A stretch of DNA of 64,000 nucleotides from Acidobacteriota bacterium (lineage in GTDB: Bacteria > Acidobacteriota > UBA890 > WLXD01): the NCBI GenBank assembly GCA_965205505.1, contig CBDBHB010000009.1, positions 32,001-96,000 of the forward strand. The letters run 5' to 3'. The notes beneath the pieces are model-generated. The model made no database searches. It was not told the DNA's origin and saw nothing but the letters and a program-made list of their open reading frames with translations. Below, in pieces: positions 1 to 64,000 of the stretch. The position numbers were made by a program, and so were the translations under genes. Numbering within the stretch: position 1 is the first letter of the stretch; every line of letters begins with the position of its first letter.

Positions 1-136
1 ACGCGCCCGTGGAAATCGACTCCCGATTTCCACCGTCGCTTGGACAACGCTCCGCGTTGCCAACAGCTCCCACAGCCGCTAATACGACTACGACAATGGA
101 TCTTAACTAAGTGTCCGGGAAAGCGGGGCAAGGTCA
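1..136 (+). mobile_element. Right end of an IS3-family element with internal hairpins
   Basis: Ends in GTGTCCGGGAAAGCGGGGCAAGGTCA (IS3-type ...GGTCA terminus). It is preceded by the hairpins GTGGAAATCG/CGATTTCCAC and CAACGC/GCGTTG, and abuts the SIR2 coding sequence. Confidence 0.6.
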
Positions 137-830
137 GACTGGCTTCGTAGACTGGAAGGGTTTGCTACGCGACGTGGCGGACGAACTTGGGCTAGACGTG
201 GACACGGAATCTGATCTCGTAGCTGTGGCCCAATACCACGTCAACAAAGCTGGCGGCCGAGCCCGGCGTGACCAGTTGATCATGGACGAGTTCACCGAAG
301 GCGCCGAACCAGGCGCGGCGCACAAGTACCTCGTTCGGCTGCCGCTCTGGACAGTTTGGACAACGAACTACGATCGGCTACTCGAGGAGGCGTATCGGAA
401 GCTGCGGAAACGCGCCGATGTGAAAACAACACGCGCGAGCATCGCGCAAACTATGCCGCGCCGCGAAGTCGTCCTGTACAAGATGCACGGGGACGTCCAA
501 GAGCCTGCGGAAGCAGTTCTCACGAAAGAGGACTACGAGACCTATCTGCCGAAGCGCCAGGCCTTTGTGACTACCCTTGAAGCCGACTTACTCACAAAGA
601 CATTCCTGTTTTTGGGGTTCAGTTTCTCGGACCCCAACCTCGACTACGTGCTCGCCCGGATACGTGGCTTGCTTGGTGAACACCAGGGCGAACACTTCTG
701 CATTCTCAAGCAGCCTGGAGACAACAAACCGGAAGGCGGAACTGCACTGGCGCTACGTCATTGGGCAAGATCGAGATCGAGAGGCTCCTCGCCGAACGCG
801 CCATCCAACTCGGAGATAGATTTACCCTGA
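137..830 (+). pseudogene. SIR2_2-family (Thoeris ThsA-like) NADase, truncated at both ends
   Basis: Motifs VDWKGLL, WTTNYDRLLE, YKMHGD and FLFLGFSFSDPNLDY are present. The N-terminal GAG motif is missing because the ORF start lies inside the IS end. Similarity is lost after about HFCILKQP. Confidence 0.75.
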
Positions 831-1012
831 AGCGGTTCATGGACGAGTTTGCCACTGTCGGTGTGATCCCGGTATCGATGGTGCGCTGGGAGTTGACTGG
901 GTACGACAACGAGGTGCCGCGTTAGAGCCGGCTGCGTGCCCTACACGCGCCCCGCACGCCGCGAGAAACTTGTGCGCACGGTTGGAGGTACGGTTCAGGG
1001 TACAGTCAAACC

Positions 1013-1440
1013 ATGCCCCGCATAGGCACCTGGAATACCGAATGGGCGAAACTGGGTACTGCGCGCGGCAACCGTGTCAGTGGCGCCTTGGCTGAGCCCG
1101 ATTGCGATGTCCTATGCGCAACGGAGGGGTACGCGGAAATCCTTCCAAGCGGAGGCCATGTCATCGACGCCGGGCCCGACTGGGGCTACCGCCTCACGGA
1201 AGGACGCCGGAAAGTGCTCCTCTGGAGCAAGCGTCCGTGGTCCGTAGTCGATCCCGCCGGCTCCGAAGAGCTCCCCAGCGGGAGGCTCGTGGCAGGGATC
1301 ACACAGACCGACCTTGGCCCGCTGGTGGTGGTTGGCGTGTGCATTCCCTGGCGCGACGCCCGTCGATTGATCACATCGCTCATACGTGTGATTTAGCGCC
1401 GTTCGGCCACATCGGGCTCTGGCCCAAGCGAAGCGCCCGG
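1013..1440 (+). pseudogene. Endonuclease/exonuclease/phosphatase (EEP) family, internally deleted
   Basis: RIGTWN and DVLCATE N-terminal motifs. After WRDA the sequence jumps out of frame to the C-terminal SIDHIAHT motif. Confidence 0.65.
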
Positions 1441-1839
1441 CCACCTTCCGTCCTCCGCCAAGGCGGATCCCGCAAGCCCGCGAAGCTGGAACAGCAGATC
1501 AGGCGATCCCATCCCCGAGTACCAAAGCTATCTGCTCAAGCGTCGAAGGCAACGTTTGGCGATAACCGATTCACCTACCGGCGAGAGTGCTCCAGCTCAG
1601 TGCTCGTTGGCAGCGGGATGTCCTCGCTCGATCTACATGAACTTTCTAGGAGCATGCTAGCGTCGGCGCCGAAGAATCATCGCCGAGTCAACCCCAGCTC
1701 ACTGCGCCGCAAGCCACAGCGGGCAATGCAGTGAATTGGGTCCGGCAACACGGGCTTCCTGACTTGCTCTCTCGGACTCGTCGAGGGCACCGCAAGCCAT
1801 ACGAAAGCAAGGCCAAACTGGTACGGAGGATTCGATGCC

Positions 1840-3765
1840 ATGCAGGAGAATCAGCTAACGTCCGCCGAGGCCACTGTTTACCGGGAGTTCGGGCGCGGCA
1901 AGCCAATTCTGTTCGTGCCGGACGAGTCGTGCGGGTCGCGACCGGGCGCACGGCCCAGCCAAGGAGTGGACTGGGGGCCGGAACGTCAACTGCGGGCTGA
2001 TTTCCTGATTTGGTTGTTGGATATCTCTAGATCCGAACAGCCAATGTCGCCGCAGAGTATCGTGGTCATCGGCGCGCGTATCACCGGCTACCTCGATCTC
2101 TCCGGGAAAGTTCTCCCCATCTCACTAATCCTGCAGGATTGTAGCTTCGAAACCGCCGTCAATCTGAACAGCGCGCGTACCAAGCAGGTAAGCCTCGCTG
2201 GCTCTTGGCTCCCAGGCCTGCTCGCAGACTACGCCCAGGTTGAGGGAATGCTGGATCTCAGCTATGGAACGGAGGGGTTCAACGCGACAGGCAAGGTCAG
2301 CCTGAATGGAGCTATCGTGGATGGTCAGGTGATCTGCCAAGGGCGGGTCGGCCGAGATGCCGACGTGAGCGAGCGCGACTTGGTTCGCGGTGCGAACACG
2401 GTACCCAGTGGGAAAGTTGCCGAGCCCAGCCGAGTCGCGTTTGCCGCGGATGGCCTAAGAGCGCGAGGAGGCGTTCACGTGGGTGGCGAGAAGGGCGTGG
2501 TCTTCGATGGGCAACTACGCTTCATTGGTTGCCGGAGCGATCAATTCCACATCTCCAACGCAAGATTCGTTCACGAGAATGGTACAGCCATATTGGCGCG
2601 GCAGGCCTGGATCGAGGGCTCCTTGGTTCTCGACCGCGTCACAACGAAGGGGCCTGTGTTGCTGGACTCGTGCAATGTAGGGACAGACCTTATCGTCAAG
2701 GGCTGCCGATTCCGCAGGAACGCAAGCTGTGAGAACCACCTGGTCAGCATTTCATTAGGTCTGTTCGGGACCTCGGTAAGTGGGGAGATCAGCGTTAGCG
2801 GCTCAGTCTTCGACGGACAGATCTCGCTTGTCGGCAGCCGGGTTGGCAGAACAGTTCGCCTCGACAATGTCGAAGCATCCTTAGCAAATTCCGAGAGCCC
2901 AGTGTTGCACGCCGACGGCTTGAGGGCTCAGGGGCTTCTTGTGAAAAGGGGTAGTTACATCGGAGGCGCGCAGATCTTGAATGCAAAGCTCGACGACCAA
3001 CTCGTGTTCCGGGACGCCACGCTGGTAGGGGACGGGCGCGACGCCTTATGCATTCAGGGCACTGCCGTTGGGCAATCAATCATCCTGGGCCCCCTGGAGT
3101 GCAAGATATCAGGAGCGGTCGATTTGAGTTGGGCGACTACCCGTGTGTTCGTAGACGACGAAACGGCGTGGCCTGACGAGGGTGAACTCCGCGTCGTGGG
3201 GTTTAGGTACGAGTCGCTCTTACCGCCGAAACTCTTCGATGCTTCCAAGCGTTTGCAGTGGCTAGGCCGCCAGCGAGCCAACCGGCCAGATCTCGGCCCG
3301 TACCGCACTCTGGCCGCGATCTTTCGGGAAGCCAACCGGGCTCCGGAGGCTAGACGGATAATGATCGAGGCAAACCGAAGAGGGCGCACTGGTGGCGCGT
3401 TGAACTGGTGGCGCCGCTTTGCCGATTACTTCGAAGAAGTCACGATCGGGTACGGATACACGCCGTGGCGGGTGCTGTACTGGGTGGCAGGCCTCGCCTT
3501 CCTCGGTACTCTAATACTCTCCTGGGCGGCGTCCTACGGTAGTGTCGTACCCCAAACTGACGTGCCCCCCAGCTACTGGAGTTGGATCCACGCAATCGAC
3601 GAGGTCGTGCCGCTAGTTGACCTCCATATGGCGCGCTATTGGATTCCGATCGAGAACAGCACCGCTGGATTCATAGCTGTCTGGGCAATTCGCGTAATGA
3701 GGCTGAGCGGGTGGCTACTCACAGCCATTTTCGTGGCTGGTGTCACTGGGCTGCTTCGTCGGTGA
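1840..3765 (+). CDS. Beta-solenoid repeat protein with C-terminal membrane segments (resembles the 'membrane-associated oxidoreductase' family)
   Basis: 641 aa with repeated G-x-V/I-x-L-x-G/A units. C-terminus has PYRTLAAIFR, IGYGYTPWR, hydrophobic helices and HAIDEVVPLVDL. Confidence 0.6.
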   Translation: MQENQLTSAEATVYREFGRGKPILFVPDESCGSRPGARPSQGVDWGPERQLRADFLIWLLDISRSEQPMSPQSIVVIGARITGYLDLSGKVLPISLILQDCSFETAVNLNSARTKQVSLAGSWLPGLLADYAQVEGMLDLSYGTEGFNATGKVSLNGAIVDGQVICQGRVGRDADVSERDLVRGANTVPSGKVAEPSRVAFAADGLRARGGVHVGGEKGVVFDGQLRFIGCRSDQFHISNARFVHENGTAILARQAWIEGSLVLDRVTTKGPVLLDSCNVGTDLIVKGCRFRRNASCENHLVSISLGLFGTSVSGEISVSGSVFDGQISLVGSRVGRTVRLDNVEASLANSESPVLHADGLRAQGLLVKRGSYIGGAQILNAKLDDQLVFRDATLVGDGRDALCIQGTAVGQSIILGPLECKISGAVDLSWATTRVFVDDETAWPDEGELRVVGFRYESLLPPKLFDASKRLQWLGRQRANRPDLGPYRTLAAIFREANRAPEARRIMIEANRRGRTGGALNWWRRFADYFEEVTIGYGYTPWRVLYWVAGLAFLGTLILSWAASYGSVVPQTDVPPSYWSWIHAIDEVVPLVDLHMARYWIPIENSTAGFIAVWAIRVMRLSGWLLTAIFVAGVTGLLRR

Positions 3766-4014
3766 GCTTCTAGAGCTGTTTCGTAAGCGAATCACCATCC
3801 ACGACCGTGAGTTCGCCGCGGTGCAGATAGCTGATGCTGTCGAGGAACAGATACATGACACGGTCTCACCCCGAGGCAGGGGAAGGTCGCTCAGCAATAG
3901 GTGAAGAACAGGACCGCCGCGCCGCGGCGGGCCGCCTGCAGTCCCGCCCTCCGCCTCGCAAATTGGCTAGATCGGCACGCTGCCTCCGGGAGGTCAAGGT
4001 CAGTCGGTCGGGTA

Positions 4015-7000
4015 TCACATCGAGCCGAATCTTGTGGCGACGTACTTGTCGGCATCCTCCTGGGCGAGTCGCACCGTACCGGGGCCGCTGCGGACGTAGA
4101 GATCTCCTTCAACGGCCTTCTCGAGACCCTTCCATCGCAGATACACCGGCTCGAGGCTCCGCTGGCAGCTCACGAGGCAGACGGTCTTGCCCTCGACGAT
4201 CTGCGCCTTGGGATCGATGCAGGTTCCGGCGCGGTCACCGAGGCCATTGCGCACGACCTGGGCCAAGTGCCGCATGAACTTATCGTCGCTGTCGAGGCGG
4301 TCGTGCTCGATGCCGACAACCTTGCGGTCGTCGTCCACGCCGATCAGCAGGTCGCCGCCCTCGGTGTTGAGGAACGCGGCGATACTCTTGAGCGCCGCGT
4401 GGGTGACGCGCTTGTCGTCCTTGCGGTCTTTTCTCAGGTTCCAGCGCAGGCTCGACTTGAACTCGAGCGTCTTGGACTCCCGGAGCTTGAGCAGTTCCTC
4501 TGCTCGTCGGTGCCGCTGGATGTAGTCGTCAAACAGGAAGTTCTTGAGCGCCCGGCCGAAGTCCGCATCGTCGGTGATGCGCTTGTACAGCTCGAAGTTG
4601 GTCTCGACGAACTCCTGGAACTTGTCCTCAACCTTGGGGTCGAAGGTCAGCCGCACGTTCTCGCGCGTGTTCACCCGGGCGCTGGCCTCCAGCCCGTCGT
4701 CCTCTTCCAGGGCCAACCGGATGCGCTCGAGTGCGACGCGGTGCTCAGGGCCGAGCTCTGTGCCGAAGCGCTCGTTGAGCGCCTCGATGATGCGCGAGAG
4801 CGCCTCCAGTTCCTGCGCGCCGGCCCCACTGTGCGGCTTGCTGCCGGCCGGGTCGAGCGGCCAGACCTGCCGCTCCAGCGCGATTGAGCCCTGGCTCGTC
4901 TGCTGGATGCGGAAGGACTCCATGTCGATGTTCTGCTGCACCTCGAGAGGTAACTCCTCACGGCTGGCCGGCAGCAGGCGCCTGAGGTGTCGGGCAAAGA
5001 CGTAGAGCTTCTCCAGGTCGAGGTCGGCGAATCTCAGCACCTGGGACAGGAACGCGTACAGGCGCGCGTAGTCGCTGAGGTCGCCACGGAAGTCGCCTCC
5101 CTCCTCGGGCCCAAGCTCCCCGAAGCGCTGACGCGCCGGCTCCAGCGCCGCGTACAGTCTGTCCTGGGTGCCCTTGGGGTCGAAGTACACCCGCCCGAAG
5201 GCCTCCACGTCGTCGGCCGCGAACACGCCGTAGTTGAGCAGCCTGTCCTGGACTTCGTACAGGAGGTTGGGGTCGGTCTCCTCGGAAAGCAGGGTGGTCT
5301 CGTAGTACGGCTCGAAGGCTTTCCGGATCTCCTCGGCCTCGTTGGCGAAGTCGAGCACCATCGTGCCCTTCTTGCCGGGGTGGGTGCGGTTCAGGCGGGA
5401 CAGCGTCTGGACCGCGTTCACCCCACCGAGCTTCTTGTCCACGTACATCGTGTGCAGCAATGGCTGATCGAATCCGGTCTGGAACTTGCTGGCGACCACC
5501 AGGAAGCGGTACTGAGGCTTGCCGAACTCGTCTGCCGTCTGCCGCTCGCCGATCACTCGCTCCTGCCCGGCGGAGTTCATGCCGGACTCCGTGTAGGAGG
5601 CGCCCTTGTCCTTCACCGTTCCGGAAAAAGCGACGAGCGCCCTGTACGGATGGCCCTTATCGTCCAGATACTGATCCAGAGCGAGCTTGGCCCGCACCGC
5701 GTGCAGGCGTGATCGCGTCACGATCATCGCCTTGGCCCGCCCGCGGATCTCACGTGCGACCTGCGCGGCGAAATGCTCCACGCAGATGGCGATCTTGTCG
5801 CGGATGGCATGCGGGTGCAGCTCGACGAAGGACTTGAGCAGGTACTCCGCCTGACTCTTGTCGTACCGCGGGTCCTGCTCGATCTTTTTCAGCAGGCGCC
5901 AGTAGGCCTTGTAGGTGGTGTAGTTGGCGAGCACGTCGAGGATGAACCTCTCCTGGATCGCCTGGCGCATGCTGTAAAGATGGAAGGGCTCGAACTTCCC
6001 GTCCGGCCGCTTGTGGCCGAACAGCTCCAGCGTCTTGGGCTTCGGGGTCGCCGTGAAGGCGAACGTCGAGAGGTTCGGCTGCCGCCCGCGGCTTTGGATC
6101 TCGTCGAGGACCCGGTTGTCGATCTCCTCTTCGGGGGTCTCCGCGCCCACTTCCTCCTGTTCGGCCTGCTCCAGAGTCCCTGCTCTGAGCACCGCCTTGA
6201 GGCTCTTGGTGCTCTCGCCAGACTGCGAAGAATGGGCCTCGTCCACGATGACTCCGAAGCGCTGACCGGGGAGCTGGCCGATCTGCTCGGCGATCACCGG
6301 GAACTTCTGCAGCGTGGTGACGATGATCGTCCGGCCAGCCTCGAGAGCCTCACGCAGCTGGCGGGAGGTCTGGTCGATGTTTTCCACCACGCCGAGGGTC
6401 TGCTCGAACTGCCGGATGGTGCGCTGCAACTGGCGATCGAGCACCCGCCGATCGGTCACCACGATGACCGAGTCGAACACACGCCGGTCCTCTCGGTCAT
6501 GCAGCACCGAGAGCTGGTGGGCGAGCCAGGCGATCGTGAAGCTCTTGCCGCTGCCCGCAGAGTGCTGGATCAGATAGCGCTCGCCGGTGCCGTGCTCTCG
6601 CGCATGGCGCACAAGGCGGCGCACGCAGTCCAGCTGCTGGTAGCGCGGGAAGATCAGGAAGCGCTTGCCGGTCTTGCGTCCGGCATCGTCCTCCTCCTGC
6701 ACCTCGTGAATGAACTGACGGAGCAGGTCCAGGACACTGTCCCGGGCCCAGATCTGCTCCCACAGGTAGTCGGTCGGAAAGCCCGGACGGGTGGGCGGGA
6801 CCGGTGAATTCCCTGCGCCGCCGAAGCGCCCTTGGTTGAAGGGTAGGAACCGGGTCCCGGGCCCGGACAGCTGCGTCGTCACGAACACCAGCTCCGGGTC
6901 CACGGCGAAGTGGGCAAGGCAGCGCCCGTAGGAGAGGAGCGGCTCCCGGGGGTCACGGTTGTGCCGGTACTGCTGGATGGCGTCCTGCACGTCCTGGCCG

Positions 7001-7551
7001 TTGAGCGGGTTCTTGAGCTCGGCCGTGAAGATGGGGATGCCGTTCAAAAACAGCGCGAGATCGAGGCTCTCCTCGCTCTGCTCGCTGAAGCGAAGCTGGC
7101 GCACCACGGCAAAGAGGTTGGCCGCGTGAAGGCGCTGCAGCTGTTCGTTGAGCCCGCTCGCAGGCCGGAAGTAAGCGAGCCGGAACCTGCAGCCCGAGTC
7201 TTTGACGCCATTGCGGAGTACGTCGAGTGCCCCCCGCCGGCCGATCTCGCGCGACAGCCGGCTCAGGAAGCGCACCTTCACGTGAGCGCCGTGGTGCTGC
7301 TTGAGCTTGTCCCACTCCTTGGGCTGGGTGGCCAGGAGGAAGTCGACGACATCGGACGGAATCAGGCAGAGGCCGCGGTCGTAGTCCTCCGGCCGACGCT
7401 TGCGGTAGCCGCCCGGCACCGGCTCATCGTCGTACTCGGGCGCTGACTCTCCCACGGCCGTCGTATCGTCCGGGCGCGCGCCGATCCCGTTCCGCAGCAG
7501 CGCGTACTCGATCGCCTCCTCGAAGGCCTGCTCGGAGACCTCGGGGCTCAT
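4015..7551 (-). CDS. hsdR: Type I restriction enzyme R subunit with C-terminal Schlafen/AlbA_2 domain
   Basis: Nuclease motif DLALFLNGIP..ELKN, Walker A HSAGSGKS, DEAH box, FTATP and KFQTGFDQP. C-terminal ESKTLEFKSS...IAAFLNTEGGDLLIGVDDD...YVRSG matches AlbA_2. Confidence 0.92.
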   Translation of the reverse strand: MSPEVSEQAFEEAIEYALLRNGIGARPDDTTAVGESAPEYDDEPVPGGYRKRRPEDYDRGLCLIPSDVVDFLLATQPKEWDKLKQHHGAHVKVRFLSRLSREIGRRGALDVLRNGVKDSGCRFRLAYFRPASGLNEQLQRLHAANLFAVVRQLRFSEQSEESLDLALFLNGIPIFTAELKNPLNGQDVQDAIQQYRHNRDPREPLLSYGRCLAHFAVDPELVFVTTQLSGPGTRFLPFNQGRFGGAGNSPVPPTRPGFPTDYLWEQIWARDSVLDLLRQFIHEVQEEDDAGRKTGKRFLIFPRYQQLDCVRRLVRHAREHGTGERYLIQHSAGSGKSFTIAWLAHQLSVLHDREDRRVFDSVIVVTDRRVLDRQLQRTIRQFEQTLGVVENIDQTSRQLREALEAGRTIIVTTLQKFPVIAEQIGQLPGQRFGVIVDEAHSSQSGESTKSLKAVLRAGTLEQAEQEEVGAETPEEEIDNRVLDEIQSRGRQPNLSTFAFTATPKPKTLELFGHKRPDGKFEPFHLYSMRQAIQERFILDVLANYTTYKAYWRLLKKIEQDPRYDKSQAEYLLKSFVELHPHAIRDKIAICVEHFAAQVAREIRGRAKAMIVTRSRLHAVRAKLALDQYLDDKGHPYRALVAFSGTVKDKGASYTESGMNSAGQERVIGERQTADEFGKPQYRFLVVASKFQTGFDQPLLHTMYVDKKLGGVNAVQTLSRLNRTHPGKKGTMVLDFANEAEEIRKAFEPYYETTLLSEETDPNLLYEVQDRLLNYGVFAADDVEAFGRVYFDPKGTQDRLYAALEPARQRFGELGPEEGGDFRGDLSDYARLYAFLSQVLRFADLDLEKLYVFARHLRRLLPASREELPLEVQQNIDMESFRIQQTSQGSIALERQVWPLDPAGSKPHSGAGAQELEALSRIIEALNERFGTELGPEHRVALERIRLALEEDDGLEASARVNTRENVRLTFDPKVEDKFQEFVETNFELYKRITDDADFGRALKNFLFDDYIQRHRRAEELLKLRESKTLEFKSSLRWNLRKDRKDDKRVTHAALKSIAAFLNTEGGDLLIGVDDDRKVVGIEHDRLDSDDKFMRHLAQVVRNGLGDRAGTCIDPKAQIVEGKTVCLVSCQRSLEPVYLRWKGLEKAVEGDLYVRSGPGTVRLAQEDADKYVATRFGSM

Positions 7552-8894
7552 GCCGCTTGTTCCCGGACGTCGATCTTGCCGGTGACCGCTGCCGAGATCA
7601 GCGCGGTACGGAATTCTCTGAGGTGGCCGATGGCTTGGAGAATTTTGGCGATGAGGGCGTCGATGCTCGTCGTCTCGCGGTCGAGGAAATCAGCGATGGC
7701 ATGTTGCTCTTGGCGGGGCGGGGCCACCACTAGCATCCCTGCAAGGTGGGAAGGCCCGAAGTGCTGGATCGTGCTTCCGCTGCGTGCCAGGTCCACCTGC
7801 GTCGCAAGCACGTCGGAGAGCAGCATCCATCGGGCGAAGTTCTTCAATACTCTTTCGGCTCTTGGGCGGATGATGATAATGCCGGTATAGGGGATCGCAC
7901 CAGCAGTCTCCTCGTCGACCTCAGCGCAGAATCCTGTCGACGCGCTACCGCTGATTAGCAAATCTCCTGACCTGACTTGGAAGTGGCTCCACCTTTTCCA
8001 AACGGTCTCGGGTGACAAGTAATTGCTACCATCGAGAGTGGCCCAACGTCCACGAATGCCGGAGATACGGAGGAGTGGAACCCCTTCGGCCAGGAAGTCG
8101 GCCGCCATGATCCCGGGACCCTCGAGGTAGTCGATGGCTCGCTTGAACGGGACCACCTCCCAATGCGCAGGGATCTCACCCAGCCACTCGACACCGGAAT
8201 CCTTCATGGGGACGTTCGGGTCCAGACCACGGGTGACGGCACGGGTGATCAGGGCGGTGCGTTTCTCCTGAAGTAGCTCGACCAACCGCTCCTTGTCCGC
8301 CACCAACCCATCGATCTTCGCTGTCTCGCGGTCAAGGAAAGCGGCGATGGCCCGCTGCTCTGACAAGTCCAGGACAGGGAGTGGAACTTGAGCGAAGTTC
8401 TCGTATCTGAGCTCCTGCCCGTCTCTCACGTAGTTGGATGTACTTTGGAGCGCTTGGACATAGGCACTGGACTTAAACAAATGCGCAAAGAGAGGCGCAT
8501 GCACCGGCCCTCTCGGCTCTAGCATCACGTACGCCGAGCTTATGTTCCCTCGATAATGAGAGAGTTCCAGCCCGCCCTGAAAGCTACGCATGCTGATCAC
8601 GAAGTCACCTGGCTCGACGTGCTTCAGGATCTCCGGCCGGTGAACGACCTGGACGACGCGACGCCCTTCCCGAGCCATGAACTCATCCTGTGGGATCACG
8701 CCGTAGCGCTGAGATGCCGTTAACTGCTGCTGTCCGCCCCTCGCCTTGTCCCTGCGAAGTCTGAAGAGTGCTTTGCTGCGAACCACTTCCCAGTGCGACG
8801 GAATCTCCCCCAGCCAGGGCTCGCCACTAACCCGGTACTCAGAGTACGGGCGGCGCCGGCGCCGGAACCCGGCCCTGGCACTGGCCTCGGTCAC
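7548..8894 (-). CDS. hsdS: Type I R-M specificity subunit
   Basis: Two TRDs with conserved WLGEIP(S/A)HWEV and EQ..IA.FLDRET..ID repeats, ending ISAAVTGKIDV. GTG start overlaps the hsdM stop (GTGA) and the stop overlaps the hsdR ATG (ATGA). Confidence 0.9.
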   Translation of the reverse strand: MTEASARAGFRRRRRPYSEYRVSGEPWLGEIPSHWEVVRSKALFRLRRDKARGGQQQLTASQRYGVIPQDEFMAREGRRVVQVVHRPEILKHVEPGDFVISMRSFQGGLELSHYRGNISSAYVMLEPRGPVHAPLFAHLFKSSAYVQALQSTSNYVRDGQELRYENFAQVPLPVLDLSEQRAIAAFLDRETAKIDGLVADKERLVELLQEKRTALITRAVTRGLDPNVPMKDSGVEWLGEIPAHWEVVPFKRAIDYLEGPGIMAADFLAEGVPLLRISGIRGRWATLDGSNYLSPETVWKRWSHFQVRSGDLLISGSASTGFCAEVDEETAGAIPYTGIIIIRPRAERVLKNFARWMLLSDVLATQVDLARSGSTIQHFGPSHLAGMLVVAPPRQEQHAIADFLDRETTSIDALIAKILQAIGHLREFRTALISAAVTGKIDVREQAA

Positions 8895-9798
8895 CCCGCT
8901 ACCTCCCGAAGCATCGCCACGATGTCCTTCTCGATGGTGCGGATGTCGGCCTGTATCTGCTCCAGCGGCCGCGGTGGGCGGTACTCGTAGAAGTAGCGGT
9001 TGAAGTTGATTTCGTAGCCCACGATCCCGACCTCTCCGTCCCGCACATCCCGGCATTTCGTGTCGATCCAGGCGTCGGGAACGTGCGGCTTCACCTCCCG
9101 CTCGAAGGACGACTCAACATCCTCCAGGAGGGGCACGCTCTCCGTGTCGCGGAGCCCTGGATCGGGCTCGGGGCTACCCTCCCGGTCCCTGCAGACCTCC
9201 GCCTCCTCGTTGCGCTCGGACAACGCGGAGAAAATGGCCTTCTTGATAGGCGCGGAGAGCTTGAGCTTCGCCTCTCGAGCCGTCTGGGAAAGCTCGGCCT
9301 CGAAGTCCTCCCGATCCAGGAACAGCTTGCCCGGCAGATTCTTCAGCAGGGTTCGGATCTCGGCCTGCTGCTTCCGGCCCGCCTCCTCGTCCTTCGCCTT
9401 CGCTTCGCCCTTCTTGCGCGACACCGCCAGGTTGACGAAAGCGCGCTCCTCTTCGAGCCGTGCGATCCGCTCGGGTCTGGGCTGGAAGTCGAGCTTCAGC
9501 GGTCGCTCCACCGTGATCTTGCGGAAGCCGAAGTGCGTACTCGGGTAGATGCGGCTGACGACAACCTCGCACTCCTCGCCATCCTGGACGACCTTGCGGG
9601 TTGCGCCGTCCTCGAACTCTGCCAGCAGCTGCAGGATCTCCTCCTTTCGCTCGACCGGAACCTCGCGACGCTTCGCACCCAGGCTCTTGCGCAGAGGGAC
9701 CCAGAACGAGGTGGCGTCGATGAGCTGCACCCTGCCAGCCCGCTCGGGCCGTTTCCGGTTCGTGAGCACCCAGACGTAGGTTGCGATGCCCGTGTTGT
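8891..9798 (-). pseudogene. hsdM: Type I R-M methyltransferase, 3' part only (truncated by IS3-A)
   Basis: NTGIATYVWVLTN, LRKSLG.KR, FGFRKITVERPL, REVKPHVPDAWID and GYEINFNRYFY. The 5' catalytic part is not found on the far side of the IS. Confidence 0.85.
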
Positions 9799-9875
9799 TG
9801 ACCTGCCCCCCAATAATCGGGCCAGTTTGAGAGTTAGGAATTGAGGCTCTCAGGAAGGCTCGGGAAGGGGGAGAA

Positions 9876-10154
9876 ATGGCCCGGAAGCGATACACGGTAG
9901 AGCAGATCATCGCCAAGCTCAGGGAGGCAGAGATCGAGCTGGCGCAAGGAGCCAAGACGCCGGAAGCGTGCCGGAAGCTGGGCATCAGCGAGAACACGTA
10001 GTACCGGTGGCGTAAGGAGTACGGCGGCCTGAGGGTGGATCAGGCACGGCGACTCAAGGAGCTGGAGCGCGAGAACGGGCGGCTCAAGAAGCTGCTGGCG
10101 GAAACGATGCTCGACAACGCCATCCTCAAAGAGGTGTCGTCGGGAAACTTCTGA
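9876..10154 (+). pseudogene. IS3-A orfA with in-frame TAG at codon 42
   Basis: TAG at 9999-10001 where the copy at 33828 has TAC. Confidence 0.85.
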
Positions 10155-10177
10155 GCCCGGCGCGCCGGAGCCGGGCA

Positions 10178-11035
10178 GTGCGACACGCACAGCAGTCGCA
10201 GGGGGTGTCGGAGAGGCGAGCCTGCCGAGTGCTGGGCCAGGTGCGCTCGACGCAGCAATATCGGCCCAAGGCGCCTGGAGACGAAACACCGCTGGTGAAG
10301 CGAATGACCGAACTGGCGACGCAGTACGGACGCTACGGGTACCGTCGGATCACGGCTCTGATGGAACGCGAAGGGTGGCGGGTGAACCACAAGAGGATCG
10401 AACGGTTATGGCGTCGTGAAGGACTGAAGGTACCGAAAAAGCAGCCCAAGCGCGGACGCTTGTGGCTCAACGATGGATCGTGCGTGCGGCTGAGGCCGGA
10501 AAGGAAAGATCACGTGTGGGCCTATGACTTCGTGCACGAACGAACTCACGACGGGCGAGCGGTTCGTCTGCTGACGATCGTGGATGAGTACACCAGGGAG
10601 TGCTTGGCCATCGATGTGGCGCGCAGGCTCAACTCCGAGAACGTGTTGGATCGACTCGCTGAGCTGTTCGTGAACCGTGGTGTTTCCGACCACATCCGCT
10701 CCGACAACGGACCGGAGTTCACTTCTCGGGTAGTGCGTGGCTGGCTCGAGCGGGTCGGTGTGAAGACGTTGTTCATCGAGCCCGGCTCGCCGTGGGAAAA
10801 CGGCTATGTGGAGAGCTTCAACGGCAAGCTACGCGACGAGCTGCTGAACGGGGAGATCTTCTACACGCTCAAGGAGGCGCAGAGCTTGGTGCAAGCCTGG
10901 CGCCGCAAATACAACCAGGTGCGGCCACACAGCTCGTTGGGCTATCGGCCGCCTGCACCGAAAGCGACGTTGTTAAAGCCGGCTACGCTCCGCTCCGCCG
11001 GCTGCAACAACCTCTTGCCAGCACCGATTCTATGA
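10178..11035 (+). CDS. IS3-A OrfB DDE transposase
   Basis: YGYRRI, WAYDF, SDNGPEF, ESFNGKLRDELL, RPHSSLGY. Confidence 0.93.
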   Translation: MRHAQQSQGVSERRACRVLGQVRSTQQYRPKAPGDETPLVKRMTELATQYGRYGYRRITALMEREGWRVNHKRIERLWRREGLKVPKKQPKRGRLWLNDGSCVRLRPERKDHVWAYDFVHERTHDGRAVRLLTIVDEYTRECLAIDVARRLNSENVLDRLAELFVNRGVSDHIRSDNGPEFTSRVVRGWLERVGVKTLFIEPGSPWENGYVESFNGKLRDELLNGEIFYTLKEAQSLVQAWRRKYNQVRPHSSLGYRPPAPKATLLKPATLRSAGCNNLLPAPIL

Positions 11036-11454
11036 GTTACGAAGTGGCCTCAACACTTGGGGCAGGTCAGCCTAGTGCGCTTCGAGATATTGGCGAGAGT
11101 TGTGGATGAGGAAGCAGCATGATCAGGCTGCGTCCTTCCTGGTCTTCTCAGTGGTCGGCCACGTCCTTCTCGGACAGGCCGAACTCGGCGAGCTGTCCTG
11201 TGACCAGCACGTTGTGCTGAACTTGCGACCCCACCATACCGTCGGTGACTTCACCTACTAGAACACCGCACCGCCAATCGGGAAGCACGGACATCATCGA
11301 TCTCGCTGACCGTTCCGGCAAGTGCGGCGCTTTCCCAAAGTAGAGTCCGGCCCATTATGCGGGCTTGGTGCTGTCCCTATGTCCTGGAAGAAGAAGCGGT
11401 GCGAGCCATCCTCTGGGCCGCAAGATCATCTCGAATGCCGACGGGGCGAGGCCA

Positions 11455-11504
11455 TGACCTGCCCCCCTTTTCTGGTCCACTGGAAGTGAGAGTCTCGGAC
11501 CGAA
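11455..11504. mobile_element. 50-bp terminal stub of another IS3-family element
   Basis: Begins TGACCTGCCCCCCTTTTCTGGTCCA and is directly followed by the IS3-B IRR. Confidence 0.7.
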
Positions 11505-11530
11505 TGACCCCACCCCGAAATCAGTACCAG

Positions 11531-12385
11531 TCAGAGGTTTAGGATTCGGTGTTCCGAAGCCTCCGGTTGCCAGCCCCTGGCGAACTCCGTAGGAGTTCGA
11601 TCGTTCAGTGAGCTGTGTGGTCTGTGGGTATTGTAATCAAGCCTCCAAGCCTCCAGTTTTCGGCGCGCGTCATCGATCGAGAAGAACAGGTTGGCGTTGA
11701 GGCATTCGTCGCGAAGCCGTCCGTTGAAACTCTCGATGAACGCATTCTCCACGGGCTTTCCCGGCCGAATGAACTCCAACTGCACGCCTCTTCGGTACGC
11801 CCAGGAGTCCATCGCCTGGGAGTAGAATTCTGAGCCATTGTCGACGGTGATGACCCGTGGCAACGGCCCGGCAAACGACAGCCGCTCGAGTGCTCCAGCC
11901 ACCGCCTTGCCGGTCATCGACACGCCCGGCTCAAGTAACGGACATTCACGGCTAAACTGATCGACCACCGTCAGCACCCGAAACGGCCGGCCACTCTCGA
12001 GCCGATCGGTCACGAAGTCCATGCTCCAGCGCTCGTTGGGCCGCTCTGCGGGCGGCAGCACAAGCCGTATGTGACTCGCCCGCTTGCGCCGTCGCTTTTT
12101 GGTCCGTACCTCCAGCCCCTCCTCTCGATAGATCCGATACACGCGCTTCTGGTTCACTACCCATCCCTCGCGGCGTAGCAACACGCACAACCTCCGATAC
12201 CCGAACCGCGGACGCGCCGCGGCGAGCTCGCCAAGACGACGCCGCAGCACGGGGTCGTCCGTCCTTGTGCTCTGATACCGATGGCTGGTGCGCGACAACT
12301 CGATCAGCCGACACGCTCGACGCTCACTGACACGGAACCCGTCCTGCAGGTACCGCACCACCTCGCGCTTGCGCGCCGGCTTCAC
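11531..12385 (-). CDS. IS3-B OrfB DDE transposase
   Basis: [29 protein letters not shown]. Confidence 0.93.
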
Positions 12386-12648
12386 ACCTTTTTTGACAGC
12401 ACCTCCTGGAGCATGTGCTTGTCCAAGCTCAGATCTGCCACCAGCTGCTTCAACTTCCGGTTCTCATGGCGGAGTTGTCGTAGCTCCCGAAGTTCGGCCA
12501 CGCCCATCCCGGCGAACTTGCGGCGCCACGTGTAGAACGTCTGCTCGCTGACGCCCAGCTTGCGACACACCTCCTTGATCGGCGTGCCCGCCTCAGCCTG
12601 CCGCAGCGCGTAGGCGATCTGCTCGTCCGTGTACCTCTTCCGCTTCAT
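12382..12648 (-). CDS. IS3-B OrfA
   Basis: [14 protein letters not shown] plus leucine zipper. Confidence 0.93.
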
Positions 12649-12798
12649 CTGTCCTCCTGCTTGGAGGACGACGGTACACCGATTTCCTAAACATCAACCT
12701 GGCACCGTTTTCGGGGTTTGGGTCACACTCGCTGCGGTCAGTTACGTCCGTTAATAAGTCGGACATAACCCTAGTGACTCGGTTGTACAATCTCTTCC

Positions 12799-15700
12799 AT
12801 GGTCGACCATCGTCCATTCACCCGCACGGTGCTCACCGTCGCCGGCATTGACCAAGAGACACGGTCCCCCGGTGATGCCGTTCGGGTAGGCGGACGCAAC
12901 AGATCTACAGCCGAATCTGCCGGCGTGAGGACAGCATCGTGTCGGAGCATGTCCAGAAACGATGCCTGTCTCTCTGGACCCCACAGTAAGCGTCGAGTTG
13001 CCCTCGCCGTCACGCTGTCAGTGCTGCTGTCGGGCATCGTGGCGGCGCGGGTCCACGCCCAGTCCGCATGGGACGGGACGGTGGAGGTGTCCCCGAGCAC
13101 GTTGACCGTCAAGGAAGGAGAATCCGTCAGCTACCGCGTGAGACTGACCAAGCCGCCGACAGGGGACGCCGACAGCAATGTGTGGTGGATCATGGTGCAG
13201 GCTGATGGCGCGAGGCGCGCCGACGGCATCTACAAGAGTATCCATTGGGTGCCGTCGATCGGCCGAGAGTTCAATCCGGACAGCCGGTCGGGTTGCGCAG
13301 GGTGCTGGGACCAGTGGCAGGACATCCGTATATATGCGGATCAGGATGACGATGCAGAGGATCTGTGGGTAACCTTCACCCACGAAGTGTGGGATCACAA
13401 CGCTGACTGCCCGGTGCATGGGGTGGGCGAGGTGACGGTACACGTCATCGATGACGACGGCGGAGGCACAACGGATGACAACCCGGCAGTCACGGTGTCC
13501 TACCGTCCGACGACCTACACGATGGTCGAGGGCGAGACGGTACCGGTAACGGTGGTCCTGAGCGCGGACCCGGAGCGCGAAGTGGTCATCCCGATTGCGG
13601 TTGAGCCCGGTGGCACCGCGACGACCGCAGACTATTCAGGGGTGCCCACGAGCGTGACCTTCGCATCCGGTGAGACGACCAAGGCCTTCACCGTCATGAC
13701 CACCGAGGACACCGCGGATGAGCCCAACGAGACCGTCAACCTGGGTTTCGGCTCGCTGCCCACTGGCGTGAGCGAGGGAAGCTCCCCGGATGCGGTCGTC
13801 ACCATCATCGACGACGACGGCGGAGGCGACGGGGAACGACGGCGGCGGCGGAGGCGACGGGAACGACGGCGGCGGCGGAGGCGACGGGAACGACGGCGGC
13901 GGCGGAGGCGACGGGAACGACGGCGGCGGAGGCGACGGGAACGACGACGGCGGCGGCGGCGACGGGAACGACGACACCGAGGACGGCGGGGCGAACCGGC
14001 CGCCGGTATTCGCCCGGAGCTATGCGTTCGACCTGCTGGAGCACCGGTCCGGGCGCGAGGTGCCGGTGTTCCTCGGAACGGTCCGGGCGCGAGACCCGGA
14101 CGGTGACCGGATTCGCTACGCCCTGTCCGCGGGCGACCGCGAGCGCTTCACCGTCTCTACGGCGAGCGGCGCGGTGAGCTACGTCGGCGGGGGCGAGGAG
14201 TTCGAGTCGGGTCCGTCGCGCTACGAGTTGCAGGTGACGGCGGAGGATGGGGCTCTCCGTGCGAGGGCCGATGTGGTCGTCCGGGTGGTGGACGTGCCGG
14301 AGGCGCCGGATGCCGGCGACGACGACGCGGAGACGCCGGAAGACACGCCGACGGTAATCGACGTGCTGTCGAACGACCGCGACCCGGACGGCGACCGGCT
14401 GCGGATTGCCTCCGTGGGCGCCGCGGAGCACGGCACGGCGACGCTGGCGTCGGGCGGGATTCGGTATGCGCCGGACCTGAACTGGCATGGCACGGATCGG
14501 TTCGACTACACGGTGGCCGACGCGGGCGGGCTGACGTCGACGGGTACGGTGACGGTGCGGGTGACGCCGGTGAACGACCCGCCCGAGGCGGTCGACGACG
14601 AGGCGGAGACGCTCGAGGACGTGCCGGCGGTGGTGGACGTGCTGGCCAACGACACCGACGTCGACGGGGACCGGTTGCGGGTGGTGGCGGTGGGCTCGGC
14701 GGGGCACGGCGCCACGGCGATAGCGTCCCGCAGGGTGCGCTACTCACCGGATCCGAACTGGTATGGGACGGACCGCTTCCGGTACACGATTGCGGACCCG
14801 GAGGGGTTGACGGCGACGGCGATGGTGACGGTGACCGTGCTGCCGGTCAACGACCCGCCGGAGGCCGTGGGGGTCATCCCGGACCAAGCGCTCGAGGAGG
14901 GCGGGGCGCCGGGGACGGTGGACCTGGCGCCGTACTTCACCGACGTCGACGGGGACGCGCTGACCTACGCCGCGGTGTCGTCGGACGAGACGGCGGTGAC
15001 GGTGACGGTTGCCGGCGCGACGGTGACGCTGTCGGCGGTGGTGACGGGCACGGCGACGGTAACGGTAACGGCCAGCGACGTCGAGGGGCTGACGGCGACG
15101 CAGACCTTCAGCGTGCAGGTGGGCGACCGGTTGGTGCGAGCGGTGATGACCGACGCGCTGGCGGCGCTGGGCCGGGGGCACCTGTCGAGTGCGCGGTCGA
15201 CGATCGGCCGGCACCTGGAGATGGGCGGCGGCGCGGCGACGCGGTTGATGGTCGGAGGCCAGCTCCTTTCGCCGGACGCCTGGGACCGGATCGGCGCGGG
15301 GGGACTGGAGCATACCCACGAGTTGCTGGTCCGGGCAGCGCAGTGGCGGCAGCGCGTTTCGGGAATGGACCTGGTCGGGACGTCGGCGGAGCCGCGGCTG
15401 GGGCGCTCGGGGTCGGCGGGGCTGCTGGGCGGCGAGTCCGGCGGGGACTGGAACCGGCTGCTGCAGGGGACGGACGTGCTTCTGTCGTTCGGGGGGCAGG
15501 ACGGTCCGCCGGGACCGGCGGGCGAGCGTGTCGGCGGGCCGCGGTGGACGGTGTGGGGGCAGGGTGACCTGCAGACGTTCCGAGGTGCGGACACCGAGGG
15601 CGACAGTTATGAGGGCGACCTGCGGACCGGGTATCTGGGGCTGGATGCCCGGCTGGGCGAGAAGTGGCTGGTGGGTGCGGCGTTGGCGCGCAGCGGCGGC

Positions 15701-16765
15701 CGCGGCGACTGGCAGGTGGGCTCGTCGAGCGGCCGCCTGACGACCGGGCTGACGGTGGTGCATCCGTACCTGCGGTGGGGTGACCGGGACACGTCGGTGT
15801 GGGCGTTGGCGGGCATCGGGTGGGGGACGGCGGAGAACGTGCGGACGCTGACCGGCCGGCGGGAGACGAGCCCGTTGCGCCTGGGCCTGGGCCTGGTGGA
15901 GGGTCGCCGTCGCGTAGCGACGACAGGCCGGTGGCTGGCGGTGGATCTGCGGGGGGAGGCGTCGTGGGCGCGGCTGCGGACCGGCGACGGGGAGGAGACG
16001 GTCGACGGGCTGGCGGCGGAGGTGCGGCGGGTGCGGACCGGCGTCGAGGTGACGCTGGCGCTGGACGGCCCGGGCGGTCTGGAGGTGGCGCCGTTCGGCG
16101 CGGTGAGCACGCGGCACGACAGTGGTGCGGGCCAGACCGGCGTGGGGCTGGAACTGGCGGGCGGTGTGCGGCTGACGGGCGGCCGCGTGCGCATCGAGGC
16201 GCACGGCCGGACCCTGGCGCTGCACACGGCGACAGACTACGAGGAGAAGGGAGTGAGCGTGACGGCGAGCGTCGGCGCCGGGCAGTACGAGCCGGGGTTG
16301 AGCGTGTCGCTACGCCCCCGGTGGGGAGCCCCGGGCTACGGAGCCGAGGCGCTGTGGCAGGACCAGCTGCAGAGCTACACGTACGGGTACGGGGCGGAGC
16401 GAGACGACGTCGCGGTCGACGCGCGGGTCAGCTACGGCCTGCGCCTGCCCGGTGGGCGGCTGCTCACGTCGTTCGGAGGCTACGGGGAGATGGGCACGCG
16501 GCGGCGCATGCAGGTGGGTGCGAACCTGGGCACGCTGGGCCTCTTCGGCGGCGACCTCGACAGCCCGCTCCAGTTCGAGTTCGTGGGCGAGCGCCATGTC
16601 CGGCCGCGAGGCGGAGCGGACCACCGCCTCACGCTGTTCGGAATCGTCAACCTGGGCGCGCGATCCAGCGCGTGCCGGGGCGGCACCTGCGCGTCGGCGA
16701 CAGCTCACCGACAGGGTCGGCGTGCGCCGCGGGCGTGGCGCCAGGCCGGGCACGAGCCCCGCTGA
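12799..16765 (+). pseudogene. Calx-beta / cadherin / tandem Ig-like autotransporter-type surface protein split by a 1-nt frameshift at about 13831
   Basis: Signal peptide ...AARVHAQS, Calx-beta-like DYSGVPTSVTF..TIIDDD, cadherin ARDPDGD, NDxDxDGD / PVNDPP repeats, C-terminal beta-barrel-like region. ORFs 12799..14106 and 13790..16765 join if one G is removed. Confidence 0.8.
13819..13975 (+). repeat. Tandem 24-27 bp repeat encoding GGGGGDGND-like linker units
   Basis: About 6 units of (GGC)2-3 GGAGGCGACGGGAACGAC, the first and last imperfect. Confidence 0.9.
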
Positions 16766-16854
16766 CGCAGCGATCAACCGCTCTGCCTCGGTATCGGATC
16801 TATCGGGAGGAGGGACTAGAGGTACGGACCGCCGGCACAGCGGCCCAACGAGCG

Positions 16855-17237
16855 TGACCCAAACCCCGAAAACGGTGCCAGGTTGATGTTTAGGAAATCG
16901 GTGTACCGTCGTCCTCCAAGCAGGAGGACAGATGAAGCGGAAGAGGTACACGGACGAGCAGATCGCCTACGCGCTCCGGCAGGCGGAGGCAGGCACGCCG
17001 ATCAAGCAGGTGTGCCGCAAGCTCGGCGTCAGCGAGCAGACGTTGTACACGTGGCGCCGTAAGTTCGCCGGGATGGGCGTGGCGGAGCTGCGGGAGCTCC
17101 GACAGCTCCGGCATGAGAACCGGAAGTTGAAGCGGTTGGTCGCAGACCTGAGCTTGGACAAGCGCATGCTCCAGGAGGTGGTGTCAAAAAAGGTGTAAAG
17201 CCGGCGCGCAAACACGAGGTCGTCCGGTACCTGCAGG
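16855..17237 (+). mobile_element. Truncated, diverged IS3-B-like copy (IRL plus orfA 16932..17198)
   Basis: Identical IRL and an orfA with substitutions. orfB is lost after about 40 bp. Small orfB fragments lie at about 16790-16854. Confidence 0.88.
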
Positions 17238-17356
17238 GCGCCCTGGGCTCCGGGCGGGCTCGCTGACGTATGCAGTGCCTGCAGACGAGAGCGATCCGTC
17301 AGACTGCAACCTCATTGTTTGGCGGCCTCGATTGTTTGGCGGCAGTTGCGATTGGC

Positions 17357-17662
17357 TCAGATCTCCGGCTCCTCACCGCGGCGCGCGTGCCACAACGCCA
17401 AGATCTCGACCGTATTGCCGGTCTGTCCCAGGATGTAGTACAGGTGATAGTGGACACGACCGAGTAGTAACCGTCGCAACCCGCGCAACGACGAGTGTTG
17501 CACTGGTTCGCCCGCCGAAGGAAGGCGCCAGATCGTCTCGAAGCCTCGCTCGATCTCTTCGGCGAAGGCATCCGGCGCTTTGTCTCGATTGTGTATCCAC
17601 CAGTTGGCGGCGGCGCGAATCTGCGCGGCGGCACGCGGCGCTACGACAAGTCGCCGACTCAA
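17357..17662 (-). CDS. RelE/ParE-family toxin
   Basis: LVVAPRAAAQI, P.AG, LRRLLL...YHLYY, VEILALWHARR. Confidence 0.85.
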   Translation of the reverse strand: MSRRLVVAPRAAAQIRAAANWWIHNRDKAPDAFAEEIERGFETIWRLPSAGEPVQHSSLRGLRRLLLGRVHYHLYYILGQTGNTVEILALWHARRGEEPEI

Positions 17663-17886
17663 TCCGCGATGAGGGCTTTCAGCTCTGCGACAAGATCGTC
17701 TCCGTCGACGGAATCGCCCCCGTGGATCTCATCGGCCGCCACCGACAACTCAGCTTCTTGCTCAGCCGTTAGGCGGATTGGCTCATCCGCATCCCTGGCA
17801 AGAATCGTCACGCTCTCGCCTTCCGCAAGGACTCCGTCCGGAACCTGGATCTTGCCGTCTACAACGGTACTGGTAATGACCTTCAT
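17659..17886 (-). CDS. Putative antitoxin
   Basis: 75-aa acidic ORF upstream of the toxin, overlapping it by 4 nt. Confidence 0.7.
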   Translation of the reverse strand: MKVITSTVVDGKIQVPDGVLAEGESVTILARDADEPIRLTAEQEAELSVAADEIHGGDSVDGDDLVAELKALIAD

Positions 17887-17894
17887 GGTTCTGC

Positions 17895-17903
17895 ATTCTA
17901 CCA
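17895..17903 (-). promoter_or_regulatory. Extended -10 promoter (TGnTAGAAT), near-leaderless TA transcript
   Basis: TGGTAGAAT lies 8 nt before the antitoxin ATG and there is no SD. Confidence 0.45.
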
Positions 17904-17973
17904 GCCGAGTAGCGGCCCCGCCTGGCCGCCCAACGGTTCACGGGCTCAGCCGGGGGCGCGTCCGGCGCAGCAG

Positions 17974-18259
17974 GGCTCGCCGTGGGAAAACGGCTACGTG
18001 GAGAGCTTCAACGGCAAGCTACGAGACGAGCTGCTGAATGGGGAGATCTTCTACACGCTCACTGAGGCGCAGAGCTTGGTGCAACGATGGCGCCGCGAAT
18101 ACAACCAGGTGCGGCCTCATAGCTCGTTGGGTTATCGGCCACCCGCACCGGAAGCGACGTTGTTGGAGCCGGCTACGCTCCGCTCCGCCGGCTCCAACAA
18201 CCTCTTGTCAGCACCGATTCCATGAGTTACGAAGTGGCCCAAACACTTGGGGCAAGTCA
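17974..18259 (+). mobile_element. 3' fragment of IS3-A-like element
   Basis: orfB C-terminus plus IRR TTGGGGCAAGTCA. Confidence 0.9.
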
Positions 18260-18888
18260 TGATCGCACGATGGCAGCCGAATACTAGTTTGGGGGGGGCA
18301 GATTCAGAGGTCGCTGTGGGAGTGAGGCGCAGAACGGTCCGTGACGTGATCATGTACGAGTACTCGAAGCTGATCGCCGATGCAGCTGTCGGTGGTCGAT
18401 CATCGCTCGCGCCGGTAACGCGCACGGGCGACGAATACTGGTCGTTCGTCACAGCCACCTTCGGCAAGCTGGCGAGAAAGGACATTCAGCCATCGACGGT
18501 GCTGCGAGAGAACAAGCTACTTGTGGTGGAAGAAAATGGCTGCGCGTACTGCGGGACCGAGAGTGATTCCCTGCAGTGGGAGCACATCATCCCGCGCGAC
18601 AAGGGAGGACCCGACACAATCGACAACCTCGTAATGGCCTGCTCAAGCTGCAACGCGACGAAGGGAGCACGAGATCCGTTCGAGTGGTATGCGGGCCGAC
18701 GTGCCGAGATCCCGCGCATAGTCCTCGGCAAGCTACTCAAGCAACTACTCGCGGCTCATACGGCGGCAGGGACACTCGCGTGGACCGAGTATCCGATGGG
18801 TCAGGGTCTCAAGGCGGCTCAGCTTGTCCGCGTGTTCACGAAACCGGGCTCTTCTGCGACGGGAGGGTGCGAGGAATCGCCAAGATGA
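18260..18888 (+). CDS. HNH endonuclease (start uncertain, abuts IS end)
   Basis: CAYCG...WEHIIP..GG...NLVMACSSCNATKG. Confidence 0.8.
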
Positions 18889-19142
18889 ACATGGATCCGT
18901 GGCGGACCAATCCCGCCGCCCAACAGGCCCCTGCACCCGACGGTAAAGCTGTTCGCTCTTTTCGGAGAATCCCCCGTGGGAGGCGGGCGCCGATACCGCC
19001 GAACTCAGTGTTGTTTGGGCCGCCGGGTGGGCAGGTCACTGGCGCAGACAAAACGGTCCTACTTCGACGGATCCCTAAAGCGACTCAATGCGATTACGCC
19101 ACCAGCGAGGACCCCGTGGGCACTGCAAAAGCTGCAGCCGGA

Positions 19143-19710
19143 CTACTCGTCCTCGAATGCCACGTGGTCGAACTTCAGTGTTGAGGCGTTTTCTTTGACC
19201 GTGCGCACGAGGTGCTCATCGGCACCCTCCGGCATCTGGACATGGATCTCCATGGCCACCTTGACTCTCGCCCCGGGCAACGCACCGAGATGGCTGATGA
19301 CCTCGTCAGCAATCTGGCCGGCACTCTTGTGGCCTCGATCAGCGTGTCCCGGTCCCGCACGCGCGGCAGGTACAGATAGCGGGAAAACCACTCCGCGAGC
19401 TCCGCGAAGGTGACGTGGTTGCGGCCATCCCACAGGCCGGCGCTCTCGAGCGCCATGCGTAGTCGCGCACCACCCATGGCAGGCATCAACAGCTCCTGCT
19501 GCTGGAGCTTGTTAGCAGTCCGTACCGCCAGCGGCTCGGTGCCTGAGACCTTGACAGCCTCCCATGTAATCTCCCCCACCGGATCGTTCTGGACCTGGGC
19601 TAGCGCCCAGATCCAGGTTGCGGCGATACGGAGCTTCACTGTGCTGTCGGCATCATGCTGTTTCGACTCCGCCTGTGATTTCTGGAACTCATCCAGATTC
19701 AGGCCGGGGG
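19143..19710 (-). pseudogene. C-terminal remnant of a DUF499-type AAA ATPase
   Basis: YLYLPRVRD and IADEVISHL...VRTVKENASTLKFDHVAFEDE, split over two frames. Confidence 0.65.
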
Positions 19711-20236
19711 GAGTCCGACTGTAACCGGACATCTCTCACCCCCGGGGACCCGGCCGGCCCGTGGGGGTGGGGGTCGAGGGGATAGTGGCCGGTGATCCCT
19801 CGACGAGGGTCCGTCTGGGAAGGCGGAGGTGAACGCCGACCCGGGGCCTTGCGTCCGGGTGCAGCGACTCATAGGCCACTGCTATTGAGTGGCCGGCGGC
19901 GACCAGGCCGACGAAGGGGTCGGAACCTTTGGCGAAGTCGGCGACAAGTCCATGATCGGCGATGGCAGCATGAGCCATCTTAGGAGGCGCGGGTGGCTCG
20001 CGCGTTGCAGCGCGGGGGATTTCGGCCGACGAAACCCCCCATCTTAGGGTGCTCGCGCCCCACTTTGGGGACTCGATCGGCCGTGCACCCGAACGCGTTT
20101 CAGCGGGGGGAGTCCGACTGCAACCTGGATACTTGCACGAGCACGGCGGCGCAGCCCCGGCAGGGCGGATCATTGAGGCAGCAGAGCGTGACGGGATCGC
20201 GCGCCGCACGCTTCAACGCTCCCGCAACCGCGCTCG

Positions 20237-20346
20237 GGGGTCCGGTTCAGGCCTCCCGCTGCGGAAACGTGGACACCGAATCGCACGCCGCTTCGGTCGC
20301 TCATGCTTCAACCGCCCGAGCTGCTCCCGCAGCTCGGTGAGCCAGT
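20237..20346 (-). repeat. Duplicated 5' end and upstream region of nfo
   Basis: Near-identical to 56077..56186. Confidence 0.9.
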
Positions 20347-20404
20347 GAGGCGTCAGTCAACTTCGCGTCGGCCGAAGGCACGGCAACCGACCACCGAGCC
20401 CCCC

Positions 20405-20646
20405 GATCGTATTTCCCTGTTCCGGCGCACGGATTTCCCTGTTCGGCCGCAGAAATTCCCTGTTCGCCGCCAGAAAATTCCCTGTTCCGTTGCGTAGGGA
20501 ATTCGGTCCCTAAGCCCCATAATATCAGTGGGTTAAGAGACCTCGATCGGGCCGATTTGGGGCTAAATCGATAAAATTCCCTGTTTTTCCCTGTCTAACA
20601 GGGAAATCGGGCAGAGACGGGTTCGCTCCAGACTGCGCCCACCAGC
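20405..20646. repeat. Phased TTCCCTGTT repeat module ending in a tRNA-3'-like motif (probable integrative-element end)
   Basis: Direct copies at 20413, 20435, 20456 and 20478, an inverted copy near 20496, further copies at 20577-20606, then GAGACGGGTTCGCTCCAGACTGCGCCCACCA. Confidence 0.75.
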
Positions 20647-20880
20647 GCCCGATTCGCCGTCTGCTCCCACACCTGGCGGGTCTTGTCCAGCTAGTCCCCG
20701 GCCTTGGCTGCCCGGCTCTTGCGCGCCCCGTCCTGCGCCGGGGCCTTGGGGGTTGTGCCGCTTGAACCACTGCTCGGCGCTGCGCGCGATGCCGTCATTG
20801 CCGCGCTCGGAGAACATCAGGTGCGCGTGGGGGTTCCCCCCGTCCTGGCCGCCGCGGTGGAGGGCGAGCGTATAGATGCG
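20647..20880 (-). pseudogene. MobA/MobL relaxase fragment
   Basis: YTLALH..NPHAHLMFSER.NDGI.RSAEQWFKR.N. Confidence 0.75.
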
Positions 20881-20907
20881 TCGATCGTCGGCTTTCATCT
20901 CGCCCGG

Positions 20908-21906
20908 TCAGTGGGCGGCGGCGAGGTACGGGAACTTCTTGGAGAACTCCCCGTCGTTGCCGTCGACGCAGTCGGTCGCTGCCGGGTTGCTGGTCAACAA
21001 CGCCAGGGTGATGTTGGCAACGTCGTCAGCGAGCCCGCGGCCGTTCGGGAACATACTCTCTGCCTGCCGGCTGTACTGCATCACGTCGGGCAGCAGCGCG
21101 GCCACCAGCACCGCGGCGGTCGCTTCGTCGGCGCCGAGCGCCATCACGTTGTTGTTGACCACCGTGCCGAACCTCTTGGGGTCGTTGTGGGGCCTCTTGT
21201 TCTTGTTGAAGGCGTTCTGGTTCTTTTTCAATGGCCCCACCAAAAACAGGTTGATGAACGGACGGCCCATGCGGTCGATCTGCTTGTTACCTATCTGCAC
21301 TGAGCCCCAGAAGTTCACCCCGGGCAGCACATCTAGCCCGACGCTGCCGTTCGGTATGTCAAGGATGATCGCCATCACGTTGGCGTTGGAGAAAAAGTCG
21401 AAACCCACACCCCCCGGACAGAACGCCAGCCCGTTCTGCGCCGCCAGCAGATCAAAGTAGAAGGGATCGTCGAACATCCCTGCATTCGCCCGACCGCCGC
21501 CGTCGAGCCGGATTGGCCGCCGCCCATATGAGCCTGAGCCCATCTCTACGCCATCGAGGCTGACCTGCATGTTGTCACCATCGAAGGCCACCGCCCACTG
21601 GCGGTCGACCTTGAAGTCTCCGTCGTTGTCGAAGTTGAAGATGTAGTGGGCCTCGTCGTTGAACTCCGCCGGGCTCAATAGGCCCGCGAGCGGGGCCACG
21701 GTCATGATCAGCGTCGTTTCTCTCTTCTTCTTCTGGGCCGGGAAGATGTAGACATCGCCGATGTCAGTGCGGCCGTCCTTGAGGACGCTGGGCGAGTCGA
21801 AGTGGTCACCTGCCCTCAACGGGCGAACGTCGAGCCCCGCGATCACAAGCGCGGCTACGGCGATCGTCGGAACGGCTGCGGTGAACACAACACTTGCCTT
21901 GCGCAT
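20908..21906 (-). CDS. DUF4331-family secreted protein
   Basis: Signal peptide, DHFDSP, DIGDVYIF, DDPFYFD, QIDRMGRP, FPNGR.L.DDV, FPYLA. Confidence 0.85.
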   Translation of the reverse strand: MRKASVVFTAAVPTIAVAALVIAGLDVRPLRAGDHFDSPSVLKDGRTDIGDVYIFPAQKKKRETTLIMTVAPLAGLLSPAEFNDEAHYIFNFDNDGDFKVDRQWAVAFDGDNMQVSLDGVEMGSGSYGRRPIRLDGGGRANAGMFDDPFYFDLLAAQNGLAFCPGGVGFDFFSNANVMAIILDIPNGSVGLDVLPGVNFWGSVQIGNKQIDRMGRPFINLFLVGPLKKNQNAFNKNKRPHNDPKRFGTVVNNNVMALGADEATAAVLVAALLPDVMQYSRQAESMFPNGRGLADDVANITLALLTSNPAATDCVDGNDGEFSKKFPYLAAAH

Positions 21907-22415
21907 AAACGTTCACTCCTGGTTCAGCGGCGGGGTCTCATTCCTAAGCCACGCGGAACCTTAGGAGAATGGAACGTCGTGCCGCGCCCTCAATATTGAG
22001 GGGTTCGGCAAGATTTCTGGAAGACTCAGAGAGGAACATACGGCGGTACGGCCCGCGTCGGACTGCGCGACGCTCCCTGCCGGCCGAAATCAGCTTGTCC
22101 ACGCTCGGTCGGAGGCTGGAGGCACCGCCCGATCGGACCCGGTCCTATGATTCATTCCGATGCGACGCACTGCAGCCGGTCAATAAACAGGATCCTGCGT
22201 CCTAAGTGGGGCACATCCCCGCATTCAGTCCCAGTCGCGGCGAAGCGAATCCCGACAGCCACATCACCCTGCGCCTACCCAGGTCGCCGTGACTCGACCG
22301 AGTCGGCTGTGGTCCTAGACCGGTGGGTGACGACATCGCACGCCTGCTGTGGGATCTCTGAGGAGATATCGGCAGCACGGTCGAAGTCAGTGCTGACAGA
22401 GCGCTCCTGTCGACT

Positions 22416-23567
22416 TCAAGGCCGAGCGTGGGGAGCGCCCGCCACCGATAGCACTAACTGTACAAGGTCCCCTTGCCGCGTGAGGCCATGCTTGGTGAAG
22501 ATCTGCCTCACGTGCCAACGGATGGTGCTTACCCTGCGGCCCGTCGCCGAGGCGATTTCACGGACGGTCTTGCCTTCGGCCAGCAACACGACCACCCGGC
22601 TCTCCATCGGCGTAAGGCCGAGAACTACCGTTACGAGACCCGTATCAATACGCGTCCCTCTTCCAGCGTCCACAACCAGCACGAGCGCCGCGACCGGCCA
22701 AGCGCGGAACTCCCTCTCCCGGCTGTCGACCGGGGTGATGTGCAACATAAGCGGCGGCAGAGCCGCCGAGCGCCTCACCATCATCGAGCCGCCGGTGCCC
22801 TCAGCCCCGAATGACGGCAGCGCGCGCGTCAACAGTCCCTGAAGATCGTCATTGTCCGCCGACGAGCGGGCAAACAGGAAACCGCCCTCGTCGAACAGGC
22901 CGTCAGCGGTTCGCAGCAGGTCCCGGGCACGGTCGTTGGCCGCTATGATCCGCCCGCGCGAGTCCAACTGGACGATCCCGGACCCCTTGGTGGAGAGCAA
23001 CTCGTCGAACGACGCACCTAGGGCTCCGGCCCCGGCCAGCATCTGTCGGACGCTCACGTATTGGCGCATATGAGGCAATAGACGCCGGATCAATTCAGTC
23101 TGGGCCGACGACCAGCCGTCCGCGTCAATGGGGTCATTGATGACCCAGACGATGCGCGTGCCGTTGGGGCCATCCAGGCGCACGTTGAGACCCTTCTGGA
23201 CATGGGCCAAGTGCAGGAACTCGTTATAGGCCGGGGAGGTCTTCAACTCCTTGTCGGTGTAGAGGTCTGCGGTGTGGACCAGTTGGCTATCGGGCAGGTT
23301 CCGGAGTCGCGGCGCACGTTCGTCCACGGGGTAGTAGGTGTCGAAGTACTCGCGCTCCAATTCTTCGTGGCGTTGCCCGCCGCGAAAGTACCCGGCAGAG
23401 AATATCTGGATGCCTTGTTCGGGGCTTCCTGAGCCGAACACCAGGCTGTGGCCCTTCGCGCGGACCGCGTCATCTATAAGGGCGGAGGCGGCTGGCCAGT
23501 GGGCGTCGTCGAGCGCGGCTTCGTGCAACGATGCCAGGATGCGATCGAATGTGTCTCCTTTGTTCAT
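22416..23567 (-). CDS. LuxR-type HTH transcriptional regulator with PAS-like segment
   Basis: C-terminal LTPMESRV...G..VREIA...STIRWHVRQIFTK; N-terminal EAALD...W. Confidence 0.85.
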   Translation of the reverse strand: MNKGDTFDRILASLHEAALDDAHWPAASALIDDAVRAKGHSLVFGSGSPEQGIQIFSAGYFRGGQRHEELEREYFDTYYPVDERAPRLRNLPDSQLVHTADLYTDKELKTSPAYNEFLHLAHVQKGLNVRLDGPNGTRIVWVINDPIDADGWSSAQTELIRRLLPHMRQYVSVRQMLAGAGALGASFDELLSTKGSGIVQLDSRGRIIAANDRARDLLRTADGLFDEGGFLFARSSADNDDLQGLLTRALPSFGAEGTGGSMMVRRSAALPPLMLHITPVDSREREFRAWPVAALVLVVDAGRGTRIDTGLVTVVLGLTPMESRVVVLLAEGKTVREIASATGRRVSTIRWHVRQIFTKHGLTRQGDLVQLVLSVAGAPHARP

Positions 23568-23735
23568 GACGGTGCCTTTATCGCAGGATTTTCCTTCGGG
23601 CACACTCCTGACTCAATCATCTCCGACGGCTAGCGCTCTTCCTTGCTGCACCGAATAAGCTACCGCCACCGCTGGAGATACTATCGCCGAAGCAGGGACG
23701 AACTAGGCACCGCCGAGATACATGGCGTCCATGCC

Positions 23736-25001
23736 TCAGAGTCTGCGGCAGCGCACCGCCAGGGATTGGAGGCCTCGGATGATGAGGCTCTTGCGAAACC
23801 GCGGGTGATCCTCAAGTAGGCTCATCGACTTGAACCGGTCGAGCAGTATCTCGAGAACGATCCGGCCTTCCAAACGCGCTAGCAGGGCGCCGAGGCAATG
23901 GTGGATCCCGCTCCCGAAAGAGAGGTGCGAACCCTGGTGGCGATCAACATCGAGCCGGTCCGGATTCTCGAACACGTCCGGATCCCGGTTGGCTGCGCCC
24001 AGAAGAAGGACGACATTGTCACGTTCTCGCAGCGGAGAGCCGTTGACCTCGCAGTCCGCGAGCACACGCCGAAAATCCACCTGCGCCGGAGAGTCGAAGC
24101 GCAGCAGTTCCTCCACGGCCGCCGGGATCAGGCTCGGGTCTTCCCGGAGCCGTTGAAGCTGTTCGGGATGCCGAAGCAGGGCCAGGATGCCGTTTCCGAT
24201 CAGGTTTACGGTGGTCTCGTTGCCGGCGCTGAGCAGAAGCCGAAGCATGTTCAGCGTCTCGCGTTCGCTCAAATGTACGCTTTCGTCCTGCGCTCGCACC
24301 AGAGTGCTTACGATGTCGTCGCGCGGCTCGGCGCGCCGCTCCTCGATGATCGGTCGGAAATAGGCGTCGAACGCCCGCGAGGCCGCCGCGCCGGCCTTAC
24401 GTTCGCGCGCACCGATCATCGGGTCCAGCAGTCGCGCACGCTGCTCCGACCAGATCATGAATTGTGCCCTGTCTTCAGCCGGAACGCCCAGCATCTCGGC
24501 GATGACGATCACTGGCAGGGGCCGGGCCACTGCCTGCATAAAGTCGAACGCCGTCGGGTCGTCGATGTCGTCCAGCAGGGCCCCCAGAATGGCGCGGATG
24601 CGGGACTCAAGCGCGTTGACCGCCCTCGGGGTAAACGCCGTCCTGACGACCGCCCGCAGCCGCGTGTGGTCCGGTGGGTCCAGAAGCAGCATCGTGAACT
24701 CGTCCGGCGGCGACAGCATGGCCAGCTGTCGAGACGATAGCGTGCCCTTGCGTGGGTCATTGCCGAAGCGCTGGTGGTCGCGCAAGATGGCTTCCACATC
24801 GGCGTAGCGGGTGAACAGCCAGGCATTGAACAAGCGGCTCCGGTGCACCGGAGCCCGGGCTCGCAGAGCCGCATAGACGGGATACGGATCCTGGGCCATC
24901 TGGGCCGACAGCGGGTTATACGCTACGCCGCTCTGCCAACGTTCCCGCAGGAGCACTGCGTTGGCGACTGCAGAACGTATCGCCTCGCCAACCGGAAACA
25001 T
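23736..25001 (-). CDS. Cytochrome P450
   Basis: DPPDHTRLR, AGNETT, EELLR, heme motif FGSGIHHCLG. Start uncertain (ORF is open to 25184). Confidence 0.93.
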   Translation of the reverse strand: MFPVGEAIRSAVANAVLLRERWQSGVAYNPLSAQMAQDPYPVYAALRARAPVHRSRLFNAWLFTRYADVEAILRDHQRFGNDPRKGTLSSRQLAMLSPPDEFTMLLLDPPDHTRLRAVVRTAFTPRAVNALESRIRAILGALLDDIDDPTAFDFMQAVARPLPVIVIAEMLGVPAEDRAQFMIWSEQRARLLDPMIGARERKAGAAASRAFDAYFRPIIEERRAEPRDDIVSTLVRAQDESVHLSERETLNMLRLLLSAGNETTVNLIGNGILALLRHPEQLQRLREDPSLIPAAVEELLRFDSPAQVDFRRVLADCEVNGSPLRERDNVVLLLGAANRDPDVFENPDRLDVDRHQGSHLSFGSGIHHCLGALLARLEGRIVLEILLDRFKSMSLLEDHPRFRKSLIIRGLQSLAVRCRRL

Positions 25002-25205
25002 CACCGATCCCTCGCAATTGGCGCCCAGAAACCTGCGTACCGGTGGCGCGAGGGGCTCCTTCAGCGACCTGAAGCGCGCAAAGCGGTGGCGACCGATCCG
25101 CGCGACCCCTTGAGATCCCGATAGCATCGCCACGCGGCGCGTGCGGGCACGCAGATCGTCATCCGATAAGGACGGACCCACCATATAGCATCGCCACGCG
25201 GCACG

Positions 25206-26018
25206 CCTTGGCTGGGCCGTGCACCCGGTTCTCGTCCGGCGCGAACAGAATTGGCGTGGCGCGCCCGAACTCCCGGTAAACAGTGGCCTCGGCGGACGTT
25301 AGCTGATGAACAGCGCGCGTACCAAGCAGGTAAGCCTCGCTGGCTCTTGGCTCCCAGGCCTGCTCGCAGACTACGCCCAGGTTGAGGGAATGCTGGATCT
25401 CAGCTATGGAACGGAGGGGTTCAACGCGACAGGCAAGGTCAGCCTGAATGGAGCTATCGTGGATGGTCAGGTGATCTGCCAAGGGCGGGTCGGCCGCGAT
25501 GCCGACGTGAGCGAGCGCGACTTGGTTCGCGGTGCGAACCCGGTACCAAGTGGGAGAGTTGCGGAGCCCAGCCGAGTCGCGTTTGCCGCGGATGGCCTAC
25601 GAGCGCGAGGAGGCGTTCACGTGGGTGGCGAGAAGGGCGTGGTTTTCGACGGGCAACTACGCTTCATTGGTTGCCGGAGCGATCAATTCCACATCTCCAA
25701 CGCAAGATTCGTTCACGAGAATGGTACAGCCATATTGGCGCAGCAGGCCTGGATCGAGGGCTCCTTGGTTCTCGACCGCGTCACAACGAAGGGGCCTGTG
25801 TTGCTGGACTCGTGCAATGTTAGGGACAGACCTTATCGTCAAGGGCTGCCGATTCCGCAGGAACGCAAGCTGTGAGAACCACCTGGTCAGCATTTCATTA
25901 GGTCTGTTCGGGACCTCGGTAAGTGGGGAGATCAGCGTTAGCGGCTCAGTCTTCGACGGACAGGTCTCGCTTGTCGGCAGCCGGGTTGGCAGAGCAGTTC
26001 GCCTCGACGATGTCGAAG
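25206..26018. pseudogene. Rearranged partial duplicate of the 1840..3765 gene
   Basis: 25206-25306 is an inverted copy of about 1850-1964. 25307-26018 is a direct copy of about 2165-2875 with a 1-nt insertion near 25821. Confidence 0.9.
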
Positions 26019-26210
26019 ATGCCGAAGTCGTCCGCCGGATGCGATCGAGTGCCCGGTATCAGCGGTGGCGCGCCGCGATCCTCCGAGACGAGCCACCTGG
26101 CGCGACACGGTGGTCCGGACCTCGACTGCTGGCGAGCGTACCCGGCTCAACCGCGGCACTCCTGAGCTCGGCGAGAACGACAAGATCGTCCGGCGCGAAT
26201 ACCGGATGAG

Positions 26211-26585
26211 TCAGCGCCGCTGGTATGGGTGCAACGGCCGGAACAGATTCAAATAGCGATATTCCCATAGGGCCGCGTGTGATCTCTCCGACCGGATCAA
26301 CTGCGCTAACTGATCTTCCTGTTCTCGGGGCAGTGACAGGCCGCCTGGCAGTTCTAGGTCCTCCGCGTTTGATAGGTCTGGTGACGTGTCTGCTATGGTG
26401 GGCGCCTCCTCTGATCTCCGACGTTGCGAAACACTGACCTCGCTACCACCGGGTAGTCTGATGTGCGCGACGCGAGCCATCAGTTGCCGTATGTCCGTGT
26501 GAAAGATGAGGATGATCACGACGACGGCGACCGGAATCGACAGCAGGACCGCCAAGTAGTCGAGTATGAGCAGGGAGATATCCAT
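26211..26585 (-). CDS. Hypothetical protein with N-terminal membrane anchor, probably 3'-truncated
   Basis: Hydrophobic first 30 aa and a GGAGG RBS. The C-terminus runs into fragment junctions. Confidence 0.5.
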   Translation of the reverse strand: MDISLLILDYLAVLLSIPVAVVVIILIFHTDIRQLMARVAHIRLPGGSEVSVSQRRRSEEAPTIADTSPDLSNAEDLELPGGLSLPREQEDQLAQLIRSERSHAALWEYRYLNLFRPLHPYQRR

Positions 26586-27187
26586 CTACACGGTGGGTCC
26601 TCCGCCGAGCAGTTATGGTCACATTCTAAATTGTGAGTACAGCGGCCACTTGCACTTGAAGTCAAGGAAGGCTTGTCTCGCATAGTGTTCGGCAATGCCT
26701 GCCCGGTTCATGATCTCGCCGTCAAGACTGTCATGGCCCGGAGCGCCGCGTGGGCGCCGGCAAGGACGGCTCCGCCGACATTCGTGCGTTCCAGGCCGAG
26801 ATTCTCGACGGCCACCTGCGTACCCATCGGTCGCTTCTCACGGAGAAGCCATCTACGAATGCAACATCGGCCACGACACGAACGGCAACCCTCGACTGGG
26901 CAAGAGCCGCACGCGAGGACGGATCGAGGCACTGTAAGCCGCTGTTCTGGCGGTAGGATTGGGGCGCCGGTGGCGCTTGCCGTCTCCGGACCGCACAGTG
27001 TCCGTAGCCCACACGACTACGTGCTCACCGAGCAGCTCTACACTTGAGGGGCGAGGCCGAAGCCGTCCGCGGGTATCGGTTCGCTGCCGAGCAGGGCAAC
27101 GCCGATGCCCAGTGTGTACCTCGCGTTCATGTACACGCGCTCGTCTCTTATTCCACAGCCGCGGGTTTACGCAAAGGATGAGTTACT

Positions 27188-27997
27188 GTGACAGAGTTAC
27201 ACGTGGTGAGCTGGAACATCGGCCTCCGCGACGCGCCGATGCGAACACTCAGGGGATCCGGCTACGATGTGGCGTTGCTCCAGGAGACACGCCTGCCCGA
27301 GGATACGTGGGAGCGGGAACACTACGACCGCGGCACGGCGGTGCTGGGACTCTCGGCACGAGTCAAACTCCTCAAGCTGAGAAGCATCCCGCAGGGCCGT
27401 AGACCGGGACGAGACGAAGTCGCGGTGAGCGCTCCCGGCACGATCGCTGCCGCCCACATCATCCCCGAGACCGGAGAACCCTTCATTGCCGTCTCGCTCT
27501 ACGCGCGGTGGGAAAGACCGCATCCACTCACCCCGAGCAGTTGGGGCGTCGGCTACTCCGACGCGATGGCACATCGTGCCATTTCGGATCTGAGCGCGTT
27601 CATCGGCCACGAGGATCCGACGAAACATCGACTCTTGGTCGCGGGTGACTTCAACCTCATCCACGGGGCGACCGACACGAATCCCCTGGCGCTCCCGGAG
27701 CGTGACCGGAGCGTGTTCGAGCGGCTCGATGCGCTCGGCCTCAAGTTTATGGGGCCGCAACACCCGAACGGCAGAAGCGCGGATCCGACGCCACAGGGCC
27801 TCGCGCCGAACACGCGGAACGTTCCGACCTACTACACGAGCCACCAGAAGCCGCGGACAGCAGCGAACCAGCTGGACTATGTGTTCGCGTCGCGGGGATT
27901 TCACCGAAGGGTCCAGACGCGTGCGCTCAATACACCCCAAGAGTGGGGACCTAGCGACCATTGCCGGATTGCCATCGACGTCGACGTGTTCGCATAG
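27188..27997 (+). CDS. EEP-family nuclease/phosphatase
   Basis: VVSWN, DVALLQE, AGDFN, QLDYVF, SDH: full catalytic set. Confidence 0.88.
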   Translation: MTELHVVSWNIGLRDAPMRTLRGSGYDVALLQETRLPEDTWEREHYDRGTAVLGLSARVKLLKLRSIPQGRRPGRDEVAVSAPGTIAAAHIIPETGEPFIAVSLYARWERPHPLTPSSWGVGYSDAMAHRAISDLSAFIGHEDPTKHRLLVAGDFNLIHGATDTNPLALPERDRSVFERLDALGLKFMGPQHPNGRSADPTPQGLAPNTRNVPTYYTSHQKPRTAANQLDYVFASRGFHRRVQTRALNTPQEWGPSDHCRIAIDVDVFA

Positions 27998-28480
27998 ATT
28001 CAGGACTCGAAGGAGTAGAGGAACCACTGCGTATGCTCACGGAGCTGCCGGTGTTCGTGCACCTGTTCCGGGACGTTTTCTGCGCCGGCACGGCGGGCCA
28101 CTCGCTACGCATCGGTGTGGCCAGGACCTTGCCGCCGCGAGCGCTTCGCTGGTTGAAATGTAAGCAGGCCGGTGGCTCTCGCCCACAATGCCGGTTCGCT
28201 ACGCACGCGGACAGCTCGCCTCGCGCGGGTTGCGGTCGCTAGGTTACGCTGCAGCCAGTACAAGAGGTCGAGAATGACGATCGAGCTCGGCGGGTTCCAT
28301 CGGTTTGGCCTCCTTGATGATTAGGCTGTTCACGTGGCTGCGCCAGGACGTAGCAGGCGTCGAATCCAGGCTAAGGTGAATGGATCGATGCCCCGTGGAG
28401 CACGGGCAATCCGAGTTGCGCGAGCGCATGGCGAAGCTCGCAGGGCTACGTGAAGCGATCACGGGCCGACGGGCCGCTAC

Positions 28481-29086
28481 TTGACGCTCGGGGCGAACTC
28501 GCCTCTCGGGGAGGTCTCGAGGCAGATGGAGGACATGCGAGCCGGGAAGGATTCTACCAGACGGAAGTCTCTCTCACGGGCCTGGACCGCGGTGGAGGCC
28601 GATGATCTCTGGGCTTTTCTAATCCGCTCAAGAGTCCGCGGAGCCCTCCGCGGTCAGCCCGCTGGCTCGGCGAGCGCCGGCCGTGCTGCGCTCCGCCGTC
28701 TGAAGCTCTCAGACTTCGGTAGGTGCACCAGCCAGGCGGCCTTCAACAAGCGACTCGACAAAGCGACCACCTCAGTTCGTCATGCCCTGGCTTCAGAATC
28801 CTGGGGCTGGGCACGCAAGTGCATCAACATGTGCTTGCGAGACGCCCTGTACAATGTCTACTTGCGCGCCGAATTTGATCTGGGCCACGTGGAGCCGTGG
28901 GCCGAGTTGCCGCTGGACAACGAGGTGGCAGCTCGGTTGCGACAGCGCGAGCCGGATCTTCCCGGCGCCTTCGCGGTGTCGGGCGTCACGCCGGCCCAGC
29001 ATGCGCGATTCCAGACGGTGGCTACGCGCTGGGCCGAAGAGCTGTGCACCTGCCGGGTTCATCTGGACATACTGATTTGGAAGTAG
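28481..29086 (+). CDS. Hypothetical helical protein, possibly glycosylase-like
   Basis: WGWARKCINMCLRD, ELPLD, RVHLDILIW. Start uncertain. Confidence 0.55.
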   Translation: MTLGANSPLGEVSRQMEDMRAGKDSTRRKSLSRAWTAVEADDLWAFLIRSRVRGALRGQPAGSASAGRAALRRLKLSDFGRCTSQAAFNKRLDKATTSVRHALASESWGWARKCINMCLRDALYNVYLRAEFDLGHVEPWAELPLDNEVAARLRQREPDLPGAFAVSGVTPAQHARFQTVATRWAEELCTCRVHLDILIWK

Positions 29087-29124
29087 CAGATTTTGTTCCA
29101 ACCAACTGACAGGGAGCAGGAGCC

Positions 29125-29829
29125 GTGGCGGCCGACAACAAGCGAGACGGTCGTATCCGTCACGGGCGTGGTGACAGCATGACCGGCCGTGGGCGAAGCG
29201 GCGGGCTGCAGGCGATTTTCTCGTTCTTCCTCGGACTGATGGTGACCGCGTTCGTCGGCGTGGGCGCCTACACGTTCCACCCGCCGCCACACGAGCAGCT
29301 CGCCCGGCAGATGCAGCAACTGGATCGCCGGGAGGTAGCAGTTCGGGATTCACGGCCACCCGAGCAGCTGACCGCCGAGGACCGAGGCCAGATCCAGATG
29401 CTGAACTCCGAGCGGGACCAGCTCTCGGATGCCATGCAACAGGCCCGGGAGGGGTGGGCTCGGAGCACGAGCATTATCCTGATCACGCTGGCAACACTGG
29501 TGATGGCCGTGTCGCTGGTGCGTTCCGAACAGTTGCCGGTCGTGGGCAACGGCCTGTTGCTGGGCGGTCTGTTCACGATGGTTTATGGCATCGGCTGGAT
29601 CATCTCCACGGACACCTCCGTACTCCGCTTCGTGGTGATGACCGTGGCGCTCAGCATCACGCTGGCCCTGGGCTATATCCGCTTCGTGCGTGCGCAGGCA
29701 TCACCGCCAGTGGCACGGGACCAGGCCGGCGTGAGTGTAGGGGTGGCGGAGCTGGAGCGGCGCGTGGGCGACCTCGAGGCGCGGCTGAACGCCGTGGCCG
29801 AAGCGCTCCGACACAGAGGCGAGCGCTAG
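29125..29829 (+). CDS. Membrane protein with coiled coils
   Basis: Four hydrophobic helices and a C-terminal LERRVGDLEARL. Confidence 0.65.
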   Translation: MAADNKRDGRIRHGRGDSMTGRGRSGGLQAIFSFFLGLMVTAFVGVGAYTFHPPPHEQLARQMQQLDRREVAVRDSRPPEQLTAEDRGQIQMLNSERDQLSDAMQQAREGWARSTSIILITLATLVMAVSLVRSEQLPVVGNGLLLGGLFTMVYGIGWIISTDTSVLRFVVMTVALSITLALGYIRFVRAQASPPVARDQAGVSVGVAELERRVGDLEARLNAVAEALRHRGER

Positions 29830-29869
29830 AGGCTTCCGCTGCTCCGCGCCGGATGCACCCAGGTAAATT

Positions 29870-30215
29870 CGGCTCCATTATCGGAACGGATGGAGGCAGC
29901 AATGCCGCCGTGGACGAAGAGCCTGCCGAACCGCTCCAGCACGCTCTTGGAGTTCAACTCCCGTTCTGCGTCGATCGCCAGGCATTCTCGCGTGTATTCA
30001 TCGATGACGCTCAGCAGGCCGCAGCCGGATGCAGGAACCGTCGGTTGAACCATAAGCGCGCCCGTCTAGGCTGCTTGTTCGGGACGTTAAGCCCCTCACG
30101 TCGCCAGATCCGATGCACCCGCTTCGGGTTCACCGACCCGCCCTTCATCCGCAGCAAGGCCGTGACCCTCCGGTATCCATAACGGCCGGTTTGCCGCGCC
30201 AACCCGATGATCCTG
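29870..30215 (-). mobile_element. Degenerate IS3 orfB fragment
   Basis: RYGYRRVTALL, IDEYTRECLAID and IRSDNGAEF, with frameshifts. Confidence 0.8.
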
Positions 30216-30524
30216 TGGGGTGTCGGGGCACTCGCTGCGCATTGGAGCCGCACAGGACCTCGCCGCCGCGGGTGCTTCCCTGGTTGAGATGTAGCGGCCG
30301 GACGCTGGCTCTCGCCCACCATGCCGGCACGCTACGCTTGCGGACAGCTCGGCACCCGTGGCACCGTGGCGCGACTGCGATTTGGCCAGTAGCCGCAGGC
30401 CGTCCACATCGCGGGTCGGAGGCGGCCACGAAGGTGGAGACTGCCATACCCCATTGGCTCGATTCCCATCACGACGACGTGTCGATGCCGGGCTCGCGGA
30501 AGGCGTCGAGGACTCCGCGTTGAA

Positions 30525-31835
30525 ATGGCGCGTGCCGGGGTCTGTGGCAAACTCATTCAGCATCCTTGCGGGAGTCGAAGCGTGTCGACCAAAAGTCCAT
30601 TCCTTGTCTGGCTCGGGCGTCTCCTACTGGTCATCGGATCGCCGTTGCTGTTCTTGGCCATCGCCGAGCTAACGATCCGCGTCGCCGGCATTGAAACGGA
30701 CGTTGCTCAAAATCGAAACGCGCAGATCGCCGTTCCGGTTTGGTTGTTCACCGACCAGGGCTGGGTGCGCCAGCGCCAGGCCGATCTGATGCGCTCGCAG
30801 GAGCCGATAAAGGCCGTGGACGTGGCCTGGATGTACCACTTCGAAGAGGCCCGCTGGATTCAGTACCGGATGAAGCCGAATGTCGACACGTTAGCGGTGA
30901 ATCCCTTCAACAGGATCGAGGTCGCCAAGAACATCACGTTTCAGCTCACGTCCAACAGCGACGGCTTCCGCGGCCACAAACTCGGCCCCAAGCGCCCCAG
31001 AGTGACACGGATCGTCACCATAGGCGACTCGAGCACGTTCGGTTGGGGCGTCGAGCTCGAACACACCTTCCAGCACATCCTGGAAGCGAAGCTCAACAAG
31101 TCCTTGCCCGGCTCGATGGAGGTCATCAACCTCGGGATCCCCGGCCAGAACACCCGACACGGGGTGGGAATGCTCCGGCACTACGCGATGCCGCTGGAGC
31201 CCGACCTGCTCATTATGAGTTACGGCGCCAACGACCCACGCTTAGTGCCGACGGCCGCCGACGAACTACTTGCAGCACACGACACCTACCTCGGCGCCCT
31301 GCGCTTCGTATTGCTCGAGCTGCGCAGCTACAGGCTGCTCCGTCGCCTCGTGTTTACGGTGTGGGACCCACTCACCGTGGACCCGGAGGAGGCTGCCGCA
31401 GCACAGCAATTCGTCCAGGCTGTACCGCTCAAGGAATATCGTAACAACCTAGCCGCGATGTGGGAGATTGCAGAGGCTGCCGCCGTGCCGACGGTGTTTA
31501 TGTCCGTGTGCACGGGCGCGGAGGAGTACGTCGCGATGATGGCCTCGGTGGCGCGAGACACGAAAGCACCGATGCTGAACACCCGCGCGCTTTTCGCGGA
31601 TCGGCTCGAAGAGCTGATCGACGGACGCCTGCATCCCAGGAAGGTACGACACTATAGGTCGATATACGGACGTCGCGTTCTCGAACGGATGCGCCAGTAC
31701 TATGTCACCAACGACGGTTGCCATCCGAACTGGGTTGGGCACAGTCTGATTGCCGAAGCGTTGGCGCCGTTGGTGAAGCGGGCGCTGCGCCGTAGCCAAT
31801 CCGCAACCGCCGAGTTCAAGCAGCGAGCTCCCTAG
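30525..31835 (+). CDS. Membrane-anchored SGNH/GDSL hydrolase
   Basis: NSDGFRG, GDSSTFG, NLGIPG, GAND, DGCHPN. Start uncertain. Confidence 0.88.
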   Translation: MARAGVCGKLIQHPCGSRSVSTKSPFLVWLGRLLLVIGSPLLFLAIAELTIRVAGIETDVAQNRNAQIAVPVWLFTDQGWVRQRQADLMRSQEPIKAVDVAWMYHFEEARWIQYRMKPNVDTLAVNPFNRIEVAKNITFQLTSNSDGFRGHKLGPKRPRVTRIVTIGDSSTFGWGVELEHTFQHILEAKLNKSLPGSMEVINLGIPGQNTRHGVGMLRHYAMPLEPDLLIMSYGANDPRLVPTAADELLAAHDTYLGALRFVLLELRSYRLLRRLVFTVWDPLTVDPEEAAAAQQFVQAVPLKEYRNNLAAMWEIAEAAAVPTVFMSVCTGAEEYVAMMASVARDTKAPMLNTRALFADRLEELIDGRLHPRKVRHYRSIYGRRVLERMRQYYVTNDGCHPNWVGHSLIAEALAPLVKRALRRSQSATAEFKQRAP

Positions 31836-32048
31836 GCCGTCGAGCCGGCGGAATGGGTCATGCACGCGACGAAGACGATCGCCACATCCGACGCCGTGCC
31901 CACGCCGACGCCGCGGGAGTGTAACCGACCGCTCTGGTGCTCGATGCCGACAACGCAGGGTAATGTTCAACGGCCAGCTTGTTCGGCGCCGTGACGATGA
32001 GTCAGATCGGTAACCACCCGAGTGGGCCCTGCTGCCCGCCGGTTCCGA

Positions 32049-32229
32049 GCGTATCCGGGGCTTCGGCCCCGGCCTCATTGAAGCGGCAACACGAAGGCGC
32101 TCATGTTCCGCAGCAAGCCCGGCGTATCCGGGGCTTCGGCCCCAGCCTCATTGAGGCCTAATCGCCGCTGCTGACGCGGTCGGCATCATCCGGGCGTATC
32201 CGGGGCTTCGGCCCCGGCCTCATTGAAGC
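32049..32229. CRISPR. Orphan CRISPR mini-array, 3 x 36-bp repeats and 2 spacers (type I-G/I-U-like repeat)
   Basis: GCGTATCCGGGGCTTCGGCCCCGGCCTCATTGAAGC at 32049, 32122 (2 mismatches) and 32194. Spacers are 37 and 36 bp. The repeat has an internal hairpin and an ATTGAAGC end. Confidence 0.85.
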
Positions 32230-32269
32230 TCCTCAACGATGGATCGTGGTGTGCGCCTGAACGGGCGCG

Positions 32270-32386
32270 GCAAGGGCTCCCAGTCGCTGGACCTGCAGCG
32301 CGACGCCCTCGGGGCCGCGGGCGTCGACGCCGGCCACGTCTACCACGATTTCGCGTCCGGCGTCCGCTGAAACGACCGCCCGGGAC
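32270..32386 (+). pseudogene. Serine resolvase/invertase N-terminal fragment
   Basis: GSQSLDLQRDAL.AAGV....YHDFASG...RPG, disrupted. Confidence 0.7.
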
Positions 32387-32525
32387 TGACCTGCCCCAAC
32401 TGTTTGGGCCACTTCGTAACTCATAGAATTGGTGCTGGCAAGAGGTTGTTGGAGCCGACGGAGCGGAGCGTAGCCGGCTGCAACAACATCGCCTCGGGTG
32501 CAGGCGGCCGATACCTCAACGAGCT
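32387..32525 (-). mobile_element. IS3-A-like right-end fragment
   Basis: IRR TGACCTGCCCCAA plus the end of orfB. Confidence 0.85.
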
Positions 32526-32576
32526 TGACCTGCTCCCCGAAAACTGATCCGACGCGAGTGTGAGTTCTCCAGGCTA
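32526..32576. mobile_element. 51-bp terminal stub of another IS3-family element
   Basis: TGACCTGCTCCCCGAAAACTGATCCG..., followed by the IS3-B IRR. Confidence 0.7.
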
Positions 32577-33797
32577 TGACCCCACCCCGAAATCAGTACC
32601 AGTCAGAGGTTTAGGATTCGGTGTTCCGAAGCCTCCGGTTGCCAGCCCCTGGCGAACTCCGTAGGAGTTCGATCGTTCAGTGAGCTGTGTGGTCTGTGGG
32701 TATTGTAATCAAGCCTCCAAGCCTCCAGTTTTCGGCGCGCGTCATCGATCGAGAAGAACAGGTTGGCGTTGAGGCATTCGTCGCGAAGCCGTCCGTTGAA
32801 ACTCTCGATGAACGCATTCTCCACGGGCTTTCCCGGCCGAATGAACTCCAACTGCACGCCTCTTCGGTACGCCCAGGAGTCCATCGCCTGGGAGTAGAAT
32901 TCTGAGCCATTGTCGACGGTGATGACCCGTGGCAACGGCCCGGCAAACGACAGCCGCTCGAGTGCTCCAGCCACCGCCTTGCCGGTCATCGACACGCCCG
33001 GCTCAAGTAACGGACATTCACGGCTAAACTGATCGACCACCGTCAGCACCCGAAACGGCCGGCCACTCTCGAGCCGATCGGTCACGAAGTCCATGCTCCA
33101 GCGCTCGTTGGGCCGCTCTGCGGGCGGCAGCACAAGCCGTATGTGACTCGCCCGCTTGCGCCGTCGCTTCTTGGTCCGTACCTCCAGCCCCTCCTCTCGA
33201 TAGATCCGATACACGCGCTTCTGGTTCACTACCCATCCCTCGCGGCGTAGCAACACGCACAACCTCCGATACCCGAACCGCGGACGCGCCGCGGCGAGCT
33301 CGCCAAGACGACGCCGCAGCACGGGGTCGTCCGTCCTTGTGCTCTGATACCGATGGCTGGTGCGCGACAACTCGATCAGCCGACACGCTCGACGCTCACT
33401 GACACGGAACCCGTCCTGCAGGTACCGCACCACCTCGCGCTTGCGCGCCGGCTTTACACCTTTTTTGACAGCACCTCCTGGAGCATGTGCTTGTCCAAGC
33501 TCAGATCTGCCACCAGCTGCTTCAACTTCCGGTTCTCATGGCGGAGTTGTCGTAGCTCCCGAAGTTCGGCCACGCCCATCCCGGCGAACTTGCGGCGCCA
33601 CGTGTACAACGTCTGCTCGCTGACGCCCAGCTTGCGACACACCTCCTTGATCGGCGTGCCCGCCTCAGCCTGCCGCAGCGCGTAGGCGATCTGCTCGTCC
33701 GTGTACCTCTTCCGCTTCATCTGTCCTCCTGCTTGGAGGACGACGGTACACCGATTTCCTAAACATCAACCTGGCACCGTTTTCGGGGTTTGGGTCA
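32577..33797 (-). mobile_element. IS3-B copy 2 (orfA 33454..33720, orfB 32603..~33450)
   Basis: 1221 bp with both IRs and intact ORFs. Confidence 0.95.
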
Positions 33798-34287
33798 GCT
33801 CTCAGGAAGGCTCGGGAAGGGGGACAAATGGCCCGGAAGCGATACACGGTAGAGCAGATCATCGCCAAGCTCAGGGAGGCAGAGATCGAGCTGGCGCAAG
33901 GAGCCAAGACGCCACAGGCGTGCCGGAAGCTGGGCATCAGCGAGAACACGTACTACCGGTGGCGTAAGGAATACGGCAGGCTGAGGGTGGATCAGGCACG
34001 GCGACTCAAGGAGCTGGAGCGCGAGAACGGGCGGCTCAAGAAGCTGCTGGCGGAGACGATGCTCGACAACGCCATCCTCAAAGAGGTGTCGTCGGGAAAC
34101 TTCTGAGCCCGGCTGGCGCCGCAAATACAACCAGGTGCGGCCCCATAGCTCGTTGGGCTATCGACCGGCTGCACCCGAAGCGACGTTGTTGCAGCCGGGC
34201 TACGCTCCGCTTCGCCAGCTCCAACAACCTCTTGCCAGTACCGATTCTATGAGTTACGAAGTGGCCCAAACACTTGGGGCAGGTCAA
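33798..34287 (+). mobile_element. Internally deleted IS3-A with intact orfA (33828..34106)
   Basis: Starts at IS3-A position 48. Most of orfB is deleted at about 34111 and the IRR is present. Confidence 0.88.
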
Positions 34288-34464
34288 GCAGTGACGATGG
34301 GTTTGTTGCCGGCAGTTACGACTTACTTCGCACTGTGGCGCCTTACCTCAGTTAGTCAGCTTGTTGTCCTTGTCGCGACACTCATCGTGCCTGTCATCGG
34401 CTTTGTATCGTGGTGGGCGGCGTACAGGGGCGCGCATTCCGGAAGATGACGTTTCTTCGAGATG

Positions 34465-34658
34465 GCGTGCCTGCGAGCAAGCCGGCTTGTCCAGACAAGC
34501 TGGTTCACGACCTCAGGCGTTCGGCGGTCCGGAACTTGGTCGCGCCGGGGTGCCCGGACACACGGCCATGCAGAATCACCGGGCACAAGGACAGCGGCGT
34601 CTTCGACCGATACGACATCGTCAACGAGGAGGACATAGCGCTCGGCCTATCGCGATGA
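34465..34658 (+). pseudogene. Tyrosine recombinase C-terminal fragment
   Basis: HDLRRSAVRNL...ITGHK...VFDRY. Confidence 0.8.
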
Positions 34659-34748
34659 TTAGGCCCGAACGCGCCCCGGGGGAACGTCGGCGCTCCGGGC
34701 GGGTCGTCCGGCAGAGGGCTCCATGGCCCGGGGCGCATCGACGGTTTC

Positions 34749-36002
34749 CTAGTCCGCGCCGTCAGAATGGGCGCCGAGCATCCGTTGGGAAATCGCGCGA
34801 TCGACAAGACTGCGAATGATACCAGCCATGTTCCGTAGCTCGATCTGCTGGCTGAACCTGACGGGACCCATTTCGAGAAACAGCTTGCCAAGCACTTCGT
34901 CTGCGAAACTGCTGGACACGATGGGTACGTGTTCGAAGTCCACAACGATGCGGCTCCCTGGGTGCATGGTCATCAGGTTTTGCAGCTTTGTTCGCAACGG
35001 TCGTCCCGCCACGCGGCTCGAGAAAGAACTAGCTTGATCTTTGATTCGGACGAGCAAGTGAGAGCCGTCGGCCGACTCGAACCGTTCCATGTAGTCGACT
35101 GGGCGGTGTCGTTGGCCGTCGAACTCCAGCGCCTGCGCTAGGAGTTTTGGATTGGAGCAGTCCATGGCTGCGACGACAAGCGTACCGTTCACAGGGATCT
35201 GTTCGTTGCCGACGTGCAGTTCGCTCTTGCGCCAGTCGAGCCTTCCGTGTCGTGAATGGACGTGCAAGTAGCCATCCCCCACCCGGACCACCTGGAAAGT
35301 ACCGAATAGCCCATTTCCCTGGCCTATCGCGGGATCTCGGGTGACGCCTTCTCGAATCGCGCGATCCAGAGCGTCGGGATCTGAGGTGATCTCGGCGTGT
35401 CCTGCTCTGAGCGTCTTCGGAATGCTGACGCCGCCGTCTGCCACTACGAACTCGACCTGGCGGCTTTTGCGGTTCGTGGTTAGTTGCACGAAGCCACCCG
35501 CCTTGGCCTCGGCATGGGTTAGCACATTGTCCGTGATTTCGCCGAGCGCCCATTCGATGGCCGCCAGGTCCTCCCGTTCGAGCCCAGGCACGAAGGACAG
35601 CACCGCGTCGATCATTCGGTGAACCGAACTCTGTTGGTCGGCTGCAGACTTGAAGCTGATCGCTGGTACGAATGAGAGGCCCCTGAACTTCGACTCTGGG
35701 TGACTACCGGGATCGGCCAGGTAGGCCCAGTTCGCATTTATGAAGCGATTCCGTAGTACGCTCCGACTAGGCAGGAAGAGGGTGGCCTCCAGGCCGTCGT
35801 ACCGCCGCGTTGCGACGTCCGCGATGACGGCCAACATAGGTCCTGCAAAGGTGAACGTGCACTGCTCGAAGTCCAGGACGATGTCTGGGTAGCCACGTTT
35901 TACCGCGAGGTTATGGATGGTGGCTAGAGCGCGATGGAAATCGAACATTCCGAAACGACCCGAGATCTGGATCCGGTTGCCGTCGGTTCTGATCGTGCTC
36001 AT
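34749..36002 (-). CDS. STAS-like / HATPase_c / DUF4325 domain protein
   Basis: EITDNVLTHA, VADGGVSI, GQGNGL, and C-terminal VDFEHV..VSSSFADEVLGKL. Confidence 0.8.
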   Translation of the reverse strand: MSTIRTDGNRIQISGRFGMFDFHRALATIHNLAVKRGYPDIVLDFEQCTFTFAGPMLAVIADVATRRYDGLEATLFLPSRSVLRNRFINANWAYLADPGSHPESKFRGLSFVPAISFKSAADQQSSVHRMIDAVLSFVPGLEREDLAAIEWALGEITDNVLTHAEAKAGGFVQLTTNRKSRQVEFVVADGGVSIPKTLRAGHAEITSDPDALDRAIREGVTRDPAIGQGNGLFGTFQVVRVGDGYLHVHSRHGRLDWRKSELHVGNEQIPVNGTLVVAAMDCSNPKLLAQALEFDGQRHRPVDYMERFESADGSHLLVRIKDQASSFSSRVAGRPLRTKLQNLMTMHPGSRIVVDFEHVPIVSSSFADEVLGKLFLEMGPVRFSQQIELRNMAGIIRSLVDRAISQRMLGAHSDGAD

Positions 36003-36134
36003 GCTGAAGTGTCCACACGCAGGGCGCTCCCCGGTACCTTCGGTCCAGCAGTACCGGCCGCGTCGGCGTGAGCTTCTGACCGGCGGCCCCTCGAGACTCG
36101 TGCGCGTGTACTGACTCTAAGGAAGCCGCGTAAG

Positions 36135-36217
36135 TACTGGAGGTGGGACTCGAACCCACACGGACTTGCGTCCACGGGAGTTTGAATCCCGCGCGTCGCT
36201 AATTTCGCCATTCCGGC
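36135..36217 (-). tRNA. tRNA-Leu(CAA), degenerate / probable pseudo-tRNA
   Basis: Anticodon arm CGGGA-TTCAAAC-TCCCG, long variable arm, T arm GTGGG-TTCGAGT-CCCAC. Two acceptor-stem mismatches, no GG in the D-loop, no encoded CCA. Confidence 0.75.
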
Positions 36218-36600
36218 TCAGTCCTCATTTTACCTGCGGACGTTACAGGCCGGTTTCCGCCCCTCACCAGACCCTCTGGAGCTCCTTATTCCAGAAAAAA
36301 GGACGTTACTACGGATACTAGAAGTTACTTTGAAATCTTCGTTTTCGCGGTCCTAAGCCCTGCCGTTCCAGTCACGTATCCGTTTGTTTTTCCCTGCAGA
36401 AGTCCGCCTTCAAAATCCAGTGGGCTTACGCCCATGGATTCGAATCCCTCCCGCCGTTTTTTTCGCTGGTCGGCGCGCTCGAGGTGCTGCGCGAGGCTGG
36501 TGAGCGGAGCGCCGAAGGGCCATTGACAGCGATCAACAACTAACGATGGAATGTCGGCGGATAGGGTCTCCGACTCCCAGGTCACTTCTATGAGAAGGCC

Positions 36601-36846
36601 TAGTTCGGTCAAGGGCAATGTGGTGCCCAGCGAAGAATCGATCTGCACGCCATGCTCCTATTCGCACTCTGGTGGACGAGGATTCAGGTCGTCCGGTGCA
36701 TTCTGGGGTCCGTCCCGATTCGAGGCGCTGCAATCTAGCTGCCGAGCTCGAAGCTCGTAGTGACCTTCGCAGTCGCCCGGACCGGGCGGTCAGATCGATA
36801 ACCGTTGGGTCGCGTCGCCCTACCGACCTCCTGGTTGCGGGTTAGT
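36601..36846 (-). ncRNA. Candidate bridge/seek RNA
   Basis: About 250-nt non-coding segment between the transposase stop and the IRR, the position known for IS1111-type guide RNAs. Structure not computed. Confidence 0.55.
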
Positions 36847-37893
36847 TCATGCTGCTGAAACCTCTACAGGTGCGCGCAACGGTTCGTACTCGTCTCCACT
36901 CAGCCACAGTCGGTGCAGCACAACGGCGAGCTTACGGGCGACAGCAACTGCTGCCTTTTTGTTGCCATGAGGACCACCGCGTCCGGCCAGCTTGAGCCCC
37001 CAGCGTCTGAGCTCAGTATCGGGCCCGAAGGGGCCCAGGATGTAATGCGCCGAGCCCACCAACAGGCGTCGGAGCATTTTGTCGCCCGCCTTGGTTATTC
37101 GTAGCGCAGGGTCCTTGTCCCCCGACTGCCGTTTCTTCGGTCTCAGTCCCAGGTACGGGCCCACGGCTCTGGAGGTATTGAACCGTTCCGGCTCCTCGAG
37201 CGTCAGCACATACGCCAGTGCGGTCAGAGCTCCGACCCCGGCCACTTGCTGGAGCTGCTGTGTCTCCGGGTATCGCCCCTGGCACAGCTGCACGATCTGA
37301 CGCTCGTATTGCTGGATGTTGCCCGTCAGCATGGCGATCGTTTCAAGCACCGGCTCGAGCGCTCCCTTGAGCCGCTCCGGTATGTGCTCTGGCGCGGTGC
37401 GCGCGAACGCCGGCGTCGAGCACCTGGGAATACGACAACCGGCCGACTTGACCGCACCACGCACATGGCTCACTAACTGCGTGCGGCTCTTTACCAGAGC
37501 ATCTCGGCTCCGAATCACGGCTAGATCCGCTCGCGCTTGTCTGCCTCGATGCTGCACCGTCTTAAGCAGCTTTGGGTCCATTCTGCCCACTCGTGCCAGG
37601 TGCTCGGCATCCAACCGGTCGGTCTTGTCGTGCTCGCCATAGATCAGCTTCAGCCGCCTCGGGTTAGCCACCAGCACCTCATGACCCAGTTGCTTCAACT
37701 GCTCACTCATCCACGGCGAGTGCGTTCCAACCTCCAGCACTACTCGAGCGGGCTCCTCGCACCCGAACCGCCTCGCCAGCCCCTCCGGGCTCGTCCTCAC
37801 CCGCCCTTCCTCCATCACCCTGCCCTTACTGTCGAGCACGCACATACGGCTGTACCGGTCGCTTACGTCCAGTCCAATCGTTACACTTGTCAT
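36847..37893 (-). CDS. IS110-family DEDD recombinase/transposase
   Basis: IGLDVS, VVLE, KTDRLDA, GVG.LTA, YLGL.P...QSG, VAVARKLA. Confidence 0.95.
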   Translation of the reverse strand: MTSVTIGLDVSDRYSRMCVLDSKGRVMEEGRVRTSPEGLARRFGCEEPARVVLEVGTHSPWMSEQLKQLGHEVLVANPRRLKLIYGEHDKTDRLDAEHLARVGRMDPKLLKTVQHRGRQARADLAVIRSRDALVKSRTQLVSHVRGAVKSAGCRIPRCSTPAFARTAPEHIPERLKGALEPVLETIAMLTGNIQQYERQIVQLCQGRYPETQQLQQVAGVGALTALAYVLTLEEPERFNTSRAVGPYLGLRPKKRQSGDKDPALRITKAGDKMLRRLLVGSAHYILGPFGPDTELRRWGLKLAGRGGPHGNKKAAVAVARKLAVVLHRLWLSGDEYEPLRAPVEVSAA

Positions 37894-39850
37894 CGGCCAA
37901 CCTCCTTGGGCTTCGAGCCCCGTTAACGTTGCATAAACGTTTGCAGAGCCGTCAGGCTACTGCGTTTAGGAGGTTAGCCTTCTCATCTCATCTAGACGTC
38001 TTGGGAGGCTCCACGCCCACCAGCACAAGGCAGCCGAAGGCCGGGCCCGCCCGGGAGCGCCCAGGATAGCTTCTAACGCACGCCGATTTCGGCGTGAGCC
38101 CCAAAGTTGCCCATCAGCCCCGCCGCGCGCGGCAGGCGCGAGCCTCGAGAAACACCCACACGCGATGCCCGTCGATGACGCCCCACCGTGGCCAAATTGG
38201 AGCTCGATGCTGCTGCCGCCGGCTCGTATTCCGTGTCGTCGCTGTGCCGACAAGCGCTCGGAGGGGTTCCAGCGAAAGGGCGTCGAGCTTGCGCGCGTGA
38301 CGTTGCGCTCGAGGCCGAGCACTTGAGCGCGTCGACCGGATATGCTGCGCCCTGGCACCAAGCGGAGTGTTCTTTGGCGGGTGGTAGAGGCGGCTCACTG
38401 CAAGGCCACGGGAGGTTTGTGAGATGATCGATCCGTGTCGCTCACCGGCACCTACGCCGGCACATCGAGCTTGAGCAACCGCGGCCTCGCGCTCGAGCAG
38501 TCGGATCACGCAGTCCAGGGCCTGCGCATCCTCGAACGTTCGGTGCCACCAGGCCGTCGGCAGCGTCTGGATCCGCTGGCGCTGGAGCTCGCGGTGCAAC
38601 ACGGTCGCGGGACAGCGCTTCGCAGCCTCACCTTGTGGAGTGTGGAGCGGACATCAGCGACCGCCACGGGAACGCGAGACGCTGCTGGCCCTGCTTGGGG
38701 CTGGAGCTCGCCGGGGCCGCGATCGCCTACCGCGACAACCCGACGGACGAAACCCTCGAAGCCGTGTGGAAGGTGGTGGCATTTCCAACGTCAGCGACCG
38801 CACGCGACGCATTCTCCGAGGCTGCGGTGGCCCTTGCCGACGACCACCGAAACGAGGCGCGCGCTGAAGCGTTGCGCACCGTCGCGGCCGCGTGGCGGCC
38901 GTTACCTTCGCTGCGACCGCATAAGGAGGAGGGAGCAATGGGAGAGAAGATCTTGTTGAAGCGGTGCTGTACCGCACGGACTCGTCGCAGTACGTGCTGG
39001 AGCTACGCGAGTCGACGAATGCTCTGCCGTTGACCACCGAGGAGCGATACACCCACACGGCATTCGTTGCTACGACGCAGAACGAACTAGTTGACCATCT
39101 ATAAGGACACCGGAGGCGGCAAGTTGAAGCAATCGGCGTTCGACCTACTGATCGCCGCCAATATCGACACCTTCGAGACGATCGAGTAGAGAGGGAAGAT
39201 GGTGGACGTCCACTGAAGCTTGCGGGCGGCGCTACTAGCGGTCGCGCTGCTCGGTGCGTTGCCGCGAGAGATCCGGCAGCTGATCGTGCACGACCTTAGT
39301 TCCTGGTAATCGACGAGAACGGCACCCCGCGGGCTGTCATGGACGCCGATGAGGGGATCGCCTACTTCGACGAGAACACGCAGGGGCCCATGATGAGCGC
39401 CACGGGGATCGCCTATTACGACGAGGACGGCGCCGTGATCTGGCGAGCGCCGCAGCGGTAGGGGCTACGAATGAGCGATGACAGCGGAGGCGCAGATCGA
39501 GCGCAGCTGCTGCGGCTGTGGGAGGTGCGGGAACGTCAACACGAGGCGCTCGGGCAGCTCGGCCGCGGCGACGATGTGCGATACGGCCCCGGAATCAAAG
39601 TACCTCTGCCGTGGAGTTGGAAGGGGAAGATCCGGCAAGCAAGCGGACATCCGGGGGCTCGAAGCAGATGAATTGGCTGCGCGCCGCGATAGGCTGCGCG
39701 TTGCACGCCGACGAGCTGGCCAAGGTCGAAGCGGAGCTGGCACAGGTCGAGGCGCAGCTGAAGGAAAGCTACAAGCAGCTCCGGTCCGAGAACGGTGGGT
39801 GAGCATCGAGCACCGCGGCTGCTTCGACCTAAACGCTGAGGAGGGACGAA

Positions 39851-40639
39851 ATGCCGGATCGCTATCTCGGATTCGAATGGGAAGCAGAGGGCATTCGGCG
39901 TGCGCTTGCAACGGCTGCGAAGGCGGCGCGTGGTCATGCCGTGTGGCTGTTGGTCCCGAGTCTCTCGCAGTTGCGAGGAAGCACGCTGCGGGAGGCACTC
40001 GGAGACCGCGTCGCGGACGCGCTGGCGAAGAACCAGCCGGTGCGGGTACGCGAATTCGATGTCGTACTCAGGCGGATTCTGATGAGTAGTGGTCGCTCGA
40101 AACGGAAGATGATGATGCGGTTCGAAACTAGCCCCGACGATGCGATCTTGGTTGTGTACGCGACGCAAGAAATGTTTGACGTGCTCGACGATCTAAGAGT
40201 CGCCGCTGTAATGGCTGTGGCTGCGGGCGGCTGGGAAGAGGATGCTCTCCAGTGGGCGGGAACTTGGCAGCCGCACATGTTGGACGACGAAATCGCTACC
40301 GTTCCCGGTGTCGAACTCGACCCGGTCGTTGTTGAGGGCCTCAAAAGGATTACATCCGCGAACAATCTAGAGCACCGGTCGATCCATGCTGGGCCCTACG
40401 AGAGGGCTACGGCCCAATTGCTCAAGGAGCTGCACCAGGCCGGATACCCGCTTCCCCCGAACGACATACGTGCGTGGGCCCAGCGTAACGGATGGAACCC
40501 GAGCCTAGCGGGAGACCTCGAGGCGATGGCTCGGAAGATCGCTGATGGCCGCAGGGTGAGGGGAACGGGAGGGAGGCGTGCATGGCAGCGAGGGATAGTC
40601 GCTTACCTTGAGCGTAAGGCCGCCGACAAGGATCACTAA
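39851..40639 (+). CDS. Hypothetical protein with DUF1889-like C-terminal domain
   Basis: Good RBS. C-terminal ..LLKEL..GYP....IRAWA.RNGW.P....L..MARKI.DG.R resembles DUF1889/YoaC (from memory). Confidence 0.6.
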   Translation: MPDRYLGFEWEAEGIRRALATAAKAARGHAVWLLVPSLSQLRGSTLREALGDRVADALAKNQPVRVREFDVVLRRILMSSGRSKRKMMMRFETSPDDAILVVYATQEMFDVLDDLRVAAVMAVAAGGWEEDALQWAGTWQPHMLDDEIATVPGVELDPVVVEGLKRITSANNLEHRSIHAGPYERATAQLLKELHQAGYPLPPNDIRAWAQRNGWNPSLAGDLEAMARKIADGRRVRGTGGRRAWQRGIVAYLERKAADKDH

Positions 40640-40713
40640 TGACTATCCCACTCTGATCGACGAGAGCGGGGCGTTGCACCACCGCTACCCCACTTCCTGT
40701 CCCTTTCTCAACG

Positions 40714-41934
40714 TGACCCAAACCCCGAAAACGGTGCCAGGTTGATGTTTAGGAAATCGGTGTACCGTCGTCCTCCAAGCAGGAGGACAGATGAAGCGGA
40801 AGAGGTACACGGACGAGCAGATCGCCTACGCGCTGCGGCAGGCTGAGGCGGGCACGCCGATCAAGGAGGTGTGTCGCAAGCTGGGCGTCAGCGAGCAGAC
40901 GTTGTACACGTGGCGCCGCAAGTTCGCCGGGATGGGCGTGGCCGAACTTCGGGAGCTACGACAACTCCGCCATGAGAACCGGAAGTTGAAGCAGCTGGTG
41001 GCAGATCTGAGCTTGGACAAGCACATGCTCCAGGAGGTGCTGTCAAAAAAGGTGTGAAGCCGGCGCGCAAGCGCGAGGTGGTGCGGTACCTGCAGGACGG
41101 GTTCCGTGTCAGTGAGCGTCGAGCGTGTCGGCTGATCGAGTTGTCGCGCACCAGCCATCGGTATCAGAGCACAAGGACGGACGACCCCGTGCTGCGGCGT
41201 CGTCTTGGCGAGCTCGCCGCGGCGCGTCCGCGGTTCGGGTATCGGAGGTTGTGCGTGTTGCTACGCCGCGAGGGATGGGTAGTGAACCAGAAGCGCGTGT
41301 ATCGGATCTATCGAGAGGAGGGGCTGGAGGTACGGACCAAAAAGCGACGGCGCAAGCGGGCGAGTCACATACGGCTTGTGCTGCCGCCCGCAGAGCGGCC
41401 CAACGAGCGCTGGAGCATGGACTTCGTGACCGATCGGCTCGAGAGTGGCCGGCCGTTTCGGGTGCTGACGGTGGTCGATCAGTTTAGCCGTGAATGTCCG
41501 TTACTTGAGCCGGGCGTGTCGATGACCGGCAAGGCGGTGGCTGGAGCACTCGAGCGGCTGTCGTTTGCCGGGCCGTTGCCACGGGTCATCACCGTCGACA
41601 ATGGCTCAGAATTCTACTCCCAGGCGATGGACTCCTGGGCGTACCGGAGAGGCGTGCAGTTGGAGTTCATTCGGCCGGGAAAGCCCGTGGAGAATGCGTT
41701 CATCGAGAGTTTCAACGGACGGCTTCGCGACGAATGCCTCAACGCCAACCTGTTCTTCTCGATCGATGACGCGCGCCGAAAACTGGAGGCTTGGAGGCTT
41801 GATTACAATACCCACAGACCACACAGCTCACTGAACGATCGAACTCCTACGGAGTTCGCCAGGGGCTGGCAACCGGAGGCTTCGGAACACCGAATCCTAA
41901 ACCTCTGACTGGTACTGATTTCGGGGTGGGGTCA
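40714..41934 (+). mobile_element. IS3-B copy 3 (orfA 40791..41057, orfB 41054..41908)
   Basis: 1221 bp with both IRs and intact ORFs. Confidence 0.95.
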
Positions 41935-41984
41935 AGCACCGAGTTACTGAGATAAGACGTGGTACTAACCGTGGGGTCAGGTCA
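41935..41984. mobile_element. 50-bp terminal stub of another IS3-family element
   Basis: Reverse strand reads TGACCTGACCCCACGGTTAGTACCA... and abuts the IS3-B IRR. Confidence 0.7.
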
Positions 41985-42230
41985 GAGCCACACGCGTCCT
42001 AGCCGGACTCCCGCCGCGCGAGCGGATGACGGAGTTGGTGCCAACGGCGCTGGAAGCGCTCCTCGACGCGCTGGAGGCTGGCACGGTGGCGGAGCGCATC
42101 AGGGCGGCTGCCGAGGTGCTGGACCGTGGCGGCGTGCCGCGGAGCTCGCAGGTGGAGACGAGCTTGCGGGCGGATCTCCAGCTCTCGGGAAAGGCGCTGC
42201 TGGAGCTGGCGGCGCAGTCTGCTAGCGCGT
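41985..42230 (+). pseudogene. Fragment paralogous to the TerS-like ORF at 45767
   Basis: AAEVLDRGGVPRSSQVE..SGKALLELAA versus AADSLLDRGGVPRRSEVE..SGLALLEMAA. Confidence 0.7.
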
Positions 42231-42244
42231 GTCGTGTCGCTGTA

Positions 42245-43480
42245 TCACCGTACCTTTGACAGTTCGTAGTCCAGGTGTCGCATCGCCTCGCGGGCATACG
42301 ACTTCTGTTGAAGTGATTGTTCAAGCCTGCTTCGTTCGTCCCATTTGGTACGCGCATCATCCGAGTAGAACAACCAGATGTTGTGCAAGTACGCAACAAA
42401 GCTGTCTAGCTTGGCATCCATGTCGTGGCACTCGAATGGCGCGAACGACAAATCTGCGAGCTCAAAGTAGATTTCATTGATTCGCGAGCGCTCGGCGTTT
42501 GTTGCTGCGAGAAAGGCTGGTTCATCGATGGCTCGGTTGGACAGCGTAAGCAACTGACTCTCAAGCACGGCAAGGGCGGCTTTCAGCTCCTCGATGCGCG
42601 GGAGCACCTCGGAGAAATAGGCTTCTTTGGACAGCGTGTTTGTCGAGACATGTTCGGCAAGGAAGTCGTAGTTAGCGCTCCAATCGACGATGATGTTGTC
42701 ACCGACATTTTCGCCGTCGAATCCCATCGGCCGGAATCCTGACTCCAACGCCTCGTGAATCCAAATACTTCGGCAAATGTGGTTGCGTCGGTTGTGATCC
42801 TCGGCGCTCGGGTAGATAAACGTCCAGACCACGTGCGCATCTGAGTCGCCCCAGCGCCCCTCGACCATGTGGTTTCGGTGATATCTGCGTCTCTGGCCCT
42901 CGTTCGTAACTTGGCGCACGATCGCCGCAGCCTCCGCTTTGCTCATGCTGCCGTTTAGGACAACCTCAAACGAATACCGCTTCGCGGTGGCGTGGCTTGT
43001 GTCGTCGGTCTTGAAAATCGTAAAACGATCGGTAGCTACAACGGGGGTGAGAAGACTGGTTAGTGCATCAGCAGACAACTGGGCAATTGTTTGCTCTATA
43101 GGTATCGTGAACCTGTAACCTTCGCCGGTGGATGTTGCGGTGTCTGTGGTCACGACCTGCCAGTAGATCATCTTCCTGTCGGTATCACAGAGACAAATCA
43201 GCACGGGCAAAGCGTGGTTCTGCCAGTACTCAACGTGTTCCTTGTCCGTCCTGAAGATGTACCCACCGTCGCAGGTCTCTGACAGATAGCTCACACCAGA
43301 CTTCAGCTGTAGGCCCAGCAGTTGGCCTGTCGGCCGTTCAGATTGGACCAGCTCCGCGTGGGCGTCGATCCCGTAGTCGCTTTCTGACTGCTCGCGGAAC
43401 GCAAAGCCAAGCGACTCAAAGGCAGCCATTGCAATGCCGACGCCGATCCGTTCGGTGCGGTCACTATCTTGGGCCTTCAC
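42245..43480 (-). CDS. DUF4365 (PD-(D/E)xK-like) domain protein
   Basis: FREQSESDYGIDAH.E...LQLKSG.SY...YW..HALPV. GTG start with AAGGAG RBS. Confidence 0.82.
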   Translation of the reverse strand: MKAQDSDRTERIGVGIAMAAFESLGFAFREQSESDYGIDAHAELVQSERPTGQLLGLQLKSGVSYLSETCDGGYIFRTDKEHVEYWQNHALPVLICLCDTDRKMIYWQVVTTDTATSTGEGYRFTIPIEQTIAQLSADALTSLLTPVVATDRFTIFKTDDTSHATAKRYSFEVVLNGSMSKAEAAAIVRQVTNEGQRRRYHRNHMVEGRWGDSDAHVVWTFIYPSAEDHNRRNHICRSIWIHEALESGFRPMGFDGENVGDNIIVDWSANYDFLAEHVSTNTLSKEAYFSEVLPRIEELKAALAVLESQLLTLSNRAIDEPAFLAATNAERSRINEIYFELADLSFAPFECHDMDAKLDSFVAYLHNIWLFYSDDARTKWDERSRLEQSLQQKSYAREAMRHLDYELSKVR

Positions 43481-44856
43481 TTCGCGACTCTCCTTGCGAC
43501 ATAACAAGTTGTGGGAGCGCCGGTTTCAGCAACGTTGCTTCGGGTGCGGGGCGTGACTAAAGCGCGGTCAAAGTCCTTCTACTGATTGGCGATCAAGCTT
43601 TCCCGAAGTCCTGAAACCGCTCGCATTGGCTCCCCTCCTCAGTGGATTAAGTACAGCTCGGTCTGGCGCCGCTGCGACCAAGTCGTTGTCCCCACGGCGT
43701 CGCCTCGGCCGCCGCCTCTAGCATCATTCGTACGCGCTGCCTTTGTCCCGCTCCGGGACCGGCATCGTTCGAGAACCTCAATCATATGCTGGCCAACTCG
43801 AGGCCATTTTCTCAAAAGTACGGTTACCGGATCGACAGCGGGTCCCCGGCCGGCCCGCACCCCCCCTTGAGGGCGGCGGCGGGGTCAGCTCGCTGGCGGG
43901 TGATCGCCGGGGCCGGGTGTCAAAGTCTGCTCTGGTGGAGGTGGCCCTCCTCACGCTAGCAGGGCAGCTGGAGTCCGAGGCCAAGGCCCGGAGGGTGCTG
44001 TCCGCGCTGATGGCCCGGCAGCCGTGACGCCGGGTGAGTTTATTGCCAAGTGGCGAGTTTCCGAACTGAAGGAGACCACGTGCAACCGTAACCGCGGCTA
44101 TAAATGGGGGAGTCGCGGTGAGTTTTGGGTTGTTAATGGTGGGTTGGCTTGTCGTGGGTGTCTGTAGGGCTCGCGCTCGCCCTGCGCCGGTTGCGTTTCG
44201 GCCGGGAGAGTCCGTGACCTCTCGCGCGACGACGGAACCGCGCGATCGCGGCCGCCGCGGGTTGGCGGATGGTGTACTCGTCGGCCTCGTGTACGTGATG
44301 CGTTTCACAAACACGGTGGGACGCCCCCCGAACGGGTTAGGCTTCGGTCACTTACCAAGGGTTGGTTGAGGCGCTTCCCACGAGCTTGGAAAGGCGAACT
44401 GAGATGGTTGTTCCCACCGATGAAGCCTTCGTAGGCTACAACCTGACCTTGGCGAGAATCCATGCGCGGAGGCTCGGTACCAACCCGGAGGCCAACAAGC
44501 GGCAGGTGGAGCGGATCCGGGAGTGCCTGGTTGCGGTAGAGAGACACCTCCGGATATTGACGGAGGAGGTAACAAGAGTTGACGAGAAGCTGCATTGAAG
44601 GAAACGGGGGCCGGGCCTGGGTGCCGGTCTTCGATCATGGATCGCTACCCTTACCGCGGCAGGCGCGCGATAACGCCGAACGAGTCGGACAGCACGAGCG
44701 ACGCGGGCGCCAACACAAGCTCTAGGGCTATCCAGCCCGGCTTCCCGAACAGCACGAGCGACGCGCCCGACCCCGAGACACCTTCAAGGGACGTACCCGC
44801 GGCGGGGTCTCCGCGGCGGTCCTGAGCCACCCTGGCGCTCGGGGGTCCAGCTTCAA

Positions 44857-45453
44857 TCATCCACCATCCGGAAGAAACGCCGAACGCTCCAATCGCTCGG
44901 GAGTACGTTTGTCCGGCTGCAAGGGCTCCGCCGGTGCTCCGGGGCCTCGGGGCGGAATCTCCACCGCGTCGGGCGGTGGCTCGCCTTCGACCTGCACGAC
45001 GAGCTGGCCGCCGTCTCGTGTTGCCCGGATCTGGTAGAAGCCGTCCTGCAGGGCGTTGACGCTGCCCTGTATGCGCCCGTCGCGCACAGTGAGAACCACG
45101 CTAGAGTCAGGGCTCGACGCCAAGCGGCCGGCCCATGCGTAGGCTCCGTCCCCGAGCGGGTCAACGTACTCGAGCACCGCCACGAACCGCGCATTGCCAA
45201 ACAGGTTCAGGGTGACGGTGCTACCGGGCTCCGGGGCGCGGCGATCCGAGAATGACGGCCCACCGAGCAGCCGAGTGTTGACGCGAACGCGGCGGGAGCG
45301 GGTGACGTTGGGATCCGCCACCAGTGGAACCTGGCGGCCATCCGCATCGGGTCGTAACAGTCGGGGGGCCGCCGGTGGCTCCTGGCTGGTGGCCGGTGCG
45401 GTCAATAGCACCGCCGCCACGATAGCGGCAGTGGTTGGTCTGGCGATGCGCAT
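44857..45453 (-). pseudogene. Secreted protein N-terminus (reprolysin/M12-like prodomain?), truncated
   Basis: Signal peptide and RSRRVRV...LNLF...WAGRL...G.I.G...FYQI. No HEXXH before the stop. Confidence 0.5.
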
Positions 45454-45766
45454 GGATATCTATCCCTCTCCTAACGTCCGGTGGCCCGGAGCGCTGGTAA
45501 GTAGCCGAATCACGCTAGAAGTTCGTCTCTCAAAAGTAATCCCCGTGGGACGGATACTGTATGAGTGACGGGTCCCCGGCCGGCCCCCGGGGGGGGGGGT
45601 CGGAGGGCGGCGGCGGGGTGCTCGATGGCATCGGCCGCGGGTATGGGGTCAGGATGTGGGGTCGGCGTCGGTCGCCACCCGTATCGCCCAGTGGTGGCGG
45701 GCTATCCGGGCTCGGTGATGGCGGATTCGCTCTCCGCCGACGTACGCGACACCGGCGCGCGCGGTC

Positions 45767-46336
45767 CTAACTTTCACCCTCAACGGCTCCGCTCTGCGCT
45801 GTTTGCGTTTCGGCCGGGAGAGTCCGAGCAGCACCGTCAATAGGCCGCCGTCGCTCGGAGTCTTTGATGGTGTGGGGCTCGAGTAGGGCTGCCATCTCAA
45901 GGAGTGCGAGTCCAGAGACAGCCATTTCGGCGCGTACGGATTGTTCCACCTCGGAGCGACGAGGGACGCCACCACGATCAAGGAGCGAATCGGCGGCACG
46001 TTGACGTACGGCAGCGGATGAGCTCTCGAGGTTGCGGGCAGTGGCTTCGAGGGCCGCTGGTGCGAGGGCCTTTGCGAGTTCTCGAGGCGGTAGCGATGCG
46101 CGGTGGATGAGTTGGCGCACGTTGGGGTGTGCGGCCAGCACCGAGGCTTGCTTCTTGGCGGTGGACTGGCTAGCAGCGGGGAACAGAGTTGAATAGGCCG
46201 TGGTTATGGGCTCACCGTGTGCCACGAGGTACGCGAAGGCATGGATAGTTGGTGAGCAGGGGTCGGAGCCGTAGTCGGCCAGGGCACGCTTCACCATGTT
46301 GGGGGAGGGCTCGCGTGTGGGGTCGAACTTAGCCAC
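45767..46336 (-). CDS. Terminase small subunit-like protein
   Basis: FAYLVAHG..ITTAY...TAKKQAS.L..HPNV..I HTH pattern and RQRAA..LLDR. Located downstream of prim-pol. Confidence 0.55.
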   Translation of the reverse strand: MAKFDPTREPSPNMVKRALADYGSDPCSPTIHAFAYLVAHGEPITTAYSTLFPAASQSTAKKQASVLAAHPNVRQLIHRASLPPRELAKALAPAALEATARNLESSSAAVRQRAADSLLDRGGVPRRSEVEQSVRAEMAVSGLALLEMAALLEPHTIKDSERRRPIDGAARTLPAETQTAQSGAVEGES

Positions 46337-46424
46337 GGTGGGAGCCTCGCTCTCGTGTGGGGCTCATGCGTCGTTCCTCGACAGAATGGCCTGCTCGCCG
46401 CACACGGGCGAGGGCGGCGCGCTT

Positions 46425-46500
46425 GCGCATTCCAGGCAGCTCAACGGTGCGCATTCCAGGCAGCTCAACGGCGGGCATTCCAGGCAGCTCAACGGCGAGC
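46425..46500. repeat. Three 24-bp tandem repeats (candidate iterons)
   Basis: GCATTCCAGGCAGCTCAACGG at 46427, 46451 and 46475. Confidence 0.9.
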
Positions 46501-48141
46501 ACCCGGCCCGCGGCCCGCTTGGCTCTTCGGTAGGGCTCCCTGGTAGGAGGTCGCGGCAGCTGCTCGGGCGGCGCTCGGCGGCCCACGATCGCCTTGTCCC
46601 CGGCAGGCGTGTCGGCGGCGTTTTCCCTGTCGGACCCGTGTGTGGGGAGTACTCCTGTCGGACCGTTCCCCCTTCGGGTCATTATGTGTACCTAGAAAAC
46701 TCCTGCGCTGTATGGGGAACTCGATGATGCACCCGATCGCGGGATCGGGTGTTGCTGGAGCGTTTGCTCGAGGACCTGGTGCAAAGCGCCGGCAGCGGTG
46801 CTCGTGACGATCCGCTTCGCGTTCGATCCGGAGCCAGCGGAGGCGCACGGCGCGGTCGATCGCTGGCGTGCACCAGCGCGGCGTACCGACCAACGCGCGT
46901 AGGGTCGAGGAAGGCACGTCGGGCCGCCCTTGCCGGCACCGGGCAAGCGTATAGCCGACGGTGCGCAGGAACGCGCGCCGCAGTGCCCGGTGTGGGATCT
47001 CGGCCGCATCGGCCTCGAGGCGGGAGCGCACCTCGTCAGGCAGCTGCTCGAGCTCGGCTGTGGCGATCTCCCGGAGCTTGTCAGGCGTCGGCATCGAGGC
47101 CTCGGTCGCGGCGGGGTTGCGCAGCAGCTCGGCGCCGCGTGCGTAGGATCTCGTACAGTCGGCTCGCCAGCCGCGCAACTCGGCCCACGTGGCGCTCTGG
47201 AACGTGATCGCATCGAAGGCCTCGAGCGTTGTATCTAGGTCGAGGTCGGCTGCGTGCGCAAAATGCCCGATGGCGCGAGCGGTCGCGTTGCGGCAGCCCG
47301 GTTGTACCGATCCGGAGCGCAGCAGCTGTGCGATCTCGCGCGGCTCGTTCCACGGTAGCGGCCCGACGGATCCGAAGCGCGGCCGCTCACCGCCCGCGGC
47401 CTCCGCGAGCTCGTAGCGCTCGGCGCGTGCCTCGGCTGCGGCTGCGATCGCCTCCAGCGGCGATGGTGCCCGATTTAGGCAGGTCTCCGCACCCGGACCT
47501 GCGGCGAAGGATCCGCGAGTGTCCTGCGCCATCCTCGGGACACGAATCGGACACCTGCGCACCCGGAGCCGGTCACAGGTGCCGCGCAGCTTGAGAATCG
47601 AGCGCAGCTGCTCGGCAGGCGATTCCTTAAGCTCCGCACCCGTGACAGGGTCGAGCCGGGCGGCGTCAAGGCCGGCCGGTAGACGACAAGCACCCACCAG
47701 GATCTCGCACCACTGCCCCGGCGGCGCCCCCGGCTTGGCGCGCAACAGACGCCGCACGTGCTCGGCCGCCTCGTCCGCCGGCATCGGCCGATCCAGCAGC
47801 ACGTATACGTGCATCGATTGCTCGCGGTTGCAACTCGGCCGCGTGGCGAACCACACGGGCACGCCGGCGGCGCGGATCTCGCGCAGCGCTTCGTGTCGTG
47901 TCTCCGGGTCGCAGAGGTGCCGTGGCCCGTCGTAGTCGATCACCAGGTGACGAACGCGCCCACGCGCATCTTGCAACGGCGCGCCGAGCACCAGCTGGTG
48001 CAACCAGTGAGCCGCGGCGAGCGGCGGCAGGATCACGAGGCCACGGTGCCCGGACACTTCCTTGTTCCAGCGGCCGCGGCTGTCGCGGATCGTTTGAAAG
48101 AACCTCGAGCCCGAGGAGGTGTCGTCGCCGACGTGCGGCAC
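46489..48141 (-). CDS. AEP/prim-pol-like replication protein with PriCT-like motif
   Basis: LVIDYD, SMHVYV, CRLP, PGCRN. The frame stays open upstream to about 48330, so the true start may be frameshifted. Confidence 0.62.
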   Translation of the reverse strand: MPHVGDDTSSGSRFFQTIRDSRGRWNKEVSGHRGLVILPPLAAAHWLHQLVLGAPLQDARGRVRHLVIDYDGPRHLCDPETRHEALREIRAAGVPVWFATRPSCNREQSMHVYVLLDRPMPADEAAEHVRRLLRAKPGAPPGQWCEILVGACRLPAGLDAARLDPVTGAELKESPAEQLRSILKLRGTCDRLRVRRCPIRVPRMAQDTRGSFAAGPGAETCLNRAPSPLEAIAAAAEARAERYELAEAAGGERPRFGSVGPLPWNEPREIAQLLRSGSVQPGCRNATARAIGHFAHAADLDLDTTLEAFDAITFQSATWAELRGWRADCTRSYARGAELLRNPAATEASMPTPDKLREIATAELEQLPDEVRSRLEADAAEIPHRALRRAFLRTVGYTLARCRQGRPDVPSSTLRALVGTPRWCTPAIDRAVRLRWLRIEREADRHEHRCRRFAPGPRANAPATPDPAIGCIIEFPIQRRSFLGTHNDPKGERSDRSTPHTRVRQGKRRRHACRGQGDRGPPSAARAAAATSYQGALPKSQAGRGPGARR

Positions 48142-48554
48142 CAGCGCACGTAGCGCTTCGGCTACCAGCTCCGGCGTCAGCTCGGCGGCGAGCTCCTCCG
48201 GCCGCGGGTGCGGAAAGCTCGGCAGCCGCGCCAGTACCTTCCGCGGCAGCGCGGCGCACAGGCCTCCGGTGAGCTCCGGGTGCTGGTGCTCCAGAATACG
48301 CAGGCGCTGGTAGCGTGTCGGCAGCCGCGATGACCAGCGCGGAGACAGACCCGCTGCGTGGTTGTCGCTAGGACTCTCATTGCGGCTTGGTGTCCAGTAT
48401 GACCACGATCCAGCCGTTCCTGAACTGGGTCTGTCGTACCCATGAGTTCTTGTCTGGTATTGTTGTTGTAATTGTATATACTGCGAAGTATCGTCGCAGT
48501 ATCTTGTTTTATTGCTATGACTTACAGAAGATGAGTGGCGGAGCGGAGCGCAGC

Positions 48555-48910
48555 CGGCTGCAACAAGCCATCCAGCTCAAGGCCGAGATCATGGTGGACC
48601 ACTTTCACGAACAGGTGCTGGCGCTCAACAAGATCGGTGGCAACGCACGCGCGATGGTGGTGACAAGCGGCATCCAGCGCGCAATCCAGTACTACCACGC
48701 GATCCGGCAGTACCTCGTGGAGCGCAAGAGTCCGTATCAGGCCATCGTCGCGTTCTCAGGCGAGCACGAGTATGGCGGGGCGCAGGTCAGTGAGGCGTCC
48801 CTGAACGGCTTCCCCTCCGGGAGGATCGCCGACGAGATCCAGCACGACCCGTATCGGTTCCTCATTTGTGCCGACAAGTTCCAGACCGGGTACGACGAGC
48901 CGCTCCACCC
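48555..48910 (+). pseudogene. hsdR: Internal fragment of a second HsdR
   Basis: KAEIMVDHF, ARAMVVT, AIVAFSG, KFQTGYDEPL. Confidence 0.85.
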
Positions 48911-48960
48911 GCGCGCCGCCGGCAAGCAGGGCGACAGAATCGCGGCGCCGGATCGCGGCT

Positions 48961-49422
48961 TCAGTTCATTCGTTCGACGTGCACCCGGGCGACCCCTTCG
49001 TCAACCATGGCCAGCGCCTGTGCGGCGCCCATCGAAAGGTCTAGGTCGCGGCCTTTGATGAACGGCCCTCGGTCGTTGATCTCCACCACGACTGAGCGTT
49101 GGCTACGACGGTGCGTGACCCGCAGCCGCGTCCCGAAAGGTAGCGTCTTGTGCGCTGCGGTCATGGCGTACATATCGAACACGACACCGCTCGCCGTCTG
49201 GCGGCCATGGTACTTCTGACCATACCAGGACGCGACCATCACAGAAGCGAGCATCCCGGGCCGTGCCGAGGGGCGCAGCTGTGCCGAGCAACCGTTCGCC
49301 GCCAGCAGCGATACGCCGATGGCTATTGCCACAAGCAACCTTCGCGGTGCATCGGCTCTGCGCTCGTGCCCTGTGTACCCGCAGAACACCGATAACTTCG
49401 CCCGCCGAGCGAATCCCATCAT
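48961..49422 (-). CDS. RlpA-family DPBB lytic transglycosylase (possible lipoprotein)
   Basis: ASWYG..YHG..TASG, TAAHKTLPFG, INDRGPF, DLS. Confidence 0.88.
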   Translation of the reverse strand: MMGFARRAKLSVFCGYTGHERRADAPRRLLVAIAIGVSLLAANGCSAQLRPSARPGMLASVMVASWYGQKYHGRQTASGVVFDMYAMTAAHKTLPFGTRLRVTHRRSQRSVVVEINDRGPFIKGRDLDLSMGAAQALAMVDEGVARVHVERMN

Positions 49423-49878
49423 CGCAACACCGCCTCGTCCAGTTTGTTGCCCAGCCGCGGTGGACACGGCCGGATCGCAGAAACCCACGGTGGCGCACCG
49501 AAACTGTTGCCGCTCCCACAATCGAGTGTCGGGGTCGTACGACTGACTCAGCTCGGAGGCGCCATCGATGCCCGTTAAGGGCCACGACGAGACAAGGGAT
49601 ACCCGATGCGGAAGTTACGGAGCGATTCAAAAACAGGCACTACCGGCAAGACCACGGTAGATTGCGGCCAGGAGCGGCCTACAGCGCCCCGGCTACCGAC
49701 GACCGAGCGGTTGGCGTCGTCCAAGGCTTGGCAGGCCGCGGCGGTGATCAGTTCTTCGGCCCGCTGTTACCTGGCGACGGTCTCAGGGAGTCTCTGTAGA
49801 ACACCCGTGGCGTTTCGGAAGTGCCCGGCGTGACGTTCTAGCGATTCCTCAGGGCGCCGCCCGGGAAGTCGCGACGGC

Positions 49879-50430
49879 TCAAGCAGGCATCGCCTCTCGC
49901 ATGACCTTAAGGTCGTCTGCCGTTATCTCCGCGTACGGTACGAGGCAGTAGTGCCGTTCGTCGAGGATGCGAACAGCGTCATCTTGGATAGTCACCTCGA
50001 AGAGAACGATAACGTCTTCGCCCATGAACTGAGCCGCAATCGGTCGGCAGATCAAGCCTGGAAACTTGTCCCCGCAGACGAGCAAGTCTTGTTCGAGTTG
50101 GACGCGGCCAAGCTTATCGGCACCTCCTTTGGCTTGCACTGGGATTATGAATTGAGCCCCTGTCTTGCCGACGCCAACGTAGACCTCATCTACCTCCACC
50201 TGGACCCCATCAACGGCTGTGGTCAGGTGGTTCTGGAGCGAGTACGTTGTCACCCCCGTGAATACGTCGATCAGACGGTTGTAGCGGACTTTCGCTAGCA
50301 GTGCTTGCTCATCGCCTAGCGCATACTTCCCGACGATCTCTGGTGTCGAATCTGGGATCTTTATCTGGTAAAGTCCTGCGCGCGGCTCGATCTTGGTCTC
50401 TTCGACGAGGCGAAATCGGTACACGCCCTT
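49879..50430 (-). pseudogene. Restriction-endonuclease-like protein, 5'-truncated
   Basis: DEQALLAKVRYNRLID, VEVDEVYVG, PVQAKGG. Confidence 0.65.
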
Positions 50431-50764
50431 GGCCTAGCCTCAGAGCGGCTCCGCGCAGCTCCTGCCCACTGTGACGCGAACCTTGCGGCCACGCCTGCCT
50501 GGGGTTTGTGCTTCCCAAGGGCCAGGGTCAATACTCTATCTCAGGCTTTGCAGACCAAGTCGAGGGTCGCGCTGCCGCTGGCACCTGATGGTAAGTCATT
50601 GGGCGTAATTTGTATCGTATATGTTCCGGTCAGAGTCGAATCTTCAAAGAGTTCCGAGGCCGGGACCGTTGGGGGGCGACCCCCCGGCGGAACGCCCGCG
50701 CTGGTTGTTGATGCAACCCGCTGCGAAAGCCACCCCGTTGCACGAGCAGGAGAGCATTCTCTCA

Positions 50765-51010
50765 TCGACGTAGGGCAGGGTCTCGAACCCGCTCAGCCAA
50801 CTCTCGTGATCCTGCCAAGGATCGCGGTCTTTGCGGCCGGTGCGCACGTGGGCGTCGCGCCAGGGAATGCACACGCCAACTACCGTCAGCGGGCCAAGGT
50901 CGGTCTGTGTGATCCCTGCCACGAGCCTCCCGCTGGGGAGCGCTTCGGAGCCGGCGGGATCGACTACGGACCACGGACGCTTGCTCCAGAGAAGCACTTT
51001 CCGGCGTCCT
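50765..51010 (-). pseudogene. Second fragment of the EEP gene seen at 1013
   Basis: 50850-51010 is near-identical (inverted) to about 1202-1361 and continues into sequence deleted from the first copy. Confidence 0.85.
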
Positions 51011-51077
51011 CGCGGGCGTGCATGGCCTCCGACTACCAGGACTGCGAGCCGTAGGCCAGCCGCTACGGCGGGCTAGC

Positions 51078-52427
51078 CTAGGCTAGCCTTGAGGCAGCGC
51101 GGGCCTTAGTTACTAAGAAGTCTCCGATGAAGCGCAGCCCACGTCCGTCGGCGGCCTCGAGGGCGTCGAGCGCGTCGGTGATGGCGCCGGTGAGCTCGGC
51201 CCACTGATCGTCGACGATGAGAATCCCATCGGACCCTACGGAGGCGGCTATGTTGCCGGCGACGTCGCGGGTGGCTTCGAGCATGACGACGTTGCCCGCC
51301 ACCGCCTGGGTAACGATCTCGACGCCGGTCAGGTCCGGCTTCTGGCCGGACGCAGCCGGTACCTCGGCGGTCCGGATCCCGTCGATCGCGACGCGGAACC
51401 CCATGTGGTCGTCGCTCGAGTTCTGCTCGTCGCCGGTGCGCGCCGCGGAGCGGATGCTGTGACCGCCCTGCGGTGCCACCGCGCCGTTGGCTTCGACTCC
51501 CGCCCAGTCGACCCACGAGCCACCGCGATTGACACGGTCGACGCGCTCGTCGGGCACGTCGGCCGGCCGCTCCGGGCCGCTCGGATTCCGCCGCGGCGAG
51601 CGTTCGTAGTAGCCGTCGTCGTACACGTCGTGCACCCACTCGCCGAGATTGCCCGCCAGGTCGTACACACCGTAGGGCGAGCGGCCCGCCGGATAGGCAT
51701 CGACGGGTGAGGTCTCGACATGGCCGTCGTCCACGGTGGAGTCGGACCGGCGGGTGTACTCGCCGTACTTGCCGATGAAGTTCACGTCGGCATAGTTGGC
51801 CCGGTTGCCGTCGGGGGCGTCGTTGCCCCACGGAAAGCGCCGGCCATCGGTGCCGCGGGCCGCCTTCTCCCACTGCGCCTCGGTGGGCAACACGACGGGA
51901 ACGCCGAGCTGCTCGGAGAGCCAGGCGCAGAACGCCTGGGCGTCGTTCCAGCTCACGCTCCCGACGGCGTGGTCGCCGCCCTGCTCGAAGTAGATGTTGT
52001 GCCAGGCGCCGTCGCTCATCGGCCGCCACGGATCGCCCCGGTCCCCGGGTCCGGGAATCTCGCCGGTCCACTGCCATGAGCCCATGCCGCGCTCGGCGTC
52101 GGTCACGTATCCCGTGGCCTCGACGAAGGCGCGAAACTGCCCCACCGTCACCGGGAACGCAGCGACCCAGTAGTCGTCGAGCTCGACCTCGTGCACCGGA
52201 AGCTCGTCGTCGAGGCCTTCCTCCGACCCCATCGCGAATGGCCCCGCCGGAACCAGGACGAAGACGTGCCCGTCGCCGAGGTCGGCCTCGCGATGCCCGA
52301 GGTCGTTGGTGCGCGACTCGACGGCCGCGGCAAGCACGCGATCGAGGATGTCCTGGGCGGCGGCCTCGACGGGGGGCGTCGCAGCAACCGCCAACATCAG
52401 CACGGTGATGCCCAAGGCCTGGCGCAC
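51078..52427 (-). CDS. FGE/SUMF1-fold secreted protein with truncated C-terminal MBL-like domain
   Basis: F.MGS, PVT..QF, VSWNDA, LPTEAQWEKAARG, DLAGNL.EW, RGGSW, GFR, then GNIAASVG.DGILIVD. Confidence 0.85.
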   Translation of the reverse strand: MRQALGITVLMLAVAATPPVEAAAQDILDRVLAAAVESRTNDLGHREADLGDGHVFVLVPAGPFAMGSEEGLDDELPVHEVELDDYWVAAFPVTVGQFRAFVEATGYVTDAERGMGSWQWTGEIPGPGDRGDPWRPMSDGAWHNIYFEQGGDHAVGSVSWNDAQAFCAWLSEQLGVPVVLPTEAQWEKAARGTDGRRFPWGNDAPDGNRANYADVNFIGKYGEYTRRSDSTVDDGHVETSPVDAYPAGRSPYGVYDLAGNLGEWVHDVYDDGYYERSPRRNPSGPERPADVPDERVDRVNRGGSWVDWAGVEANGAVAPQGGHSIRSAARTGDEQNSSDDHMGFRVAIDGIRTAEVPAASGQKPDLTGVEIVTQAVAGNVVMLEATRDVAGNIAASVGSDGILIVDDQWAELTGAITDALDALEAADGRGLRFIGDFLVTKARAASRLA

Positions 52428-52521
52428 CGGATCCTCCCGCGTGTGGTCTAAGATGCGGCGAACCTATCACCCGGAAGAGTCGCCCGCCATGGGCGACCCG
52501 CCGCCCCACGGAGAGGCCGTC

Positions 52522-54222
52522 ATGCGCACAAGATCACGTTCGGCGTTCCTTCCCATCGTCCTGAGTCTCCTCGCTGGCGCCAGCGGACTGTCGAGGGCGG
52601 CGGAAGGCGCCACGCAGGATCGGACCTATCGCGATCTGACGACACTCTTCGAGGAGTTCCGCGATCTCAACGAGCCGGTCCTGCCGGACGGCGTGCCCGA
52701 CTACTCGCCGGCAGCGATGGAGCGACAGTATCGCCAGCTACGGGCGTTGCAGCGTCGGTTGGCGGCGTTCGACGTGGCCGACTGGCCGATAGGACAGCAG
52801 GTCGACTACCACCTCGTGCGCGCCGAGATGAACGGCCTCGAGTTCTACCACCGCGTCATGAAGCCTTGGCAGACGAGCCCGGATTTCTACTGGGGATCCC
52901 CAACCTCCACGGGCATGCCGTTCTGGGGTTTCTCGAGTCGGCAGCCCTCGGGCGAGGAGGTGGGGGACGAGGCGGGCTCCATCGCGCGCTACGGGTTCTC
53001 GGTCCGGCCCACGATGCCGCTGTCGACGGACGAGCTCGATACCTATCGGGTCCGACTCCGGGCGCTGCCCCGGATCCTGGCGCAGGGAAAGGCCCACATC
53101 GTGCTCGCGGACGCCCGGCACGACATGGGGATCTTCGGCATCCGCTCGCTCGACGAGGAAGGGGTGTTGCTGCGGGATCTCGTGCAGCTCATGCAACGAC
53201 ACCACCCGGAGGCCGTGGCCGACGCCGAGGCCGCCTGGGCCGCGGTACAGGACTATCGCGCCTGGATCGTGGCGAACCTGCATCGCATGACCGCCCCCAC
53301 CGGAGTCGGCCGCGACGACCTCGACTGGTGGCTCAAGAACGTCTGGCTGGTGCCGTATACCTCCGCCGAGGTGTGGGCGATCCTGAGCAGTCGCTACGAC
53401 CGATCGATGTCGGCGCTGGAGCTCGAGCGGTTCCGCAACCGTGATCTGCGAGAGCTCGAGCCGGCCGCCACCGAGGCCGAGTACCTGGGCGGCTACGAGC
53501 AGGCGGCACGCGACCTGATCGAGTTCTTCCGCTCCGGCGGCTACGACGGCCTGGCCTCCGAGCTCGCGACCCTCGACATGTCGCCACCGCCACGGAAGGC
53601 CTTCGGAAGGGAAAGCGATCCGATGGACCTCGCCGAGCGGGTGCGGTTCCGCTTTCCGCTCGACGAGGTCGTCCACGAGAACCTCGGACACCAGCTCGAC
53701 GTGCTGCGGCCCAAGGAGCACCTTTCGGTGATCCGGGCAGCCCGGCGGCTCCACGAGATGACCCACACGCGCCGCGAGGGATTCGCAGCCGGGCTCGCGG
53801 AGGTGTTGCTGAGCGGCGGCATCGCTGATGAGCGGCCCCGTGTGCGGGAGCTCGTCTACATCACCGCCGCCTATCGCGACGCGCGCGGCATGGGCGACCT
53901 CAAGTTCCAGCTCAACGAGCACGACTACGCCGGCTGGATGCGCTACGACTCCGACATGAGCCCGTTCCAGTGGGCCATCGCCGATAGCTTCACCATGTGG
54001 GATCACAAGCGCGACGCGGTCCGCGCCCCCGGCTACGAGCTCGCCTACACGCTCGGCGCCACCCAGTTCGAGAAGCTGCTGACGGCGCGCGCGCGGCAGC
54101 TGGGCGACGCGTTCGACTTCGGAGCGTTCCTCGAGCAGATGTTCGCCGCCGGGGAGATCCCCTTCGCGCTGATCCGCTGGGAGATGACCGGCCTCACCGA
54201 CGAGATCGATCGCCTCTGGTAG
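52522..54222 (+). CDS. DUF885-family secreted protein
   Basis: Signal peptide, VHENLGHQ, REG.A, PGY.LAY.LG, F....G.IP. Confidence 0.82.
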   Translation: MRTRSRSAFLPIVLSLLAGASGLSRAAEGATQDRTYRDLTTLFEEFRDLNEPVLPDGVPDYSPAAMERQYRQLRALQRRLAAFDVADWPIGQQVDYHLVRAEMNGLEFYHRVMKPWQTSPDFYWGSPTSTGMPFWGFSSRQPSGEEVGDEAGSIARYGFSVRPTMPLSTDELDTYRVRLRALPRILAQGKAHIVLADARHDMGIFGIRSLDEEGVLLRDLVQLMQRHHPEAVADAEAAWAAVQDYRAWIVANLHRMTAPTGVGRDDLDWWLKNVWLVPYTSAEVWAILSSRYDRSMSALELERFRNRDLRELEPAATEAEYLGGYEQAARDLIEFFRSGGYDGLASELATLDMSPPPRKAFGRESDPMDLAERVRFRFPLDEVVHENLGHQLDVLRPKEHLSVIRAARRLHEMTHTRREGFAAGLAEVLLSGGIADERPRVRELVYITAAYRDARGMGDLKFQLNEHDYAGWMRYDSDMSPFQWAIADSFTMWDHKRDAVRAPGYELAYTLGATQFEKLLTARARQLGDAFDFGAFLEQMFAAGEIPFALIRWEMTGLTDEIDRLW

Positions 54223-54409
54223 CGTCGTGTCGCGGGGCACGCCGGCAGATGTCGGCCCTGGCGTCGCCGATCGGCGACCCGCCGCCGCTGCCTAGTGGAG
54301 CGCCAGCGCGAAGCGCAGGGCGCGCTCCGCCGCCCGCATCTTCTCGGCCGTCAGCGTCGCGACGCGCTCCGCGAGGTGCGCCTTGCGGATAGTCACACCC
54401 AGGGAACAC

Positions 54410-54490
54410 GGGGGGCGCGCGGCATCCGGGGCTGGCGTGGCTCTGACTTTCGATGCCCCCCGTTGAACAGGTATGCACCGGCGTGCGCAG
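54410..54490. repeat. Inverted copy of the segment at 59450-59525
   Basis: GGCTCTGACTTTCGATGCCCCCCGTTGAACAGG versus CCTGTTCAACGGGGGCATCGAAAGTCAGAGCC. Confidence 0.85.
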
Positions 54491-54625
54491 ACGTCGGTTC
54501 GGGTGGCTCGCGGCAGGCCCGCTCGATCTCCCCTGGCGACGGTGGCGGCCAAAGAGCGCCGCCAGCCGGCCGCCTACCGTATCGTGCGCGCGCTATGGTC
54601 CCATGAAGGCCACGACGAATCAGAT

Positions 54626-54946
54626 TCAGGCACGAGTCTGATAGATCGGCATGCATCGGTTTCGCGCGATATCTGAAGCTCGATCGAACTCGTCGATCTC
54701 TTCCTGCGTTGCGGGTCGACAGAGTGTTGGGCTGCTGGTGTCATATCGCTCCGTACGTCTATCGGCCTTCTCGTCCGCCTCGATAGTAACGATGATGTAA
54801 CCGGTGGCGAGGCGGCCATCTTCCGTCCAACACTGGTCCCCAAAGAACGAGTAGTCATCGTATCGTGGTTCGGGGTCGCCTCCTCCTCTGACGGAATAGA
54901 CGAATCTGGAGGTTGGCTCGTGAATTACCCATTTCCAGATAGTCAT
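54626..54946 (-). CDS. Hypothetical protein
   Basis: ATG with an AGGA RBS and protein-like composition. No family recognised. Confidence 0.4.
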   Translation of the reverse strand: MTIWKWVIHEPTSRFVYSVRGGGDPEPRYDDYSFFGDQCWTEDGRLATGYIIVTIEADEKADRRTERYDTSSPTLCRPATQEEIDEFDRASDIARNRCMPIYQTRA

Positions 54947-55258
54947 TAGGGATGTCCTACCGTCCGTTGAATTGGAAGGTGACGGTGATCGGTGGAGGGG
55001 TGATTGTTACGCGGAACGCTCACACCGCGGATCACCTCGAGCAGCAATCGGCCTTGCTGTTCGCAGACGCGCTCCGGGTGCTCGCCCACGACCATCTACC
55101 TTCTTTGTCGTGGCCATCGATGTCGTCAGCAACGGCTTCAACCACGCGGCAGGCGGCCCTGATGGCGCGTGCGTGACAGGCCGTTCGTTTTCCATCGGTA
55201 AGGTCCCAGGATCCGGGCTCAGGACGTGTGCTTGCTGGGGTTGTTGTCACGATCGGGA

Positions 55259-56143
55259 TCATCCAGGGACGCTTCGCGGCATGCGCTTGCCGGCGGCCAG
55301 AGCCTGAAGCCGCGCCAGGTTGCGACGGTCCAGTACGTTGTCGGGCCCTTTCGGCGTCTCCAGAATACCCGGCAGCCGGCGGATCCGCCCGGCCGCCAGG
55401 AGCGCCCGGAATCCACGGCTGCCGATGGTGCCCTCGCCAATGCCGGCGTGGCGGTCGAGCCGCGAGCCGGCACCGCCCCGGGAGTCGTTCAGATGAATAC
55501 CGTGGATGCGGTCGAAGCCGATCGCATGGTCGAGCGCGTCCAGGGTCCGGCGCACCCGGAGGGGCGTGTCGAGGCGGTGGCCGGCCGCGTGCAGGTGGCA
55601 GCTGTCCAGGCAGACCCCGATGCGGTCCGCGCCAAAGCACCGTACAACCTCGCCCAGCTCTTCGAGGCACCCTCCGAGCGCCGTGCCCTGGCCGGCGGTC
55701 ACCTCCAGCAGCAGTCGTGTGCCTACGATTCCCCGCGTTAGCGCAGCGACGGAGGCCTCGAGGCGCTCGAGCGCCCGGGCACGGGGCTGATCACCGCAGG
55801 AGCCGGGGTGCACCACCAGCCCCGCGATCCCGAGGCGCTGGCAGCGCCGCAACTCGGCGCGACAGGCGCGCCATGAGCGCACCCGTAGCTCCGCATCGCC
55901 CGAGGCCAGGTTCACCAGATAGCTGGCGTGTGCCAGCACCGGGTGGATCCCATGACGGGCGCAACCGTCCCGGAAGCGTGCGGCCTCGCCGCGCCGCAGG
56001 CGCCGCATCGCCCACTGGCGGTTGCTCTTGACGAAGATCTGCATCGTCTCGCAGCCGAGATTCGCGGCGCGCTCAGGGGCCCGGTCCAGGCCTCCCGCTG
56101 CGGAAACGTGGACACCGAATCGCACGCCGCTTCGGTCGCTCAC
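55259..56143 (-). CDS. nfo: Endonuclease IV
   Basis: HASYLVNL, VHPG, LEVTAGQG, CLDSCH, HLNDS, DRH..IGEG, ILETP. Confidence 0.93.
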   Translation of the reverse strand: MSDRSGVRFGVHVSAAGGLDRAPERAANLGCETMQIFVKSNRQWAMRRLRRGEAARFRDGCARHGIHPVLAHASYLVNLASGDAELRVRSWRACRAELRRCQRLGIAGLVVHPGSCGDQPRARALERLEASVAALTRGIVGTRLLLEVTAGQGTALGGCLEELGEVVRCFGADRIGVCLDSCHLHAAGHRLDTPLRVRRTLDALDHAIGFDRIHGIHLNDSRGGAGSRLDRHAGIGEGTIGSRGFRALLAAGRIRRLPGILETPKGPDNVLDRRNLARLQALAAGKRMPRSVPG

Positions 56144-56186
56144 GCTTCAACCGCCCGAGCTGCTCCCGCAAGCTCGGTGAGCCAGC

Positions 56187-56372
56187 GATCGTATTTCCCT
56201 GTTCCCGCGCACGGATTTCCCTGTTCGGTCGCAGAAATTTCCTGTTCGATGCCAGAAAATTCCCTGTTCCGTTGCGTAGGGAATTAGGCCCATAAGCTCC
56301 ATGATATCAGTGGGTTAGGAGGCCTCGATCCGGCCGATTTGGGGCTAAATCGATGAAATTCCCTGTTTTCCC
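56187..56372. repeat. Second TTCCCTGTT repeat module, cut by IS3-A
   Basis: Diverged copy of 20405-20592. Confidence 0.85.
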
Positions 56373-57643
56373 TGACCTGCCCCAAGTGTTGAGGCCACTT
56401 CGTAACTCATAGAATCGGTGCTGGCAAGAGGTTGTTGCAGCCGGCGGAGCGGAGCGTAGCCGGCTTTAACAACGTCGCTTTCGGTGCAGGCGGCCGATAG
56501 CCCAACGAGCTGTGTGGCCGCACCTGGTTGTATTTGCGGCGCCAGGCTTGCACCAAGCTCTGCGCCTCCTTGAGCGTGTAGAAGATCTCCCCGTTCAGCA
56601 GCTCGTCGCGTAGCTTGCCGTTGAAGCTCTCCACATAGCCGTTTTCCCACGGCGAGCCGGGCTCGATGAACAACGTCTTCACACCGACCCGCTCGAGCCA
56701 GCCACGCACTACCCGAGAAGTGAACTCCGGTCCGTTGTCGGAGCGGATGTGGTCGGAAACACCACGGTTCACGAACAGCTCAGCGAGTCGATCCAACACG
56801 TTCTCGGAGTTGAGCCTGCGCGCCACATCGATGGCCAAGCACTCCCTGGTGTACTCATCCACGATCGTCAGCAGACGAACCGCTCGCCCGTCGTGAGTTC
56901 GTTCGTGCACGAAGTCATAGGCCCACACGTGATCTTTCCTTTCCGGCCTCAGCCGCACGCACGATCCATCGTTGAGCCACAAGCGTCCGCGCTTGGGCTG
57001 CTTTTTCGGTACCTTCAGTCCTTCACGACGCCATAACCGTTCGATCCTCTTGTGGTTCACCCGCCACCCTTCGCGTTCCATCAGAGCCGTGATCCGACGG
57101 TACCCGTAGCGTCCGTACTGCGTCGCCAGTTCGGTCATTCGCTTCACCAGCGGTGTCTCGTCTCCAGGCGCCTTGGGCCGATATTGCTGCGTCGAGCGCA
57201 CCTGGCCCAGCACTCGGCAGGCTCGCCTCTCCGACACCCCCTGCGACTGCTGTGCGTGTCGCACTGCCCGGCTCCGGCGCGCCGGGCTCAGAAGTTTCCC
57301 GACGACACCTCTTTGAGGATGGCGTTGTCGAGCATCGTCTCCGCCAGCAGCTTCTTGAGCCGCCCGTTCTCGCGCTCCAGCTCCTTGAGTCGCCGTGCCT
57401 GATCCACCCTCAGGCCGCCGTACTCCTTACGCCCCCGGTACTACGTGTTCTCGCTGATGCCCAGCTTCCGGCACGCCTGTGGCGTCTTGGCTCCTTGCGC
57501 CAGCTCGATCTCTGCCTCCCTGAGCTTGGCGATGATCTGCTCTACCGTGTATCGCTTCCGGGCCATTTCTCCCCCTTCCCGAGCCTTCCTGAGAGCCTCA
57601 ATTCCTAACTCTCAAACTAGCCCGATTATTGGGGGGCAGGTCA
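56373..57643 (-). mobile_element. IS3-A copy 2 (orfB 56407..57264; orfA 57288..57566 with TAG at codon 42)
   Basis: 1271 bp with both IRs, near-identical to 9799..11069. Confidence 0.95.
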
Positions 57644-57710
57644 GGACCTCATGGCCACGCGCGTGAGCCAGTGGCTGCAGAAGCTCAAGGTGAGCGAGGG
57701 GCCGCGCGCC
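57644..57710 (+). pseudogene. Terminase large subunit N-terminal stub
   Basis: MATRVSQWLQKLKVSEGP, paralogous to 59932-59998. Confidence 0.5.
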
Positions 57711-59601
57711 GGCGGCAGCGGCGATAGGAGCCGGCGGCGCGAAACGGCACCGCCCCTGGGAACGCACCGCCTGGGTGCAGGCCCGGCTATCGGCAGGTCG
57801 CCCGCGGCCAGTCGTCGGTGTCGAGCACCCAGCGGGGTCAGGTCAGAGTTCGAGCCCAGAGAGGCCGAAGAGGAAGCCCAGTCTGGGGACGGTGACTCTG
57901 AGGAAGGCGACTCTGAGGAAGGCCACTCCGGAGAGTCCGAGTCCGAGGAAGCCGAAGTCTGAGGAGGTGCCGGCGCAGGGTGCTGGGAGGCATGGTCCAG
58001 AGGTAGCCAACTTTGGAGACCTTGACGAGGTCCCCACCGGGTCCCCCATGCCTGCGACGCGCCCTTCCTACGGCTAGGGTTCGTATGCAGCGAGCACGGC
58101 GGCTGCGAGCGGCTGTGCGGAGCCACCGCGCGAGCCGGCACAGCAGTCAAGCCGCGTTCTCTTGCCGTCAGACGGTGCAAACCGCGGTAGGTGTTTCTCG
58201 GTGCCGGGCGAGCCGTGCCCGGCCAGGTCATCCATCGACGGCACCGATGCGGCCAGTGCTCCAAGACTGGCGACGACGGCAGCCGCTTGGCGCACGGTGA
58301 GGCAATGAGCATACGCAAGGGCGATTCTGACACGTACCGCTACACGCACTATCGCCCTGTACGCATCACGCGGCACTGGTCCCTGGAGGATGCGATCTGC
58401 GACGTGTGCGAGCTGCGGATTGCGGTCGGCACGCGAGGCTACGTCACGAGTCGCGACGAACTCACCGTGGTGCTGTGCCAGACATGCGGCCGCCAGGCCG
58501 GCGCGGCGCCCTTCTTGGCCCTTGTGAGGCACGGCATTTACCTCTGAGATCTTTGAAGCTACGACGCTTCCCTCGCACGGCCTGGGGAGATCGCTCGGCA
58601 GCTGTCGGTTACCGCGATCCACCGAGTCCCAGGCCGGGCGTCGCCACGGAGCCCCTATACCGAGACGTGCCGACTGAGACGCTTCCGATGGGCTCGGATG
58701 CGCACTGACAACGCCAGCGTCTGATGGGCACCGATTTCCGGCCCGGCAGTCTCCATTCCAGCGATCTTTCGCGGTGCCATTCGACTTTGCTGCCGGCGTC
58801 CCGAGGGGCATCATCGGGTGCCGGCTTGGTGGATTGCGCTGGCCGCTTCAGCTTGAAGCCACTCTATTGGCCAGCCCAGCGGAAGCGCTGGCAGCGTAGG
58901 TGGGACACTGCGTGAACGAAGGAGTGTGTGGTGCGGGAGAGTGACGAGCCAGGCGACGCCGCGGCACCAAGGAACACCGGGCTCCCGACCATCGCTGACC
59001 GGGCAGCCTTCCAGACATCTGCAGATCAGCACAACGGTTCGCGGGCTGTCGCCATCCGGGGATGGCGCAAATCGAGTCGGTGGCGGCGATCATCGGCAGC
59101 CCACGTGTGCACGGAACACACAGGCGACGACGTGGCTACCTGAGGTGGCCGGTGAGCTTGCCGCCGAGCACTGGTCTCGAGCGCTTGAGGTCCTGCACCA
59201 ACTGTCCCGTTTCCGAGTTCTGCGACCGCGAGCTGATCGTGCCGACCGGCCGCCTGGCCGGCAGCCAGCTCGGCATCGAGCACATCGTCAATGATGGGCT
59301 CGTCGCAACTGGTGCGCGAGCTAGCGTCCCACAGACGGTCCCGCCCCGATCGCCAGCGACGTCGAGGGATACCCGGCTGGCCGCTCGTCGAGCTCACTGG
59401 CGCGCCTTATCGAAGTCGCCGGAGGCCGCCGCAGGCTCCAGCGGCCTTCTATGCACGCCTGAGCACTCCTGTTCAACGGGGGCATCGAAAGTCAGAGCCG
59501 TTCCATTCCCGGATACCGCGCCCAGCCATTGCGTTTGTAAGCAAAACGATTCGGCAGGCATAGAATGTCTACTCGAATGAGAAACTGCCGAGAAGTCGCC
59601 G

Positions 59602-60006
59602 ATGGACCCCGAAGTCATCCGGCGGATGCGCTCGAGTGCCCGCTACCAGTGGCGGCGCGCCGACATCGTCCGGAACGAGCCGTTGTGCCGTCCCTGCGCT
59701 GAGGCACGCTTCACGGTCGGTGCCGAGCACATCGACCACATCGAGCCGGTGCACCTGGCGCCGGAGCGCTTCTGGGACCGCACCAACCTCCAGCCGTTGT
59801 GCCGGGACTGTCACGAGCGCAAGCACGCTGACGAGCGCCTCACGCCGGCGCAGATCCACGAGCGTGAGGCCTGGCGGCGCGCCGGATCGCTGAGTACGAA
59901 AAGAAGTGAGCCCACGATCGCCTCAGGACCTCATGGCCACCCGCGTGATCCGGTGGCTGCAGAAGCTCAAGGTGAGCGAGGCGCCGCTGGCCGGTCAGTC
60001 TGCTGA
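59602..60006 (+). CDS. Phage packaging-type HNH endonuclease
   Basis: EPLCRPC...DHIEP...FWD..NLQPLCRDCH..K. The last ~30 aa may be read-through. Confidence 0.85.
   Translation: MDPEVIRRMRSSARYQWRRADIVRNEPLCRPCAEARFTVGAEHIDHIEPVHLAPERFWDRTNLQPLCRDCHERKHADERLTPAQIHEREAWRRAGSLSTKRSEPTIASGPHGHPRDPVAAEAQGERGAAGRSVC
59906..60000 (+). pseudogene. Terminase large subunit N-terminal stub
   Basis: RVIRWLQKLKVSE.PLAGQ directly after the HNH gene. Confidence 0.55.
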
Positions 60007-60310
60007 TCGGGGGTATCGGCATCGCCAGCGTCATGATCATCGCCGTCACCGAGAGCACCCGCGAGATCGGCGTCCGCCTGGGCCGTCGGCGCGCGGTGCA
60101 CGGAGGTGCAACGGAAGTTCCTCATCGAGTCGGCGCTGCTGTCGCTGGCCGGCGGAGTCGCCGGGCTCGCGTCGCGGCCGCCCCTCACGGTCGTGCTAAC
60201 GCTGGTGCTGCCTGGGTTCCTGCCGGTGTTGCCGACGTGGGCTGTGGCGTTCGGGCTCGTTTCCTCGGCCCTGACCGGCATTCTCGCCGGCTATCTGCCG
60301 GCGAGGCGGT
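60001..60310 (+). pseudogene. MacB/FtsX ABC permease C-terminal fragment
   Basis: VTE.TREIGVR, FLIESALLSLAGG and GYLPARR, with frameshifts. Confidence 0.75.
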
Positions 60311-60319
60311 GTCGAAGAG

Positions 60320-60520
60320 GTCTTGGAGTTCGTGAGCGGCCACCAGGCTCAGTACCCGTGGCGCGTGCTGGAAGTCTCCACCAGCGGGTACTACGCGTGG
60401 CGCAAGCGACCGCTCTGGGCTAGAGCGCGACGCGACGCACAGCTGCGAGCAAGGATCGCCGAGATCCACGTCGACAGCCGTGGCACGTACGGAGTGCCCC
60501 GGATCCACTCAGAGCTGACG
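60320..60520 (+). mobile_element. IS3-family orfB N-terminal fragment (different element)
   Basis: VLEVSTSGYYAW...GTYGVPRIH.EL. Confidence 0.75.
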
Positions 60521-60596
60521 CACAGAGATCGAGGTATGGTCGCGGAGTTCATCGGCCATCGACCGAATTCTGGCGCACGCTGGGCAGAAGGCTTAG

Positions 60597-63231
60597 ATGC
60601 TCGCTCGGCTGGGCGGTCTGCTGCGCGGCGTCCGTGCTCGGATCGTGGCGTTGCGCGATCCGCGCCGCCTTGACCGCCAGCTGCAGGAGGAGCTGCGGTT
60701 CCACCTCGAACAGCAAACTGCTAAGAACGTGCGTGCGGGAATGTCGCGGACGGAGGCGGAGCGGGCGGCGCAGCGTGCTCTCGGCAATCCCGGACGCATC
60801 CAGGAGGAGCATCGCGACGCGCGCGGCGTGCGCTGGATTGAAGAGCTGCGACAGGATCTCGGGTACGGGGTGCGTCGATCGCTGGCACGGCCCTGGGTCA
60901 GCGCCGGGACGATCCTGACCCTGGCGGTGGGGATCGGCTCGATGACCACGATCTACGGCGGCGTGGCAGCGTTGGTGCTCGAGCCGCTGCCCTTCCCGGA
61001 GCTCGACAGGGTCGTCGTCCTGGGCGAGGCGCGACGCGGCGCCTCACTGCCCGGCGAGGGCTGGGGCCACCCCGGTGACTACGCTGCCTGGGGTCGGGAG
61101 CCGGTGTTCGCCGAGCTCGGCGGCGTTCGACCGTGGTTCGTCACCATGACCGGAACCGAGCAGCCCGCCGAGGTCTTCGGTTACCAGGTGTTCGGCGACT
61201 ACTTCAAGGTCTTGGGAGTGGACGCCGCGCTGGGTCGTACGCTCGCACCCGATGCTGGCCATCGAGGTGAGCCCGAGACAGTGCTGTCGCACCGCTTCTG
61301 GCGCGCTCACCTCGCCGCCGACCCCGACGTCATCGGACGTGTTGTTCGCTTTGAAGATCGCGAGCACGTCATCGTTGGGGTGATGCCGGAGGGCGCTGGG
61401 TACCCGATGGGAACCGACGTCTGGGCAGCGCCGACAGAGGACCTGGACATGTCGGCCCCCTTCGACGGCCGCCGCCTGGCCGTCGTGGGCCGATTGGCCC
61501 CGGGCGTGACGCTTCAGCAGACGAGAGCGGCGTTGCGGCTGGTCGCGGAGCGCACCGCCGAGATCGACCCAGAGGGACATGCGGAGCTGATGGTAGTGGT
61601 GGATTCCGGTGCGCAACATCGTTACCTACGGAACCGGGCCGCTGATGACGTTCCTGATGGCCGCCGCCGGCTTCCTGCTCTTGCTCGTGTGCGCCAACGT
61701 GGCCAACCTGCAGCTGATGCAGGGCACCGCCCGGCGACGTGAGATGGCGCTTCGAGTCGCTCTCGGTGCGCCTCGAGGCCGCCTCGTGCGCCAGCTTCTG
61801 GCGGAGAGCGTCGCGATCGCTCTGGTCAGCGGGCTGCTGTCGGCCGCGGCCGCGGTCTGGGGAACCGGCTTGCTCCGTGCCGCGCTGTCGGGCGATTGGT
61901 GGCGGTTCTTCTTCGTCGGCGTCGACAAGATCGGTGTCAGCACCGACGTGCTGGCGTTCAGCCTCACGATCAGCTTGGCTTCGGTGTTCTTGTTCAGCCT
62001 GCTACCCGCCGTTCGCGCCTCGCGCGTCGATCCGAACGCCGATCTGAAGCAGGGACGGCAGGCTACATCTGGGCGCGGGCCTCGCGGCACGCTGGTGGTG
62101 GTCGAGATGGTGCTCTCGATCGTCCTCGTCACTGGCGCGATGTTGAGCGCACAGGCCGCAATGTCGGTAGGCGTTGTCGATTTGGGCCTGAGTCAGGACG
62201 TGGCGACTTTCACGATACGGACGCGCAATGCCGCGTACGACGACCCCGTGTCGCTGCGTCGTCTGGTCCAGGACGTGCTGTCTCTTGTGCGCGCCACACC
62301 GGGCGTCGCCGCGGCGGCAACCAGCAGCCGCATGCCGGGCATATCCCCGGGCCGCGGCGTCTCTGTAGAGCCCGACGACACTGACGGTGAGCTTGCCGAG
62401 GCGACCGTGCAGGTCGTGAGCGACGCGTACTTCGGCACACTCGGCATTCCGCTCGTCAGCGGGCGCGAGTTCACCGGCGGAGACCGGGCCGACGCGGCGC
62501 CGGTGGCGGTGGTGGGCGAAACTGTCGCCGAACGCCTGTGGCCGGGCGGGAGCGCCGTGGGCCGCCGCATCCGCCTCGGGAACGACGAGGGGTGGCTGAC
62601 GGTGGTCGGCGTCGCCGACGATGTCGCCCGGGCTTGGAACGATCGCAGTCCGATGCTGGCCGTGTACGTCCCGGCAGCACAGCGTCCCGCCACCCACATG
62701 GCGTTTCTGATGCAGGCGGAGCCGGGTGCCGCCGAGCTGGCCCGGAGGCGAGTGTGGGAGCGCTACCCTGACGTTCCGCTTCCAGCTTCGGAGAGTATCG
62801 AGGCGGCGCTAGCGGAACAGGCGGCGCCCGCTCGCATGGCGAGTGCCCTCATGGCCGCGTTCGCCGTCGTGGCAATGGTGATTTGCCTCGGCGGCATCCA
62901 CGGGTTCGTCAGCTACGTGGCGACCCTGCGGGTGCGTGAGGTAGGCGTGCACATCGCCGTCGGTGCCGACCGTGCCGCGGTGGTGCGGTTGTTCGTGGGC
63001 CGCGGAGTCCGGCTCGCGGGCGTCGGGTTGCTCATCGGCCTGCCGGCCGGATACCTGTTCGCGTCGGTGCTGGAACGATCCATGCGCCGTTTCTCGCCCT
63101 CGATCGCGGTGGACGGCGCGTCGTTCGTGCTCTTGGGCGCCGCATTGCTGGCCCTCACGGCGCTCGCGAGCTACCTCCCGGCCCGCCGTGCCGCGGCGAT
63201 CGATCCGTCGACCGTGCTCCGCGCCGAGTAG
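60597..63231 (+). pseudogene. ADOP-family duplicated ABC permease with frameshift near 61609
   Basis: Permease prefix L.EEL.FHLE, QDL.YG.R, LLVCANVANL, RRREMA.R.ALGA, YLPARRAA.IDP...LR.E. Split into two frames. Confidence 0.85.
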
Positions 63232-63324
63232 TCCGTCGGCCCAGGCCACGCTCGCCGCCGGACCGGCGAACCAATCCGCGGAAGTAGGCCAGGACCGCGG
63301 TGGGCACACTCGTAGGCTCCGATA

Positions 63325-63361
63325 CCGTCCCTAGGCGGCGGTAGCCGTCGCCTAGGGACGG
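63325..63361. terminator. 17-bp stem hairpin downstream of the permease
   Basis: CCGTCCCTAGGCGGCGG-TAG-CCGTCGCCTAGGGACGG. No U-tract, so function is uncertain. Confidence 0.4.
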
Positions 63362-64000
63362 CGCGTGTCACGGACAGCGCACGCGCCGACCTACTTTGCG
63401 CTTACGTTCCGGGGCCCAGTGTGGGCCGTGGCAGGGGCGATCCGACAACAGACGACGCTCGCTTAGGTTGTCCTTCTCCCTGCTCCCGCGTCGCTGCCTT
63501 TCTCGATTAACCGCGTGGCCGCGTGAAGGGTGGCAAGGTAGAAGTAGAAGATCCAGCTCAGCCAAATTGGCTTGTCGTATTCGACCTTCTGACGGTCATT
63601 GTGATGCCGGATGGCGAAGTTGTTCGCGATATTGAAGAGATCGTTCTCATCTTTCGACGCGAGTACCCTTTTGAGTTCCGGACGCAGGAATTCCAGGACA
63701 GCGGCCAGCTCGCGGATCGCGTCTCGGCGCTCATCGAGCGATGCTCGTCGCCGACGAAACTTCCGGACTGCTTGCTCAACGCGGTCAGAGACGTTGGCAG
63801 GGTCGGTTGACGGGATCGACGCCTGAAGCAGCGGATCGAGGGAGCCACCAGCGAGAGTAAGGATCTCCCCCTGGGGCGATAGTTCGAAGCCGTCTCCGTA
63901 GTCGCGAAGGAACTCATTGACGTCGGCGCGAAAATCGCTCTGAGCTGACCCTTGGACGAACTCCGTATAGTGATATCCGCATTGACTCCAGTCGTGGTAG

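Follow-up and report, generated by a model that had tools for sequence, protein, structure and literature searches.

An IS3-family insertion sequence that sits at a fixed distance inside the ends of other IS3-family elements and moves on with a captured end

ISB, a 1221-bp insertion sequence (IS) of the IS3 family with 17 full copies in the whole genome of an Acidobacteriota bacterium, integrates within the ends of heterologous IS3-family elements, where both its position and its orientation are fixed, and one of these captured ends has become part of a longer mobile unit. The initial annotation, which called the element IS3-B, had proposed such targeting from the copies in the window (the whole 64,000-nucleotide stretch of DNA that was analysed), and this core claim is now borne out by uninterrupted parents of the captured ends and by duplications around insertions that are still in place. 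The best explanation overall, and in my view a probable one, is that the ISB machinery singles out the ends of another clade within the IS3 family and uses a fixed inward site in these ends.

ISB carries the hallmarks of its family. Its OrfB matched the NCBIfam profile NF033516 (IS3 family transposase) with 241.3 bits against a cut-off of 160, and OrfA matched the N-terminal part of the same profile. In copy 3 of the window, orfA (40791-41057) overlaps the orfB frame (41054-41908), and a -1 slippery motif, A6G (AAAAAAG), lies within this overlap at element position 332. Both ends have TGACCC... tips and imperfect terminal inverted repeats (IRs) of the TG...CA type, with the IRL tip TGACCCAAACCCC and the IRR tip TGACCCCACCCC in copy 3. 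The IRL and IRR of the 1221-bp body, ~50 bp in length, make a good pair. The target duplication is 4 bp, as seen in four in-place copies and three hybrids. With its orfA/orfB arrangement, frameshift motif, tips and duplications, ISB is an active IS3-family insertion sequence. The IS407 group is characterised by a transposase that groups with IS407, 4-bp duplications and TGACCTGCCCC-type tips; for comparison, ISB makes a 4-bp duplication, its own tip is TGACCC and the tips of its targets are TGACCTG. A plasmid search with ISB gave best matches below 60% identity, which were named just 'IS3 family transposase' with no subgroup name.

The three window copies of ISB are 99-100% alike, and each bears on its IRR side a stub (50, 51 and 50 nt) that starts with TGACCTG and adjoins the IRR tip, as had been noticed from the sequence alone (Table 1). 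The stubs are indeed different sequences, ending in CGAA, GCTA and TGCT, and CC[AG] ends at stub position 25, 26 and 25, with the junction a further 25 nt on. Stub a and copy 3 together make one 1271-bp hybrid. The junction at the IRL of copy 2 was correctly placed at IS3-A position 48: 33798 aligns with 9846 in the intact IS3-A. The IS3-A-like element on this side was struck at its positions 48-51 (GCTC), and the same junction is also present in another genome, G007. Copy 2 recombines two separate events, with the left end of IS-c as its IRR flank and the left end of an IS3-A-like element as its IRL flank. An inversion between copies 1 and 3 and a pairing of flanks from different copies were considered as explanations for their absent duplications and rejected, as just 3-5 nt matches (AGC and GAGCC among them) turned up, which were put down to chance.

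Table 1. Features of the window and in-place ISB insertions elsewhere in the genome.
Feature	Position	Strand	Remarks
Intact IS3-A	9799..11069	+	uninterrupted reference for the target type
Stub b, 50 nt	11455..11504	+	tip at 11455; end of IS-b; junction CGAA
ISB copy 1	11505..12725	-	
ISB-relative 5' fragment	16855..17237	+	element positions 1-383, 94% identity
IS3-A-like right-end fragment	32387..32525	-	tip at 32387; severed by IS-c end
Stub c, 51 nt	32526..32576	+	tip at 32526; left end of IS-c; junction GCTA
ISB copy 2	32577..33797	-	recombinant; each flank is from another target element
IS3-A-like element from its position 48 on	33798..34286	+	target's inner part; internal deletion
ISB copy 3, 1221 bp	40714..41934	+	orfA 40791-41057; A6G ~41045-41051; orfB to 41908
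Stub a, 50 nt	41935..41984	-	tip at 41984; last 50 nt of IS-X right end; junction TGCT
Second IS3-A copy	56373-57643	-	
In-place ISB insertion	C8:1204093		duplication GCTG
In-place ISB insertion	C8:940319		duplication TGCT
In-place ISB insertion	C9:2224176		duplication ACCA
In-place ISB insertion, in IS-b	C9:3006213		duplication CGAA

Extending the analysis to the whole genome showed that the window copies are typical. The initial annotation had allowed for most other copies lacking stubs; the opposite was seen, with an IRR-side stub of 50-52 bp and a TGACCTG-type IR tip on all 17 of 17 full copies, and an IRL-side stub on none of them. The peak it had expected in the flank distances on the IRR side appeared at 50-52 bp, both in this genome and among relatives of ISB. 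Of 18 exact IRR tips genome-wide, 17 were joined to a stub (50 nt in ten cases, 51 in five and 52 in two), and the sole stubless one belongs to a 5'-truncated copy. Measuring the spacing between all 319 IS-type tips of the genome gave the same distances: same-strand pairs within 400 bp were spaced by 50 (12 pairs), 51 (5) or 52 bp (3), and the remainder were six singletons, so no other spacing recurred. Opposite-strand pairs closer than 77 bp and abutted tips were not found in this genome. One further locus, C9:2262058, has a stub that shares only its first 29 nt with IS-X and adjoins a 32-nt remnant of an ISB-like IRR that is joined to coding sequence of IS3-A; with so much rearrangement, the locus speaks neither for nor against a ruler and was set aside.

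The stubs derive from the ends of at least five other IS types. The target clade includes IS-X, IS-D, IS3-A, IS-b and IS-c, each of which has a TGACCTG tip; OrfB is 71-85% identical among IS-X, IS3-A and IS-D, and just 41-45% identical between these and ISB, so the description of the targeted IRs as heterologous was apt. Over its first 27 nt, the foreign IR resembles that of ISB to ~80%. Uninterrupted parents, for which the initial annotation had suggested a search, were located for stubs a, b, c and d. Stub a, the commonest, is the right end of the abundant IS-X (an 18-copy element) and is identical at 50 of 50 positions to 18 uninterrupted IS-X right ends, which continue GACAAGGGG. IS-X itself lies in ordinary DNA, and 4-bp duplications flank 7 of 19 full copies. 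The possibility that IS-X is a hybrid as well, with TGACAAGGGG 48 nt inside its right end, was rejected because its whole right end, including a conserved hairpin, aligns with the right end of IS3-A. For stub c, a related uninterrupted end at C9:3141906-3141956 runs into an orfA start.

The four in-place insertions (Table 1) show the order of events. In each, the parent sequence resumes on the IRL side, and a 4-bp duplication, predicted near positions 47/48-50/51, is intact at parent positions 47-50 or 48-51; the 1221-bp body was found in this way within copies of IS-X, IS-D and IS-b. That other ISs landed beside ISB and were later trimmed to ~50 bp would account for bare adjacency alone and is barely conceivable: the parent continues on the far side with its duplication, the stubs are exactly 50-52 bp long, and uninterrupted parents exist. 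The reverse order is therefore refuted, and ISB came second, as first proposed.

Counting each distinct junction once, 20 types were found in eight genomes, at 50 (9), 51 (7) or 52 bp (4) from the target tip and at 25 (14) or 26 nt (6) from CC[AG]. The junction hence lies 25-26 bp beyond GG..CC(A/G), a conserved subterminal motif, and falls on the inner boundary of the long IR; the IRR of ISB always faces the target tip, leaving two IRs in tandem. In IS3-A-type ends with one extra C in the tip run (7-C), ISB sits at 52 rather than 51; the site shifts with local sequence, which means that the distance is not counted from the tip itself. Stub C4:13340 has one more G between the motif and the insertion site; its distance is thereby raised to 26 and GCTC is kept at the junction, which local sequence fits better than a strict ruler does.

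These two cases bear on whether the IR is read at all. ISB might instead prefer a short sequence or a bend ~50 bp inside the ends of this clade, at the inner boundary of the IR and beside the orfA ribosome-binding run or the 3' hairpin. Since the target ends are homologous to one another, a conserved local feature could define the site, and a loosely conserved ATC.GG.T at ~40-47 precedes it, with A(A/C)AGGGG-like purine-rich runs just inside; both the shift in the 7-C ends and the retained GCTC point the same way. However, the tetramers at the site (TGCT, GCTG, ACCA, CGAA, GCTA, GCTC and TCGA) and their neighbours differ, and the distance is the same for left ends (IS-D, IS-c, IS3-A) as for right ends (IS-X, IS-b), whose inner neighbours are unrelated. 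Moreover, the orientation relative to the target tip was constant in 20 of 20 tandem pairs, and hybrids with the same transposase gene enter ordinary DNA without such a context. I consider a purely local target unlikely, though it deserves more weight than the other alternatives to selection of foreign ends that are treated here.

Insertion separates the target element from its end, which ISB acquires as a second right end outside its own. Together with the captured IS-X right end, ISB makes up a 1271-bp hybrid; the two move jointly into ordinary DNA, and this is the commonest form, accounting for 11 of the 17 full copies (12 if a 94% variant in an IS-X copy is counted). Three hybrids are flanked by the 4-bp duplications TTCC, TTGG and ATCC; sister genome G004 has an empty site with a single TTCC, and contigs of the public runs X15 and X17 (Logan contigs, which do not display circle junctions) join across the 1271-bp unit as an empty site would. 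The proposal that the stubs mark IS-into-IS hits consequently holds for the primary, in-place cases, but most stubs stem from transposition of the hybrid. A 4-bp duplication of either kind is absent in 9 of the 17 full copies, a sign that reshuffling has affected many flanks. The transposase of IS-X may be what moves the hybrid, and this would account for the entry of hybrids into ordinary DNA when the 1221-bp form enters IS ends only. The true mobile unit here is 1271 bp long with two tandem right IRs, and repeat-based annotation would place its border 50 bp short.

The abundance of the hybrid and its movement as a unit, together with a-like stubs joined to ISB relatives in G002, G005 and G014, would also suit an element that is truly 1271 bp long, with stub a as its real right end, the inner IRR as an internal repeat and the other stubs acquired by recombination or end replacement. 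This is very improbable given that the 1221-bp body has its own pair of ends and that stub a belongs to a different element; the body also lies in IS-X, IS-D and IS-b with duplications of the parent sequence, which only insertion of a 1221-bp unit fits and which contradicts a 1271-bp original. Survivorship is another conceivable source of the pattern. Insertions within IS elements are expected to be neutral, and if insertion were random, IS-internal copies might be the only harmless ones, and those ~50 bp from an end the only ones to gain an outer end and multiply. Amplification of the hybrid clearly swells the count of stub-a copies. Nevertheless, the four in-place insertions are primary events and not amplified hybrids, and all are at 47-51, where neutral retention would have scattered them over ~1.2 kb in both orientations; in this genome, a full copy without a stub was seen neither at other places of an IS body nor in ordinary DNA (0 of 17). 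Random insertion with survivorship is thus highly unlikely.

In the preferred reading, selection of foreign ends, integration takes place 50-52 bp inward of the target tip, is of the usual two-ended kind and leaves a 4-bp duplication; the transposition complex would recognise the foreign IR and insert ISB at the inner edge of this IR. The ISB transposase or OrfA may bind the foreign IR or, alternatively, the ISB complex may dock on a resident transposase already bound there; in either case I infer that positioning is due to protein bound to the foreign IR, acting as a tether. With the IS-X right end as its captured outer end, ISB then spreads further. A bolder and rather doubtful version makes ISB a specialised IS parasite, combining a mirror-image ruler with hitch-hiking on the victim's transposase. 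The known ruler attacks ~25 bp outward at the tip, and ISB would integrate ~25 bp inward of a foreign subterminal site; each insertion would disable the victim and hand ISB a new outer end, and the victim's own, more abundant transposase would spread ISB into ordinary DNA. If true, it would account for the distribution of the two forms, with the 1221-bp one seen in IS ends alone and the 1271-bp hybrid in ordinary DNA alone.

Parts of this behaviour have parallels in known systems. As outlined in PMC9333248, IS911 (IS3 family) and IS30 are guided by an inverted repeat of an IS in the target, with a strong orientation bias (targeted-insertion papers on IS911, Loot 2002 and Rousseau 2007/2008, are cited in PMC2909936). 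Like ISB, these are copy-out/paste-in elements with an IR landmark and biased orientation. IS911 and IS30 strike their own IR beside the outer tip, and one-ended strand transfer leaves an abutted IRL-IRR junction; ISB, in contrast, uses a foreign IR of an element whose transposase is 41-45% identical, 50-52 bp inside the tip, with tandem IRs and a 4-bp duplication, and no abutted IR-IR junction was found for it in this genome. In the IS911/IS2 figure-of-eight reaction as summarised in PMC7780238, the site is set by its distance from a subterminal transposase-binding site and not by the intervening sequence, so ruler-like measuring from such a site is established for the IS3 family. The junction of ISB, 25-26 nt from subterminal CC[AG] in 20 of 20 junction types, is similar; the IS911/IS2 ruler points outward, a few bp beyond the element's own tip, in a donor reaction, whereas that of ISB would point inward, into a foreign element, in target choice. 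End hunters of the IS1111/IS110 type also strike other transposons' ends at one position and in one orientation (Partridge and Hall 2003, as cited in PMC11187229). They use a DEDD transposase and a guiding seekRNA that pairs with a single target sequence; the transposase of ISB is an IS3-family DDE enzyme, and the sequence at the ISB site is not conserved. 'IR-replacing' transposition of IS1272 was set aside, as the description in PMC5678879 concerns hairpin targets, no duplications and another family. Composite and hybrid elements resemble the ISB hybrid in pairing a foreign end with an own end and moving as a longer unit, but in the latter the foreign stub of 50 bp was obtained by ISB's own targeted insertion, and the resulting unit has a constant length of 1271 bp and two right IRs in tandem.

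A description of the ISB geometry was not found in searchable full texts; an earlier one may exist in subscription papers, ISfinder notes or supplements. ISB offers a clean natural case of an IS3-family element steered to a single position inside foreign IRs, with many independent events, intact duplications, empty sites and several comparable target types, and gives a testable handle on how a bound IR can position a transpososome. It is also a case of direct competition between insertion sequences, in which the victim's end is cut from its genes, and it exemplifies end capture, by which a new mobile unit arises in one step.

The same geometry recurs in relatives of ISB (76-99% identity) from seven further genomes of this order. 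A pattern search of 26 genomes from the order, with spans of 32-62 bp allowed, gave 23 matches, all of them at 50-52 bp; no match fell at 8-31 or 63-93 bp, and reversed-pattern controls gave none. Many of the stub-bearing copies in other genomes are short fragments, and some of these may descend from shared hybrids and not from independent hits. Some relatives in other genomes (L002, L021 and L008) have full copies with no stub, so that the targeting is a preference with exceptions. Outside the order, the matches listed were spread evenly over 35-65 bp, unlike IS ends, and a scan of metagenome contigs with a 30-nt IRR pattern returned one match, a stubless 32-nt fragment.

The IS3-family element ISB (IS3-B in the initial annotation) is 1221 bp long and carries an orfA of 88 aa and an orfB frame of 284 aa with an AAAAAAG slippery motif inside their overlap, and its OrfB scored 241 bits against the NCBIfam IS3-family transposase model (cut-off 160). 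Its ends form an imperfect inverted repeat (IR) of ~50 bp with the tips TGACCCAAACCCC (left) and TGACCCCACCCC (right). The initial annotation had described three ISB copies in the window, three differing stubs of foreign IS ends at their right ends, and a junction of copy 2 at position 48 of another element, all of which proved correct; the three stubs show no sequence relationship past the tip region.

Coordinates of ISB copies, their stubs and in-place insertions
Feature	Location	Strand	Length	Remarks
ISB copy 1	window 11505-12725	-	1221 bp	
ISB copy 2	window 32577-33797	-	1221 bp	
ISB copy 3	window 40714-41934	+	1221 bp	
Stub at copy 1 right end	window 11455-11504		50 nt	TGACCTG tip
Stub at copy 2 right end	window 32526-32576		51 nt	TGACCTG tip
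Stub at copy 3 right end	window 41935-41984	read on -	50 nt	TGACCTG tip
ISB in IS-X right end	C8:1204093			duplication GCTG, positions 48-51
94% ISB variant in IS-X right end	C8:940319			duplication TGCT, positions 47-50
ISB in IS-D left end	C9:2224176			duplication ACCA, positions 48-51
ISB in IS-b end	C9:3006213			duplication CGAA, positions 47-50

BLAST against the whole assembly (5.98 Mb in 9 contigs, with the window at C9:32001-96000) returned 17 full ISB copies, 16 at ≥98.4% identity and one at 94.4%, besides fragments. A stub of 50-52 nt adjoined the right end in 17/17 of these and the left end in 0/17. Counting every exact right-end tip, 17 of 18 had a stub (50 nt in ten, 51 in five, 52 in two), the exception being a 5'-truncated copy. 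A genome-wide motif scan gave 319 IS-type tips, and same-strand pairs at most 400 bp apart were spaced by 50 (12 pairs), 51 (5) or 52 bp (3), with six other spacings seen once each; the scan showed no opposite-strand pair closer than 77 bp and no triple tandem tips. The inner tip of the 50-52 bp pairs was an ISB-type right end in 19 of 20 and the IS-X left end in one.

The stubs could be traced to other IS3-family elements, both IS-X and IS-D being found uninterrupted. Stub a corresponds to the right-hand terminal 50 nt of IS-X (~1267 bp, 18 full copies at ≥98.9% identity). Stub d comes from the left end of IS-D, which is related to IS-X at 84% and has uninterrupted copies at C7:423640 and C5:77722; stubs b and c have uninterrupted relatives at C9:2192730 and C9:3141956, the latter continuing into the start of an orfA. 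At four loci ISB was still in place, with a 4-bp duplication beyond which the parent continues to the left of ISB (see table), which rules out both that ISB natively includes the stubs and that other ISs arrived after it, the order named in the initial annotation as refuting its reading. Both left and right target ends were used, the right end of ISB facing the target tip in every case, in the fixed orientation proposed at the outset. The OrfB of ISB is 41-45% identical to those of IS-X, IS-D and the further target IS3-A, which share 71-85% among themselves, and the targets are thus heterologous, as had been claimed. Over its first 27 nt, however, the ISB left IR agrees with the IR of IS-D at 22 positions and with that of IS-X at 21. 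The descriptive core of the earlier interpretation, insertion at a fixed distance inside other IS ends, is supported.

Copy 2 in the window is a recombinant. Its right side lies within the left end of the element IS-c, whose parent would go on as GATTAGGG, while its left end abuts position 48 of an IS3-A-like element that continues from there, which makes GCTC the expected duplication. The same IS3-A-type event occurs in another genus (L023, L008), where one ISB relative has a stub ending in GCTC and a second, inverted and 2-3 kb off, carries the remainder beginning with GCTC.

Across the 26 genomes of the order in the collection, the pattern TGACCTG-gap-TGACCCCACCCC, with tip spacings of 32-62 bp allowed, gave 23 matches in 5 genomes, all at 50-52; spacings of 8-31 and 63-93 bp and reversed-pattern controls gave no match in any of the 26. 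Stub-bearing ISB relatives (76-99% identity) were present in seven further genomes (G002, G004, G005, G007, G012, G014, G021), with stubs from IS-X-type left and right ends, IS3-A-type left ends and an IS3-A-type right end. Pooling gave 20 distinct IS-like junction types at tip distances of 50 (9), 51 (7) and 52 (4); one further regex match at 54 bore no likeness to an IS end and was set aside. Many stub-bearing copies in these genomes are short fragments, some may descend from shared hybrids, and full copies of ISB relatives lacking a stub exist (L002, L021, L008). Two wide scans outside the order, both weak, gave no real case among the matches listed. The observation is genuine, exceeds chance by far and applies to the ISB lineage in general.

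As to how the position is fixed, the tetramers that are duplicated and the bases around them vary from target to target, which makes a simple target consensus unlikely. IS3-A-type ends with an extra C in the tip run are entered one base further in (52) with the local sequence unchanged, so the tip is not the reference point. The most constant measure was the distance from a subterminal GG..CC(A/G) motif, with CC[AG] lying 25 (14 junction types) or 26 (6) from the junction. There is one base of play, seen in the 50/51 pair in IS-X and in one stub where an additional G separates the motif from the site (26). In four of the six 26-type cases the junction itself contains an additional T or G; a single T between stub and ISB tip (ACCA+T, GCTA+T and TGCT+T, for example) occurs at C4:76967 and C9:2197912 and in L031 and L032 (G002, G005). 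This T matches the base just before the inner tip of stub-a hybrids, and may have been carried over from the flank of such a donor cut one base off. The ISB site lies about as far inward of the motif as the tip lies outward, which suggests that the same ruler may be read in mirror image. A live rival is that the site is set by some local feature conserved at the inner edge of the IR, in keeping with the homology of the target ends to one another. Tethering by a protein bound to the foreign IR, as first proposed, is plausible and would fit known properties of the IS3 family.

The spread of ISB with a captured end is an additional finding. Stub a lies outside any IS-X element, at unrelated places, in 11 of the 17 full copies; the 94% variant has stub a as well, yet still within its IS-X copy. 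Three copies of the 1271-bp hybrid (ISB plus stub a) are flanked by perfect 4-bp duplications (TTCC, TTGG, ATCC), and one more by a 3-bp match only (ACA). The flanks of the TTCC copy (C9:1262566) are contiguous with a single TTCC in a same-genus genome (G004:C15), and contigs from two public sequencing runs (X15, X17) join locus positions 287 and 1563, omitting exactly the 1271-bp unit and 4 ambiguous letters. Together, the duplications, the empty site and these contigs show that ISB and the 50-nt IS-X end move as one unit, with the captured tip serving as the right end. The two forms were strikingly divided in this genome, the 1221-bp one being found only inside IS ends and the hybrid only in ordinary DNA, where IS-X also sits (4-bp duplications flank 7 of 19 full copies of IS-X or IS-D). 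The hybrid, which resembles or carries the two IRs of IS-X, may be moved by the IS-X transposase.

According to PMC9333248, IS30 and IS911 can target IRs, giving an abutted IR-IR junction via a one-ended reaction; papers on IS911 appear by title among the references of PMC2909936. As described in the former, their target is their own IR, beside the outer tip, whereas ISB inserts ~50 bp inside foreign IRs. IS4321 and IS5075 share with ISB the striking of transposon ends at one position, but are, according to PMC11187229, RNA-guided DEDD elements. Full-text searches of the main text of openly available papers gave no description of an IS3-family element inserting ~50 bp inside foreign IRs or of the tandem-IR hybrids that result. 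I rate the behaviour as a new form of IR-targeted transposition, of clear interest to transposition researchers and of moderate general interest.

Several minor observations were made. At C9:2214054-2214104 the left end of an IS-X copy lies 50 nt within a right end of IS-D type, indicating that the target clade can occasionally do likewise with the other end leading. No ISB copy lay within the end of another in this genome (~34 ISB ends with shared subterminal motifs, a small number), which hints at self-avoidance or target immunity. At C4:12963-13340, a 326-bp miniature of an ISB relative (the first 310 nt and a short right tip) stands behind a 52-nt IS3-A-type left-end stub. The 94% variant (C8:940250-941547, outside the window) has a mosaic right IR, patches of which have given way, in register, to IS-X sequence (AAGGGGTTGTTGAG, GCGAAG) that lies just past the duplication at the opposite end of the insert; the pattern resembles patchy gene conversion between the two stretches led by TGCT(T)GAC.

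Within the window, a 991-aa ORF (13790-16765), situated between copy 1 of ISB and a fragment resembling ISB, contains 9-nt units repeated in tandem (~13812-14003) as well as three ~49-nt repeats ~280 nt apart, and probably encodes a repeat-rich surface protein. Three ~54-nt direct repeats spaced by 72-73 nt (32044-32242), each with a GC-rich hairpin (CCGGGGCTTCGGCCCCGG), are found a short way upstream of where the IS nest is located (32387). Further segments are repeated at 92-98% identity (1850-2875 and 25231-26018; 20229-20590 and 56068-56372), showing that IS remnants other than those analysed make the window a dense patchwork.
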